64,000 bases of DNA, taken from Bilabrum cf. latius (lineage: Eukaryota). The translations under genes and the position numbers were made by a program. Within the stretch, counting starts at the first letter, position 1. The number at the start of each line of letters is the position of its first letter. The DNA is taken from NCBI GenBank assembly GCA_965178125.1, contig OZ237735.1, forward strand, positions 1,612,001 to 1,676,000, given 5' to 3'. Shown here in pieces: positions 1 through 64,000 of this stretch. Below the pieces are notes generated by a model, which ran no database searches, had not been told where the DNA came from, and was given only the letters and a program-made list of their open reading frames with translations.

Positions 1-564
1 AGAACACAACGGGGGGAAGGGGGCTCCAGGTGCAAGGCACGAGGGAGACACGGGTGGCAGCGGACTGCATGGCCAGCAGCACGCAGAAGGCCAACAGGTG
101 GGTGGACAGATGGGGCGCACGGCAGGTCGGCCAGGACCGGCGCGTGCAAGCTGAAAGGATAGGGCCAAGGTGGCAATGCTGGGAGCAAAGCACACGGACC
201 CTAGGGCGGGGAACAGGAACAGGAAGCCATGTGGCGACGAGGCCAGTCGGGTGCATGGGGAAAGTGGTGTGTACATTCGTAGTGTCAGATGAATACCGCA
301 TTCAGGTGGACCGGTGAAGAACCAGTCGTTCGGGGTGAAGCCCAGTGGGTCCGCGGGACCGGGGGCAGGAATTTTTTCTGCAACTCATCTACAAGCACGA
401 TCGGCGATCGAGGCACCCGGAGCCGTCTGCCCAAAGTGACAAAGTCCCTCCAATCCATGTGCGTCCAGTTCCCTTCTCGCACATCACTGTCTCTACATGC
501 CTGCACCGCACATATTATTGGAATTAGGCTGGCCAGCTACACGTCCTGACTGGCAGAATGGCAA

Positions 565-3500
565 TTAAACCGAGTCGGCCCCTCCCTTGTAGAACAGGAA
601 GATCTCCCAGGTCCCGAAGAAGATCTCAAGGGCGACTTCTGCCACGATGAGCCAAATGACAATCCACTCGAGTCTGCTTGAGTGCTACGCCTCCAGCTGC
701 GTGGACAGCATCTCCAGAAGCTCCCGAATGACATCTAGCCGCTGGTTCAGGAGGTCAACCCGCCGCTCGATGTCCAAATAGGACTGCATCCTCTCGAAGA
801 TTGGCTCGAACTCGTCCGACTCCCAGAGGAATTCCGGGGTATCCAACAAGTCCGACGTGTTGATGGTGTTTCTCTCCACGAAAAGGAGCCCGATCTTCTT
901 GGACACGTCCAGCTCGGACAAGCCGACGCGCCCAGTCCTCGCTAGCTCGATCGGCACGCTCTGGGTCTTGGAGATCGTCCTGTTGACACGAGTCTCTAGC
1001 ACGCTCAGCTTGACGCTCTGTGCAAAGGCATACGAAGCAGCCAGCCTCTCGATGGGGTCGTTCGTCCCCAGCACCACCTCGTCGCTGACCACGCGGCTCT
1101 TGGCGCCGTGGCTGAACTCCATGTCGTCGCATTCGATCTCAGACACGGGACCCAGCACCAGGCCCCCGCCCGTCCCACTCGCCCCGCGGCCGAAGGCAGC
1201 AGACAGGAAAGTACCGGTACCGGTTCTGCCCGTGGCTACTGATGCAGACGAATCCTGCTTCCGGAGCACATGCTCGGGGGCAAGCATGGCGGCACCCATA
1301 GCACGCCTGCGGAGTCCATCGGCTCCCGCAGAGTGGTTGACGCTCACTGCGCTGCCGGTGACTGCTTGCATCCCTCGGTGGCTCCACGACTGCCACCCGT
1401 CGCCTTGCTGATGCTGCTGCTGCTGCTGCTGATGTTGTTGTTGTTGAAATCCGTGACCAGCACTGGTGGCGGACCTGCCCCCGGGTTTGCCCATGGCCAG
1501 CCGGGAGGACCCCAGCTGGGAGCGAGATGCACCACTGCCACCTGCACCTTGCCCAGGGGTCCCTGGCCCGACGCCGGAATCGGCTCCGGATCCCGCCAGG
1601 GAATCGTTCTGAAGCAGGGAGGCCGTCGCGGACGCACCACTGCCTGCTCCTCCGTGCAAGGACCCGATCGATCGGATGGGCGACTCCTAAGTGGCGGTGG
1701 TTGAGCTCGGGCCAAGCTCCAGCCCGATCCCGCTCGAGTCGTGGTGGGCAGCAGCAGCCAAAGAGCCATGCTTTCCCTCATGTGATCGGCCGCCGTCTTG
1801 TTCCTTGGTCTCCTCGGAGACGTTGTTCCCTGAGCCGGAGGAGCGGCTGCCCGCGTTGGCCCGCTCCAGCCGGATAGCGCGAACCTCTGCCTCAGCCTCC
1901 GCCGCGGCCGCTGCGGCCTCCTCTGCGGTCTGCTCCGCAACTGCTTTGTCGTAGAGGAAATCTATCTCTGGGTATATGCTGTCCCGGTCCCCGTCATCGT
2001 CGCTACCCCCGGCCTGGTCCCCTTCGGCATCCCCCCCCAGCGACTCCGAGTCCCCTTCCCCTGCGCCCCCGCCCCCGCCGCCCAGTGCTGCCAGCCGGTC
2101 GATCAGGGCGCGCTCCTCCTCCTCCCCGGGAAAGCCCCAGAGAACAACGGCACCAAACGGGAAGAAGAACACGTCTCGCCGCTCCATCGGGGTACCGACT
2201 GACTGCGACTGTGACTGCGACTGATGCTGTGCTCCAATCCCGGCGAGAGCGGGGGGTGTTCCCGCAGAACCCCCGAGGGAAAGCGGGGGCGGCTGCCCCG
2301 CAGCCCCACCCGTCGCGACCCCCAGCTACTCCTCGTCATCTGTCTTACCACCCCCGGGGTCCATGGCGCTCGCAAAGGGCGAGAGCGGGTGCTCCGGCGG
2401 CAGCGGCATCCGCGGCCTGGGTCTCGACGGCCCTTCCGTGTACGAGTGGACCACCTCTGTGTACATGGTGTGCGTCCACAGCAAGGGCCTGCCGTCCTCC
2501 GTCTCCGCAGGGCACACGGCCAGGTCGCTGGGCCAGCGGGCGGAGAGGACGCCCAGCAGCCTGGCGGTCGGGATCCTGGCGCAGATGCAGTACGCTGCAA
2601 GCCTCCCCTTGTACACCCCTACCCGCGCCGCCCGCGCCCGCCTCGCCCTCCTCGCGAGTCGAGCCGACTCCTTGAGCCGTCTGCTCCTCGCCTCCTCGAA
2701 CACGGCGTCGCCCAGGTGGGCAAAGGAACCGCTGCCGAGGGTCGTCGTCCCAGTCCCGCTCGTCAGCCCCCGCATCATCCCCTGACCACTTGGCACGCTG
2801 CCAGCGTCACCAGTCCGAGAGGCGCGCTGCCGGGAACGGCCGGCGGCCGAGGAGCTCTGGTGCTACTACTACTCATGCTACTTCTCCTGCTACTGCTACT
2901 GCTACTGCTACTGCTACTGCTACTGCTACTGCTGCTGCTGCTGCTGAGTCACTGCAGGAAAATCCCAACCGTCGAGCCCCGATGCCGTTGCGCTTGTTCC
3001 CTGGATGCCACTTTGACCACCTTCTCCTTGCAGCCCCGGCGCCAGTCCCCAGCCGCTGGGCAGACCAGCACCAGTCGCAGTGGAGCCGCTGCCGCCTGCA
3101 ACGCTACCAGCGCCCCCCGTGCTCCCGCCTGCAGCCGACCCAAAGGCGCCGCCGGGTGCCGGAGTCCCCTCCACGTTCAAGATGGTGCCCCCTCGCGCCA
3201 CCAGCGTGCGGTGGTTGTGGGTGTGCCGCGGGGCGTGGTGCACCGGCACTCCCGCGGCCATGGGTGCCGAAGAGCCTGGCGAGCGTTCTTGCGCACGGAC
3301 AGCGGTGGCCTTCAACCCAGGAGCAGCCCCAGTTCCGGCCCCGACCCCGGCCCCGGCCCCGGTTCCAGTCGCCCCCCCCAGCGACCCGCCGCCCTCGCCG
3401 TCGGAGAAGGATCGGATCACGCCCGGCGCGACGGCTGCGTGGCCGCCCAGCTTGTTCCGGTTTCGCCTGGACGACGAAGACATGAGCACGTCTTTCGCGC

Positions 3501-4932
3501 TTAGCCCCAGGACCCTGCCGGAATGCGCGGCGCCGATGTGCTGCGGAACATGCCGCTGCCGCGACCGGCTGGCGACGTCGCCATCCGATGCGCTGTCCAT
3601 GCCAGACGTCTCTCCCTCCGTCGCACTCGTCACACCCCCGAACTCCCCGGCAGAGTCGTAGGTCAGCGGGACCTCCTGCTGCTACAGGTGGGACCGCTGC
3701 GAGCCCGCCGGAGTTCCCGTTCCTGAGGTTGCAACCGGTGCAAAGTGGTGCATGGAGGCCAGTGGCGGCGTGGCCGGGACCATTGCGAGCAGTGGTGGGG
3801 CCCCTGCTGTTCCCTGTGCCACGTATGCGTATCTCCAGCCAGGTGGGGGCACCAGCGGCATCGGCTGCATCTGCATCGGCTGCTGCATGTCGTAGCTCTG
3901 GACCTGGCCGGGGAGAGGCTGCGGAGACTGCCCGGGGCTGTCGTGCGCCACGCTGCTTTGGGTGGTAGCGGTGCCACTGATTGGCGCTCCAGTGCTCGTG
4001 GCGGCACTCGTCACACCTGATTCTGCCAAGGTTGCGGCAGGTGGCGCCGACGTTGGTGTGGGCGCAGATACAACGGGCGTTGCAGGTTGCTGTGATGCGA
4101 CATAGGCAGGGTACTGCTGTTGCTGCTGCTGAAGTAGCTGCTGCTACCAATAGAACTGCTGCTGCTGCTACTGCTATTGCTGCAGGAGCTGAAGCTGCTA
4201 CATGTGTTCTTGCTGCGCGGCTTTCCAGCCAGGTCCTGCCTGGGGACCTTTGCCCACGACGCGCCGCCTGGCTGCCGCTGCTGCAAAGGTAGCTGGATGG
4301 GATCGGCGCTGCTGCTAGTGGTACATGGCGGCAGCGGCATAGGGCGCAAACTGTCCTTGCCACGGGATCGCTGGTCCAAACGGTTGCAGCCCTGCCGGTG
4401 TATCAGCCGCAAAATGCGGGAAAATGGCAGTTGATGTTGCTACACTCGGAAATTGAACCCCATCGTGACCTGCACCGGCCGATTGACCTACACTTGGGAT
4501 ACTTGTTGGGATCCCTTCGGTATCGAGTTTCCCATCGCTGACAGAATTCGCACCGGAGCTGGCATCCCCAGGACTACTTTGAGACTGAGACCCTGGCTGA
4601 GCTGTTGAGTGCATAGCATCCAATGTGTTTCCGTGCTAGTTGGAGCTCAGGTGGTCAGGAGCACCGTCCTCTGTGGACTTCTCGACAGCCACGGAAGCAG
4701 GGGGACTATTTCCAGAATTTAGGTCTCTCGAAGGGAATTCAAGCGATGGCTCGGGAACTAGTGGACTCTCTAATACACCTTCATCATCTACTTCGTAGCC
4801 CGCTTCAGAGGCTTGCTCAGACGCGGAAGTTGAGCCGGTTCGAGACCTGGATCGAGTATGTCCGCGCCCGGTAACTCCAGGCGCGGACCTTGCTATTCTC
4901 TTCGGCCCGTCTCCATCCAATGAGGAACTCAT
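565..4932 (-). CDS. DUF155 (RMD1/RMND1/Sif2 family) protein with long Gln-rich low-complexity N-terminus, ~1455 aa reading TAG as Gln
   Basis: ORF pieces 4636-4932, 4315-4623, 3682-4029, 2926-3633, 2326-2796, 1687-2187 and 685-1659 share one frame and are joined only by TAG (~21). Family motifs: DVFFFPFGAVVLWGF, ERLAASYAFAQSVKLSVLE, LLDTPEFLWE, YLDIERRVDLLNQRL, and past the TAG at 685, *HSSRLEWIVIWLIVAEV. Ends TAA at 565-567. Confidence 0.85.
2863..2946 (-). repeat. Coding poly-Gln microsatellite (CAG)6(TAG CAG)7, followed by further TAG codons
   Basis: Read directly in the DUF155 gene frame: six CAG, seven TAG-CAG pairs, then GAG AAG TAG CAT GAG TAG TAG TAG CAC. Confidence 0.95.
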
Positions 4933-5167
4933 GCAGTGAACGCGTGTACGGAAGCGCTGCGCCTTCGGTCGGTAGGTTCAGCCTTTCTGTGTGTGCTTGA
5001 CGAATCGGGTTCGGTTCGGTTCCGCGGCAGCGCCGCGGCAAAACAGCACGCCACAACCCCCTCGGCAAGCCCAACTAAACCGGCAGCGTCGCAAGGTTGT
5101 GGGATCACGCACACTGAATTGGTCCTCGATTTATTTGCAGGTCAACGTCAATCTGAACAGTGGCGCT

Positions 5168-7606
5168 ATGGTGGACACAGTAGATGGCCTGCGCAAGCAG
5201 GTTGCCAGGGTCACTGAACAGGGCAAGGCAGCGATCCAGGCAAAGCAATAGCAATTGTTAGAAGCGCAGCAGATCATCCAGACCCTGCAAGCAACCGGTT
5301 CTAAACAGAGTGCTCAGTGGGTGCTGGAAAAGGCGTTTCGCACGATGGTACAGAATAAAGTCGCAACGGCAAGCCTGAAAGTGCTGCTGCAACAGGTAGC
5401 AGATGAGGCCGGCAGAGAGGCGGAGGGTAACATTGCAACTGCAAAGGAAGTAGCGAGATAGCTTGGGGAGGTCTCTCGTGGGTCTGCATCACTTGACGTG
5501 GGAGGTGTTGCAGACTGGGCGATTGGAGGCAGGGTTGCTGCGTGTCCTCGCTGCTCGTTCCGGTCACCGTCACGCTCCAAATTCTGCGGAGGCTGCGGCC
5601 AGCCTATGCCAAGTTAGGGTGGACCGGGGATGTTTGGCAGGCAGTCAGACTCCGGGAGCGCAGCGGGCGGGGCAGCTGCAGCGGGTGCCAAAGGTAGGTA
5701 GGCCGGTGCGAGCAGGGGCGCCACGACCGCCGCCGGCTCAGGCGCAACCGCAACCGGCAAGGGAACGGCCGATGCGGCGACCCAGGCCTCACAGATGTCA
5801 ATCGGTTAGCTTAAGAGGCTTGTGGCTTCATCTAGCCTGCGATCCGAGGGCGAAACCGCGCTGGAGAGGAAGGACCTCGAGAGGCTTGCGACCAGGGTGC
5901 TGAGCGAGCAGCGAGCAAGTGCTCCGGCAGCGAGCAGCGGGGCGTCGAGCAGCAGCACAAAAGCTGCAGAGACTCAATCGGCAGCGAAGGGGAAAGGGAA
6001 AGGGAAGGGCAGAGCCAAGAGCAGAGCAAAAAGCAGAGCAAAGTCAAGAGCAAAAAGCCGTGGCAAGGGCAGGCAATCGGCCGCCGCGGGCACATCCGCC
6101 GCGCCCGCTGCATCCGGCACGATGCCCCCGGCAGTGCCCCCTGTGTCTGCGCCCGCTCCCGCAGCCAAGGCTGTCAAGTCCAGCAGCCAGCGGGCGAGGC
6201 ACGCCAGCTCTGGCTCAGCGTCAGGGTCTGCGTCCGTAGGGAGCGGGGATGGGCCCGGAAACGCATTCGATGCCCTGCGTCGAGGCCTGGAGGAAGAAGA
6301 GGCCAGGCAGCGGAAGAAGGAGGCAGACGCGGCGGCGGCGGCGGCAGCGGCGGCAGCGGCAGAGGAGGACGTACGGAGCCGGCGCGCGACCGGTGCACGC
6401 CGCAGGGGAGGTGCCATTGCCGAGGCTCGCAGGCAGGTGATGGCTCGGTAGGCAGAGGAGTAGGCCAAGGTGAAAGCAGAGCAGCAGGCCAAGGCGAGAG
6501 CAGAGGCGGCCAAGCGGGAAGAGGAGCAGAAGAAGGCGAGGGAGGCTGCGGCAGCGGCGGCTGCGCTGCGGGCCAAAGCGCCTGCGCTCGCGAAGGCGAG
6601 GGCACAGGCGGGGAATCCCTTCGGGTCTGCCGCTCCTGCAGCTGCACCCGCGCCGGGCAACCCATTTGGAGGTGGGAGCAGCGCGCGAGCCACAGCACCG
6701 GCCCCAGCGCCCGCTCCCGCTCCGGCGCCGGGCAACCCCTTCCCTGCTTCCACGGCCAGGGGCACTGCCGGGAGGGCGGGAGCCGCAGCACCGGGCAACC
6801 CCTTCGGCGAGGCTGCTTCCCAGGGAACAAGGCGGGGGCATGCCAAGTCGAAGAGCGCAGGCGCAGCTGCTCCGGCAGCAGCGGAAGCGAGCGGGGGCGC
6901 ATCACCAGCGCCCGGGAATCCGTTCGGAGGATCCACTCATCCGACCTCTGCGGCAGCGAGCGGAACTAGCGGAACAGGAACCGATTCGCCGCGCAGCTCC
7001 GCCACAGCCCCTGCCGGCAAGTAGAGGACGACGACGGCCCAGGAGGACGGCTTGGACGAGCACTGGGTCAAGGCACACACGGGCGAGGGCGTGCCGTACT
7101 ATTACCACAAGGAAACGAGAGAGACTCGATGGGAGAAGCCGGATCCGAAGGTGGGCAAGCAGATGGAGGCCAGGAGGCTGAGGGCAGAGGCAGAGAAGGA
7201 GAGGAGGCGGGCGGCGCGGCTGGCAGAGCTCAAATCCAGAGAGGCCACGCAGGGCAGCATGGCGGCAGAGAAAGAGGCCGTCAGCGCAGGGGTCTCCAAG
7301 GTGATCGACACGTGGGCGGCCAATGCGGGGTGGAGGGCCAGCAAGAAGAAGGCCATCGGGGGGCGCAGGCCCGTCACCATCCTTGCCACCCTGCTCGCGA
7401 CGCTCGACAGGATACCTGGCCTGCCGGCTGACAAGGTGGCGCTGGACCCTAGGTCTGCTGCGGACGGTGCGGTGAAAAAGGGTTACCTCAAGACGGTGCG
7501 GAAGATCCATCCGGACAAGCTGGCGGCTGGTGCGAGTGCCAAAGTCAGGGCGTCGTCCGAGATGGCCTTTGCCGTACTGTCTGCCGTCTACTCCGCCATG
7601 AGTTGA
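5168..7606 (+). CDS. Auxilin-like J-domain co-chaperone with zinc ribbon, NPF repeats and WW domain, ~812 aa (TAG=Gln)
   Basis: One frame from ATG 5168 to TGA 7606, broken only by ~8 TAG. Contains CPRC..FCGGCG, five GNPF motifs, a WW-like segment (HWVKAHTGEGVPYYYHKETRETRWEKP) and a C-terminal auxilin-type J domain (VKKGYLKTVRKIHPDKL..SEMAFAVLSAVY). Confidence 0.8.
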
Positions 7607-7813
7607 CGCTGACACCTTGATTAGAATAAATTTCATCGAGAATGTTGTGGCTGGCGCAAATTGCAGCTCTTTTGCAACATGCTGAGCTAGACTCGCGGAA
7701 GGATCCGGAACAGCACCCACTGGAAGGTTTTCTTGTGCGTATCGCACAGTCACGTGTCATTGGTGCAAGTGGTGGCTAGCCAGCTGTAAACTTGCATACA
7801 GCTTACCACTAAA

Positions 7814-8539
7814 ATGGCTGCCGTGGATGGATCGCTCGCCAAAGCAGCCTCAGAGAGCAAAGTGGGACCCGAAGGTGCGACTGCAACTGCTGAGCCTTCA
7901 CCGGCACGCGCAGTTTCTGAGGTGTAGAAGCTATTTGAGGAGCACGGGGAGGGTGATTATATCGGAGAGGCTGTTACTCAGTTAGAACACGCCTTGCAAT
8001 GCGCAAAGCTGGCGAAGGATGCGGGCTCCCAGGATGTAGTCGTGATTGGTGCTCTCTTGCACGACGTCGGGCACATGATCGGGCTCCGTGAAGGCGGCGA
8101 AAAGGCCAATCGAATGGGTGGGTGTGGCGTTATGCATCATGAGCGCATTGGCCGAGCTTGGCTCGAAGGCCTTGGATTCCCAATCGCTACGGTCGAGGTA
8201 GTGGAGGGACACGTCCAGGCAAAGCGATACCTGTGCTGGAAGCACCCAGACTACCATTCAAAGCTGTCCGATGCTAGCAAGACCACGCTGACGTACCAAG
8301 GCGGCGTGATGACCGACGCGGAGGCGCATGCCTTCGTGCGAAGCCCGCTCTTCGACACAATCATCAAGATGAGGTCCTGGGACGAGAAGGCCAAAATCAA
8401 AGGGCTTGACGTGCCTGGCCTCGACGAGTACTCTCCGATGATAGAGACTATAGTGGGAACGAACCTGGAGATCAAGAGGGCGACCGCAAGAGCAATCGCG
8501 GCCCAGGGCAAGAAGGACGAAGAATCCAAGGCGGAGTGA
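7814..8539 (+). CDS. PhnZ-like HD-domain diiron oxygenase/phosphohydrolase, ~241 aa
   Basis: ATG 7814, one internal TAG (7925), TGA end. Motifs YIGEAVTQLEHALQCA, ALLHDVGH, HHERIG, HVQAKRYL, LSDASKTTLTYQGG and MRSWDEKAK match the PhnZ/TmpB-type HD family. Confidence 0.85.
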
Positions 8540-8828
8540 AGTGCCACGGGTCGATCGGGGCGGGAGGATGCAGCCTCAATGCAATGCTGGTTTATGTCAA
8601 TTGCTAATGTGTTTGCAGTTGAAGGCGCTCCAGTACTGCCTTGGTGCGGCCAGCCAGAGAGGTCGCACAAACAGCCAACAGCACGAGTGCCCAGCAATGA
8701 TCAATGAGGCGCCATGGAAATCCCCCAAACAATGCCATTAATTACAAACCCCTGCAATAGAATGTACGTGTCGTGAGAGCAACCCGTAGAGATAGACAGA
8801 AGATACCTATGCATTTCAATTAGATTCA

Positions 8829-9249
8829 TCAAGCGCGACCGTCTTGCTACGACTGCCACTCTTCTACCGCCCGTCGCACAACCTTTTCCTCAGTATGCGG
8901 AGCAACTTTAGCTGACTCCTGATTGTGAGCCACGTACGGCTTCAGCTATACTCCGTCCATCGGGGGGGCAACTATCTCGAACTTTCGCTTGTCTAGCGAC
9001 ACAAACTTTGCTTTCGTGGTCATCGTGCCTGGTTTATGGGACCCGAACCCCTTGGTGAATCCTGCGAACAAGAGAAAACACGGGCGCATGCGAAACGTAT
9101 CGCATAGCCCACCCTGTAGCCTGACACAATAGCAGAAGAAGTCAGAAGGGCGTCTTACCTTTCGGAGCATGCTTCGGGCTGAACCTAAATTTTCTACTCT
9201 ATCTGTTCGAGAATTTACCTCTGGATAAACCCCTCGCAACACCGCTCAT
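8829..9249 (-). CDS. MRPL41: Mitochondrial ribosomal protein mL41 (MRPL41/yeast MrpL27 family), ~107 aa; exons 9249-9159 and 9061-8829
   Basis: Phase-1 intron 9062-9158 (GTAAGA...TTCGCAG). Spliced product SPKHAPKGFTKGFGSHKPGTMTTKAKF..EIVAPPMDGV*LKPYVAH fits the mL41 pattern. Three in-frame TAG (9199, 8946, 8847); ends TGA. Confidence 0.75.
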
Positions 9250-9393
9250 GCTTCAATTGTTGCTTGTTCGTGCGGTTCGCTGATCGAACCCATGAGGAAC
9301 GTTCCACATATTTGACATCCACGTCGGTGGGATAATTTGAGGCATACCAGGCCATCAACGAGAATATCAGCCCTTATTTCTTTGCCCAACACC

Positions 9394-10209
9394 ATGATCT
9401 CAACAAACTTGTTAGCCAAGACTTCACGCGGTTGCGTGAGAACAGCCAGATTGGGTGCTGCACTTAGGTCGATCCAAAGCTGGTCTGGATGGTCTCCTCC
9501 TCCAAGCGCTGGAATCGGCCACACTGGATACGGCACCGAGCCTCAGGTCTTAAGAGCCACAACCATTCTATCTGTGCGAAAAGATGGCAAAGTTGCCGTT
9601 GTGGGTGACGGCCAGGTCAGCATGGGATCCATGGTCGTGAAGCCGAATGCTAGGAAAGTCCGGAGAATTGGTGACGGGAATGTCATTGTTGGGTTTGCTG
9701 GTGGTACCGCAGATGCTCTCACGCTCATGGAGCGCCTCGAAAGCAAGCTTGAGACGTACAGCAACCAGCTGCTCCGCGCCTGCGTTGAGATGGCGAAGGA
9801 CTGGCGCACTGAAAAATACCTGCGAAAGCTGGAAGCCACCATGATTGTGTGCGACAAGCACGTTTCTTTGGAGGTGACGGGGAATGGCGACGTGCTGTCC
9901 CCTCCAGACGGCGTCATCGCAGTGGGCAGCGGAGGAGCATACGCCCGAGCAGCTGCCGCCGCTCTCATGACGACCGACCTACCCGCCATGGAAATCGCCG
10001 AACGTTCCATGAAGATCGCCGCGGACATGTGCGTGTACACGAACCACAACTTTATCCGCGAGGAGATGGATGCAGAGGAGGCGCCCGAGGGTGCGGATCA
10101 GGGCCAGGAGCAGGACAGCTGGACCTCTGCGAGAGGCGGGGGCGGGGGTGAGAGAGGAAGGGACACAGATGAAAGCGACAGCGATTCGGAGGATGAGGGC
10201 AGGAAGTGA
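9394..10209 (+). CDS. hslV: Organellar HslV (ClpQ) threonine protease with N-terminal presequence, ~271 aa
   Basis: Mature N-terminus [23 protein letters not shown], plus [30 protein letters not shown] and [11 protein letters not shown]. Preceded by an Arg/Ser-rich leader. No TAG; ends TGA. Confidence 0.95.
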
Positions 10210-10536
10210 GCAGGCAGGGCGTGATCGAGGCTGGGAGCACCAGCCACGGCATGGGACAGCACACGGGTGCAGGTGAAGGGAGGGAAGGGGGCAGACGGCA
10301 GTGAAAAGTGCAAGCAAGCGTCGAACCAATTGGTATGCGCACCGCAATGGGCTCTCTACCCATTCCGCCTCCTGCAGCACCTGCCATTCCATTTGCCGCA
10401 GCGAAAGTCGTTAGTGTCTTAGATGATCGCACGGGTCACAGTCAATTCAATGCTTGTCTGTTTTGAGATGTGTATTAGCCATTCGTATCGAAAGTAACTA
10501 TTCACTGCACTGCTTTTCATTGCACTGCGCTTAAGC

Positions 10537-11548
10537 TCAGCCCACGATGATCTTTCCGTCGTCGGTGAACTTGTAAGGGGGGATCTCAAGGTTGAGCGGG
10601 GCGGGGCCCTTCCTGATCCTGCCGCTGCCGTCGTAGTGCGACCCGTGGCAGGGGCAATACCAGCCGTGGTAATCGCCGGCGTTGGCGATGGGCACGCAGC
10701 CAAGGTGTGTGCAGATGCCCATGACCACCAGCCACTTGGAGTCCTGCACACGGGCCGCGTCAGCCTGGGGGTCCTTCATGTCCGACATGGGCACTCCCTC
10801 CGCCTCTGAGATCTGAGCCGCGGTCCTGTGCTTGATGAACACGGGCTTTCCGCGCCACTTGACGGTCACCACCTGGCCCTCCTCGATGCCGTTGAGGTCC
10901 ACCTCGAGACTGGCCATGGCCAGCACGTCGGCCGATGCGCTCATCGTCGCGACGGCGTTGATGATCGCTAGCCTGACGGCAGACGCGTAGATGAACTTGC
11001 TAGCTCCCAGCACAAAATAAGTGAACGCTTTCTTGGAACCCTGGTTACCAGGCTCCAGGCGGGTCTTCTCGAAGTAGTGGTCGGCACTGCCGTAGTCCAT
11101 GCCAACCTTCGCAAGAGCGTCATCGGACTTTGCCCCGTGCATGCTCTCGTAGCACACCGCTGCGCAATCATAATTGAGAACTAATGTAGATCAACAAAGT
11201 AGAATGCGATACAGTTCAATTGCGGGCAGCCGAGACCGCGTTTCGTGCGCACATGCCGAGACATGAGCAGGGTACCGTTGCAAATCACAAGCAGAAGGGC
11301 TATTGCTTCCAATGCATGGCATGACAGCTCAATTTTGTGACAGTCGCTCATTTTGTGCTGAGAGTGCTGCAACACACCTCCAGCCTAGGCCCTTTTCAAC
11401 GATGAAGAAGTCCTGACGATTCAATCACCCTTTCGAAGTGCGACATTCACTTACCTGGTGTGGAAGCAACGGACCTAGCTCCAGTACGGAACATAGACGA
11501 TCCCATAGGGGCCACCCGGCGCGCTGCAGAGAGAGCTCGTCTCATCAT
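10537..11548 (-). CDS. UQCRFS1: Cytochrome bc1 Rieske iron-sulfur subunit, ~238 aa; exons 11548-11455 and 11159-10537
   Basis: CTHLGCVP and CPCHGSHYD Rieske boxes, KWRGKPVF, GPAPLNLEIP. Exon 1 encodes a mitochondrial-type presequence (MMRRALSAARRVAP). Phase-1 intron 11160-11454 (GTAAGT...GCGCAG). Ends TGA. Confidence 0.95.
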
Positions 11549-11699
11549 GGCGCAGCACAAGCACTTCTTTTTCCCTTGGCATCTCCAGCCTATCGAAAAT
11601 CACATTTTCAGTAACGTAATGTTTCAATCTTTATATTGTAACGAATAGTTACTTATTTACAGCACTTGCTGTTGCACATTTAGCCCTTTCTGCCGAAAT

Positions 11700-13760
11700 A
11701 TGAAGCCAAAACCGTCAGGCGAAGAAACTAGATTCTTTAATCAGGTTTGTGCCGTGCTGCTTACCTTTTTTGTGAGATTTTATCCAATTTTGACCATGAT
11801 GCGGCTGAAGATACCGTCGGACGGGCAACTTGACCCAACGTTCATATGATTCGCGCATTGATAGGGGGACCCTCTCCTATTGCCGCAGGCATATGCGTTG
11901 CTGCATATGAGTAGGAAGGCCCTGAGTGAAGTGAAGTCCACGCTAATCGCTCTTTGGTCCTAGCCGGGTGGTGACCAGCAGCTATTCCATGGGGATTCCG
12001 CAGCTCACAGTGCCAAAACTTTCTCGTAAGTTGTAGAGTCACACTCTGGTATTGCTTTGATGGCTGGACAGGTTCTCGTGCAGCCTCGATCTCTTTTTGT
12101 TCGTGTCAGCTGCACTGCTGGCGTCTCACCCGTTCGAAACGCTCACTTCTGCAGTGGTACCCTTGACTTGGTGTTCATGTGGACGTATGCCGCCGGTCTT
12201 GTCCTGCTTGGTGACGTGGGCGACAGGTTAAACCTGAGATGGGTCCTCGCCGTCGCGATGTGCCTCAGTGGCATCGTCACGGCTCTCTTCGGCCTGGGAC
12301 CCTACTGGACCCAGGTGCAGAGCCCAGCATTCTATGCCACAGTGTGGGGCCTGAACGGGTTTGCGCAGAGTGCCTGCTGGCCTGCCGTGGTTGCAATCGT
12401 GGGCAACTGGCTCGGGAAGGGCGTGCGGGGCGGGGTGATGGGCCTGTGGTCCGGCAACGCAAGTGCCGGGAACGGGCTCGGGGACCTGCTCGGTTTCGTT
12501 GTTCTCCAGCACACGGACCTTGGCTGGCAGTGGTGTCTGCTCATCAGCGGGATGGCGTTGTTCCTTGGTGGCATTGTTATTGCCGTGGCGCTCCGGGCCC
12601 ACCCGAACGATGTTGGCCTGCCTGCTCACGCGACCGCTCGCGGGCTCGAGGATGGTGACCCGGACGAGGACGAGGTTCAGCACGAGGGCCAGGATGACAT
12701 AGTTCCCATGCCCTCCCCTGGCTTGTACGTAGGCTTGCAGCAAGACCCCGGCGGAGGCTCTACCGGCGTGGACCAGGAGTCTCAGATGCAGCAGGGCCTG
12801 CTGGAGGCCGATGGGTTCGGGGCGGTCGGGCCATCTAGCAGCGGAGGTGGTTATCTTAAGAAGCAAGGAACACATCAGGGAGAGACAGAAGAAGAAGAAA
12901 AAGGAGAAGGTGGTGCGATCGGGCTGTGGGCGGCGCTGATGCTGCCGGGAACCATCGTGTTCTCGTTGTGCTACATGGCGCTCAAGAGCACCAACTACGC
13001 GTACTTCTTTTGGCTCCCGGATTACCTGCAGGTAACGCTGCATGAAGACAGCGGAGTAGCGAATCTGTCTTCCTTATACTACGATATAGGCGGGATCATG
13101 GGCGGGTTCATCGCAGGCATGCTCACCGACTGCGTGGCACGGCGCTCTCCGATCGTGGTGGGCCAAATCGGACTGGCCGTGCCACTCATCCTGGTGTTCG
13201 GATTGGTCGCAAAGTCCAAGCTGGCGGTGGTCGCAACCTCAGCGGCTGTGGGACTCATGCTCGGCGGGGCGGCCAACCTGATATCCTCCGTGTTCGCGGT
13301 GGAGATCGGCGAGGAGGTGGCAAGGCAGGAAAGGAAGGCCGCGATGAAGGGTTCCGCAAATGGGGCGCCGCGCAAGAGGGTGTCTGCGAAGCGGTCCCTC
13401 GCGACCGTGGCTGGAATCATCGACGGGGCGGGTTCCCTAGGGGCTGGCGCGGTGCTGCAGATCGTGGGGCTGCTCCCGACCGACAAGCTGAGCTACCTGC
13501 TCGCACCGCTGACGGCGGTGAGCGCGCTCTGCCTGGTGGGAGTGCTCGTGAAGGATCTTCGTGCCATGACGGGGTGTTGCGGGGGCGAGGACGGGTAGGG
13601 TGGCTCGGGACGGGATGGGGGCAACTTGAAGCTGACTGGAGGTGCGGCTGGCTTGGTTGAGCCGTCGGACCGGCTGCAATCTTCGTCGATCAACGGAGGT
13701 GGCGGACGGCCGAGCTTGGGACATTCAGATGCGTCACTGCAGCGAAATGCCCTTTATTGA
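11700..13760 (+). CDS. MFS sugar-phosphate/glycerol-3-phosphate transporter (SLC37/GlpT-like), ~604 aa; exons 11700-11771, 11889-12025, 12155-13760
   Basis: Spliced N-terminus VLLTFF|AYALLHMSRKALSEVK. Motifs GDVGDRLNLR, NGFAQSACWP, GGVMGLWSGNASAGN, YAYFFWLP, YDIGGIMGG, ATVAGIIDGAGSLGA. Introns 11772-11888 and 12026-12154 are GT-AG and phase-consistent. TAG at 11961 and 13596; first TGA at 13758. Confidence 0.88.
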
Positions 13761-13870
13761 TAGCCAGAGTCAGCCAATTCAGCCGGGAAGCCACGGAAGC
13801 TCGAGCGGTTGTAACCTCGGGTAGCGACCCGTTTGCGGAACGCAGCATAGTTCGATACAGTTCACCAACC

Positions 13871-16099
13871 ATGGCTCTGCCGGACATCAAAGCATCACAG
13901 CCTGATTCTTCTATAACATAGTCACCAGGTAGGCTGATTGCACAGTCGAAGATCGGCTTCTCTGGGTGGTTGCGAAAACTGAAAGTGCACCCCCCCCAAG
14001 ATGGCAAGCCGATTCGCTCTAGCTGGCACAAAAGACATTTCCGGATAGCTGGGGGATTCCTTGCGTACTACAAAAACGAAGATTCGCAATCGCCAGCAGG
14101 TTGGCTGCGATTAGCACAGATATCTGAGGTGAGGTGTCTATCTGAAGGCGAGGTAGCCCCTGGCGTGCCGGCTGCCGCGATGCCAGAAGCAACTGTGCGG
14201 GTACAGTTGGTGCACCGAGTGCTGTTCTTGGGAACCAAGACAGCCGAGGATGCCGAAGCTTGGCGATAGGCGATTTAGGGCGGTGTGGACGAGGCTCGAG
14301 GTGTGGCGGGCGTGGCGAGCCCCTCTCCTCGCCTGGCTGGTAGAGTTCGCGGCGGCTTCGAACCGAGAAGTCCCGCAGCATCCATAATTCGAGGCAAACA
14401 TCCGGAAACTGGGCACACGAAGGGAACTCCCTTCGCCAGTCCGGGAGGCATTCAGGTCGGAGTTGGATCTCTGCGGAAGCAGCCTTCGAAAGCAACTCTC
14501 ACCGGGCACGGCGATTCCGCGGCACCTGCTCCAAAGCTAGGGACCACAGGCCAGCGAGCGGGAGAAGCGGCTGTATCTGAAAGCCAAGGGGAGCGGCCGG
14601 GCCCCAGCCATGAAACCAGCCCTAGCGGCGGAGCAGGTGCTTCGGCGAGGCGAGCATTGCACAGCGCAAACCCCGCCGGTGCGACGTCTCCGGCCGCCGC
14701 CACGGCCATCGAGCCGCCATCCACTGGATCTGGCGCTGGCACAGAAAGCAAGGAACGTTCTCCGCGAACATCTCCCGAACCGGCCGCGAGCAGCCCCACG
14801 CCAGCCCAGTACCCCGGGGTTCAACCCCTGGAGGCACCCCTGACCCCGCAGCGGGGCACCTTTGCAGACAAGGCACCCCCAAGTCTCGATGAGGCAGCCC
14901 GTTCCATCACCTCAGGCGCTCCAGTGGCGGGCACGGCAGTCGCGGGGCCAGACGGGAGCGTGTGGGTCCAGGTCGAGTTCGTGCGCTCGATCGACCCCGC
15001 CTCCGGGCACTTCTATCTGACCGGGGTGCTGGACGGGGTGTCCCACTGGAGCCTGCCCCCGCACACCCGAGGGGCGTAGTGGGGGTCATGGGTGACCGTG
15101 TGGGACGAGGTCACCGCCTCGTTCTACTACCTCAACGCAGAGTCGGGCGAGACCTCCTTCCTCTCTCCCGGCGCGGAGGCGTGGTATGCTCCCGCCCCGC
15201 AACAGGCGCACTCGTGGCCCAGTCATGTTTAGTACGGGGCCCAGCAGTAGCAGCAGCACTACTAGCAGCAGCAGTTCGAACCCAGGCTTTCGGAGCACTC
15301 GGCGGGAGAGTCTCCGGCTGCTTCAGCGTCTGGCCAAGGCAGGGGAAGCAGGGAACAGTTCGTGCCCCCCTCGCTCGAGGGGCTGGGGCAGGGGTCGGAG
15401 GAGGATGGGCAGTACCGCCACCACCAAGCGGGTGCTGGATACGGCGGCTAGGGCTACGGTCGTGGGCGGGGGGGATACCCTGCCGCCATGCTGACCACGT
15501 CGACAGAGGTGCCTGCGGGGGGCATCGATTTCAGCGGGGCTGGTGGTGCGGGGGGGTACGGCAGCCGGGCCAGGGAGGCGGCTGCGGTGGCTGCGGCGCA
15601 GCGCGGCGAACCGGTTCCGCAGGGCGCCGCGCAATCTGTCCGCGGGGAGGACGTGTATGCCGAGGCGTGGGACGGCAGCAGCGGGCACCCGTACTACGTA
15701 AGGATCGCCACAGGGGAGGCCCAGTGGGAGTACCCTGCCCACGAGGGCGCGGTGGTGATCCGGCAAGGGCAAGGACAAGGGCATGGGGCAGACTTGGGCC
15801 GTGGCACTGGCGGGGAGGAAACAGATGACCCCAGTGCGGGGACGGGCGGCCATGCGAGAGCCACCGCCACGACCCCCGGCGCTTCCGTCCACGGAGCCAC
15901 CCCCAGCAGCGATGGGGCGGCAGTCGGATCGCCAGGGAGGACGACAGACGTCGCCACTGCGCTCGCTTCGTTGTCCTAGCGAGGGGCGCTGCAGGGAACA
16001 CATGGGAGGCATGGCAGCGGCACGGGAGGGCAGGTGCTGTCTCCGCCTCCGCCGCCGAAGACCGGGTTTGCTGCGAAGACTCCTGGGCGGGTTCATTGA
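13871..16099 (+). CDS. PH-domain protein with three WW-like domains, ~742 aa (TAG=Gln)
   Basis: PH domain FSGWLRKLK..WHKRHFRIAGGFLAYYK..AEAWR*AI*. WW-like segments DPASGHFYL..SHWSLP, WVTVWDEVTASFYYLNAESGETSF, AWDGSSGHPYYVRIATGEAQWEYP. Single frame with ~9 TAG; TGA at 16097. Confidence 0.8.
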
Positions 16100-16170
16100 G
16101 ACTTGTGCTGCACCGTTCAATACAATGTTTGTGTCTTATACGCGCGTCTCGTACTCCATTTCGGTTCAAT

Positions 16171-18819
16171 TCACGGGCCCTGTCCTACGGCGGGAGGGAC
16201 GGCTTGCCCCTGCAGCTGCTCCTGCTCGGCAGGATCCGGCTCCATGATCCCAAAGTTCACGCCGTCGCCCGCCCCCTTGCCAACCATGCCGCTGTCGGTC
16301 ACCTGCGGCGAGGCGCTGGACGCGGCCTCCTTCCCGTCAAAGGACGAGAACGACTCCACATCCACCAGGCACCGCAGTGCACTGTACCCTAAGGTGGCCC
16401 GGCACAGCTGCGAGAGGGTGGCACGGATGGGCAGCACGCCAGGGAGGGAGGCCTTGGGGTTGCCGCTGCCCTTGGGGGCGCTGCTGACCGGCGTGCCCGG
16501 TCGGGGGGAAGCAGGGCAAGCCCCCGCACCTGCGCCGCTGCTGGCAGCGCTCTCCCCCCTACTGCCAGCAGGAGCAGCGCCGCGCCTCTCGCCCCTCGCG
16601 ATGCACCATGGTCCGAGCATGTCGGCGAACTCGGCCATGAAAGTTGCGGTGCCCAGCACGTTCTCCACTCGGCCCGCGCGGATGTCGTCAGCAGTGCAGT
16701 ACTTGGTCGCAAAGGGCGCGAAACCGGTCGGCGTGAGCCTGGCACGGTCTTTCTCGGCCATGTCGCGGACGATCCTGTAGTTCATTGCCTCTGCCACGCG
16801 GCATTGCACGTGGAAGAAAGCCCTGGCCACGTCGTTCTCGTCGATGTAGCCCTTCTCGTCCTCGTCCAGGCACACGAAGAGCATCTTCACGGCGGAGGGG
16901 TGGCCCGGCAGGCCGCCCATCTATCTGGGTGCCAGCGCGAGCTCGACGTCAAGGTACGTGCGGTAGTCCATCATGCCGTCGTAGGTGCGGCACGTCTCGA
17001 ACAGCCTCTGCACGAACCACCTGGTCAGCCTGCCGCCGCCCCACCCCGCCATCTCCTCCTGTCCCAGCAAGCCGTCCCTGTCCTGGTCCAGGCTGAGGTA
17101 CCTCCCGTACACGCGAAGAGCGCTGCGGTCACTGAACCAGTTGAGGCTGGTGGCGCCGCCTGGCACACCGGCGAGCAGCGGGTCCACTCTGGAGGTCTCT
17201 GCCGCCCTCGCCGCCGCTTCCATGGGACCCTGCGGCGGCTGCTGCTGGGTCCTTCGGGCCTCTTCGGCTGTGATCCTCTGGATGGCGCCCAGCTCTGCGA
17301 ATGCTGGACATGCCAGCACCGCAGAGAGTGAGTAGCGCCCCGAGGGGCGGCCGGCCCTCCACTTGGCCTTGCCAATCGCGTCTCCCCGCTTGGGCCCTCC
17401 GTCCACGCCTGATCCTCCCGCGCTACTCCTGGGAGTGCCTGGCAACCCTCTCTTTGATGCTGCTTCTGCCTCGCTGCTCCCGGCACCCTTCGCCGCCTGC
17501 GGCCCCTGTTCTCGTCGATCGCCGGCACCACCGCCATCATCCCCCGCGGTCCCCCCCGCGATCTCGCTTGCCTGCAGCATGAACACGATCCTCCTGACAC
17601 CGGTGTACACGTAAAACACGACGAACGGTGGGGGTAACCTGGCGAGCGCCGGGGCCTCCTTTGCGACGTCCTGCAGGTAGAGCTCGAGGTCCTGCTCGCT
17701 CAAGGAGGGCGGCCCCTGAGCAGCTGCTTCGGCCTCCTGCAGCAAGTCGTCAAGGGCCGGGCGGTCCACGCTGGGGGAGGAGCCCTCCCCGCCTGTCCCT
17801 GTGCTTGCCGCTCCCCCGATTGCTCCGGGTGATGCGTCTGCCCTCGCGGGTCCCCCCGCGGCGTCCTCCGCCTCTGCCAGCCTCAGGGCCTTGCTCGCTT
17901 CCTGGGCGGATTGCTCGCCCGACTGAGCCGCCATGCTCGCCAGCTGCAAGCCGCGCCTGTGGGCTGCCACGAGGGCGCACAGGTACTAGAACAGCTGCCT
18001 TGAAGAAATGCGTCCCTTGTGGTCGCGGTCGAACTGCATGAAAAGGTCTGGGGTGAGCAGGTGCTTGGCTCGGCCCGGGGCCGCCTGCCGCAGTTCGCAG
18101 TACGATTCGTAGTCCACGCGGGGCTCAGTCGGCACGCCCGGAGGGATCCGAAGGCTCTGGTCTTCGTTTTCTTGTCTCTATCGGCGCAAGCTATCTTCCA
18201 CGGATGGGTTCACTGGAATCTGCCGCCGGAGCGCCTGAAGAATGTACACGATGTCGCTCAGGTCTCCTTGCTCAAGGACATCTTGCGCCCTCGATTCAAC
18301 CGCCCGCGAGCGTGCTGTGCTCCGCAACCAGGAGCGAAGCAGCCGCAGCCTGGTACTGTCGCGTTTCTGGAGCCTCTTCCTAGCCAGTAGCGTTTCAGCA
18401 TCGCTGGGGCTGTCAAACTTCGACCAGTCGCTGTGCACAGCCTTCGCGGCTGAGCTCTATAAGCTACCGAAATAAAAGCGTGGAATAACTTTGTAGCTCC
18501 GGTGTTTGTCCTTCCGGGCCTGCTAGCGGCCATGGAGAATGCTATCGAATGTCGCGTCTTCGGCCGCCTCGGTCTGCGGGATTCCCTGCGACTCGGCTGC
18601 CGCTGCAGCCGCTTCATCGGGCACCATCAAGTTGCCCAAAATAGATGGAGCAAACGCTTCCTTGGGCGCACGCTGCACAGACACAGCCAACGACTTGCTC
18701 GCGCTCTCCGCGTTCGGAATCCGACCGGCCGCGATGACTTCTTGCGTGGATTCCGCCGTTCTGGCGGTCTGGTCGGAGGGATCCGATGCAGCAGCGCGGC
18801 GCAATGATTTCAACCACAT
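16171..18819 (-). CDS. PP2A regulatory subunit B''-gamma-like (PPP2R3C/TON2-FASS family) EF-hand protein, ~882 aa
   Basis: IPRFYF, FDRDHKGRIS, FVVFYVYTGVRRIVFML and NWFSDRSALRVYGRYLSLDQDRDGLL..RLFETCRTYDGMMDYRTYLD. Pieces joined in frame by TAG at 18523, 18457, 18178, 17986 and 16921; ends TGA. Confidence 0.82.
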
Positions 18820-19132
18820 AGTTGAAGATAATTCAGCAGAAGTCCCGGCAAATTGTACCGCGAGCGCAGGCTGGTCTATTGCAACGGGTCGGAAACCAAT
18901 CTTTGCACCCTACAAGCACACGCAACGCTGGCAACGCAGCAATGCGGCAGCACCCCACGCAACTCTACCAAGTCAACGCATGGGTTCCGAGTCGCCTATA
19001 ATAATTGATCTAGCGGTTGGCCCGGCCGTCACTAGAGCCACAAATCGAACTGGCGACCAGGCTGCCTGGCAAGCGGCAGAGCCCCGCCAGCCCCGTTTCA
19101 TCGTAGACTTTCCTCTCCTTCGTGCGCAGGTC

Positions 19133-21703
19133 TCACTGGGAGGCCGACTGAGGGGGGCACACCGTAAGGCAGTGACCATCCTGCTTCGACGTGATCGTGC
19201 CCGGGCTCCCGGCAGCGGGCGGCTGGCTCCACTGCTGGTTGCTGCCCCCGTTGCACGAGTACGTCTCGACGTTGGCGCCGTTGCTCGACAGGTGGGCCGT
19301 GATGTCCATGCAGGCACCGCCGGGCGACACCTTCAGCGCCTGGGACCCGGAGTCGTAACTCCAGTCCTCTGGCTGGGAGCTCCCCGAGCACTTGCTCAGC
19401 TCCACGCTCGGCTGCCCGTCCGGATCCTTGCCCGGGCCGGCAGACGCGCAAAGCCCCAGCGAGCCGTCCCCCACCTGCAGCCTCCCGCTGGCAGACAGGC
19501 TCCACTGCTGGTGCTCGGCGAGGTCCGCGCGGCACTCGTACATGACCACGTTGGACCCATCTACCGGGGCGCTCGCGAGGGGGTTGCAGGCGGAGGGGCC
19601 ATGGAAGTCGGGGGCGTCCGTCAGCTGCACGCTCAGGCCCTCGTAGCTGCTCGTAACTCTGTCGTTGTTCCCTGCGGCAGCCGCGGCGGGGAGCGCCTCC
19701 TCCTCCAGCAGCACCAGCGTGTTTGTTCCCTCGACCAGCACGCTCTCGGGCACGTACAGCGCGTTCTGCGGGCCCCTGCTCACCCAGTGCCTCCCAAGGG
19801 CAAAGCCGTTCACCCAGGCCACTCCCTTGCCCCAGCCCGACACGCTCAAAAAGGTGGACGGCGGCTTCCCGGTGGCAGGCGAGGCCTTGGCCTGGAACTC
19901 GCCCATGAGGAAGGCGGGCAGCTGCGGTACGCCAGTGGGAGGCCCTTGGCTGACCGGCTGGAACAGGGGCGAGGCCTTGGCGACATCGTCGCCCGACATG
20001 GGCATGGAGCAGACGGACCAGTTGGCGGCGGTGACGTTGGAGGACCCCCCGATGGTCGGGGCGGAGAGGAGGCCCTTGAGGTCGAACATGCCGTGGCCGT
20101 AATTGATGTGGCCCATGTTCTCCATCACGATGGTCAGCACGGAGCGGCTGCTCCCCGAGGATGCCGCGGGCCATGACACGGGGATCGGCTTGTTTCCCGT
20201 GCGGAACACTGTTCCCTGGGTGTCGCCTCCGACGGACACCACGGCGTAGTCCCTCGGCTCCGTGCTGCCGAACTGCAGCTGCTGCGAGGAGCCGGCCGCG
20301 GAGGGCAGCTCGGCTTCGTACACTGCAATGCCCTGCGACTGGTTCAGCAGGGGGTGTTCCATGGCCACGGGCTGGGGCAGTCCCGACACACGGCGGCCGG
20401 GAACGCTGGCCGGGCAGAAGTGGTCGCGCGAGGCACCGGACAGCAGCGGGAGGACGTGCGAGAACTTCACCTCGCCGAGGGCCTCGATCGGGCGCGGCGC
20501 CGGTTCCGCAGGCGGGAGCGGCTGCCCGTCCCTCTTCGCCCACTCCGAGTAGAGCGTCCTCAGGGCGGCATACTTGTCCTTCCCGTCGCTGCCCCAGTTG
20601 TGCGCCCCCCACTCTGCCAACGGGGCGTTGTAGTCATACGAGGCCGTGTCGATGGTGATGCTGTCGCCGCCGCCGTTCGCGCCGTTGTACCAGCCCCAGT
20701 TGGTGCCTCCGTGCGCCATGTACAGCGCGATGCTGCCGCTGTCGTTGAAGGCTGCGTTCGTCCACTCGATCAGGTTGCTCGTAGACTTGTTGGGATACTG
20801 CCCACCGTACTGCATGAGCCACCCCGTGTACCACTCCGAGACGAAATTGCTCCTCGACCCGGGCGGGTTGAATTCTGCCTGCGCCTCGAAGGCGCCCTTG
20901 TAGCCCGCGCCCGGTCCCGTGTCACCCACCGTGTACACGGCCGAGCCGTTCAGCGACCCGCGCGACATATAGCCCAAGTTTCCGCCGTCCGTGGTGTACA
21001 GCACCACATCGGAGCCGAGGTGCTTCCGGAAAATGCTCACGAGGTGCTCCATGTACGCGAGATCGCCAGGGTTGGACTGCACGTTGCCGAAGCTGCCGTA
21101 CTCGTTCTCGAGTTGGACCATGATGACGTTGCCGCCGTCCGCGTACAGATGGCCCTCCGACTTGATTTTCCCCAGGAGCTGCTCCATCCAGCCGTCGACA
21201 AAGGCCAGGTACCTCGTGTCGTTGGTGCGAATCGAGAGCGGGTATTGCGGCTCGAGCGGCCAGTTGCCGGGCTCGGATGACCCGTTCATAAACTTATAGG
21301 ACATCATCCAAGCCGGCAGGCCCCCATTATCCCACTCCCCGCAGCCATACGGGCCAGCGCGAAGCGCGATCGCCAGGCCGTGCTTATCGGCAAGCCTAAG
21401 GAACTGCGAGATGTCGCGCCCTGGACTCTCCCAGTCGACCTGCCCCTGAACTTCCTCGTGCCAGTTCCAGAATACGTAGACTTCGGCGGTGTTGAGTCCC
21501 ATTGCAGCAAGACGTGCTAAGCGATCTTCCCAAAGGTCGGGATGGATCCTGCTGTAGTGCACGCATCCGGCACGCAAGCGAAATGGTTCGCCGTCCTTCA
21601 CAAAGAGGCCATCACTGAGCCCAAACGACCTTGAAGCAGCCGTAGTAGCAGAAAGTAACGAAACACAAAGAGCACCCGCAACAACGAGCTCGGTGCTTCG
21701 CAT
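19133..21703 (-). CDS. Secreted GH35 beta-galactosidase with C-terminal ricin-B (CBM13) lectin domain, 856 aa
   Basis: Signal peptide; HYSRIHP..W.DRL, YVFWNWHE, LRAGPYGCGEWDNGGLPAW, IMVQLENEYG, SEWYTGW, YMAHGGTNWG, SYDYNAPL, GKGVAWVNG; QQW repeats in the C-terminal domain. Uninterrupted ORF ending TGA. Confidence 0.95.
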   Translation of the reverse strand: MRSTELVVAGALCVSLLSATTAASRSFGLSDGLFVKDGEPFRLRAGCVHYSRIHPDLWEDRLARLAAMGLNTAEVYVFWNWHEEVQGQVDWESPGRDISQFLRLADKHGLAIALRAGPYGCGEWDNGGLPAWMMSYKFMNGSSEPGNWPLEPQYPLSIRTNDTRYLAFVDGWMEQLLGKIKSEGHLYADGGNVIMVQLENEYGSFGNVQSNPGDLAYMEHLVSIFRKHLGSDVVLYTTDGGNLGYMSRGSLNGSAVYTVGDTGPGAGYKGAFEAQAEFNPPGSRSNFVSEWYTGWLMQYGGQYPNKSTSNLIEWTNAAFNDSGSIALYMAHGGTNWGWYNGANGGGDSITIDTASYDYNAPLAEWGAHNWGSDGKDKYAALRTLYSEWAKRDGQPLPPAEPAPRPIEALGEVKFSHVLPLLSGASRDHFCPASVPGRRVSGLPQPVAMEHPLLNQSQGIAVYEAELPSAAGSSQQLQFGSTEPRDYAVVSVGGDTQGTVFRTGNKPIPVSWPAASSGSSRSVLTIVMENMGHINYGHGMFDLKGLLSAPTIGGSSNVTAANWSVCSMPMSGDDVAKASPLFQPVSQGPPTGVPQLPAFLMGEFQAKASPATGKPPSTFLSVSGWGKGVAWVNGFALGRHWVSRGPQNALYVPESVLVEGTNTLVLLEEEALPAAAAAGNNDRVTSSYEGLSVQLTDAPDFHGPSACNPLASAPVDGSNVVMYECRADLAEHQQWSLSASGRLQVGDGSLGLCASAGPGKDPDGQPSVELSKCSGSSQPEDWSYDSGSQALKVSPGGACMDITAHLSSNGANVETYSCNGGSNQQWSQPPAAGSPGTITSKQDGHCLTVCPPQSASQ

Positions 21704-21829
21704 GACGGCGGTTAATGCACCGTCGAACCCTATTTCGTCGTCTCGTCGAGCTCAAAACCACACTGCTCTTAAATGAAAACCAGATATCTGGCAGCTGCTT
21801 TGAGGACCACAAGGCACAGCTTCAGCCAG

Positions 21830-24800
21830 ATGAAATCCGCGCAACATGGGTCAAAGTACCTCAAGTAGGATAAATTGACACGAATCAAGCAAGCGCGGCT
21901 CCGAAGAATCAGAAATGAGTTCATGGCTGACCTGCCAGCCGCAGACGCTTACAGGCAGCTCGAAGACTTCAAAGAACTTCATTTCGAAGTTGATGAGCTG
22001 AAGCTTTAGGTCAGCGAAAGCCTGGCTGAAGGGCTGTCTGGTTCACACCGCGTACGAGTCCTGGAGCATGCGTACCAGTGTGCTTTGCGCCTTCGGACGT
22101 ATAGCCGGCAACTGAACTCGAAAGGGTCTCACGATGATGCCGTGGAACGCTTCGAACGGCAAGCATATGATATCTTACTACGCCTGAGAATAGAATTGTG
22201 AGGTATGCTGCGAGTGTTGTGAACTGCTGTGGCCTGCAACCCCGTAAACGCGAATGCAGTTGCCTTTTGAATCCACGCCGGTCTACGTCGCAGGGCAAGC
22301 CACGGAGAGGAGCGCGAGCACGACAAATAGGCCGTGCTTAGTCGTATTATATCTACAATTCGGGTCTCAAAGGCTGCATTGAGCCTTCCTGCCGACTTGG
22401 TCTCCGACATTCGCAAGGCCCGCAAGGTAAGGTTCTGTGGATCTACGGCACAACCGCTTGCATGCACGCATGTTTCACGACCGCCAATGAAATTGAGTTC
22501 TTTTTCCCTACACCTTGCAGCTCTAGGCTATTGTTCGGGCGGTCTTCCGCCACTACCTGGTCTCGTTCGCGGCTATCGCAGACGACCAAGCCGCCCCGAA
22601 TCCGTCCCAGCTGTCGCGGATGTCGCATGCCGCGCAGCTCATGAGCAGCGCAGCGCTTGGCAAATGCATCGATCTGGACAATCGCCGGGATAACCTCGAT
22701 AAGGATCTCGCGTACCTGGACGCAGCCACGGACGCATTCAAGTGGGCGCAGGCATGGCTGTACGCCGTCCTCGGCAGGCACGACCTCAGCTATGCAGCCG
22801 CCATGGCCGAAGACCCTGTGCTCTCCTCTAGACCAAGAGAGGCAAGCGAAGAGGAAGACGGCGATACGCAGCTGGCGGGCGGCGCCGACGCGGGAAGGGG
22901 GGGTGAGGAGGAGCCCCGCAAGGCAGGTGCCAAGCAGACGAGGGCCATGGCCGCGGCGTCGTCAGGAGGCGTGAAAACGGGCGGGGAGAGCGGCTCTGGC
23001 CCGGACTACGACGAAGACTACGACGAAGACGAGGACGAGGACGAGGACGAGGACGAAGAGTTGGGCTCTCGCAGGCGGGGCCGCAAGAAAGCACCGGGTC
23101 CGGCCTCGGCCTCGTCTGCCGCAATGGAAGGCGAGCAGCAGGAGGGCGAGGAGGGCGGCGGCGAGCTGACACCCGCTTTCCTCAGCAGCCAAGACGTGGC
23201 CACGCAGCTGCAGTCGCTGCTGGATCCCAGTCGCATCGACGAGCTGCGAAGGGGTGTCGGGATCGTGCTGTCGGCAGCCTCAAGGAAAGAGAGCGTGGCT
23301 CAGGCGCTGACCGACGTGGAGAGAGGAAGCCTGCTGAGGCTCACCGCGGCCCAGCTCGTGCTTGCTGCGCGGCAGTAGCAGCAGCGCGCGGTGCAAGGGC
23401 AGGTGCAGGCGCCTCCCGACGCGCTAAACATGGTCCGGCGGGTGGGCCGGGTGCAACAGGCGATCGAAGTTCTGCTCGCATCAGCGGCCGTCTTCCACGG
23501 CATGCAGCACTGCCTGAAGGCCATGGAAGTCATCGACAACGAAAACAGTCGGACGGGTGCCGTCGCTGTGCTGCTCAACTTGCCCGATGCCGGCAGCTAC
23601 GACCTGTTCTCTGCTAGGATGCGGGCCAGGCTGGGCCTCGAGGCCTCGCTGGCCAGCGCGTGGTACAGCTGCGTGCTGGCACCCGTCCTGAGCCCCAAGT
23701 TCTGGAAGGAAGTCAAGGTACGCTACCCGTCGGGGGCAGCCCTGCTTCAGGACGTCACCATCTTGTGCGGGCTGCGATCCACTGCGGCGCTGCAGCTGCT
23801 GGCAGGCTTGGCCAAGATGAATGGCGCCGAGCAGCCCGGCGTGGATGCGGACGTGCCTCCGATCGAAGCGTTCGGGTCGTCTTGGGGCTTTCGAGCCGGC
23901 GATGAGCTTGCCCAGGTGCTGGCTGCAGAACAAAGGTATCTACGCAGCAGTGGATCTGCGGTGGGCCGGGCTGGGGACTCGAGAACCGCAGCCTCTTCCT
24001 CTTCCTCGTCGTCTGGATCAGGCAGAGCTGCAGCGGCGAGCGGTCAGTCCGCTGGATCCAGCATGGATCCCGTCCTTGCGCAGCACATGCACCTTGGGAA
24101 CAGTGACAGCTTTGATGACAGCCAGACCCAGGATCCGCTGCTTGACGGACTCTCGCAGCCCATGCAGGGTCAGACCGATGCACTGCAGAGGCTGCAGTCA
24201 GCGAGAACACTGACTATTCGAAGCTGCCTGCAACTCACGTCAAGATGCCTCGATCCTTCGCTGAGCGATCCGCAATCGTCCTCGGCAAAGTCCAGCGGCA
24301 GCTCGTCGCGCAAGAAGCAGAGCAGCGCGCTTCTCGGCGAGTTCCTACCCATGGCGCGGCGACTGGCAAAGGTCATGCGCACGAGGGCGTGGCGGGACGT
24401 CGACTGGCTCTCCTTCGGGTGCCTGGGCATCACATCTACGTCCATCCTGGATTCGATGCCGCAGGTGCAGCAGGACTGCATTCGGGCTTGCAGGGAGCTG
24501 GTGAAGGGCGCAGGCGGCGGACAACCCGCGGGCGGTTCGTCGTCTAGAGACAAGGGCGCGTCGGCCTCCTCACAGGAGGCTGAGCTGCACGACAGGGTCA
24601 CGTGTGCGACCCAGTACTTCTTGTGGACGAGCATGGACGCAATGGTGAGGGCAATCGTCCGGTCCGTGGAGTCGATCACAGGCGTGCTGGGTCCTCGAGA
24701 ACCCTCCAGCCTGCCAGCAGATCGCCTAGTCTCGTGGGTCGGTCAGGTGCAGTGGGGCTCCTCGTCGCCCCGTGCCATTGCCGCAGCTGCCAGCGATCCA

Positions 24801-27800
24801 TTGCGGCTACCTGTCGTGCAGCGATCGGCTGCAGGTCAGCGAGAAGGGTAGGCAGCCAGGCTCCGCAGCAGCTCACTGGCTGGTTTCATGCGGTGGACTG
24901 CCGGTGTGTGCGACGGTCTTCTCGAGGTTCTCAGCTGGCAAATTAGTGACAGCTCGGACCGCCGGAAGCTTGCCAACGGCTTTGTGTCTCGGCTGCGAGG
25001 GCCGTACATCGACGGTGTTCTGGACCCTACCCGCAAGCGTGCCGACGTGCTGCGCCTGGCCGCAGGCAACCGGAACGACCATAAGGTGAGGAGGCGCGGG
25101 TCAGCTGCGGGACACAACCGGTCCTTTGCGGCAGCCAACCGGGCTCTATCCGTGCGAGACGGGGAGCTGTCAGAGGCCGTGGAGGCTCTGGGACAGGTGT
25201 ACCTTGTCATATTCTCAAGCCTGGAGGCAAGGTCGAACCCTTCGAGCCAGCAGTCCCTTTGGCCCGAGGCTGAGCAGCGCTGCCTGGAGCTTTTCTCCCT
25301 GGCGGTTGACGCTGCTCCCTTGGACCGCATCGGCGCCAGCACCTTCCGCTGCGCCGAGTCTCTCCTGACCAAGAGCGCCACTGCATCTGCCAGGCGCAGG
25401 GCGCAGCATGCAATGGCCCTGCTGGGCTGCAGCGCTGTGCAGATGAAGCTAAACGCAATCAGTGCCTGTGGCTGGGACGTGCGCGGCGAGCAGTGGATTA
25501 TAATGGAGAAGGCTAGAGCGAGCTTGCAGCCAGGAGCTGCGTCGGGGGCTGGGACGGACGGGTCCGGAGCAGGCGGGAATGGTGACAGGGCTGCAGAGCC
25601 GATCGAGAGGATTCTATCAAAATCAAGCCGATCCTTTCACTCGCACTCGATCCACTGCATCGGATATCACCTCGCGTGGGCCTGGGTGGCGGCAGAGATG
25701 CACAAGCACGAGCTCGCAACAGTGGGGGAAGACGAGGTATACCTTGCCTACCTGCAGGGTGCCATCAGGACGGTCGGCTTCCTGCTGGCTGACGACAGCA
25801 TCCCGGTGCGGCGGGGCAGCCTGCAGACGATCGGCGAGGTAGAGTTGTACGGGATCTGCGACGATTGCGCCGCGGCTGTCGTTCTCGTGGTTGAATCGGC
25901 GGTGCGGCTCCTCCTCGCCCATGGCAGGGCCGTGCGAGCCGGCATCGTTGAGCCCGACCTATGCCTGTACCACGCTGGCGCGTACAGCTCCAGGCAGAAT
26001 CGCATGCTTGGAGCGGATGCGTACGAGTACTGCGCCCTACGGCTGGCGCACAGACTAGCGAGTCGTGCTGAGACCGCTGCGAAGGAGATGGACCTGGTTG
26101 AGAACAACCGGGATGCTCTGCTCAACGGCTATGGGGCGTCAGACAAGTCGCTATGTCGAGCAAGAAAACGCACGATGGATGACGCCTTGAAGGCTGCCAA
26201 GCGAGTGCAGGCGCTGGGTATAGTACAGCTTGTTGCCCAGATCGACAGCGATGCTTCTACTGAGTCCAAGAGTGGCAGCGAATCGGCTGCACCTGCAAGT
26301 TCCTTGGCTCCTCCGTCAAGCAAGGGGCACAAAGGGGGCGAGGGGCGCCGGGTGCGCATCGGGTCTGTGAGCACGATGGGGTCAAGGGGCCGGTCGAGAT
26401 CAAGGTCCGCTTCCAAGACGGACGAAGCGGGCGATGAGTCGGACGAGCTAAGGTCGGATGAGTCTGACAGCGAGGTGGAGGGGGGCGATGACGAGGGTCT
26501 CAGCGGAGAGAACCCGCTGGCTGGGCGAGGCAGGCGCAAGAAGCTGCGATCGTCGTAGTCGCAGTCAATGTCACAGTCGCAGTCAGCTTCACTGGGATCT
26601 CCGGTGGCGTCGCAGGGACTTGATGACAACAGCCTCCTTGGCCCCCAAACAGCATCTGCCGGCTCTGGTGCCAGTGGCAGTAGTTTCGGGTACGACGGCC
26701 ACTACAGTGCCCCTATGGACAGGGACTTGTCTCCTGGAGAGTACATCTACGCCATGAAACTGCTCTCGGAATGCGTGTTTCGGGAGGTCGCAGTGAGCCA
26801 CTCCTTCGCGGGATTGGCCATGTTCATGGCAGCTGAGATGCAGTTTTCCTCCCCGCAAGGACCCGAGAGCGCCATGCTGATCGCGCAGGCGCACCAGAGG
26901 CAGCAGCTCCGCACCAAGCGACCGCCTCCGATCGTGTACAAGATCGGCAAGCGAATGGAAGTGGGGCTGCACGGCGTCCCCGCCCTGCAACTGTATGCCA
27001 ATCTGTGCCTGGGTACGATCTTCAACATCAAGAACCTGTTTACAAGGGCCCCTGACAAGAACGCGGTCGTGGACTCCATCCACAAGCAGACTGAGCTGGC
27101 GCTGCCGTACCTGTACAGCGTCAGCCGCTTCGTTGGGAACGCCGACCCCGTGGTGCCCCTGTCTCTGTCGGCTGCCGAGTACCGCCTATCTTCCAACCTG
27201 CGCAGGTGCATCGATCCGCACGGGTGCTTTCTGCGAGCCATGGGCCAGTTCGGCAACTACGAGAAGGCGCGCTTGGAGCAGGTGTTTCACCCTCACGGGC
27301 CGCGAGTGATCGGACCCATGGACAGACAGACTTGCACTGATCTCACGAGCGCAGTACCGGTCCGCTTAGCCATCCAGGGCTTGGACGAAGGCGCTGAGCG
27401 TGCGTCTGGCAGGCATGGGGAGCACGGCAAGAAGAGAGCTAGAGCGATCGACGAGGCCTCTGCAGTCAAAGCGGTGGATCTGTCCGTGGGAGAAGCCCCC
27501 GCGAGCACCGCGATCCTCGCAGCAGCTAGCAATGCAGTTTTGTCCGAGTCTGCCGTGGCGTATAATGCAGCGGTTGCGTTCGCGCGTGAGCAGATCGATT
27601 CCCTGTCAGACGAGGAGCTGCTCCTCTTGAGCGAGTGGGCGGAATCGTGCGACGGTCCAGCCGTGTCTGGCATGACTGACGAGGCGAGGAGGAAGGAGGT
27701 CGAGTTTAATAGAGGCAGGCTCCTGCAGCAGGCAGGCATGCTTGACCTGGCAGTAGAGGCTTACTACAGAGCCATGGAGACCAGGGGGGAGCTGAACCCG

Positions 27801-28442
27801 CAGCAAGTCGAAAGAGGGGATGACGTTGAAACCGGAAGGGGCAAAGCGACGCCTGCAAGCGCAAAGCGTCGGCCCGCAGATCCACGCTTGTCGGCCTAGT
27901 ATGACGTTGGCAAGGAGGCCGCGCTCAACCTCTGCTAGCTGTACATCCACGCCGGGAATCACGACATGGCGAACAGGATCATGGCGGAACACCTCACCTT
28001 TGACTACGAGGACGATGCCGAGGAGTGGGATCCAGTGGAGCAGGTCAGGTATGCCGATATTGGGCCTAATTGCGAGTTAACGGGCGCTGAGTTGCGAGGG
28101 GGCGCGGCTGCCAAGACTGGAGGTCCCGGTGTTTCTCTTGGACGGAGCCCCCTCTTTCCCACAGTGCAGGCTGTGGTAGCTGATTCCGTGCCGGCGAGGA
28201 GCGGTGATGGGTCGTTGGCCTGGGCCGGCCACGCATGGGGCGGGCACAGCCCCATGTGGGGACCTGCCGGGGAGGCCATGTTCGGGCGGAGCGTGGTCGG
28301 GGCGGCTGGCGCAGCTGCGCGCGCCGTAGCTGTCGCGGTTGACGAGGTGAATAACGACGACGATGGACACTACGTAGCGCCAAGGCTTGGGGTAGGATGG
28401 CACACATGGTTTTCTGCGAACAGCAATGGCAAGTAGGGCTGA
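21830..28442 (+). CDS. TFIIIC TPR subunit-like protein (GTF3C3/Tfc4 C-terminal similarity), ~2140 aa; proposed exons 21830-22197, 22294-22426, 22521-28442
   Basis: ORF pieces 22620, 23391, 24888, 26568 and 27966 share a frame and are joined by TAG. The C-terminus EVEFNRGRLLQQAGMLDLAVEAYYRAM..DVGKEAALNLC*LYIHAGNHDMANRIMAEHLTF resembles the Tfc4 end. The 5' exons and start codon (21830 or 21773) are tentative. Ends TGA at 28440. Confidence 0.65.
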
Positions 28443-28553
28443 CTGGGGGACTAATTCGAGGTGGTGGGCCGCTGGAAGATGAGTTTTTGTTGTGAGGAGG
28501 CAAAAGTGGCTTGCAACCGTCTCAGAATACTACTGCGTATGCAAAAAACCAAA

Positions 28554-31500
28554 TCACCGCAGCACTGTCACCCCTCGAACCAAGCTGCCCGCATTTCGCT
28601 GGATTGCGGCAGCAATCTCCATTCTCTGCATGGGCCTCTCTGCCGTCCCGACCGCCCTGCTGCCGTTGATCGCTACGGCATCGTTGCCGTACATATCAGC
28701 CACAATCACCTAGTTGTCGTCAGCGGAGTCTGACTTGCGAGCCGCGGCCCGAAGCAACCGGACCAGCCGGTCGGCTGTGGCTCCAAACCGCAGCTGCTGC
28801 CTCACAGACCCCTTGCCAGAGGCTGCCTTCGCAGACGCAAACACCTCGAGCTTGCTGGTGATGGCACTTGCAGGCGCACCTGGAGCAGCCTTGCCGATCT
28901 GCTCCTGCGCTGGTAGCATGGCAGCAGATACGATGCCACGAAGCGACTCCGGTGGCAGCGTCCCTGCAAAGCACTCGAAGAGCTTGAAGTTGTCCCCACG
29001 ATACACATTGGCCGACAGCCTCGAAGCCAGGATAGGTGCGGGGATCCGGGACGGCGGTGAGGCGTGAAAGCCGTCTCGGCGGGGCAGCGCATCCCCGTTG
29101 AATTCCACCAGTATCTCTCCCTCTGAGGCTGCGCCGTCGGAAGGCTTGAACAGCGCTCGCCAACCAGCGCACGAGGCCCTATAACCGCTGCCACCCGAGA
29201 CAGATACAGCGTCAAGGTTGTCCCAATCGGACAAAATTGTCCCGGCTCCCTCATGCCCGATGGCACCACTCTTTGCATCTGCACTTGCCCCACTCGCGGC
29301 AAGCTGCATGGACCAGTCATCGGTCGCTGCAGCTCCAGACTGACCGAGGCACGGCACTGGCCTATATCCACCCGAGCCCACCTCTTCGCCTTGGCTTGCC
29401 AGCCTCGCTCTCGTGCTCATGCATGTTGCCACCACACCGGCGTGGGCCGCCCGACTGCCGTCCTTGGCCACCAGCACCGCCGCGCTCGCTGCGCCATCTG
29501 CCTGCCTGAGCGCACTCTGGTACATACGACTAGTTTCCAGCAACACTTTGGCCCGGGACTCGGCGGACACGGGCTCGGTGGCAAGGTGCTGCTTGACCTG
29601 GCGCTCCACGCGCCCCGTGATCTTCCGAGCTACCTGTGCTGACGCCCCGCTGGCCGCCACGACCGCCTCCACTGCTTCTTGTACCGCTTCCGTCTTTGGT
29701 CCATGCATTCTCAGGCTGGCATCTAGCGTGGTGCTCTGGGCCTCTGCAGCCGAGGCCGCTTGCCAAAGCACAGAGGGGTCCATGCAGGAGCGCCAAGAGC
29801 GCAGCAGCAGGCCGTGCGATAGCTTTGCCGCTACCACCACACGGTTCCATTCCTGCGGACCGGGAGAAGACGCCGTCCAGTACGGCCGCATCGTTCCGTC
29901 ACTGCACACGTCCTCTGGAGTGACAAGGAACACGGGACACTTCGACATGCGGGCTAGCCCGCTGCCAACCGGGGAGTCGCCGTGCTCTGCAGCAAGGCGG
30001 TTGAGGGCCGTGATGTACCGAGCTCGCGCACGTCCTAGTCCTCGCTTCGTGTCTAGAGCCGCTGACGAGTCTATGTCCACGAATAGGGCCTCTCTGGCCC
30101 AGTCGAACGTCGCGATCAGTCGCAGCACGCGAAGAAACGCTCCCGATGCCGTAGACGGCGGGAGGAAGGGCCTGGGCTCTGTGTACACAGATGCAACTAG
30201 CAGCTCGACGGCTTCAAGAGGCATGCACTGCTCGGCCCCGATCGATGCCAGCCACTGCTGAAGAAGCCGCACGGCTCCTACAAACCCTGGAGTGCGCAAG
30301 ATGAACGCCTGCACCTGAGCCGCGTGCCTCGGACGCCTGTAGCCCACCATCTCCAGGAATGCCGCCCGGCCCAGCGCATCCTCCACGGACATCATCTTGA
30401 TCTTGGTGGGCAGTCCGCCGGGGGTGATGGCGTACCCGTTTTCGTCGGTTGTGATCCGGTCTCGGAGCTCTGTCTTGGCCACTGCGCCCTTTCCGCTGCT
30501 CGAGATCACGCTGAAGCTCGCTCCTGATGCAACTCGCTTCTTCTGATTCCGTGGCTCAGGCACCGCTACCGTGGATTGCGAGTCATACGAGTCCACATCA
30601 AGCAACTGCGAAGTATCCACGATTCCGGCTGGGCTAGCACCGCGCTCGAGAGCGCGCGCATCCACAGCACCGGTGAAGCTGGGCTGCGCGATCCTGCGCA
30701 GCACCGCAATTTCCCGATCGAGGTGAATCCTGCAACGGAAGGCGTACCCATCCACAAGTACCATGAGGTGGTCTTTCGCGGCCCGAGCCATGAGCCCACC
30801 CTGCTGTCCAGCCCCCTTCTCCTTGTTCCTACCGGCCACGCCGTACTCTCGCTCAAGGTGCCTACCGATCTGAAGGTAAAAGGCCGTCTTGGTGGCAGCG
30901 ATGGCGGCGGGGTCCAGAGGCCACTGCGAGCTGTCCTCGAGGTTCAGCACCACGTCAGTCACTTCCACAGCTGCGCTGGCCATCGGCGTGGACAGCAGCA
31001 CCTTTTCTACGCTACCACTCGTCCCCGCCCCACCGATGGACCTCGCCGCAGCGATCACCTTGGCTACCATGGGGTCACCCTTGCCCTTTCCTTTGCTCTT
31101 TTTCTTGCCCTTCAGCACGGCTCCTGCCTCCGCTGATTCAGTATCAAGACCCTCATCTGCGGCATCCTCGTTGTCCGCCGGGGAACCGAGCAGCTGGCTC
31201 CCTGCCGCTTTTGCCACCTTGCTAGCGGGCCCCAGCCACGGCTCAAGTGCCGCCCGTTCCGCAGTGGCAGCGCCTGCAAGTGGATGAGGCGCGATCGGCA
31301 GCCGCAAAGTGCCCCTGGGCCCCGCCCCACTGCCTATCACAGAGGCTACCCTGAGACTTAGCCTCTCGGCAATTTCAGCCACGCTCATTCGGAGTCGATC
31401 AAGAGCCCGCCCGCAGGCCTGGCTTGCTGCGGCGCTCGAAGTCGCCCAAGACGTGCACTCGTGCCCCTTGCCAGTGGCAGCGGCAAACGGAAGCTGAGCC

Positions 31501-34331
31501 CTCTCCAGCGTCGCCTCGAGCGGCAGACCAGGGGTGATCACACCGTCCGCAGGCACAGACAGGTGCACCCGTAGCAGGTGGGATAGCGCCCTGTGGTAGA
31601 GACCCTGCTGGGCCCGCAAGGGGGCCGGGAACGCGGCGCACTCCACGATGGAGCCGTCCTTAAACCTGCGAAGCTCAGCCTTGGGACCCCAGATCTGCCT
31701 GAACCTGGCTGCTCCTGGCTTGTCGTCTGCCGACGGGCCGCGGATGACATTCGATGTGCTCTCCTTTGCATCCAGGTTGACGCACAGCCAAATGCCCTGG
31801 GCCACCGGCGGCGCTTCGTCAAGGCCCCATTCGAGCCTCGAGGGGGCACAAAACCCGCACTCCCTCGCGTTCTGCTCGCGTGCCCTGACTGCGTCAGCAG
31901 GCGAAAAGCCAGCACTCTCCGAGTCTGCGGCGACTGCAGTCTCCTGGCGGTAGGCAGGCAGGACGCGCATGCCCTTGATCCATTTCCCGAGGCCAGCATG
32001 AACGACGCGGCCGACGCGCTCCCGGAACGTTTCCGGCCACAGCTAGTCTGTCAAGGTGTCGGCATCTGCAGCTGCGACGTGGTGCCAGATCATCGTCTCC
32101 TGGTCCCCTGCCAGCCGCTCCGTCTTAGAGGGCCCGTGCCTGGGGCCGCCCCCCTTGATCTTCTTGCGCCTAGGGGTTGCGATTCCTGCCTGTTTGATGA
32201 TCTCCGCGGCCACCTCGAAGGGAGAAGGGGGGATCATCACGCCAGATACACGGTCGTACCTCTCCGACGGCGAGGCAAGCTCTCCGAATACCAGCCTGAC
32301 GGCGTCCTCGGGTGCCGTTGTGAGCATGGTGTGGATGCAGGGGGGAAGGGCTTCGCGGGCGTCCTTCGCTGCGGCAATCTCAGCCAGTGCAATCTGTCTT
32401 GCGGCGCGGTCTGACTTCGATAGTGCTCTGCCCTCCGCCCCGGCCCTGTTGCCCTCCTCGTCCTGCATCTCAAACTGGCCTCTTCGTGCCTGCTGCGCCG
32501 CCTCCACCACGCTCTGCTTGGAAGACCGCTGCACGACCTCCCAGCAGCCGGTAGCCATTGCGGCGTCACGAAGAGATGCCCCGTTGATAGCGGTCAGCGC
32601 CAGGCTGGCCTCCCTTCTCAACTCATCCCAGGCGTCCAGCGATACCAGAGCGGCAAGATTCACGCGACCGGACGGGCTGAGGATTACTACCTTGCTATGC
32701 TTCAGGTGGTCTCGCACCTGGTCGGCCGTGGCTACCTGAATCGAGCCCTCTCCCACGCCTCTGCTCGCCGCCCCGTTCTCCTCGTCTTCGTCCTCGTCGC
32801 TGTCGAAATCGCTGCTCTCGTCCCCCGACTCCTCCCCCGCACCGGCGCTTCCGTCGCTGCCCGCCGAACTGTCGTCTCCTGAGGAACTGTCACCAGACTC
32901 GCCCACGGCCCCTGCACTGCCGCCTTCCACCCTGCGTCGCTTCTTCGCGTGCCCAGCATTCGCACTGTCTTCTTTTTCTTCTTCTTCTTCTTCTTCATCA
33001 ACGCTTTCGCTGCCTTCCTCGTCATCGTCCTCGTCAGAGCTGGCATCCTCGTCAGAATCCTCCGCCTCACCCTCTGAATCATCCTCATCATCACTGGAGC
33101 CACCTGCACCTGCTGGTGCTAGCAGCATCGGCTTTCCGGGGCCTGCCTATCCTGACGCAAGGAATCGAAACACCGCCCGCAGGCACACAAGCAGCGGGCT
33201 ATCCCTCGAGATTATGCCTTTCTGCGCCAAGAACGCAACAATGGCAGCAAGCAGGGGGCTAGAGATGCCGTCGCTCGACCTCCCTAGCCCCCTCCGCCTA
33301 GACCAATCCTTTAGAATGACAAGGGCCTCTAGGGCACCCCGATGGCCGCCCAGCGCGCCGTGCAGCGCACGAAGGACAGCCACGTGCTCCGAGTCCTGGC
33401 GAACCCGGAAGTTGTACCGGGGCGTGGCTACCTGCGCCCTCCCAAAATGGCCGCGCCTCGTGTGATTATTGATTCCGGGTTCTAGCAGCTGGTCGGGCAT
33501 GGCCTGTGCCGAGTACCCGACCATGACCCTGACCCTGAGTCCCGCGAGCTGGGCGGGAAGCCCGGCGGCGACTCCCTCCCTGGCCCGGCCTGCGGCGGCT
33601 GCCGAGGATGATGAGGATGATGACACGCTCTCTGAGCCGATGTCGGCACCAGGTACCTCCGACCAGTTCGGTGTGACAATGAGTGCAGGCCTGAGCACGT
33701 CATGCTGCACGGCTTCTGCTCGCACACTGGCGACGAAGGACTGGGAGGCGAGCACACTTGCGATCCGGCGCATGTAGAGGACTTTCTTGTCGTGATACTA
33801 GTACTGCCGGTGGTCTCCCTTGGAGAAGCAACTGTCTGGCATTCGGACGGAGAGATCAATGGTCGGCTCCGCTTGCAGCATAGTGTCGAGCATGAATGAG
33901 CCGGCGACGGCGACTTCTGTCGGCGTGTCGAAGCGCATGGATACCAACTATTGCGTCGATGAGCGTAGCATCAGTCCAGCACAAGCATCTGATGTGTGGT
34001 CAATCTGCGGATGAAAGCAGATTCGGAAAGAAGGAGGCGATGTGATAGCTTCGAGCACCTGTCGCTGGTGAGCCGCTGCATAATTTCATACTCCGAGGGC
34101 TAAACTTACCGTCGCAGCGGGAATTGATTCAATGGTCTATTTCAGTCCAAAGAGTAGGTCTCTGATCACAGCCTTCGATTTCTTGGAGAACCGCAGACGA
34201 ATCGCAGCAACCGCGTCTTGCAGCGCTTCGGCAAGTGCAGACGATGTGCCACTCCTATTCTTCGCTTGAAACTTTGCCCATGCCGGCGTTGATACTGTTG
34301 ATTTACTGATACCGCCACGTGATCGCTTCAT
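28554..34331 (-). CDS. NOL6: Nucleolar protein NOL6/Utp22 (Nrap family), ~1890 aa; intron 34005-34109
   Basis: VAVAGSFMLDT..IDLSVRMPDSCF..Y*YHDKKVLY, ATPRYN, ILKDWSRRRG, RGPSADD..FRQIWGPKAELRRFKDGSIVEC, LEDSSQWP..AIAATKTAFYLQI, EAVELLVASVY..FLRVLRLIATFDW. Six in-frame TAG; ends TGA at 28554. Confidence 0.92.
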
Positions 34332-34851
34332 GACGACGCTACGTTGAAGTATTGAGCGTCTGCGGTCAATGCGGGAACAACCTTAAAAACGAACCCGCAC
34401 CGAATATTCTTCGCGTGAGCCATGCGGCATGGCCCATGCCATTCCCGGTACTGTGCAGATTACCAGAACGATTGCTTGCCACCTCGACGAGGACTTGCCA
34501 CTTGCAGAGCTACGACGGAGTATATTGCCACAGCTCAGCCCAGGACCTCTGGCTAGAAGGCCGCAGTGCTGCTCACCGACGCTGCGACCAACCAGCTCGA
34601 CGAGGCGCAGAATTAGCCCCACCAACGACCGTAACAACATGAAAATACATGCTAGTGTGGCCTAGATACCCTGAATGTAGACTAGACATACCGAGATTTT
34701 AGCTCCACAGCATTGCAAAGCCAAGGGAAAGCGCAAGCGATGGGGAGCAGCAACTGCCCCAGACAGTACGACCGGAGCCAGTGAGGCATTATCAAGGACA
34801 GTTGAACTTCGCAAACTTTATCACCCAATTACACCCCTAATACGGTGAACC

Positions 34852-36344
34852 ATGGCCGCTAGGTGGCTGAGGAATCGATTTAGTCGAGTGGCTGCAACTT
34901 CAGCTCTCATGGCCAACTTCTTCCTGCCAAGAGTCTTGATTGACGCTGCCCCTGCCAAATGGAGAGTAAGACGAATTTAATGCGATTGAGTTCACTTTCC
35001 AAGCTAGTGAGCACGCTCTATCGTGCGGAAACATCTCTACCGATAGAACTGTTGCGCGTATTCAATTGCTGCGTTCATTTCGCAGGACGCTGCTGCACCG
35101 CTCGAGGTCGAAGCAGCTAGCTCCGCCCCTGGGATGAAGCACGTATCATTCGCCCAGTATGCCGCCAATGCGCCGATTGAAGATAGAATGGTCGTTGCAC
35201 GAAGAGACAGCAGGGTGTACGCTGCTGTTTTCGATGGTCATGGCGGCTGGCAGGTCTCGGACTTCGCATCTCGCCGCATCGTGGACGCAGCCGAACACAA
35301 ATTTGAAGCCGAGGGAAAAGCTTCCAGGGGAGCCAGCGCAACGATGAGCAGCGGTGTCGATGCTTCGCACGCTACAGTCGGGGGTGGCACTGGAGCATCT
35401 TCCAAAGTGCTCTCTCAAGTGTTTGAGGAGCTTGACGACGAGTACGCGGACATTGTCCTGCCTGCCTTCCGCCAAGGCTTCTCTGGTGTCAATCGAGTGG
35501 GATCCTGCGCCATCGCAGCTATTGTTGAGGATGATGCCAAGGCTCTGACTATAGCAAATGGTAAGTGCCAGGGCGCTTGAGTCGAAGGACATGTGCTGCC
35601 AACTCGAGACCAGTCGCTCGCTCCGAGTGTCAAGCTAGTTACTCACCCGCACGCCATTCAGTGCATGTATCCTTCCCTCTCTCTCTTTTCACAGCTGGTG
35701 ACTGCCGTGCCGTTCTGGGTCGAAAAGACGCAGCAAGCGGCAAGGTGCGTGCCATCGCGCTGACGAGAGACCACAACGCGAGGGAATCCGAGGAGCAGGA
35801 GAGGCTCGCCAAGGAGCACCCCGGGGAGCCCGACATCGTCAGGTGCAGGCCCAACAATCCCGATGCGTGCTACGTCAAGGGCTTCTTGCAGCCCACGAGG
35901 GCACTGGGAGACCTGTCCATGAAGAGGGCAGAGTTCAACGACACGGGGATCGATGGGATGAGGGGGCAGCCTACCAAGCACAACGGGAGGTTTTTCCGGG
36001 GCAAGTCGTACACACCGCCCTACATTAGCGCCACGCCCACCATCACCGAAGTGAAGCTGGCAGGGTCCCGGTCCGGAGAGGATGGCAAGGAGCACGACGA
36101 GTTCTTGATTCTGGCGACAGATGGGCTCTGGGACGAGCTCAGCAGCGATGAGGCCGTGTAGTTCGTGGCCAACGACCAGGGCCCACCCGACTCGTGCGCT
36201 GGCAGGCTGGTCACACACGCCCTCGCAGTAGCTGCACAGTCCCAAAGGATGACCCTGTCTAGCTTGCAGCAAGTGCCGCCGGGGCCAAGGGGCCGCAGGA
36301 GGCTGCACGATGATATCACCGCGGTGGTGCTGTGGTTCCAGTGA
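34852..36344 (+). CDS. PP2C/PPM phosphatase (PDP/clade-D-like, probable presequence), ~412 aa; exons 34852-34965, 35086-35560, 35695-36344
   Basis: ANAPIEDR, AVFDGHGG, VGSCA, spliced AN|AGDCRAVLG, LTRDHN, LQPTRALGD, FLILATDGLWD, and after the TAG at 36159, RRRLHDDITAVVLWF. Both introns are GTAAG..CAG and phase-consistent. Confidence 0.93.
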
Positions 36345-36465
36345 GCTATACTTTACACCCTGTCAACTGAGCTACCCAAATCATCTAATGCTACAATGCT
36401 ACATATCACAAACAATCGCCACGTTGCTATGCAACCCGGCGCTATACCCCTCCACCCGTATTCAT

Positions 36466-39400
36466 TCAAGAACTCACGCTCCACTTGCGCCTGGACAACA
36501 GCTCGAACCATGGCACTACCGTGAAGCCCCCATCGTTGTACCACATGCTCAGGGACTGCATCGTGAGCACGCGCTCCGTGCCCCCACCAAGGTCAGCATC
36601 CTGACCGGAATGGTCCAACGCGTCCGTTGCGATCGCCTCCGCGGCCGCGTCAATGTCAGCCCGCACGTCCGTGGTCTTTCGCGTGCTAGAATCGTCGTGG
36701 AACGACAGAAGCGAGGCCAGGAGGGACCTGAAGACGCCCTCAAGGCCCTGCTGGGTGACTGCTGTCTCCTGCTCGGTCTGACCGGAGCCGTCCCCATCGT
36801 TCTCCATGGGCACAGCGAAGAGGTCGAACGCGAGCGACAGCTTCTCGGACTTGCTGGCAGCGGCAGGCAGCATGAGCGCCGTTGCTGCCTCAGCCACAGA
36901 GCAAGTGCCTTCCTGCGCATCCTCCAGCAGCATGTGCAGCTGGTTTAGGTACATCGACACCAGGTCTTGCTCTTCCTGCAGGACAGCCGCCCCGTCCTTG
37001 CCAGCCTGAAGGTGCTTGATGGCTCGCTGCAGCTGGCTCGGGCCCAACTGCCCCTCAGAGGCCGCAGCAAGTCCGACGGCATCCAGCACCTCAGTCGGAC
37101 TGGCAGTGGCAATCCCAGTCAGCTTGGCGATTTGCTCCAAGTACTGCCTGTCGCGCTCTCGGATGCTGATCACCGGCGCGTCCGACTCGGCATCCGCGTC
37201 GCCGGAGCGTTCCCGCCTGACATGAGTCTAAAAAGAGAACAGCAGCGCGCTGGGACCGTTGCTAGGCAAGTCTCCAATGTCATCGTCTTCATCCTCGTCA
37301 TCGTCGACGCCGTCCTCCACGCCGTCGTCGGGCGCGCTGTCCGCCCCTGCCCCGCTTGCAGCCGCCCGCTCATACTCTTCCTGCTCGGCCTCGGTCTCAG
37401 CAGCCTTGAGCAGGGCCTCCTCTGCACCCTCACCTGCCTGGTCGAGCACGCCATCATCACCGCCATCTTCCTCATCGTCCTCTTCGCCAAGGCCCTCTTC
37501 CTCCTCATCGACAAATCCGCTGTCATCAGGAGCACTGCCGGCGCCGCCGCCCGCCGCGGCCTCATCCATGCCTCTCACGTCCTCTTCCTCCTCCTCATAC
37601 CCATAGTCGTCTTCGTAGTCGCCCTCTTCGTCTTCATCTTCATCGCCAGCATCGCCGACTTGCTCGGACAAAACATCGGGCCACTTTTCGGGGTCTAGGA
37701 GCTCGACCCACGACATGCGCACGTGCCCGCCGCTGTTGTACCAGTCACCCAGACGCAAGAAGGTCAGCCCCTTAGGCCCGTCCTCTCCAGCACTCTCCGC
37801 ATCCTCGTCCTTCTCCTGCGAGAAATCACCGATGGCGGTCATGAGGCTCATTGCGGTGCTCTCGGCGAGCGACCGCACCTCGGTGCAGCTCGTGGCCCGC
37901 GCCTGCCGGGTGCTCACCAATAGGCCGACCAGCACGGCGGTCAGCACGTTCCAGAGGTCCAGCCGGTCAACCACGAAGCGCGAGGCGCGCTTGTGCGCGC
38001 GCACCATGGGATCCAAAGCGTCTTCCTCCTCATCGGAGAAACGATCCGCACCCAGCTCCTCGCCCGTGTACCCAGCCACGGATGTGAAACCGAAGCCCAG
38101 CTTCACGCTCTTGGAGCCCCCCACAAAAAGAGAGGCCGCTACAGACACGGAAGCGAGGGGCGCGGCGCCCACACCATCAGAGTCAAGCACCTTGATGATG
38201 CCTGAGACCAGTGCGGCGAGCTCTCTGCCAGGCCGGATCCGCGCCTCTGATACAGTGCGCCTGCCAGCATTCCGAGCCACGTCTGGGTCGCTGCGGCCTG
38301 CCTCCAGCAGCTCCTTGTCCTCTTCTTCCAGCTCTGCGAACGAGGGATCATGCGCCCGCATGGCATCGCGCACGCCGGCAGCATCGTTCGTGCCCATGCG
38401 CAGCATAGCGAGGGCCACAAGCACAGTGCTGGCCTGCACGCCTGGTTGGGCGCCCGGCAGCTCGATGGGCCCCACCTCGGCGGCGGCATCCACCAGAGCC
38501 TTCTAGAACTCGAGCGGGTGCTTGCTGGTGCATCCACCTTGGATCCTGGCGTGCTGCATGCGGGCGGCATCCTGCCGCGTGATGGCCAGCTTCTCGCCGG
38601 TAGACGCCGGCTGCTGGGGAGCGTCCGCGTCATCGCCAACAGATAGAGCAAAGTTGAAGAGAGTGCTTGTCGCTGGCACGTCGTTGCGCCACGCCTGCTC
38701 CTGCGCCCGCTCCGTGGCCGCTCGCTCATCGGCCGCAGTACCGTAGCCAATATCAGCGGCACCTGGCCACTTGCGCATGTCCTGCAGATCGATCCACATG
38801 ACGCGCTCCCGACCGCCGGCCGTATTGAACCACTGGCCGAAGTCGTCAAAGGACACGTCCAACGTCTCCCCGCTGCCGGCTTCCCTGACAATATCCACGG
38901 CCAGGCTCGCCACCTCGTCCCGCACGGACTGATGGGTCAGGTTGTTCTCGCCCGCTTCGCCGCGGTCCGCTCGAAGGCCGCGCAGACCCGCGGCGAGACT
39001 GAGAAGCAGCGTCCACAGCCCGGCGCTATCCAGACGACCTCTACTGTCCGCCCCGATGCGCCGGAACGCCACGGCAAGCTTATCGCTCTTGGACCCCGCG
39101 CACAGGGGCAGCAGGGCACAGGCTGTCTGAGTGGGACTCAGCGCGTTGACATGCAGCACGCGCCTCAGATGGTCCAGCATCTGCCGCATCACAGCGCGCG
39201 CGTCCTCCACGCCGCCGTCATCGCCGAGCTCCTCGTCTTCCTCCTGCTCGTCGTGGAAAGACGTGAGCTCGCGCACGATCTGGTCCAGGCCCGACTGCTG
39301 CAGGATGCCGAACGACTCGGCGCTCTGGACCACGTCAAACACCTCTGCCGGGGTCCGCTGGCTCATGCCGGAATCGCGGGAGGCGCGCAGCGCACGCTCA

Positions 39401-42400
39401 GCATCGCTGCGCCGAAACGACAGCACCGAGCGGATGCCCTCCTCTTCCGCCGCTGACCGCCGCTCCCCGGCCACGCCGGGCAAGAACGGGATAGTCACGA
39501 CCAAGGGATCCACGCTGTCTAGCCGAGCCTCATACTCATTGTCAGCGTCTGCGTCGCGCTCGTCGGCGGCCACTTCGTCTTCTGGCTGGCCCTCTGCCAC
39601 TGCCTGCCGCTCCTCTGCATCGACACCCTCTAGCAGCTCCTCCAGCTCGTCGTGCATCTCACGCAGGTCACTCGCCAGTCCAGGCCACTTGGTCAGGTCC
39701 AGCACCTCGAGCCACGGCATCTCCTACCTACCTCCCTGGTTGAACCAGTCCCCGAACTATGCGAACGTCACACCATCCAGCCCCTCCTCGGCATCTCCGG
39801 TGCCCGCATCGTCGCAGCACCGCTGGGCGAGATCGCGAGCTGCGCTAGCGACCGACGCCCTCACGAGGTCCCTAGCAACCTCGGCGGCTGCCTCTTGCGG
39901 ACCTTGGCTGGTGCTGGGCCGAGGCACGTCGCCCGACAGAGCCACGAGGGCACCCAGCTGCGACCGGAGGAAATCGGACAGGAGGTCGACGCCCATGCGC
40001 CCGCTCTCGTCCTCGAACAGCTTCCAAGCCGCCCCCAGCTTCTCGCTCTTGCTTCCCCAGCTGAGCACGCCCAGGCTGGCTGCGAGCTCCTTCCACGGCG
40101 CGGTCTCGCCCTCCTCCGTGACGTCGGCCACAGAGGCCCAGATGCGCATGAGCGTCTCCTCGGCAGCAAACTTGTCGGCCTCTTCAGACATCGCCCCGCG
40201 CAGCAGGAGCTCGCTCACGACGCCGGCCAGGCCGGTGCGGTCAACTCTCTCGCTATCGGCGGGCGTCTGCCCCGCGACTAGCTCGTGTACTTCGTCGGGT
40301 TGCGTGACCGGCAGCCTAGACACGCTCTGCAGCGTCATCACGCGGGCAGCGTCCTCCTGCTTCACAGAGAATTCGCTAGACGGCTGAGCGACCGCGTTCG
40401 AGCGACGCAGCTGGATGTTGAACAGCACGGCATCGTCCCCGGCTGCTTCGGCAGCAGCCTGGGCCTCCTCCTGCACGCGCTCCTAATCGTCCCCGTCCTC
40501 GTCATCGTCCTGCCCAGGCTGCCCTTGGCGGGCCTGTGGCTCCGGGAGGGCCCACTTCCTCACGTTCAACAGCTCGATCCAAGGAGCAACCTCGTGCCCG
40601 CCCATGTCGTACCATTCGCAGAATTCGTCCCACGACACGTGACCGTCTCTGTTGGTGTCTGCCTCGTCCACCATCACGCGAGCCACGCGCTCAGCGGCAT
40701 CCGCGATGCGGGCCCGAAGCGCCACCACCTCCTGCCTCGAGGTCCTGTGCCCAGCATCGTGCTGCGAGAATACGGCGATGGCAAGCAAGAACGAGCGAAG
40801 GTACGCCTGCATCTCCTCCTCGCTAATGTAGCCGTCCCCATTCGCATCGAAGAGGCGGAAGGCAAGGCGTAGCTTCTCTTGCTTGGACCCGGCCGCAAGG
40901 AGGGTGAAGCCAGCCGCGAACTCGGCAAAGTCCACCGTACCGTCGTGGTCGGCATCGAAGGTGTCGAACAGGCGCATGAGCGCGAACTCGGTCGCAGCGC
41001 GGTCGTTGCCCTCCATGCTATCAACGGGCACGAGCATGCGCAGGCACTAAGAGAAGCCGGCCCGGTCCAGCGCGCCGTCCTTGGCGGCCAGCGCAAAGGC
41101 ACGGAGCACCTGCTCCGCCTCCTGCTCGGCAAGCGACGTCGCGTCGGCGATGCTGAGGAACTGCCGAACGCTGCCCGCCGAGATGGCCAGCCGTTCGCCG
41201 CCCTCGGTCAGCTCGAACCCGAAGGCGATCTCCTCGTCCTGGTCGTGCGCGTTTTCGGACCGCTCCGGCTCCGGCCTGTTCTCGGGCTCTCCACCGGCAC
41301 CGCTGCTGGGCTCACTGTCCTCCTACTCCTCGTCCTCAAAGTCCTGATCGTCCCCGGCGTCGCCGTACAGCCCCTCGTCGTCCTCCCCATCCTCGTCGCC
41401 GCCCCTTGGCTCCAGCGCTGCAGCCAGCCTGGCTCCCGCATCCGAGTCGGTGACCCACTTCCTGAGGTCCAAGAGCTCCAGCCACGACAGCCTCTTCTAG
41501 CCGTGGGCGTTGTAGAACTCCGCGAAGGAGTTGAACGTGATACTCTCCATGGTGGTGACGTTGCCCACCGTCTGCGGGGGAATCACCTCGGAGTTCGCGA
41601 AGGTCTCGTCCACCATGGCGCTCGAGGCCTCTGCCACGGCGATGCGTACGTCTGCGTCCGGCTCGCACGAAGAAACGCGGTCAAGAGCCAGCAGGCCGGT
41701 CAGCAGCGATCGAAGCAGGTTGAAGAGCTCGGGGCGAGTTAGCGCCAATGAGCCCGTGTCATTGGTCTCGGCATCGCCGTCCTCGTCTTTACCCGCGGCC
41801 TCCTCTTCTTCCTCCTCGTCCATCAGCATGGGGTGCTGCCCGGCAAAGATCCTCCAAGCGATCGCGAGCTTCTCGCTCTTGGCCCCGCCGCCGAGTACGG
41901 CGAGGCCAGCGGCCAGCCCGAGGACCGGCGCATGCCCCATCTTGGTATCATCGTCCTCCTCCTGCTCGTTGAGGATGCGCATTAGCTCCGCCCTCTCCTC
42001 CGGCGTGCTGGCCACGTCGCCTGCCTGGTTCGAGATCTGGGTGTCGACCACGAATCGATCCTGTAAGTGGAACATCCAGAAGAAGTGGGACACCTTGAAG
42101 CTAACGAAGGAAGCCGCCTTGTCGCTCCAGTCGATGGCTGATGGCAGGGCACGACGCATGGCACTGTTGTACGATGCCTTAGTCACCGATCCCCCAGACG
42201 TGCTTCGGAGCGCATTCGCGACCACGGATCTCACGGCATCCCTGCAGGATGGATCACCGCTCGGGTGCGCAGCCGCCACGGGCGAGCAGGAGAGGGCGAG
42301 CGTCGACAGCTCCGCAGCTGGCATCCTACCCAGGCCGGTGAGGTCCTGCAGGCACGCGAGCGAGGCGAGGTCGCCCTCCCGCACGGTGAAGTGGGTGGGG

Positions 42401-45400
42401 CCGAACACCATGCCGCTCGTGGGCCCCCGCCCGCGGGTACGTCGAGGCAGAGCCATGGAGAACACAGTGGGGCCGGGCCGGAACGGGTCGAACTCGCGCA
42501 CCCGTTCGGGAAGCACGGGCTCGTCTTCGTCTTCTTCTTCTTCTTGGACATCGTCTTCATCCTCATTTTGGGCTTCGTCATCGTAGCCTGCTCCGGCACC
42601 TGAAGCAGCGGCCTGATCCTCCTCGTCCTGGCCACCGTCCTCCACCGAGTATCCGGCAGAAGGCCACTTGCCCAGGTCAAGCATCTCGAGGTAGGGCGCC
42701 TCGGTGCGACCGCCCTGGTTGTACCACTCCGAGAACTCGTCGTAGTCGACGCCGATGCCATCGTCGCCGAGCACCTCGTCGTCGTCGTTGCCGTAGGCGT
42801 CGGCCTCGCTGCCTGCGTGGCCGGTGGCGCGAAGCACCGACTCTGCCACCGACAGGGCCGCGAGGTCGATCTTGGTCTGCAGAGCCCTTGTCTGCTCTAC
42901 GTTGAGGCGACGGGAGCGGTTCGGCAGCAACTGCGCCGGGCCCTGCGCGCCCTCCCTCTGCACGCGGTCTTCAGGCTCGTCCTCCTCGCCGTCGTGAGCA
43001 GAGCACACCAGCACTCCGACCATGGCCGACAGCACCGAGCGCATGAGGCGCCAAAGGCCCAGCTTGCCCAGCCTGCCGAGGTCCTCCATGCCGTCGGCGC
43101 CCGCACCGCGTGCCCCCGCAGCGCGCACATCGGGAGACGGCGCGCCGGCCTCTCGCTCGGCGAAGCGCCTCCAACACGCCGCGATCTTCTCGCTCTTGCC
43201 GCCCGCCGCGAGCATGGTGAGCTGCACGACGAACTCGTCCGAGGACACAATCTCTTGTCCGTCCCTGTCCGCGAACTGGAACAGCTGCGCCATGCACCGC
43301 TGGAACCAGTGCCCGCGCCGGTGCGACCCGACGCTATGCCCCGCGGCGTCCTCCGCGCCTCGCCTGATGCGCCTCACGATCTCCTCGTACCTGCTGCGCC
43401 TCAGGTGTCTCTCGCCGCCCACCAGCTCGTGCACCGCCTCCACAGCGAGCGAGTCTAGACTGCCAGCCTTGCGGAGCATGTCCAGCCTCGCGCAGTCTGC
43501 AAGGGTCACCACGACCCCGCGGGAGCTCACGCCACCGCCAGCCACACCGCATCCCGGAGCTGCGGCAGCAGCTGCCGATACCACATCGTCAACGGCGTAC
43601 GAAACGCGCCCGGCGCGTCCCGTGGCCTCGGCGCGCGCTTCGGCAGCCGTGCGCAGTGCCTCAATCAGCGCTGGACGCATCTCGTCCGGGCGCGGCATCA
43701 GGGCAAATCCGAAGGCCGGCTGGGCCCAGAGGGGGGCCCCGTGGCTGACTCCCTGCGCCTCGTCGACGTCCTCGTCCTCAGCGGCATCGTCTGCGTCCCG
43801 CATCTGGGCCGCGCCGACGCCGTCCATGCTCTCGTCGGCGTTGCCTTCCTCGCCCTCCTCGCTCAGCTCTCGGTGGAGCAGCTCGATCGCGGCCCGGCGC
43901 GCGTTCACAGTGGCGGGGTCATCGGAGTCGTCGTCACCGTCCAGCCCCGCCTCGAATTGCGTGGCGGGGGGCCACTTCCTCAGGTCCAGCAGCTCCATCC
44001 ACTCGAGCAGGGCAGCTGGCGCGCTCCTGTTGTAGAACTTGCCGAACGACTCGAAGCTGAGGCGCGCGCCGTCATCAAAGTGGGCCTTGCTGAAGCCCCT
44101 CTCCTCGCTCCCGCTCCCGATCATCGACGCAGTCTGGTTGGCAGACCTCCGGATGATGGCCCCGCGCCGGGCCACGTCCATGGTGTCGGACCGCAGCTGC
44201 ACCGAGGTCACGCCCGCGAGCACGGCACACAGGAAATCCCTTAGCCTCGTGATGGACAGGGTCACCCCGTTGGCGCAGGAGCCTGCCGGGAACGTCCCCG
44301 GGGGATCCACGTCCCCGCCGGCCTCTGCCCTCAGGATGGAGGCCTCGAAGAAGAGCCTCCAGCAGGTGCTCAGCTTGGAGCTCTTGTCTCCGCTGCACAG
44401 CAGCATGATCGAGGCAGCCAGCGCCTCGGCATCCACGGTCTGCCGTGTCGCAAGCTGCTGCCCCTGGGCAGCGCCCTCGGCGCAGGCAGCCTGCACGCAG
44501 TCGAACGCGTCCCTCGCGAAGCCATTGATGAGGTGCTGCTCGTTCACTGTCACCGCCTCGGGATCGTAAGGGGCCAGCTCCACGAGCGCGGCGTGGAACT
44601 CGGCGAATGTGAGCTTGCCGGCCCCGGGCCCGTCCCAGTTGGCCGCCCGCATGATCTCGTTGGCAACCTCGGGGGCGGCCGTGGGCAGCCGCGTTACGGC
44701 CGCCAGCCGCTGCACGTAGTCGCAGTCGCCTCTTGTGAGCTCCAGCTGGTTGCCGGACAGGGTCAGCTGCAGGGTGAAGACGATCGCGTCTGGGGAGTCG
44801 TCCAGCGACGCCTCGGCCACGGGCACGTCACCGTCCAGCCCGTCGGTCTCGATCGACTCTTCGTCGCCCTCATCCGCCTCCATCCCTTCCTCCTCCTCCT
44901 CGTCTTGGACACGATCCGGGTCGTAGCCGCTCTGGTCGTCCTGGTCGATCGAGTCCAGCACGTTGCCGAGGGTGCCACCGTCGCCTCCCTCTGCCTCGAA
45001 GGGCCACTTGCGGTGATTCAAGAGCTCCACCCACGTGTGCCTGGCCATGCCCTCGCGGTTGTACCACTCCGCGAATTCGTCGAACGTGATCGAGTCCCGC
45101 TGCGACCGAACCCCCGTTGTTCCCTGAAACAGCTCCACGGTAGCGCGCAGCGCGCCAGCGTCCACAAGATCGGCGAGGTCCTCAGTCTCCGCGTTAGAGT
45201 GCACGGAGCAAAGCGAAGCCACGGCTGTAAGCACCGAGCGAAGCAGCCGGAGCACCCGGGCCATCTTGAGAGAGACGCCCCTCCGCTCCTCCCTCGCCGC
45301 GGCGGCCTCGTCTGCGTCCGCGAATGCCTCCCACAGCATGGCCAGCTTGTCCGTCTTGGAGCCCTTCGAGAGCAGGGCCAGAGCGGCGAGCAGCTCCGGG

Positions 45401-47094
45401 GCGTTGACCACGTCGGTCTCGAACGAATCGAACGCGTAGAACACCGTCATGAGCCTCAGCCTCATCGTGTCGCGGATGGCCTCGTCCACCTGCTCGAAAT
45501 CGATCACGTCGTTCAGCAGCGCCAGGAAGGTGCCCCGGTCCACAGTGCCATCGGAACCGGCGCGCATCACGGCGGCATCGGCAATCACATCGCTAGGCAC
45601 GTCGTGCAAACCAGTGGACAGGAGGAGCTCTAGAAGACGGCGCACGTCACCGGACTGCACACGCAACGTGTAGTCGCCGTTGGCGCCGTCTCCAAGGGGA
45701 AACGTCAGCCAGTCCTCATCGTCCGCCCCGTCCCAGATAGACGCAAAGGTCCTCTGGCCGCCGGCACCGCCATCCGAAGGGGGCAGCACAGGGGGTGCGA
45801 CCCCGCTGGGTGGAGCCACGCCGTTGCCCACCTCGGCAGACGGCGGCCCCGGGGGCGGGCGCGGCTGCAGCCCGGGCGGGGCTGCTGAAGAGGCCGCCGA
45901 GCTGGCGATACCACTCCGAGGCACGTCATCGTCCTCGTCGAAGTCTTCTTCTTCCTCGTCCTCGTCGTCTCCTCCCGCGAGAGCGCCGTCGTCCCCATCC
46001 CCTAGCTCGGCCTCGTGCTCCTCCGCGGTGCGGACATCGCCGAGCCCCGGCCACTTGCGGATGCTGAGGAGCTCCAGAAACGAGTGCGTGTCAAAGCCGC
46101 TGTAGTTGTACCATGCGGCGAACTGGTCGAAGCTCACGGCCTTCTTGCGGGCCCCAGCAGCGCCGGCACCATCGCCGCTCCCTGCCGATTCGGTGATTGC
46201 AACCGCCATGGCGACAGCGCAATCATCGGCGGCATCGAGCAGCCTTCTGATAGAGCGCCGAGCCACCAGACACTGAGGCGTCGTCCTGGCTGCTTCAAGC
46301 ACGGTGTCGACAACGCGGATGCGGCAGGAGAAGAAGGCCAGTATCACCGCCCTGCCCAGCCTCCAGAGCTCCCTCCGGCTGAGCCGGCCGTCCCTGTCTC
46401 CGTCCATGATCTCAAACATGCCCTCCAGCTTCTCGCTCTTGCGGCCCCCGCACAGCACCGCAAAGGCGCACGCCAGCTCGTCCACATCGGCGCTCATGCC
46501 AGCCATGCCTTTCCGGGCCGGGTCAGTCAGCCCCTTGCAGAATAGCAGGTGCAGCGCCTGCAGGTGCTGACTGATCTGCAACGAATCAACGCCAGCTCGA
46601 GACACCCGAGTCCGGGGCACGAGCTCTCGCAAGGCCGTCCGAAACCCCTCTAGGGTGATGCGCCCCCCGTGCCCCGTGGCACCAGTCACGCCTGACGCGG
46701 CCTCTCCAACAGAGTGCTCGGCGCATCCCTCCAGCGTCGTAAAAATGCGCTAAAACGCCATCATTGCAAGTCCGGTAGCTTCGACGGTAGTTTTGAGCGC
46801 TTGGATGTCTCTCGTCTCGAGCCTGAGCTCGACGAGATCCTCTTCAGCATCGCGGCCGCGGGGTAACCCGTAGCGAATCGCGCCACTCCCTTGCATGACA
46901 GCAGTGAATTCGAAAACTATTGAGCTACTATAACTTGCTGTTCGTCGGCCTGCGCACACAATCGGTGATTCGAATGGGAAAGGTGTTGCTGGCGGAGTCT
47001 TCTGCGCGCTAGCCGCCAGCACATCGCCGCAATAGAGACCAGCAAAGGCACACCACAAGCATTCGCGCAAAACCTGCAACTAGTCACGTTGCAT
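36466..47094 (-). CDS. Giant protein (~3540 aa) with ten tandem EF-hand/NCS-like modules
   Basis: One frame broken only by ~10 TAG; ends TGA at 36466. Ten copies of a module with G.KSEKL...W/F..F and F..F..WYN.GG....W.ELL...KWP. Canonical EF loops in module 1 (DGDRDGRLS) and module 6 (DADHDGTVD, DANGDGYIS, DTNRDGHVS). Start ATG 47094 is tentative. Confidence 0.8.
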
Positions 47095-47598
47095 GGCAGT
47101 TTGAATGCAAGAATGGCAAGGACCACGCGAAGCAGCGACTCTACAGGATTCGAACTCCCCAACGCTACCCTGTTCTGCACACAACACGTTGTGAGCCGCA
47201 CAACCGCGATTAACTATGTCAACAATACCACCTAGGATTAAAACGCTTCATAGAGTAAGCAGATCGTTCCACAAAAGCCGTGCGGGGCATGGGGCACCCC
47301 TCGACCCCGGCGATCCGAGCACCTCCACGATTTGAACGACTAGAGGGATGCAGACAATCAGTAGCACATGCATGGTATCGCATGTACATCAGAACCCACT
47401 CAAAGTCTCACGAATCCAAAAGCCCGCCTGTACAAGGCGTATACGGGAATAATGTGCGAATTCGACAAACGTTTTCAATTCGATGCAACCGCACGTTACA
47501 AAAAGCTAATCAGATTTCAAACAAGGATCCTTTGGATGCCTGTCCGACATTCTTGTGGGAACAGCATGACTTGCTAGTGCAAAACCGTCAACTATTAA

Positions 47599-49332
47599 AT
47601 GGAGGGGGAGGTTGACGGAGAGCGTCAGTCGTCCGATTGGACATAGGTGTACCGTAGCTGGGAAAGCTGGCAGGACCCGGATGAAGTCGCTCGTCAGAAG
47701 CGGGAAGCATCAGAGAAGGCTCGAAAACGAGCAGATCGAGCTGCATTCATGTATAGCAGAGACAGATCCGTGGAGCGTCGAGTGTTTGAACGTCCAACGC
47801 ACGAGAAGGTGGCAGGTATCTAGCGGTTTCGAGCTAGGGGCAACTTGCTCTTTCGAGAAGGGCAATTTGCGCGAGCTGCCATTCAGTATCAGGCAGCATT
47901 GACTTGGTACGAGTATACGTTTCCATCGGAGCTGGGGTACCGCGATGTGACGTCGAGTGGTGGCACGCCGCTCAAGGAAGCCTCCGAACCCCAGTATCGT
48001 TCCGTCCCCATGGTGCTTCGCTCTGGGCTGGAAAATCCTACTGTTATTACCCAGAGGGATGTAGATCGTCTCCGGCTATTGACTTTAGCGAACTTGGCCG
48101 TGTGCTAGCTGCGGACGGGCCGGTACTCAGACTGCGCCGAGAGCTGCACCATAGCGATATTCGAGGCCCAGCGAGACCTCCTCGGTCGCAATCCTACCAG
48201 AGAAGCCGCAATCTAGAGCAAAGAAGCTAGTCACAGGCTCCACATGGCAATACAACGCGTTGATGCTGCATTCCTCAGCGTGATGGGGGGCCGGGGTGCA
48301 GGGGACGAGGTATCGAGCCAGAGGGGAGGCGGTGCTCCGAGTGCAAGTGCCAGTGCCAGTGCCAGTACCAGTGGTAGTGGGAGCGGCACTGGGGGCTCTC
48401 GAGGCGTGGATGCAGTCGCTGCTGTATCGCCCAGCGTGCTCGCACTGGCAGATAGGCTTCGAGAGGCATCCCCGGGCGGTGCACCCGATGCCCCAGGAGT
48501 GGCCACCGTGCCCATTCTATCGGCCGCTAACGCAGACCGTGCCGCGGCACTGGACGCACTCGTCATCCTCCTCAAAGCGCTCCTCCGCCGCGCGCAAGCC
48601 CGGCGCAGGGCTAGGGTCCTAGATCTCGCAGCCAGAGACGTGGCCGTGGGGCTGCTCCTCTGCGGAGGGACAGCCGAGGTGTCCGAGGGCGCCGCGCATT
48701 CCGGTGCGGAACATGCCTAGGTGGTGCTGCCGGAGCTGCGCCCTGCCTTTGTGGCGTTTAGCCGGGAGAGGGCCTGGGTCCGCCGGGCTGCGAGGGCGTA
48801 CAGGGAGAAGAGGAGGAGGGTGGGGAGGCGCATGGGTGCGGGTGCCATGTCAGGGGCACTGAGCGTGGCTGCGGATCCGGAGGTTGGCGAGGCCGGCAAC
48901 AGTGTGACGAGTGACGCCAGGAGCGTGCTCTCTGGGGATTCGGCTCTCAGCTTCCACCCGGGCACCAGGTCGGGGGCGGGTGCGGGCGAGGACGCGGACG
49001 ACCGTCGCACGGCGGCGAGCGTCCGCGCGGACACGGCGCTTGAGCGTGATTTGGAGGACGAGGAGCGGAGCGTGTTCGGTGGATTGCGGTCCGTGAGGGG
49101 AGACGGGCTCAGCGAAGGGCAGGGAGGGAGCATTGCGCTGGACGAGGATGAGGCCGTCAGCCTGGTAGGCAGCGAAGACAGGGACTCGGAATCGGAACCA
49201 GGGCAGGGCTCTGAGCTTTCATTCCGTTTGGCCTCGCTTGGGGCCTCCAGGACGGACAGGGCGCATCTGACGACGCAGCAGCTGATCGAGGCAGCGGCTG
49301 GTGGGGCGAAAATCGGGAGTAAGGAAAAATAA
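47599..49332 (+). CDS. TPR-containing protein, ~577 aa (TAG=Gln)
   Basis: RARGNLLFREGQFARAAIQYQAALTWYEY, LANLAVC*LRTGRYSDCAESC and LKALLRRAQARR are three TPR-like units with insertions. Five in-frame TAG; ends TAA at 49330. Confidence 0.75.
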
Positions 49333-49530
49333 ATGAGATTTAATGAATGAACGCGCGAGTCTTGCAGGCAACAGGTAGGGAGGGTAACACATGTGTTGTG
49401 TTTTCGAATGGTCCCTTTGGACTCGGAGCCAAATTCCCAGGAATGCGATTTCTCGGCACCTTGTTTGCCATCAATTAATACGTACTACGAGGCCCATTTG
49501 ACGAGCCCGATACTGTTTGTCGAGTAAATC

Positions 49531-51528
49531 ATGTCAAATAAATCATCTGGCGCTGCTGGATCTAAGCTGACTCCCCCAAAACTGAAGCGATCCGAGAGTG
49601 TTTTGGCATTCTCCGAATGGCTCGCGTCGCCTTTGTGCGACCGTGACCTCTACTTCAGGTCGGTTGCAGATGGGATCGTGTATAGCCGAGAAATCATGGC
49701 AGATTCCGTCACCCAGCAGTTGATGGCAAAGTGGGAGGGAATGATCAGCGAGTCGCCTATCACGGCGACCTTCGACGAGATCTGCATCAAGCTATGCAAA
49801 GTAGCGGCAGGAGATGAGCTGAAGGATGTGAGCATTGATAAGGTCAAATCGTGGCGCATTGAGCTGCCGCCCCTGGGGTCTGGATGTGCGTTCTCCGCGA
49901 TGGCTAGAACGAGAGCAGCCCTTCGCGAGTGGCAGCACCCGTTGCTGGCTGCTGCACTGCAGCAGTGCGCAGAAACGGACATTTCAAACTGTCAGGTAAC
50001 CTGCGCGATGATCTGCAAGACCGCATCGAACTGCGATGCCGCAAAGCGCTTCATGTTCACGCTCCTCGTGAAGCGAGCAGTCTCCAGCCTGCCGGAAGGC
50101 GGGCGTCTCAAGCCCCAGGTAACAGCAGCTCCAGCTGCGGCAGCGGCTGCAATGGCCGATCCTAGTAGCGCGGCCCCGGCAGTATCGGATGGCGACAAGG
50201 GCGATTCGGCGGCGTCGGGCGCCGGCGCAGGCGACGCGGCGACAGCATCTGCCAGCGATGCGAGCAGCACCGGCATGGACCCCGCCGTGGCCAGAGAAAT
50301 CCTGCGGAACTTTTGCATGGAGCGGATCGACGAGCTGAAGGAGAAAGCTCTTGCCTCCACGTTCTACGAACCGGCCCTTTGGTACCTGGAGACGACGGGC
50401 AGCAGCACCTGCAACTTCGAGGTGCACGCGGCGAACGTTTACCTGAGCTTTCTGGCGGTGGTGCTGGGCGTGAGAACTTCGCGGCAGCCCTACATCGATG
50501 ACCCCAACTGCACCCTAGGGCTGGTGCACTGGAGGCACAGCGTGCCCGTCACTGCCATCGAGGCGTTCCAGCGGCCAGAGTACCTGGGCAAGGGCTGGAT
50601 GGCTATCGCTAAGCTCAAGGGGCTGGGCGTGGACCGGACGGGGGACCCCCGCAGAGCAAAGCTCGTGGCGGAGATCGAAGAAGCGACCGCCAAGAAGGTG
50701 ACGGACGTGGAGGGCGCGGGCGCGATGGTCCAGCAGGCGGAAGACAAGCTCAAGGCATACGAGAGGAAGGCCGCCTGCACTCGATGGGCCCTCTAGGACG
50801 GAGAGGTGGAGGCCTGGCTCGCAGGCAAGGAGCCATACGAGGTGGTGCATGCAGCGGCGAGGGCGGCTGCATCTGGTGGGAGCGACGTGGCCGGTGCTGG
50901 TGCTGCCACTACCGGTGCAGCCAGTGGTGGCGCGGCCGCCGCCAAGGAAGCAAAGAAGCCGGCGAGCGGTGAGGGAGACAAGCCTGCGCCCGATGCGACC
51001 GAAGAGCCAGGCCCGGTATCAAAGCCCCCGAGCAGCCGCTTCCTGCAGAAAGGAAGCACCCCTCGCGAAGCGGTCCGGCTGCTTGCCGACGGCACCGCTC
51101 CCGCGTGGCAGATGAGAGCTGCCCGGGGATACGCCGCCCATTTCGCGTCCTACTTTGCACCGCATGCCGCGCTGCAGAGGCTCGTCGTCGCTTGCAACCA
51201 GGACGGGGGTCCCAAGAGCGCGCTGATCCGGGTGTTTGAGGCGATGCGGGAAGAGCAGAATGCGCTGCACAAGGAGGCGAGCACTGGCGGCGGAGCAAGT
51301 GCTTCGGCCAACGCGCCAGAGGGCCGGCCGTGCCTGTGGCCGCCGCTGGAGGAGTCACTGTCCGTGGACTTCTTTTTCTTCGATGACGAGGACTACGAGT
51401 TCCTGACGCACAATGCGGTGCGCTTCTTCTACTACCTTGGGATGGTCCGCGAGTCGCACGTTGCCAAGGCGGCCCGTGATGCTTGGGCGGCCTTCGATGC
51501 TGCAGAAGCCGGGTCGCCGATCGATTGA
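49531..51528 (+). CDS. Hypothetical protein, ~665 aa
   Basis: ORFs 49531-50796 and 50806-51528 share a frame and are joined by one TAG. Coding-like codon usage; ends TGA; no family recognised. Confidence 0.75.
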
Positions 51529-51760
51529 CCAATGGGATCCGTCCAAGCCTTGAAGGCCCTTGGTATGATGCAGTGGTGACCTGCGGAGCTTGACCGCATC
51601 CATGTACTTTCACTTCAGCCACGCACACATCTCACGAAGCAAAATGCACACTTTCTGAATATTCAGCATTCCTTTTTCGCATTCTGTTCTGTGCCGAGGC
51701 TGCAGTGCACTGGGCTGTGTGACCACCGGCGGCCAGCCCGCAGAGCTGCACTTTGTCGAG

Positions 51761-53839
51761 ATGGCAGCAAGCGGAGCAGGCGAGTCGGAGTCAAAGGTCG
51801 AGCAGAGGGACGGATTCCACGTGCAACAAGGAGCGCAGCCTGAAGCTTCGTACGCTGCCGACAAGAAAACGCTGGAGCAGATCCTGGAGGCATCTCGAGG
51901 TAAGCCACGCCGTTTCCATCAGCAATCCAGTGCACGAGAGGCATGCGTCATGTACCTGTGCGCACATTTCCCCAAGTATCCCAAGCACAGATGGCGAGCT
52001 CGCAATGCTGCGGGTGTTACTGGACGGGCAGAGCGACAAGTCCAAGACTTCCCTGAAAGAGCTGTGTCCCCGGCTACGGGACGGCAACAAGCGCACGGTG
52101 CTGCATTTTGCAGCAGCAACAGATCGTTCTGATACCGTACAGTACCTAGTGGTAGAGTGTTGCAGCGATTTGATCGACATGAAGGACTCGAGCGGAAGCA
52201 CCGCGCTCCTGCTGGCAGCAGCAGCAGGCTCGGCTCTAGCCTCAAAGTAAGCGGGTTTTACGTCCTTAGCATTCACAACCTTTACATCTATTTCAATGCT
52301 TGTTTTCATGTTCCGTACCCGGCGCTGCTGGCTCGCAGGAAGCTGCTGGAGCTTGGTGCTGACGTGCATGCAGCGCGGCCTAGCGGTGAGCAAGCAATTC
52401 ACCTGGCAGCCCGAAACGGGCGCACTGACGTGCTGGCAATCCTCTTGGAGCATGGTGCGGATGGATCGTCCATGGGCGACCACGGCACTGCCATCCACGA
52501 GGCCGCTGCCGACAACGAGTTGGAAGCCCTGCAGATGCTCCTGCGAGCGGTCGACAAGAAGGCCGGCCAGGCCAGCGGTAGCTCCTCGCAAGCGGAACAC
52601 GAGGCCGCCGCAGTCTCATTTCCGCCCTCTACTGCTCTTGCAGCGGAGCTAAACAGGCCCAGCCTGAAGGGTCCGACGCCGCTGGTGATGGCAGCAGCCA
52701 TGGGAGCGGAGAAGACCGCCGAGCTGCTGGTGCGGGCGGGCGCCAGGCTCGACACCGGAGCCGCCCTGGGAGGCCTCTCTGCATTGCACCTCTTCGCGGA
52801 CAAGGGCAACGCAAAGGGAGTGAAGGCCGTTCTAGAGTGTCCCGGGGGAGACGCAATGCCACCGCTCCCGTCTGAGAGACCGGCAGCCCCCGCCGCTGCA
52901 GAGCCGGTGCCGTCATCGCCAGCGGGTGCGAGCGGCGGGGCGGGCCAAGCCGACTCGAGCTCTCCTCAAGAGGATTCTATCGAGTGGAAGTCGGAGGAGC
53001 GGGCCCGGCTGGCCTGCTGCAGGCGCAACGCGGACGGCCTTATCCCACTGCAGCTCGCGCTTGCGAGTGGGCACACAGACGCAGCCGGGCTGTTGCTGGA
53101 GGCGAGCCGGAGGGCGCTGCCCGAGGAGCAGAGGGGCATGGATCTCGATGAGCTGATCAAGGTGTACGCCGAGCAGGGCGAGAAGGACAAGGAGGCGAGG
53201 CAGCTGGCGCGGGCGCAGAAGCGCGCAGAGAAGAAGAGGAAGGACGCGTCCTCCTGGAACCCCCGTGACCCCCCCAAGCACCCGGTCCCTGGGTCCCCCG
53301 ACGGTGACGACTACGCTGACCTCGGTCCGCTGCCAGACGCTAGCAGCATCAGCGAGTCCAGCAAGAGGGAGGCAGCGGAGTGGAAGTACAGGGGGGACGG
53401 CGCGATGAAGGCGAAGCGCTTCATGGAGGCGGTGGGCTTCTACAAGCAGGCGCTGCAGAGGGACCCGCTCAACCACGCCATCTACTCGAACCGAAGCATG
53501 GCGCTGCTCAGGCTCAACCAGGCCGCCATGGCGCTGGAGGATGCCCGCTGGTGCAGGCGGCTGGCCCCGTGGTTCGTGAAGGGGTGCTACAGGGAGGGCA
53601 TGGCTCGCATGGCCATGGTGGACTTCGACCGCGCCTCGCAGGTCTTCTGGACGGCCTACTGCATGGACAACGAGAACTACGAGATGGCAGAACTGTTCAA
53701 GGAGGCCGTGGCCAAGGGCAAGGCCGTGGCTGCGAGGGAGCGTGGGGAGTCGGTTAGTGACAGTGAGGACGAGGACGAGGCCGCGGGCGGTGGTGCAGGC
53801 GGGGACAGGGAGCTCGAGACGGCCAAGATCGACGAGTGA
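51761..53839 (+). CDS. Ankyrin-repeat plus TPR protein, ~631 aa; exons 51761-51899, 51991-52246, 52339-53839
   Basis: Ankyrin motifs RTVLHFAA, GSTALLLAA, GEQAIHLAARNG, TAIHEAA, TPLVMAA, SALHLFA. TPRs KYRGDGAMKAKRF..YSNRSMALLRL..KGCYREG. Introns 51900-51990 and 52247-52338 (GTAAGC..CAG) reconcile three ORF frames. Confidence 0.85.
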
Positions 53840-54138
53840 TTGTGGCTGGGGCTGGGGGGCTCTGGACGCGTGCGTGCGTGTGTACAAGATAGTAGTAGGA
53901 GATAGAGAACCTCTTCGTTTGAGCGAATAATCCTGATCGACCTGCTTCGGCATGCAACCCACTACTGCAATCCAAGCAGAGACCCAAGGCATGCCTCGGG
54001 CACCGAAGCGGCACGTGTCGCGAGACACGTACTTCGGCCAGTGGGAGCAGCTGAGCTATCGACCATCAGAAGACACATTCCCAGGAAGTGCAGTCCCGGA
54101 ACGCTTGGCTACGCAGACTTGCTTGCCAGCTCGCTAGC

Positions 54139-57100
54139 TCACACGAACGTCGCAACCGTGCTCTGTCCACCGGGAGCTGCCTTGGCGGGCCCGGCAGCCG
54201 AAGCTCCGGCGGCCACGTTGGTGCTTCCTCGGCTTGCCGGAGGAAGCTGGGCGCTGCTGCCTGTCGCGGCAGCGCTGTTGGAGGCTTCGTTTGCAGGCGC
54301 TGAAGCCGGCTGCTTCGTCCCGCCACCGGGACACATGCCGTTCATGTACAGCGCTACGCCTGCGCCGATGCCGACCACGAGCAGCACTGCGATCACCACG
54401 CCGGCAATTGCACCGCCGCCCATGCCGTCGCCGTCGTCGGGGTCGACATCGTCGGATCCAGGGTTGCCGGAGGCACCGACGACGTCGGCCGCGACGCCGA
54501 CTCCAGAGTTGCTGCTGTCCAGTGTGACCACGGCAGTCTAGTCCACCTGGGCCGCGAGCACGGTGTCGGCTGCCATTGCAGTGGCCACCTGCCCGTTCTG
54601 CACCGCAGTCGCGGTGCGCTAATACGCTTCGGTGGCGTCTGCCTCGTCGTCCACTGCGAGCACGGTGGTCACGTACGCCTGCTGCTGCTGCCCCTGCAGC
54701 GTGCGCGCCTCGCTGCCCGATCCAGCAGAGGCCCGCCTCGCTACCGCGCCCACACGGAAGAAAACCTTGGCATCCGGCGCGGCGCTTCCGAACGCGGCGT
54801 CGAGCAGGATGTCGGCGAAACGGACGGAGGACGAGCAGTCGAACCCAGCGGCGGCGCTCGCGGTCAGGCGCAGGTTGAAGGTGAGGCTCACCACCATCTG
54901 CGTGGGCGTGAACTGCACTGCTGCCCGCCCGCCGACGCTGTCCGTGCACTCCTCGGCACCGTCGTCGATCGGGCTGCGCACCGCGGTGCTTGGAAGTGGC
55001 GTGGGTGCCGGCGTGGGAGTCGGAGACGGGGACGGCGCGACGGGGTCGTTGAAGGGCGAGGCCAGGGACAGGAGGTGCACACGGCCCATGTCTGGCTCGC
55101 CCACGGCAAGCACAGAGTCGATGGAATTTGCCCCCAGGAAGTTGCCAAGCCCTGCCAGCCCGGATGCAAAGTCTGGACGGTCGTCCTGGATGGGGTGCGT
55201 CAGCCAGCTCGTGGCCACGCTCGAGATGTCCCTAGTGGACCGCAGGGAGGCGTTGGCACTATTGGAGTCAAAGTCGAGGAACATGATCACTGCAGCAGAC
55301 TAGGAGCGCGGCTGCGGCGGCGGTGAAGGCGATGGCGACGGCAGCATGGGCGGGTTGAAGAAAAAGTCGTCGAATTGCGGCGGCGGGTTGTCGTCCGATC
55401 CCTTGTCAAGCTGCGCTCGCCTCTTCAGTGCCTTGTTCGGGCCCCTGCCTTCGGATCGACCGACAGCGATCTCAGGGAATCCATCGCCGTCGAGATCACC
55501 CAGGTTGGCGAGGGACAGTCCCATATACCCGCCTGACACCAGTGGCAGGCCGGCCGCGCCTGCCACTGCCTGCCCCGTGCGAGTTAGCATGGTGACTTCG
55601 TCCACGGTCCAGGCAGGAACGTCCATTGCGAGCAGGAATACAGCTCCATCAGAGTTGGAATGGCCCGGGGCACCGACTGCGAGCAGCGCTGGCACCGTAG
55701 GCGTGGTGCTGTCGCGCACGAGGACAGCACTCTGCCCGAATCGAGCGTTCCGTCCGAGAATACCGGTAGGAAAGCCGCCCTGGCCATCCGTGATCTCTCT
55801 CTTCCACTCCACAGTGCCGTCAACTCCGAGCCCCAGTAGCATCAGCACGCCACTGGCCACCACGGTGCGTCCGTTCTGGTTCGGGGCCCCGATAGCCACC
55901 GTCGCGTAGCGTGCGGCCGGTCCCGCCTGCAAATCATCGTCCGTAGTGTCGTCGTCCGTGGTGTCGTCGTCCGTAGTGTCGTCGTCCGTGGTATCGTCGT
56001 CCGTAGTGTCGTCGTCCGTGGTATCGTCGTCAGTGGTGTCGTCTCCGATTGCGACCAGCAGGTTTCGGTGCTGCAGCTCCCGCGCCTTGATTGGATCTAG
56101 CGGCGGCTCGGCCAGCGTGTCTGCCTTCCGGATGAGCGTAACCGACGCGCCGAACGCAGCCCTATGTGAGAGACCCATGGCTAGCCCGCCGTGCACCCGG
56201 GAGATCTGCTGCACTCCCTTGGCCGTGCCGTTGCGGTGCATGAAGATCACGGCGGCTGAACCTTCGCCAGTGCAGGCCATGAACGTGGTGCAAGAGCCGT
56301 GGGCATCATCATCGTCCGTGGTGGTGTCGTCCGTGGTGTCATCGTCGTTCGTGGTGTCATCGTCGTCCGTGGTGTCGTCATCATCGACAATGGCGACTCT
56401 GAGAGATCGGGCAAGGGACTAAACCCTGCGATCCAGCGGAGCCCCCACGAGCACGTCTGGCACCCCATCCCCGTCCAGGTCCCCGATGCTGGTGATCTGC
56501 TCAAAGGCCCGGCTGCCCTGATCGAACAATTCGGACGGGATGCCGTTCATACCGTTCATGAGCTCGACCGATGAGATGGCTCTGGTACCACTGCGTGGCA
56601 TCAGCAGCACGTGCATGCTGCCCTCCTGCGCCCCAGGAGCGGAGACCAGCAGGTCCTCGTGCCCGTTACCGTCGATGTCGCCCGCCGGCGCCACATTGAA
56701 GCCGAACTTGCGAGCCACGAGCTGCTGCTGCGTTCGGCCTCCAAACGTTTCTTCGTCGCCGGGAATCAGCACCTGAGAGAGTACCACCCCCGGCCCGCGG
56801 GTGGGCGCGGCGGTCGGAGTGGGCGAGGTCGAGGCGGATGGCGACGGGGATGGGCTCGCGGATGGCGACGGGCTCCCGGAGGCCTGCACCGCCTGTTTAC
56901 GCCCTGTAGTGGATTCACCTGCGAGATCAGTTGATGCAACCAGCATGGATATTCGTGTGGGGCCGGTTCGGAGCAAGCAGAGATCTGGCAGGGTAGCCGC
57001 ACGGTGCGAGGCTATGCTGCAGCCTACAAGGTGATTTTGCACTGCATTTATCCACCATAGACTAAATATGTACTAAATTTTCAAAATCGGTTGTTTGAAA

Positions 57101-57203
57101 CAGCCTAGTAGCTGGTATATGGTCCACACGGCCCGGCCTTACTTTGTGCGCTAATCTGGCAAACTGCCGCAAGCGCCGTGATTGCAATGAGTACGGACTT
57201 CAT
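54139..57203 (-). CDS. Type I membrane protein with FG-GAP (integrin-alpha-like) beta-propeller, ~946 aa; exons 57203-57143 and 56918-54139
   Basis: Exon 1 is a signal peptide (MKSVLIAITALAAVCQISAQ); phase-1 intron 56919-57142. FG-GAP/Ca loops GDIDGNGHEDLLVSAPG, GDLDGDGVPDVLVGAP, GDLDGDGFPEIAVG, LLAVGAPG..GAVFL. TM helix GAIAGVVIAVLLVVGIGAGVALYM. Four TAG; ends TGA. Confidence 0.85.
55933..56044 (-). repeat. 15-bp coding tandem repeat, 7 units encoding DDDTT
   Basis: Plus-strand units near gtcgtcgtccgt(a/g)gt, alternating a/g, which suggests a 30-bp higher-order unit. Confidence 0.92.
56305..56388 (-). repeat. Second, more degenerate Asp/Thr coding repeat (DDDDTTDDDDTTNDDDTTDDTTTDDDD)
   Basis: Related ~18-bp units in the FG-GAP gene frame. 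Confidence 0.8.
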
Positions 57204-57963
57204 AACGCCTATCTGCAAAATAATGGGTCAATCAGTAAGTAAAAATGCATGTCACCAACTCTTGTGCTAATGTGTTCATACTAATGTGGAGATATTGGGC
57301 ATGATTGGCATGCGGTGGGCGTTCAGCTGGACGGAACAAAATGTTCCTCTGACTCCAATAGTCGCCAGGTTCTAGGGGTAGTTGAACCTGCAATGACAAC
57401 CTGTTTATATCAGTATTGCACTTACCAAAAGTACAGTCGACACTAGCGCCTGGTCGGCTTACTGAATGGACTTCAGTTGTGAGGCCCGGCGGGGTGCAAG
57501 CTGCTTGCGGAACGGTCCCGGGACTTCTCGCGTCACACGCGATTTCACAGACGTAGGGAACTCTGTCGGCCCGTGAGCCTTAAAGATGGCCACTCGATGG
57601 TATTTGTACCCACGTACAGATTCAAGCATATTCGTTCTCACGCAACAGCCAAAAGTAGAGCCAGCAATCGACTTGGTGCCTTCTGAATAGCGACCATTTG
57701 AGCCCAGCAACGGTCGCTTTCCTCAGTAACCAAAACCGGAAGTGGCCGAACTTCGCAGCAAGCAGCAAGCAGCAAGTGGTCAGGCCCACATTCACGGTGC
57801 GAGTACAGGAATGAAAAAAATCAATACCTTTTTTGCTTAGGCTGTTTAATTCATCGGGACTGACATTCACGTATCACAAGCTCGGACACAGCATTGTGAC
57901 AGCACCGGTGTTCGGCTACGGCACCAGCCCGCCCGCAGTCGCCCTCGCGTACCATCGAGAGCA

Positions 57964-59782
57964 TCACTTTCCAAGCTTCCCATTTGCTCCAGACCTGCTC
58001 ACCAACGCGCGAGCTGCCACGACCCGCTGCGAATAGCTCATGTGGCCCTCCTCCATCTCGCTCCTCCGCAGCTCAGAGACCTTGGCTCCGTCCCCAGTCG
58101 TAAACACCACCTTCTTCACGAACGAGCACCGCCGAATCACAGCCAGACAGAGAGCGCACGGTCGGGAAAAACCCAGGGTATCAGGTGCCGCCGGCAGGTC
58201 AGCCACCCTGACTCCCCTCCGGCCGGCCTCCTCGCGGCGGGCCATCTCGTCCCTCGGCGCGCCCCCGTCCACCCCCCCCTCACCCTTGAGCGTCCTCACC
58301 ACCGTCAGAGTCATGTCGGGAACAGACGACAGGAACTTGCGCACCGAGGCCGGCTACCGGGACTCCCACTCGTCACACGGTCGCAGAGCCGCCACGAGGT
58401 GCCTTGACCTCGACTTGATCCCCGTACCGGACACCAGCGCCCGCCTGGCCGCCGAAGAGATCCCCCTGGGGTCGCTGCCCCCCGCTACGGGGTCCTCCAG
58501 GTGCAGCCCCCCGACGGGGTCCACCATCACCTGGTGCACCGCAGAGCTGGCCATCCCATCCTACTCGCCGCGGCTCCTGGCCGCGCTCTTCTTGCTCGCG
58601 GACCTTGTCTTCTTCTTCGATCGCAGCATCGCGCGAACGTCCATGGCCGGCTGCTGCTTCTTGCGGCGATGGCGGCGGTTGTTATTGGTGTCGCAAGCAG
58701 TGGCGGTGGCGGCGGGCAGCGGTGCGCGGAGCTCGGCGTGCTCGGGCTGTGCCCTCTGCTGGCGGGCACCCTTGCTGCTCTTCATGCACCCGGCATCATC
58801 GGCATCATCGGCGTGCTGCTTGCCACCGCGGGCCCGTGCCTTCTTCGTTGGCCACCCTGTCTCGAGGGAACACGAGGCGGAAGAGCCCTCTACCCTACGC
58901 CACGGTGCCCCCCCAATGCTAGACGCGTCCTCCGAGCTGCTCGGTGGTGCGCCAGACGCCACGGAAAGCGCGTTCTCGTGCGCAACTGAGGATCGACGCA
59001 CAGCCTCGAACACGCCCGGCTCGGAAGGCCCGGTCAACGATGACCGCACGGACTCTGCGCCCACGGAGCACGTGTCGCTACTGCTGCTGCTGGCGGCGGG
59101 CGCAGCGGGCGCGCTGCTGCAGGGCAAGGCGAGCGCATACTCGAACGGGGCTGAGCACAGCAAGGCTCGCGTGGCGGGGTCCGCGAGGCGGTGGGCGGCG
59201 GCTACATGCTTCGATGCAGGATTTGAAGCTGACTGATTGCATGCCACGCTCAATCCTGCAGCAGAGTCGTGGCTAGCCCGCCGCTTGGCTCGCCGGTATC
59301 GCCTCGCCTTCTTGCGCGGTCGCTGCTGCTTCTCATCCGTCAGGTTCTACAGCTTCAAAACATTTAATACACGGCCTACTCAGCAAAGACCGCGTCGAGA
59401 ATAGCTCAAGCTCGGCGTCCTAAAACACGGAGCTTGGCAAGGGCTTGCCTGTGACGGTGGACAATCAGCGCGAAAAGATGCATCAATGACGTTGGAAATG
59501 CAGTGGAGCTGTCATACGCTTTGGCTCGAACGATAGACTACTAGCCGTCTCACCATTGACACGGAGGCGCATCAAGGCATCGATCTCAGCGTGCAGCGAG
59601 CACTCAAGGTGGCCGGCGGGGGCAAACGGAGAGTTTGTCCCAACCGCTGCTACCTTGCCACCGCGGGTGAGCACGGCCCCGTGAGCTGAAGGCAGTCCGT
59701 TCTCGACGGCTGCGCTGGATGCAATTGCAATAGAGCGCTGCTGCGAAGCAGTTGGCTTGTTCTCGATGGAAACTGTCGGCAT
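57964..59782 (-). CDS. Zinc-dependent cytidine/dCMP deaminase-like protein with ~400-aa insertion, ~546 aa; proposed intron 59376-59553
   Basis: N-half HGAVLTRGGKVAAVGTN..CSLHAEIDAL and C-half LTVVRT..SRPCALCLAVI..VKKVVFTT. Joined by a phase-1 GTGAGA..TAG intron (acceptor tentative) and in-frame TAGs at 59347, 58561 and 58354; ends TGA. Confidence 0.72.
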
Positions 59783-59909
59783 TTTGTACTCTGTTGGCCT
59801 CCTTTTCTCTTCTGCGGCTGCATTGGAAACCGCGGAAAGTTGCACTCGTCACATCGATGACTAAAACCGGAACTCCACCGCGAGAAGGAAGAAGGTTAAA
59901 CTCGTGCGA

Positions 59910-61895
59910 ATGGAAGGCCCAAAATGGGATACTTTTTGCTAGTTTGGGGTGGATCGATGGAAAACTAGTGCAGGCTTTCAGCAATGCGGAATTAGGCAGG
60001 AAACGGTCGCCCTGTCCGCCAGGGCCTCGGCATGGCTTCGCAGCAGCGGTTCTGTCGTGCTTCCGGAGCTTCCCAACAAGGACAAGGCGGCCCTCACCGA
60101 TCCCAGGTTCGAAGAAACGGAGGAAACAAGCAGCGACGAGAGCGAGACAGGTGAAACGATCCAAGAGAGCCGTGTCATATCGCTGGCGGAGGACGAGGCA
60201 AGGATTGAGGCAGCCATGAAGCGCCTAGGCTGCGACGCAGGCAGCGACCCCGGAGTGGTCCCTCGGTTGCCATGGACAGCACCAACCGACGCCATTTGGG
60301 CGACTCGGCACGAACTTCAATGCAGGAGCGTAGGAGAGGTATGGAACTTGCTTGCATGCAGCGAGGTCCTTAGCTTTGACCTGGGCAAAGCAAGAGAACT
60401 CATTCGCTAGAATCAACCAAAAGAGGATACAAAGGACGTAAGATGTGGATCTGAGGCTGCTGGGAGCGCCACTAAGGCAGCTGCAGAGGGGAGTACAGCG
60501 GAGGGGGCAGTGACGGAGCTGAGCACCGTAACGCTCGCTCTCCGACCGTACGTGCCGCAGCTGCGCGACAGTCCGCACATGGTCTTCAGGATATTTGCTT
60601 CCACAAAGTGCGGGTCATGTGCTGATCTCAGCCCGCACATCCTTGCGATCGTCAGACGTCACCCGGCCCAGTTTGGCGCCACCTTTGACCGACCGCATGG
60701 TTCACCGATGCCCCCTCCAAAGCACATCGCCGCCAGGGCGATGCAAATCGAGGAAGCGCTCGGCATTGATGCAACGAATAGCAGCGTCGAAGCTACAGCT
60801 GCTGTGCCGAGAGTCGACGGCGCCGGCGCGCCTCCAACCAGCCAAGCGACTACAGCTGGCAGTGGCGGTGAAGCAGACTAGGAGCCCGATGGCATCACGC
60901 TCGCCGAGTGCCTGCGCGCCGAGGCAGAGTTGCTGATGAGGGCCGTATTTGCCGATGCAAGTGCTAAACAAGATCCATCGCCCGTTGGTTCGTCACATGC
61001 AGCAGCACCAGCAGAAGCACCGGCAGCTGGAGCAGCAGGGGCGGGGGAAGGAGCGGGGGCAGGGGCTGGCATGACCACGCCAATGCCATCTTCAAAGGTG
61101 CAGCAATCGGCAGCCAGATCCATCCTGAGGCATGGGCGGTTCGCCCTCGACGTGTTCTGGGACTGGGACGGCGTCGTGCCTACCGAGGCAACAGAATTTG
61201 ATTCCGAGTTGGAACACGGCGCCTAGACATCTGTCTCCTCCCCGTCGCGCGGCGGGAAGCGAAGAGAGCAGGCGATGGCCCTGGAGGAGGTGCTCGCCCG
61301 TCCCCAGGCGGAGTACGGCCGCAGCCGCGGCGCGGCCCGCGGCAGGCTCGTGCTGCTGGACGTGTCTCCCTGGTGGGAAGGCGTGACGGAGACGCCGTGC
61401 ACGACCTATCGCGAGCTCATGGACCTCGAGCAAGTGGCTGCTGGTGGTGGCACCACCGCCGACTATCACACGGCCCCAGGCATCCCTGTGGTGAGGCTGA
61501 CCCTCCCCACCCCCTCACCACCTGCCTACCCCCCCGCTGGATCCCAGGCGGGCCCTCGCTAGGCAGGAGCAGGAGAAGTAGAGGGCAAGCAGGTGTCGGA
61601 GGGGGGCCAAGGAAAGGTGTCTGCCGATGGCTCGACCTTCGTGCCGGCGGTGAGAGCTCGACCCGCGGCGAGCCACGCCGTGCCTCTAGAGGTAGCCACT
61701 CTGCTTGAGGGCGGGCGAGTGGACGGCATGCTTGCGACAGTTGGGGGGGCGTTGGATGGAGAGAGGGGTGACAAGAGCTTCGGTAGCGACCCAAGGGAGA
61801 GGCTCGCGCAAGGAGGCATGCCTGACTTAGTGTCTTTGCTGGAAGGAGCCTTGGCACGACAGCGACTGGAAGACAGCGAAGATGCTTGTGGTTGA
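59910..61895 (+). CDS. Divergent CDC123/D123-like ATP-grasp protein, ~661 aa (TAG=Gln)
   Basis: FC*FGVDRW, VVPRLPWTAPTDAIW..LQC..VWNLLACSEVLSFDL, LALRPY..PHMVFRIF, FALDVF and LVLLDVSPW..YREL follow the order of D123 motifs. Five in-frame TAG; ends TGA. Confidence 0.7.
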
Positions 61896-62218
61896 TGACA
61901 AGATCCCTGTGGCGTAGCGGCAGGTCCGGTGGCAGTCAAGAGGCCCCTGCGAGCCGGGGATGAATATGGACTACTCGGTATCATACTTGATGTGAAGCCC
62001 CGGTCAAGCCATTGACTTTTCACGCTGCATTTTTAGCTGGAATCTGCCTTTGCCACTGTGCGACCACGCCGGCTCTGGATTGAAATTCTCCTCATCATTC
62101 GAAATATGCTTCTTCAAATTCCGTCGTCGCGCCGCCGTGTTCCAGCGAGCAAGCACAGTTAGGCGCCTGGTCTCTTCGTCAGCAAGGCTGCCAGCTTCAA
62201 CCTTCGGATTAGTTAAGT

Positions 62219-64000
62219 ATGATTATCCTTCTACTGGCTGGATTTCTGCCTGCAGCTGTCGCTGGCCCGGTGACTGTGACCGAGGTCTCTCCGCGCTACG
62301 GCAGTCTTGCTGGCGGACAGTTTGTACAGCTGAATGGCGACAACTTCCCGATCAACTCGTTTGAGGGTCAGACTCTGGTCTTTCTTGGCGAAGAATAGGC
62401 TTGCGAAATCGACTGGTACCACACGACAGCAGACAGAATCGTCTGCCAGACTCATGCTGCAGCGCGCTCGGGCATGGCGGAATTCCCGCTGTCAGCGGCG
62501 GTGTTCACGGACAACGCGTTCTTTTCCCGGTGCATTAATGATCGATGGCCAGAAAGATGCGAGTACCGCTACACGACGGACGAAACGACTCGAATGCTTC
62601 GCAGCTTCGGTACAGGCAGCACAGAAGTGTGGATGGAGACGTCCGATCGCTATGCGAACCAATCAAGGGTACAGGTCACTAGCTCGGCTCATTGGGACAC
62701 AGACGATATTGGTTCTGAAGTGTTTGGTAAGACGGCCGTGTCAGTAAGGATGAGCTCAGAGTCTCGCAGCTTCGGGTGCTCAATCGTGGACTCTGCCGGC
62801 AACGACATCACCCGAGTTGATTCGAGACTCGGCAGGACGCGATTTATTTGCCAACACCGTATCGAGGATGCTGGAATGTACAACATAACCCTAAAACTGC
62901 CGCGGTACGGAGACGCGATCTAGGACCCCGATGCTTTGCGAGTGTCTGCGGCTTCGCCAGTTTCGGAGGGCGCAGATACGACTCCGGTCAAGCTTTACAG
63001 TGTTGCAGCGCATCCTGTTATACATCGAATCAGTGCAAGGGCTAGCTCCCTGGCTGGGGGAGCTGAAATCTCGATCGATGGCGGTGGCTGGTCAGCAGAA
63101 GAGCAGGCAGCGGAAGTACTCGCTGCCGGGCTGCCGTGCACGATTGTTCGCCAGGCAGGCTCTCGAATCACCTGCAGAACCGCTTCATTTCCCGATCTCG
63201 ACTCGAGTTCCAACGGTGCTGCTGGTGGGGCTCCAAGTGAGGCATTCCCGACTCTAGGCGTGTGGTCGCAGGGTCAGGTCGCCGGCGTTGCGCTGGGCGG
63301 CACCTCGGCCGGTGATAATCTTGCAGGAGTGCTGCCAGGGGACGTCCGGCTGTTTGCAGGTGGCCAGGGCGTACTGCAAGAAGTATGGTGGGGCGTTTCC
63401 GGTCCTCCGGGCGGCGACGCCTTCGCTGCCGACAGTGCGTTCGATAGCATGGAAGCAGCGGGTGCACGCCGCAATGCCTCGCTGGAGCCCGTGTTCCCGC
63501 AGGAATGGACCGATGCAGTGGAGTCGGCGCGGCAATCATCGCACGGCTACCAGCTGGCAGTACAGAGGGGCCAGCTGCCTCCAGTTGGACCGCACCCGAA
63601 CGGCTCCGCACAGCTCCCGCCCCGCGAGCCCGATCACGTGGACACGCTGAGATCATTCGAGGCAACGACGAGAGCCCTGTGGGATGAGCATTTCCCTGGA
63701 GTCAGCGATGTGGAGGAAGAATAGTACGGCCTTGGGGACAGCTACTACCAGCGTCTCACCTCGCTGTTCACCCCACCCGTGACGGGCAACTATTCCTTCG
63801 TGCTTGTCTCCGACGATTGGAGCGAGCTGTACATTGCGGGGTGCGCCCAGCCGGGGGTGCTAGGCAGCGATAGGATGGATACATTCAACCTTTCAGCGCC
63901 GGGGCGCCGTGTCGCATGGCTCAGGGGCCGCCTCTCAGACCACATCAACTCCTTCCACCGTGACGGCTCCTTCGAGTCTGCCCCCATCGAGCTGAGTAGA
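62219..64000 (+). CDS. Secreted/surface IPT-TIG plus PA14 domain protein (fibrocystin-like), 3' end outside window
   Basis: Signal peptide MIILLLAGFLPAAVA; IPT repeats VTEVSPRYGSLAGGQFVQLNGDNF..ACEI..IVCQT and VIHRISARASSLAGGAEISIDGGG..PCTI..ITCRT; PA14 motif LFTPPVTGNYSFVLVSDDWSELYI. TAG at 62396, 62921 and 63722. Confidence 0.82.

Follow-up and report, generated by a model that had tools for sequence, protein, structure and literature searches.

The question raised by this locus is what the triplet TAG means inside a gene. The window, that is, the whole 64-kb stretch of DNA analysed, has a GC content of 62% and carries 21 genes distributed over both strands, and TAG occurs in frame in 17 of them. 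Stop-codon reassignments in nuclei outside the ciliates are few, and changes of UAG without UAA are fewer still (about eight cases are listed in PMC11687900). The explanation that best fits the results is that the DNA is nuclear and that its source, a mitochondrion-bearing eukaryote of high GC and few introns, has come to read UAG as glutamine instead of stop, with UGA as the usual stop and UAA as a rare one (NCBI table 15), and this is very probably correct.

The TAG-richest gene encodes an RMND1/DUF155 protein (565-4932, minus strand; 1455 codons; Pfam DUF155, E=8e-40), with 21 in-frame TAGs and a terminal TAA; codon inspection shows that its glutamine tract (2863-2928, minus strand) contains (CAG TAG)7 and further TAG codons. 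It is followed on the plus strand by genes for a WW-domain protein (5168-7606; 8 TAG by codon count, domain from Pfam) and an HD-domain protein (7814-8539; a single TAG at 7925). The last exon of the gene for the mitochondrial ribosomal protein mL41 (8829-9060, minus strand) has TAG at 8946 and 8847 and ends in TGA; its Pfam MRP-L27 match runs over the first TAG, and a PDB mL41 chain was used as homologue. An HslV-type proteasome subunit (9394-10209, plus strand) and the last exon of a Rieske iron-sulfur protein (10537-11159, minus strand; intron 11160-11454) are free of TAG. The last exon of an MFS transporter, recognised by Pfam (12155-13760, plus strand), has one at 13596, and a PH and WW protein (13871-16099, plus strand) has nine, two of them within the PH match. 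Two minus-strand genes follow, for a PP2A B''-gamma-like EF-hand protein (16171-18819; 5 TAG) and a GH35 beta-galactosidase with ricin lectin domains (19133-21703; no TAG).

Further along lies a gene for a 1940-codon protein whose family was not recognised (22620-28442, plus strand; 6 TAG). The idea that it is a TFIIIC TPR subunit found no support, as a PDB search gave no match and TPR matches were sub-threshold only. The nucleolar protein NOL6/Nrap (28554-33971, minus strand; 5 TAG) has five Nrap domains sharing one frame, and a PP2C phosphatase is split into two exons (35134-36344, plus strand) by a predicted intron at 35561-35694, with one TAG within the PP2C match. A 3542-codon EF-hand protein (36466-47094, minus strand) is built of about ten internal repeats and contains ten TAGs. 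The plus strand then carries a TPR protein (47599-49332; 5 TAG, TAA end), a 665-codon protein without family match (49531-51528; 1 TAG) and an Ankyrin and TPR protein (52472-53839; no TAG), and the minus strand an FG-GAP (integrin-alpha-like) membrane protein (54139-56946; 4 TAG) and the C-terminal portion of what is probably a cytidine/dCMP deaminase-like gene (57964-58785; 2 TAG), whose gene model is uncertain. Finally, the plus strand encodes CDC123/D123 (59910-61895; 5 TAG, one within the D123 match) and a TIG and PA14 protein (62219-64000; 3 TAG) that continues past the end of the window. The genes had originally been pictured as uninterrupted, which needed correction: those for mL41, Rieske and the transporter have GT..AG introns, and that for PP2C lies in two frames.

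Counted across stop-to-stop frames, the in-frame TAGs number 95, and this recount agrees with the original prediction in both the total and the share of genes affected. From the first ATG onwards, the 21 frames comprise 17,895 codons with 87 TAG, 0 TAA and 0 TGA, and the mL41 exon adds two to give 89. As the frames are bounded by TAA and TGA, the in-frame zeros for these two are given by construction; what is informative is their abundance elsewhere, since reading these genes in the other two frames gives 286 and 302 TGA (about 294 per off frame), 31 and 40 TAA (about 35) and 105 and 96 TAG. The earlier statement that TGA and TAA are missing internally was borne out in every coding frame, both being common off frame. 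At the off-frame density of TGA plus TAA (0.018 per codon), an open frame of 3593 codons would arise by chance with P about 2e-29. That frame appears only if TAG is read as sense, when the longest stop-to-stop frames grow from 1750, 1110 and 872 codons to 3593, 1981, 1843 and 1470. The three longest frames do not change if TAA is treated as sense, and treating TGA in this way yields only many middling ones. Conserved domains had been said to continue across TAG, and nine Pfam matches do contain one (7 of the 19 checked, together with PP2C and mL41).

Such TAGs might also be untranslated as such, the genes being pseudogenes or the letters being assembly errors or sites edited to CAG. Over positions 565-20564, contigs from four runs belonging to three studies match the window without a single differing letter. 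In three of the runs (X5, X6 and X7) four joints are found, each with a GT..AG intron removed, and these contigs are therefore mRNA-derived; the runs bear no RNA label on record, so that their RNA nature is read from the spliced joints alone. Runs X8-X15, with small shares, were left out of this evidence. The intron adjoining the mL41 exon upstream (about 9061-9158) is spliced out in contigs of X5, X6 and X7, and contigs of X6 and X7 are identical to the window over the HD-domain gene. A single X5 contig lacking transporter introns 11772-11888 and 12026-12154 spans 12155-13627 with zero differences; an mRNA-derived contig thus contains the TAG at 13596. The identical pieces listed for the three runs cover at least 30 of the 47 TAGs within 565-20564. 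Spliced mRNA had been proposed as a check, and it keeps TAG, with no CAG in its place. Assembly error and RNA editing of TAG are excluded. Decay is further contradicted by the fact that just one of the three stop types is ever in frame, by the housekeeping nature of genes involved (NOL6, mL41, CDC123) and by a 63%-identical relative that shows the same pattern. Support for a pseudogene, assembly-error or editing reading was found nowhere in these data, and the reading can be practically dismissed. UAG is a sense codon within conserved, expressed coding frames of the window.

With UAG established as a sense codon, the next question is which codons still terminate. Of 20 complete genes, 18 end in TGA and two (RMND1 and TPR) in TAA, and UGA is the main stop of the window's genes. 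UAA looks like a rare stop. In RMND1 the frame meets a TGA 27 codons beyond the terminal TAA, and in TPR 6 codons beyond it, and for this reason the window alone cannot prove termination at UAA. The same arrangement would suit a code of the table 6 type, in which UAG and UAA both encode glutamine and UAA is merely very rare through high genomic GC: the sole two TAA ends could be read through with no visible harm, and UAA and UAG are mostly reassigned jointly in the cases covered by PMC11687900 and PMC5304391. Against such a code, internal TAA is found 0 times in the 17,895 codons, whereas use in proportion to CAA:CAG would predict about 18 (P about 1.5e-8), and the off frames of these genes do hold TAA. 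The coding part of L001, the 63%-identical relative, which comes from an environmental metagenome, is likewise devoid of it. A joint reassignment of UAA is therefore very unlikely.

Alternatively, UAG might have a dual meaning of the Condylostoma or karyorelict type, glutamine within genes and, depending on context, stop at some ends. A gene ending in TAG would be invisible to the frame test, the frames being defined by TAA and TGA, and the 1940-codon gene has a TAG two codons ahead of its TGA. However, all 20 complete genes reach TGA or TAA and none needs a TAG stop. The tails beyond the last TAG look coding, with a GC pattern downstream of it of 0.66/0.53/0.75 compared with 0.67/0.53/0.74 overall; at the near-terminal TAG a relative has Glu and runs to the same end, and the base following TAG is distributed much as that following CAG. 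A dual meaning thus has little probability.

The identity of the residue is less easily read from the proteins at large. In six deep homologue columns, Arg, Lys, His and Asn outscore Gln, all within 1.4 natural-log units. Single distant alignments place Arg and Arg, Lys, Thr/Ala, His/Tyr, and Lys and Ser opposite TAG, and among family columns Gln is joint first in one (10/42) and reaches 6/81 in another; the CDC123 alignment ended short of the N-terminal TAG. Distant homologues say nothing on the residue. The motifs at which glutamine had been thought to fit do not bear this out, given that distant homologues carry Arg, Lys, Thr/Ala, His/Tyr or Ser there. Five tracts named in the original prediction were confirmed at 2890-2928, where (CAG TAG)7 lies, 4144-4200, 15248-15265, 23376 and 26556. 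Taken alone, a (CAG TAG)n tract could equally be a Gln-Glu repeat. The TAG share of Gln-type codons tracks that of CAA, with 57/364 in genes with GC3 <0.72 and 30/429 in the rest. Gln neighbours are as frequent for TAG (0.218) as for CAG (0.194), the median being 0.07; when the RMND1 gene is removed, TAG drops out of the ten codons richest in Gln neighbours.

Close relatives are more telling. These are predicted-protein fragments 83-97% identical to proteins of the window, and two kinds of site were scored. Five TAGs of the window are spanned by a relative's fragment, which has Gln at four and Glu at one. Nine interpretable fragment ends fall within frames of the window, where it has CAG (4), TAG (3), TCG (1) or AAG (1); the relatives' stop at these ends was taken to be TAG rather than seen directly, and the end of P0166 was dropped because its alignment was one residue short. 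Conserved TAG sites are under-counted, since fragment ends alone reveal them. At the 11 changed sites the partner is therefore Gln eight times and Glu, Ser and Lys once each, and in likelihood Gln leads Glu by 12.3 natural-log units, with Lys, Arg and His 15-16 behind. In the PP2A B''-gamma-like gene, for example, relatives have Gln at codon 121 and also at codon 633, while the TAG at codon 278 is shared by one of them. The proposed tabulation of residues in orthologs thus favoured glutamine in close relatives (8/11 sites) and failed to do so in distant homologues.

The more remote L001 has 5 in-frame TAGs, 0 TAA and 0 TGA in its coding part and shares TAG with the window at an identical codon once. 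Seven TAG columns are reliable, two others in poorly aligned stretches having been left out, and read CAG, CAA, CAG, TAG, GAG, GAG and GGG; the partner at changed columns is Gln in 3/6 and Glu in 2/6, favouring Gln over Glu by about 5:1. A scan of metagenomes with a NOL6 segment found no relative. In relatives, UAG swaps with CAG and CAA like a synonymous codon. As the change from TAG to CAG is a transition, it is favoured by mutation whatever meaning TAG has; TGG, which a transition from TAG would likewise produce, never appeared as partner.

Codes in which UAG or UAR means Glu are known from peritrich ciliates and Blastocrithidia, and glutamate is the most plausible of the other residues that UAG might specify (further options are lysine, serine, leucine, tyrosine and pyrrolysine). 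Glu stands opposite TAG in a close relative at the second-to-last codon of the 1940-codon gene and twice in L001, the repeat tract would also be sensible as Gln-Glu, and the deep columns lean slightly to Arg, Lys, His and Asn. Yet a glutamate codon predicts that synonymous exchange between TAG and GAG should dominate at 83-97% identity, and one such exchange was seen against the eight with Gln. Leu, Tyr and Trp never partner TAG among the close-relative sites. Any residue other than glutamine is hardly credible on this evidence. Comparison, chiefly with the close relatives, makes glutamine much the strongest candidate for the residue at UAG, and UAG almost certainly has this meaning. The table 15 assignment made originally is thereby supported in its several parts: UAG as sense, Gln as the best residue, TAA absent from the frames and TGA as main stop.

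As in the table 6 codes, which also reassign stop codons to glutamine, the probable route is a mutated tRNA-Gln and an altered eRF1. UAG would be decoded by a tRNA-Gln that bears a CUA anticodon and descends from tRNA-Gln(CUG), while eRF1 would have lost recognition of UAG and kept that of UAA and UGA. The window and L001 yielded no tRNA gene, a search of RNA families (Rfam) was also without match, and eRF1 is not among the genes of the window. Table 6 (UAR as Gln) is used by many ciliates, dasyclad and other ulvophyte algae, hexamitid diplomonads, oxymonads and the aphelid Amoeboaphelidium protococcarum, all with UAA as a sense codon, in contrast to the window with none where about 18 were expected. 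Amoeboaphelidium is an algal parasite with a duplicated genome. Its genomes have about 40% GC (40.5%; PMC10608142, Table 1). An aphelid identity was rejected on this difference from the 62% found here and because TAA is not sense here.

UAG-only changes also include the rhizarian exLh (Leu), Scotinosphaera (Ser) and uncultured phyllopharyngean ciliates (Leu), in which UAG is likewise uncoupled from UAA. The residue differs, however, as Leu is never the partner in close relatives and Ser is at 1/11 sites. The ciliates in which UAG but not UAA has come to encode Gln, such as Protocruzia, have low GC and gene-sized chromosomes, unlike the 64-kb stretch described here, whose 21 genes lie on either strand and whose GC content is 62%. 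Glutamine at UAG with UAA as stop is listed for Protocruzia tuzeti, Hartmannula sinica and Trochilia petrani, with UAG in most genes, and for Iotanema spirale (PMC11687900), so that the original description of the code as an undescribed reassignment was overstated, and only the lineage may be new. Iotanema, a fornicate, is closest in kind, being a non-ciliate with the same codon, residue and stop (Panek et al., 2017, PMC5304391), but it belongs to the anaerobic Metamonada (PMC9161772). By contrast, the genes of the window include those for mL41, RMND1, HslV and the Rieske protein of complex III, so that its organism has a respiring mitochondrion; the GC content here is 62%. TAG is read as Gln by code 15 phages of gut bacteria as well (PMC9523058); theirs is a viral code switched late in infection, whereas in the window it is the permanent code of the nucleus, in a eukaryote with spliced genes.

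As the organism is aerobic, GC-rich at 62% and not ciliate-like, its lineage may be new for this code. The guess of a stramenopile received no support from any result. One protein has its named best matches in Thecamonas, Corallochytrium, a chytrid and animals, an Obazoa-wide set, and also matches two MMETSP transcripts. For the Rieske protein, four chains come first at 246-248 bits, above yeast and bovine-type chains at 217-224, and the worst match among mitochondrial chains is the Tetrahymena one. Neighbours in a protein atlas are informative at the family level only, and neither they nor the best matches or Rieske scores decide the lineage. In the literature searched, no report was found of a nuclear UAG=Gln code in a GC-rich non-ciliate aerobe, which subscription papers and supplements could hold. 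Stop reassignments usually occur in AT-rich genomes. It is quite possible, though not more likely than not, that an independent and unreported change of UAG to Gln, with UAA kept as stop, arose under GC pressure and is common to a GC-rich, aerobic, non-ciliate clade comprising the window organism, its 83-97% relative and the 63% metagenome relative with TAG at the same codon.

The organism looks culturable, and several studies have already produced genome and RNA data for it. It would be tractable for work on how eRF1 discriminates UAG from UAA and would also permit asking if GC pressure drives codon capture. Gene callers using the standard code stop at every TAG, and annotation and phylogenomics of this lineage are therefore wrong without table 15; the entries of its relatives in public protein collections are such TAG-cut fragments.

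The window is a well-supported case of a real nuclear code in which UAG means Gln, equivalent to NCBI table 15, as the original prediction had proposed. With a GC content of 62%, it holds 21 protein-coding genes on both strands, from families that are clearly eukaryotic, the majority with housekeeping or mitochondrial roles: RMND1/DUF155, NOL6/Nrap (five Nrap domains in order), CDC123/D123, mL41, the complex III Rieske protein, the HslV subunit, PP2C, a PP2A B''-gamma-like EF-hand protein (16171-18819, minus strand), PH/WW, TPR, ankyrin, FG-GAP and TIG/PA14 proteins, and a GH35 galactosidase with ricin lectin domains (19133-21703, minus strand). Neither tRNA genes nor Rfam families were found within the 64 kb. 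Short GT..AG introns number five (97-295 nt): spliced contigs confirm those of the mL41 (about 9061-9157), Rieske (11160-11454) and transporter (11772-11888 and 12026-12154) genes, and the fifth, at 35561-35694, is predicted from GTAAGT...CAG. The remaining genes look intron-free; thus, the genome is intron-poor, though not intron-less.

In most genes translation reads through UAG, which acts synonymously with CAG and CAA. The longest stop-to-stop frame under the standard code is 1750 codons, whereas taking TAG as sense yields frames of 3593, 1981, 1843 and 1470 codons. With TAA as sense the three longest frames do not change, and with TGA as sense only many middling frames are gained, as expected of GC-rich DNA. 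The probability that a frame of 3593 codons stays clear of TAA and TGA by chance is ~2e-29. Counted from the first ATG, the 21 frames (17,895 codons) contain 87 TAG, 587 CAG and 119 CAA; read in its two off frames, this DNA holds 105/96 TAG, 31/40 TAA and 286/302 TGA. TAG is therefore about equally common in and out of frame, whereas TAA and TGA are fully excluded in frame. With the mL41 exon included the count is 89 TAG in 17 of 21 genes, and over whole stop-to-stop frames it is 95, reproducing the number of genes and the total (about 95) originally predicted; the TAG/CAG tracts listed at that stage are likewise all present, (CAG TAG)7 included. Seven of 19 Pfam matches checked contain TAG (PH (two), EF-hand twice, Nrap domain 1, D123, TIG, PA14), those of PP2C and mL41 likewise hold one, and the coding GC pattern persists 3' of the last TAG in each gene. 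The hexanucleotide repeat (CAG TAG)7 at 2890-2928 (minus strand) is perfect, pointing to a spread of units with TAG through slippage after this codon became harmless.

Assembly artefact, pseudogenes and RNA editing are ruled out as explanations, since the sequence is identical across runs and TAG is kept in spliced contigs. This DNA is present in runs from several studies, and contigs from four runs of three studies (X1, X5, X6 and X7) have no letter differing from window 565-20564. The X5, X6 and X7 contigs have GT..AG introns removed at four joints (mL41, Rieske and two in the transporter gene), through all of which the genomic run X1 is continuous. X5-X7 contigs thus derive from spliced mRNA, an origin that rests on the splice joints, the runs carrying no RNA label on record. 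Identical pieces of X5-X7 cover at least 30 of the 47 in-frame TAG of 565-20564, and the TAG at 13596 lies within one contig that is itself spliced. CAG in place of TAG in reads or mRNA was named in the original prediction as contrary evidence; the contigs of these runs, spliced ones included, keep TAG.

Evidence on the residue falls into three tiers of very different weight. In the first, orthologue fragments in public protein collections are 83-97% identical to window proteins and, having been predicted under the standard code, break off at in-frame stops. A 49-kb contig accounts for most of them; since it carries the NOL6, B''-gamma, giant EF-hand (3542 codons; 36466-47094, minus strand) and 1940-codon (22620-28442, plus strand) genes, it is syntenic with the window. 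The others lie on a 5.4-kb contig. The 49-kb contig may represent a different strain or species, or else a second copy that has diverged within the same organism. Fragments span five window TAG, with Q opposite four (B''-gamma codon 633, giant codons 1866 and 3289, codon 1313 of the 1940-codon gene) and E opposite the second-to-last codon of the 1940-codon gene. The relatives' stop codons were inferred from fragment ends, and the nine interpretable ends inside window frames face CAG (four), TAG (three), TCG (one) and AAG (one), excluding that of P0166, whose alignment stops one residue short. In a BLOSUM90-based likelihood over 11 changed sites, Q is ahead of E by 12.3 natural-log units and of K, R and H by 15-16. 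The caveat on Q partners is that TAG and CAG differ by a transition, although TGG, which is also one transition away from TAG, is never a partner. The relatives' proteins P0001, P0005, P0007 and P0162-P0171 are stored as TAG-cut fragments, in several of which a non-ATG start was taken for M; standard-code annotation has thus mis-predicted genes of this lineage.

The second tier is a more distant relative, the 3-kb metagenome contig L001 (1-3021; 58.5% GC), whose B''-gamma orthologue shows 63% identity with saturated four-fold sites. Five TAG, but neither TAA nor TGA, occur in its coding part, whereas the upstream non-coding part holds all three stops; the trait is therefore common to lineages far apart. 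The seven well-aligned TAG columns (window/L001) read TAG/CAG, CAA/TAG, CAG/TAG, TAG/TAG, TAG/GAG, GAG/TAG and TAG/GGG. The TAG/TAG pair is the identical codon, B''-gamma codon 278, and the other four in-frame TAG of L001 face window CAA, GAG, CAG or unalignable sequence. Another fragment, 59% identical, has H at one site. The likelihood in this tier favours Q over E by ~5:1. In the third tier, 150 B''-gamma homologues place Q joint first at column 278 (10/42) and in 6/81 at column 633, and PDB alignments show R,R (NOL6), K (mL41), T/A and H/Y (FKBP4/5) and K,S (a PH domain) opposite TAG. Summed over distant homologues, Q ranks fifth, at most 1.4 natural-log units from the top. These homologues are uninformative on the residue, TAG occupying variable positions, and the motifs in which Gln had been said to fit provide no evidence, as R, K, T/A, H/Y and S stand there instead.

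Codon usage is consistent with TAG as a minor Gln codon (11% of Gln-type codons). Its share is 15.7% in lower-GC3 genes vs 7.0% in the rest, and CAA behaves likewise. Over the whole window the share drops with rising GC3, parallel to CAA, from 0.17-0.24 in the RMND1, WW, PH, TPR and D123 genes to 0 in the Rieske, GH35, ankyrin and HslV genes. Gln neighbours occur at a rate of 0.218 for TAG vs 0.194 for CAG, the TAG signal being dependent on the RMND1 tract. The GH35 gene has the highest GC3 of all (0.85), and its 856 codons lack TAG, where the average rate would give ~4. The atlas cluster closest to its protein belongs to bacteria (Actinomycetota). High expression with avoidance of the rare codon, or else recent horizontal acquisition, would explain this.

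Internal TAA is absent, against ~18 expected under a TAG-like meaning in CAA:CAG proportion, which argues for a UAG-only change. Among 20 complete genes, 18 end with TGA and two with TAA, both of the latter having a TGA within 27 codons 3'; UAA likely terminates translation. By analogy with other lineages with reassigned codons, UAG would be decoded by a tRNA-Gln whose anticodon, CUA, lies a single mutation from CUG, and eRF1 would have lost recognition of UAG. Published nuclear codes splitting UAG from UAA occur in a rhizarian and uncultured phyllopharyngean ciliates (UAG Leu), Scotinosphaera (UAG Ser), an uncultured ciliate (UAA Lys, UAG Glu), and Iotanema spirale, Hartmannula sinica, Trochilia petrani and Protocruzia tuzeti (UAG Gln) (PMC11687900). 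The code type is therefore already known, and the suggestion of an undescribed reassignment goes too far. However, none of the four published UAG = Gln cases matches this organism: Iotanema is an anaerobic fornicate, whereas this organism respires (Rieske, mL41 and RMND1 genes), and it has 62% GC, ordinary multi-gene chromosomal DNA and proteins that do not look ciliate-like, as originally noted of the gene set. Amoeboaphelidium was rejected as the source, having ~40% GC (PMC10608142) and a reported UAR=Gln code against UAG-only here. In openly accessible papers, supplements aside, no matching report was found. The code probably sits in an additional lineage, of interest to specialists without being a new kind of genetic code.

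Other features concern gene arrangement and repeats. The convergent HslV (plus strand) and Rieske (minus strand) genes are only ~330 nt apart (9356-11159), and a single RNA-derived X5 contig spans both, so their 3' ends overlap or abut. The giant gene encodes ~10 repeats, each closing with the conserved module W-[YF]-N..GG....W.ELL..[RK]KWP; one repeat contains EF-hands, and no Pfam family besides EF-hand-type matches was found for the repeat. The FG-GAP protein (54139-56946, minus strand), with long D/T runs (DDDTT units) between FG-GAP repeats and a C-terminal membrane span, is similar to an integrin alpha chain carrying acidic insertions.

Follow-up and report, generated by a model that had tools for sequence, protein, structure and literature searches.

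In the 64-kb window, as we call the whole stretch of DNA analysed here, UAG is probably a sense codon, most likely for glutamine, with UGA as the main and UAA as a minor stop, in a nuclear code of the table-15/Iotanema type. The uncoupling of UAG from UAA put forward in an earlier note on this DNA was borne out by codon counts: across 19 gene models (17,467 codons) we found 88 in-frame TAG but neither TAA nor TGA (0 each), with CAA in regular use as the note had stated (119, alongside 576 CAG). Its 20 complete genes were reconstructed identically, including their stop codons, and ended in TGA (18/20) or TAA (2/20), never in TAG (0/20). TAG was present in 17 of the 19 models, many of which carry Pfam domains, and was evenly spread through reading frames that stayed open over long distances. 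Three intron-containing genes (PP2C-like, deaminase-like and mL41-like) were excluded from the 19-model count; they contribute approximately 1, 3 and 3 further TAG codons and no TAA, which together with the 88 match the roughly 95 internal TAG reported before. The host is a GC-rich, intron-poor eukaryote.

The gene inventory and the features discussed below are collected in Table 1. Among the spliced genes, the exon joint of the Rieske gene was spanned by a spliced contig, and the small mL41-like gene, which terminates in TGA TGA, was detected via spliced contigs. The PP2C-like intron, which contains one TAA lying in frame with exon 2, was predicted not from RNA but from its GT..AG boundaries and the LTIANAGDCRAVL motif that splicing would restore. 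In the deaminase-like gene, HAE and PCxxC motifs were recognised by visual inspection, and a Pfam search with the second exon returned zero matches. Genes ending in TGA often had a second stop a few codons on, and several genes had an in-frame TAG 1–13 codons past their stop.

Table 1. Genes and sequence features of the window, with in-frame TAG codons and stop codons.
Feature	Position	Strand	TAG	Stop	Remarks
RMND1/DUF155 gene	565..4932	-	21	TAA	1455 codons; Pfam DUF155, E 5.8e-40
TAA, putative DUF155 stop	565..567	-			next in-frame TGA 27 codons on, at 484-486
TAG codon 1416, DUF155 gene	685..687	-			conserved Gln column: Q in 9/10 homologues, S in 1
(TAG CAG)n hexanucleotide array	2861..2945	-			in DUF155 polyQ tract, codons 669-690; TRF period 6, 14.7 copies
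WW-domain gene	5168..7606	+	8	TGA	
HD-domain gene	7814..8539	+	1	TGA	
HslV-like proteasome-family gene	9394..10209	+	0	TGA	
Rieske iron-sulfur protein gene	10537..11566	-	0	TGA	two exons; intron 11160-11454
MFS transporter gene	11620..13760	+	present	TGA	introns 11772-11888, 12026-12154
PH/WW gene	13871..16099	+	9	TGA	742 codons; polyQ 15230-15274 with 3 TAG
EF-hand gene	16171..18819	-	5	TGA	
GH35 beta-galactosidase with ricin domains	19133..21703	-	0	TGA	
1940-codon gene	22620..28442	+	6	TGA	one TAG two codons ahead of the stop
Nrap/NOL6-like gene	28554..33971	-	5	TGA	
PP2C-like gene	35130..36344	+	1	TGA	predicted intron 35561-35694
Repeated EF-hand protein gene	36466..47094	-	10	TGA	3542 codons
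TPR-like gene	47599..49332	+	5	TAA	577 codons; stop 49330-49332; next in-frame TGA 49348-49350
665-codon gene	49531..51528	+	1	TGA	
Ankyrin/TPR gene	52472..53839	+	0	TGA	start probably further upstream
FG-GAP (integrin-alpha-like) gene	54139..56946	-	4	TGA	
Deaminase-like gene	57964..59848	-	~3	TGA	two frames, intron needed
D123/Cdc123-like gene	59910..61895	+	5	TGA	second TGA directly after
TIG/PA14 gene	62219..64000	+	3		continues beyond window edge

The reading of TAA as a terminator draws on two genes, both with a nearby downstream TGA; as the earlier note had cautioned, the next in-frame TGA follows the two putative TAA stops by 27 and 6 codons, respectively. For the DUF155 gene, family C-terminal length, a relative's TGA and downstream codon statistics agree, supporting from sequence comparison that translation would end at the TAA. 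Ten DUF155 homologues end 13–23 residues past an EWIVIWLIVxE motif and the window protein ends 23 residues past it, which places the C terminus where it had been expected. L001, a metagenomic relative whose DUF155 protein is 89% identical, yet whose codons agree with those of the window at just 103 of 220 aligned positions, terminates FYKTGS followed by TGA three codons ahead of the window's TAA, and its DNA beyond that point was unalignable. The 26 codons past the TAA look non-coding (log-likelihood ratio (LLR) -5.0, GC3 0.50), falling under the 5th-percentile value for coding windows (-1.0, with a mean of 6.4). Three Logan relatives also end at the same residue as the window's TAA, P0242 (96% identical) in DUF155 and P0243 (92% identical) and P0244 in the TPR-like protein (both ...GSKEK), although a conserved TAA or TAG with a sense meaning would give the same shared ends: relatives' database proteins begin or stop at window TAG positions (P0121/P0241; P0243/P0244), and the Logan proteins are evidently standard-code calls because their termini coincide with window TAG.

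The same two ends could be read differently, with UAG reassigned, UAA almost unused and a poor or leaky terminator, UGA the practical sole stop and the nearby TGA serving as back-up; we regard this as unlikely. It would account for TAA ending just 2 of 20 genes, each with a close downstream TGA, when non-coding frequencies (TAA 7.3 and TGA 15.4 per kb) predict about 6 of 20. However, out-of-frame frequencies within coding intervals (1.6 versus 10.9 per kb) predict about 2.6 of 20, which fits the two observed, second stops are also frequent after TGA ends, so that back-up is not specific to TAA, and the end position is kept in the three relatives.

Codes of the table-6 type, in which UAA and UAG both specify glutamine, occur in ciliates, hexamitid diplomonads, some ulvophytes, Streblomastix and Amoeboaphelidium. 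They resemble the code of the window in having UAG as glutamine and UGA as a stop, and differ in that TAA is sense there, whereas here 0 TAA stand against 88 TAG. Such a code, with UGA the sole stop and TAA scarce through GC3 bias, is a highly improbable explanation. Compatible with it are the GC content of the window sequence (63%), the rarity of TAA, the least frequent of the three trinucleotides on the plus strand (151, against 400 TAG and 734 TGA), and the in-frame TGA at most 27 codons past both TAA stops. Yet A-ending codons are used at 0.13–0.67 of the frequency of their G-ending partners, and applying the third-position A/G ratios seen in 13 NNA/NNG pairs to the 88 TAG predicts between 11.6 (CTA/CTG) and 59.3 (GCA/GCG) in-frame TAA if TAA were sense, with 18.2 predicted from CAA/CAG. 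The Poisson probability of zero lies between 1e-5 and 2e-26, for a count with some built-in circularity, since TAA or TGA had served to delimit the ORFs. As a check on this circularity, every gene was read again between successive TGA codons: from start ATG to terminal TGA, no in-frame TAA turned up other than the two putative stops, both at the extreme 3' ends of their genes, and the remaining ones preceded the start ATG, where the segments scored as non-coding. The chance that two random codons would both fall so near gene ends is approximately (20 x 27/17,500)^2 = 1e-3.

Frame-specific counts pointed the same way. In a first set of 19 ORFs, which contained the doubtful ORF 1-549, frames 0, 1 and 2 held 0, 31 and 38 TAA, 0, 270 and 289 TGA, and 87, 101 and 94 TAG, indicating that TAA is kept out of frame like TGA and that TAG is not. 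TAA density fell from 7.3 per kb in non-coding DNA to 1.6 per kb within coding intervals, where every one was out of frame. That L001 already has a TGA three codons ahead of the TAA in the window and is not conserved past it, together with the non-coding character of the codons that follow, also argues against a sense UAA. With no in-frame TAA among 17,467 codons of the window or approximately 770 codons of the relatives L001 and L002, which together make up the sample, a table 6-type code was disfavoured.

Equally improbable is a context-dependent code of the Condylostoma type, in which UAG would be sense internally and terminate near 3' ends. The 1940-codon gene, with TAG close to its TGA, and the TAG codons trailing several stops could be taken to hint at such a code. 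However, TAG is needed as an end in none of the 20 genes, and at 0.5% of codons it would be expected about 0.3 times by chance among the three final codons of the 20 genes. TGA and TAA never occur in frame, contrary to known ambiguous codes, and the pattern does not match codes of the Condylostoma and Blastocrithidia types, in which one codon is both sense and terminator or all three stops appear in frame.

A standard code combined with RNA editing of TAG, pseudogenes or assembly errors, the generic alternative to any apparent stop reassignment and one with nothing specific in its favour, is very unlikely: TAG occurs in nearly all models, which nevertheless keep long open frames and Pfam domains, and it is conserved or swapped with CAR in independent metagenomic relatives, and is matched without a single other letter by contigs of runs X5 and X6. 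These contigs look transcript-derived because they join across GT..AG-bounded gaps, and their zero differences from the window over TAG-containing stretches therefore count against RNA editing or pseudogenes; by a coordinate check, seven listed X5 pieces span at least 28 TAG codons.

The preferred reading, UAG as sense with UAA retained as a stop, leaves the identity of the encoded amino acid, for which glutamine is most likely, judging from polyQ embedding, a conserved Q column and exchange between TAG and CAG/CAA in sequence comparisons, with few TAG positions being informative. At codon 1416 of the DUF155 gene, in the conserved column, P0242 has Q, and TAG is retained in both L001 and L002. 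Between L002 and the window, a window CAG corresponds to TAG in the relative and a window TAG to CAA. TAG adjoined CAG or CAA in 19 of 88 cases (0.216), compared with 0.183 for Gln codons and 0.049–0.088 for other amino acids; without the DUF155 gene, home of the hexanucleotide array, the figure was 6 of 67, so that the polyQ signal comes mostly from this one gene. The polyQ stretch of the PH/WW gene varies between strains, with an in-frame insertion of CAGCAGTAG behind 15241 in run X6. Other positions do not favour Gln: R stands opposite the TAG of Nrap codon 58 in two distant solved homologues, and TAG at PH/WW codon 403 corresponds to H, one base from CAG, in the relative P0245 (90% identical).

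Mechanistically, a tRNA-Gln with anticodon CUA would decode UAG and would be unable to pair with UAA, and eRF1 would have lost or weakened its recognition of UAG while retaining that of UAA and UGA. ARAGORN detected no tRNA genes in the 64-kb window, and an eRF1 gene was absent from it. Formally, the code is that of NCBI table 15, the 'Blepharisma' code, with TAG = Q and TAA and TGA as stops. The same table is reportedly also applied to TAG-recoded phages, which differ in relying on the bacterial release factors RF1 and RF2, not on a single eRF1.

Nuclear codes separating UAG from UAA are rare, being confined to a handful of lineages in the available portions of two sources (PMC11687900, PMC5304391), which agree with the earlier note's claim of rarity and its examples of Iotanema, a rhizarian and phyllopharyngean ciliates. 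As described in PMC5304391, the fornicate Iotanema spirale has, on transcriptome evidence, UAG as glutamine and UAA as the dominant stop, with tRNA-Gln(CUA) as the predicted decoder and an eRF1 whose GTS motif carries T32G. The code of the window is alike in that UAG alone is reassigned, to glutamine, and UAA is kept as a stop; it differs in its GC-rich setting and its stop usage (UGA 18/20, UAA 2/20), and the lineage is unrelated. PMC11687900 lists the phyllopharyngean ciliates Hartmannula sinica and Trochilia petrani, and Protocruzia tuzeti, as having only UAG reassigned to glutamine, with UAA the preferred stop and UGA the least used. These ciliates share with the window a UAG widely used as glutamine and a retained UAA, but rank the stops in the opposite order; in the window, stop usage is consequently a far poorer guide to what UAA means. 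The uncultured rhizarian exLh (UAG = Leu) and Scotinosphaera (UAG = Ser) (PMC5304391, PMC11687900) likewise have nuclear UAG uncoupled from UAA and differ in the amino acid, for which the evidence here points to glutamine.

The best named homologues of the window's proteins came from Cafeteria (Bicosoecida, Stramenopiles), at 42–59% identity; for the GH35 beta-galactosidase, Cafeteria roenbergensis was the best named match (42%). No nuclear UAG reassignment in stramenopiles was found in the literature searched. The UAG-only type of code is already known, and its occurrence in a Cafeteria-related group appears to be unreported. We lean, by a modest margin over even chances, towards a first nuclear genetic-code change in Stramenopiles, in which a Cafeteria-related heterotrophic lineage, GC-rich and with UGA as its main stop, has reassigned UAG alone to glutamine, the code being common to the window organism and to two or more diverged relatives known from metagenomes and Logan assemblies.

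Standard-code gene callers split the genes of this lineage, leaving annotations and metagenomic protein catalogues fragmented. More broadly, the split between UAG and UAA bears on stop discrimination by a single eRF1 and on the evolution of the code, and, relative to the other UAG-only cases cited above, the window adds a new major group, with stramenopile-like homologues, of opposite base composition and stop preference. If the interpretation is true, eRF1 in this organism reads UGA and rare UAA and ignores UAG, which would offer a natural test of third-position discrimination, and the lineage would be a test case for the capture of UAG independently of UAA under GC pressure.

Reading TAG as sense recovered the 20 complete genes that the earlier note had described, with the same distribution of ends: TGA in 18 of 20, TAA in 2 and TAG in none. 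The 19 refined gene models (17,467 codons) contained 88 in-frame TAG, 119 CAA and 576 CAG codons and no TAA or TGA, and three more intron-containing genes contributed about seven extra TAG and no TAA. In a first set of 19 ORFs, which included one doubtful ORF (1–549), counts in frames 0/1/2 were 0/31/38 for TAA, 0/270/289 for TGA and 87/101/94 for TAG. TAA thus patterns like TGA, and TAG like any sense triplet. The doubtful ORF translates to junk; it was rejected as a gene and left out of the refined count. On these 20 genes, a near-unused, leaky TAA that is backed up by TGA is a less probable reading; the two TAA ends match the 2.6 that out-of-frame coding frequencies predict. A table-6 code, in which UAA is also sense and its rarity is masked by GC bias, is disfavoured. 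A/G third-position ratios of 13 codon pairs (0.13 to 0.67) predict 11.6 to 59.3 sense TAA beside 88 TAG, and the CAA/CAG ratio predicts 18.2 (P(0) about 1e-8), so that the absence of TAA is not explained by GC3 bias alone.

Because ORFs defined by TAA ends cannot hold TAA, genes were re-read from TGA to TGA. Between start ATG and terminal TGA, the only in-frame TAA were the putative stops of the two TAA-ending genes, at distances of 27 and 6 codons from TGA; by our arithmetic, the chance of two random sense codons both falling so near a gene end is near 1e-3, and this terminal position also speaks against a table-6 code. The remaining TAA of these frames all lay upstream of the start ATG, and upstream segments with TAA scored −0.05 to 0.11 per codon, compared with 0.08–0.36 in coding sequences. 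A six-frame coding-potential scan revealed no unexplained coding segment broken by TAA: the single TAA in the frame of exon 2 of the PP2C-like gene, a gene recognized by eye from motifs, sits within an intron that is required anyway, as it joins two different frames. For 5 of 18 genes the nearest in-frame stop on the upstream side was TAA, and in three genes TAA stood directly or one codon before the start ATG, which may reflect an A-rich start context.

Several observations on TAA as a terminator come from the DUF155 gene. Ten homologues end 13–23 residues past the conserved EWIVIWLIVxE motif; the window protein ends 23 residues past it at TAA, and would end 50 past it if read through to TGA. 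The metagenomic locus L001 encodes a relative with 89% protein identity that shares identical codons at only 103 of 220 aligned positions and is therefore well diverged at silent sites. Its protein ends ...FLFYKTGS followed by TGA, three codons ahead of the window TAA, again disfavouring a table-6 code, and the two DNAs are unalignable past that TGA. Gene order also differs at this point: the downstream neighbour in L001 (1064–2041, minus strand; a beta-barrel gene, VDAC-like by eye, ending in TGA) is not the one found in the window. For the 26 codons from TAA to TGA, GC3 is 0.50 and the codon log-odds score is −5.0, compared with a mean score of 6.4 (sd 4.6, 5th percentile −1.0) for coding windows of that length; in-frame stretches past TGA stops gave scores between −7.7 and 6.7. 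In the Logan collection, the DUF155 protein P0242 (96% identical) stops where the window protein does, and the TPR-like proteins P0243 (92% identical) and P0244 share the window's ...GSKEK end. This agreement is weaker than it appears, because these proteins evidently come from standard-code gene calls, in which a sense TAA or TAG, if conserved, would equally look like a protein end. Sequencing runs X9 and X11, from relatives, differ from the window by about 7–9%; among 40 of the 1,514 differing places listed for window positions 1–20000, none lies near the DUF155 TAA. Together, the evidence for a TAA stop at the DUF155 gene is fair, the non-sense status of TAA in this sample is strongly supported, and the sequences of the two genes support TAA as a probable working terminator.

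Several sites bear on the amino acid inserted at TAG. Codon 1416 of the DUF155 gene aligns with Q in nine of ten homologues and S in the tenth. P0242 also has Q opposite this codon; as it comes from a standard-code call, its Q must be CAG or CAA. The TAG is retained in L001 and in a second metagenomic locus, L002, which additionally carries TAG for one window CAG and CAA for one window TAG (other L002 codon pairs sit in a low-complexity part where alignment is unreliable). One polyQ tract contains a (TAG CAG)n array, in which the two codons alternate, and another polyQ stretch shows a length variant: run X6, otherwise identical to the window, has nine additional in-frame bases there, CAGCAGTAG. 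A CAG or CAA neighbour was found for 19 of 88 TAG (0.216), compared with 0.183 for Gln codons and 0.049–0.088 for all other amino acids; the count is 6 of 67 without the DUF155 gene. Two further sites were taken as neutral, as H is one base from CAG and R/Q swaps are common between distant homologues: codon 58 of the Nrap/NOL6-like gene, which is R in human NOL6 and fungal Utp22 and was the sole TAG covered in a PDB sequence search, and codon 403 of the PH/WW gene, which is H in the 90%-identical P0245, the only close relative among 32 matches to span a TAG. No TAG codon fell within the aligned stretch of a PDB sequence search with the D123 protein. Glutamine is the best-supported reading of TAG, from a modest number of informative sites, and with UAA and UGA as stops would correspond to table 15. 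The DUF155/RMND1 protein has 1455 residues, compared with 183–405 in aligned homologues, and hundreds of low-complexity residues (Ala/Gly/Ser runs and polyQ) interrupt its domain.

The window is 63% GC and about 87% coding, and its gene repertoire is ordinary for a eukaryote: RMND1/DUF155, WW, PH, HD, MFS, EF-hand, GH35 with ricin domains, Nrap/NOL6, D123/Cdc123, FG-GAP, TIG/PA14, ankyrin/TPR, a Rieske protein and an HslV-like subunit. Introns are few. Contigs from runs X5 and X6, identical to the window, span four GT..AG-bounded gaps; the library kind was guessed, and the spliced look of these contigs is the basis for reading them as transcripts. An extra intron is inferred in the PP2C-like gene. 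One candidate MFS start was rejected because contig joints place it within an intron. TAG ends no gene, making a context-dependent TAG (both sense and stop) unnecessary. RNA editing or pseudogenes are unlikely, given that spliced-looking contigs match the DNA exactly across TAG stretches (at least 28 TAG codons by our coordinate check) and that TAG is kept or swapped in independent relatives.

Features of the window and their positions
Feature	Position	Strand	Remark
Left edge	1-376		
Rejected ORF	1-549		3 TAG
DUF155/RMND1 gene	565-4932	-	stop TAA 565-567
Small unannotated gene	8780-9260	-	3 in-frame TAG; end TGA TGA
Intron of small gene	9061-9157		X5 and X6 contigs
HslV-like proteasome-family gene	9394-10209	+	
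Rieske gene	10537-11566	-	
Intron of Rieske gene	11160-11454		X5/X6 contigs
GT..AG-bounded gap	11772-11888		X5/X6 contigs
GT..AG-bounded gap	12026-12154		X5/X6 contigs
Rejected MFS start	12060		
PH/WW gene	13871-16099	+	
PolyQ length variant in X6	15241		
TAA directly or one codon before start ATG	21770-21772		
Nrap/NOL6-like gene	28554-33971	-	
PP2C-like gene	35130-36344	+	
Inferred PP2C intron	35561-35694		
Repeat protein gene	36466-47094	-	3542 residues
TAA directly or one codon before start ATG	47596-47598		
TPR-like gene	47599-49332	+	stop TAA 49330-49332
TAA directly or one codon before start ATG	49525-49527		

Other features of the window were observed alongside. Its left edge has the appearance of a repeat or multi-copy element: mean word depth in this first bin is 79–571 across the four runs X5, X6, X9 and X11, compared with one-digit or low two-digit values in most of the remaining bins, and numerous contigs, variants and loose ends are involved. 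The HslV-like gene adjoins the Rieske gene, whose presequence has an exon of its own, upstream of the intron. The small unannotated gene is a candidate for a mitochondrial ribosomal protein mL41-like gene. The 3542-residue protein comprises about 10 repeats of one module, which closes with a motif resembling F.EWYN.GG....W.ELL..RKWP. Linkers in this protein are acidic, a single module has canonical EF-hands, and the repeat corresponds to no Pfam family.

Two protein searches gave named matches, and in both the best named homologue was from Cafeteria (Bicosoecida, Stramenopiles): GH35 matched at 42% identity and the DUF155 domain at 59%. This places the organism near bicosoecids, provisionally and from two genes, and it is probably a relative of that group and not Cafeteria itself. 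Searches against genome contigs yielded no match for the GH35 protein and only irrelevant alphaproteobacterial loci (L003–L012) for the Rieske protein.

Uncoupling of nuclear UAG and UAA is described, in portions of PMC11687900 and PMC5304391, for the rhizarian exLh (Leu), Iotanema (Gln), Scotinosphaera (Ser), Protocruzia (Gln) and several phyllopharyngean ciliates (Leu, and Gln twice), and one ciliate reads UAA as Lys and UAG as Glu. For Iotanema and exLh, PMC5304391 argues that a tRNA with anticodon CUA reads UAG and not UAA, and that eRF1 must lose UAG recognition. Reported eRF1 changes at residues contacting the third-position G are T32G in Iotanema and L69A in exLh. By analogy, a tRNA-Gln(CUA) may decode UAG but not UAA here, with an eRF1 whose altered N-domain would no longer recognize UAG; the 64-kb window itself contains no tRNA genes. 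According to the same portions of PMC11687900 and PMC5304391, UAA is the dominant stop in Iotanema and exLh and the preferred one in phyllopharyngean ciliates, whereas here UGA ends 18 of 20 genes. The formal code equals that described for Iotanema; the lineage is new and the compositional setting unusual. Our literature search, supplements aside, found no report of a nuclear code change or UAG reassignment in stramenopiles or bicosoecids; the changes that surfaced for these groups were mitochondrial only.

Five of the relatives' database proteins (P0121, P0241, P0243, P0244 and P0245) are fragments with ends or starts at window TAG positions; the end of P0245 is a stop of the relative that is absent from the window. 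In-frame TAG or breaks at TAG positions occur in two or more diverged relatives (L001/L002, and the Logan contigs of P0001 and P0243), and the change therefore belongs to the lineage and not to one strain. Standard-code gene calling has fragmented the genes of this lineage in public collections.
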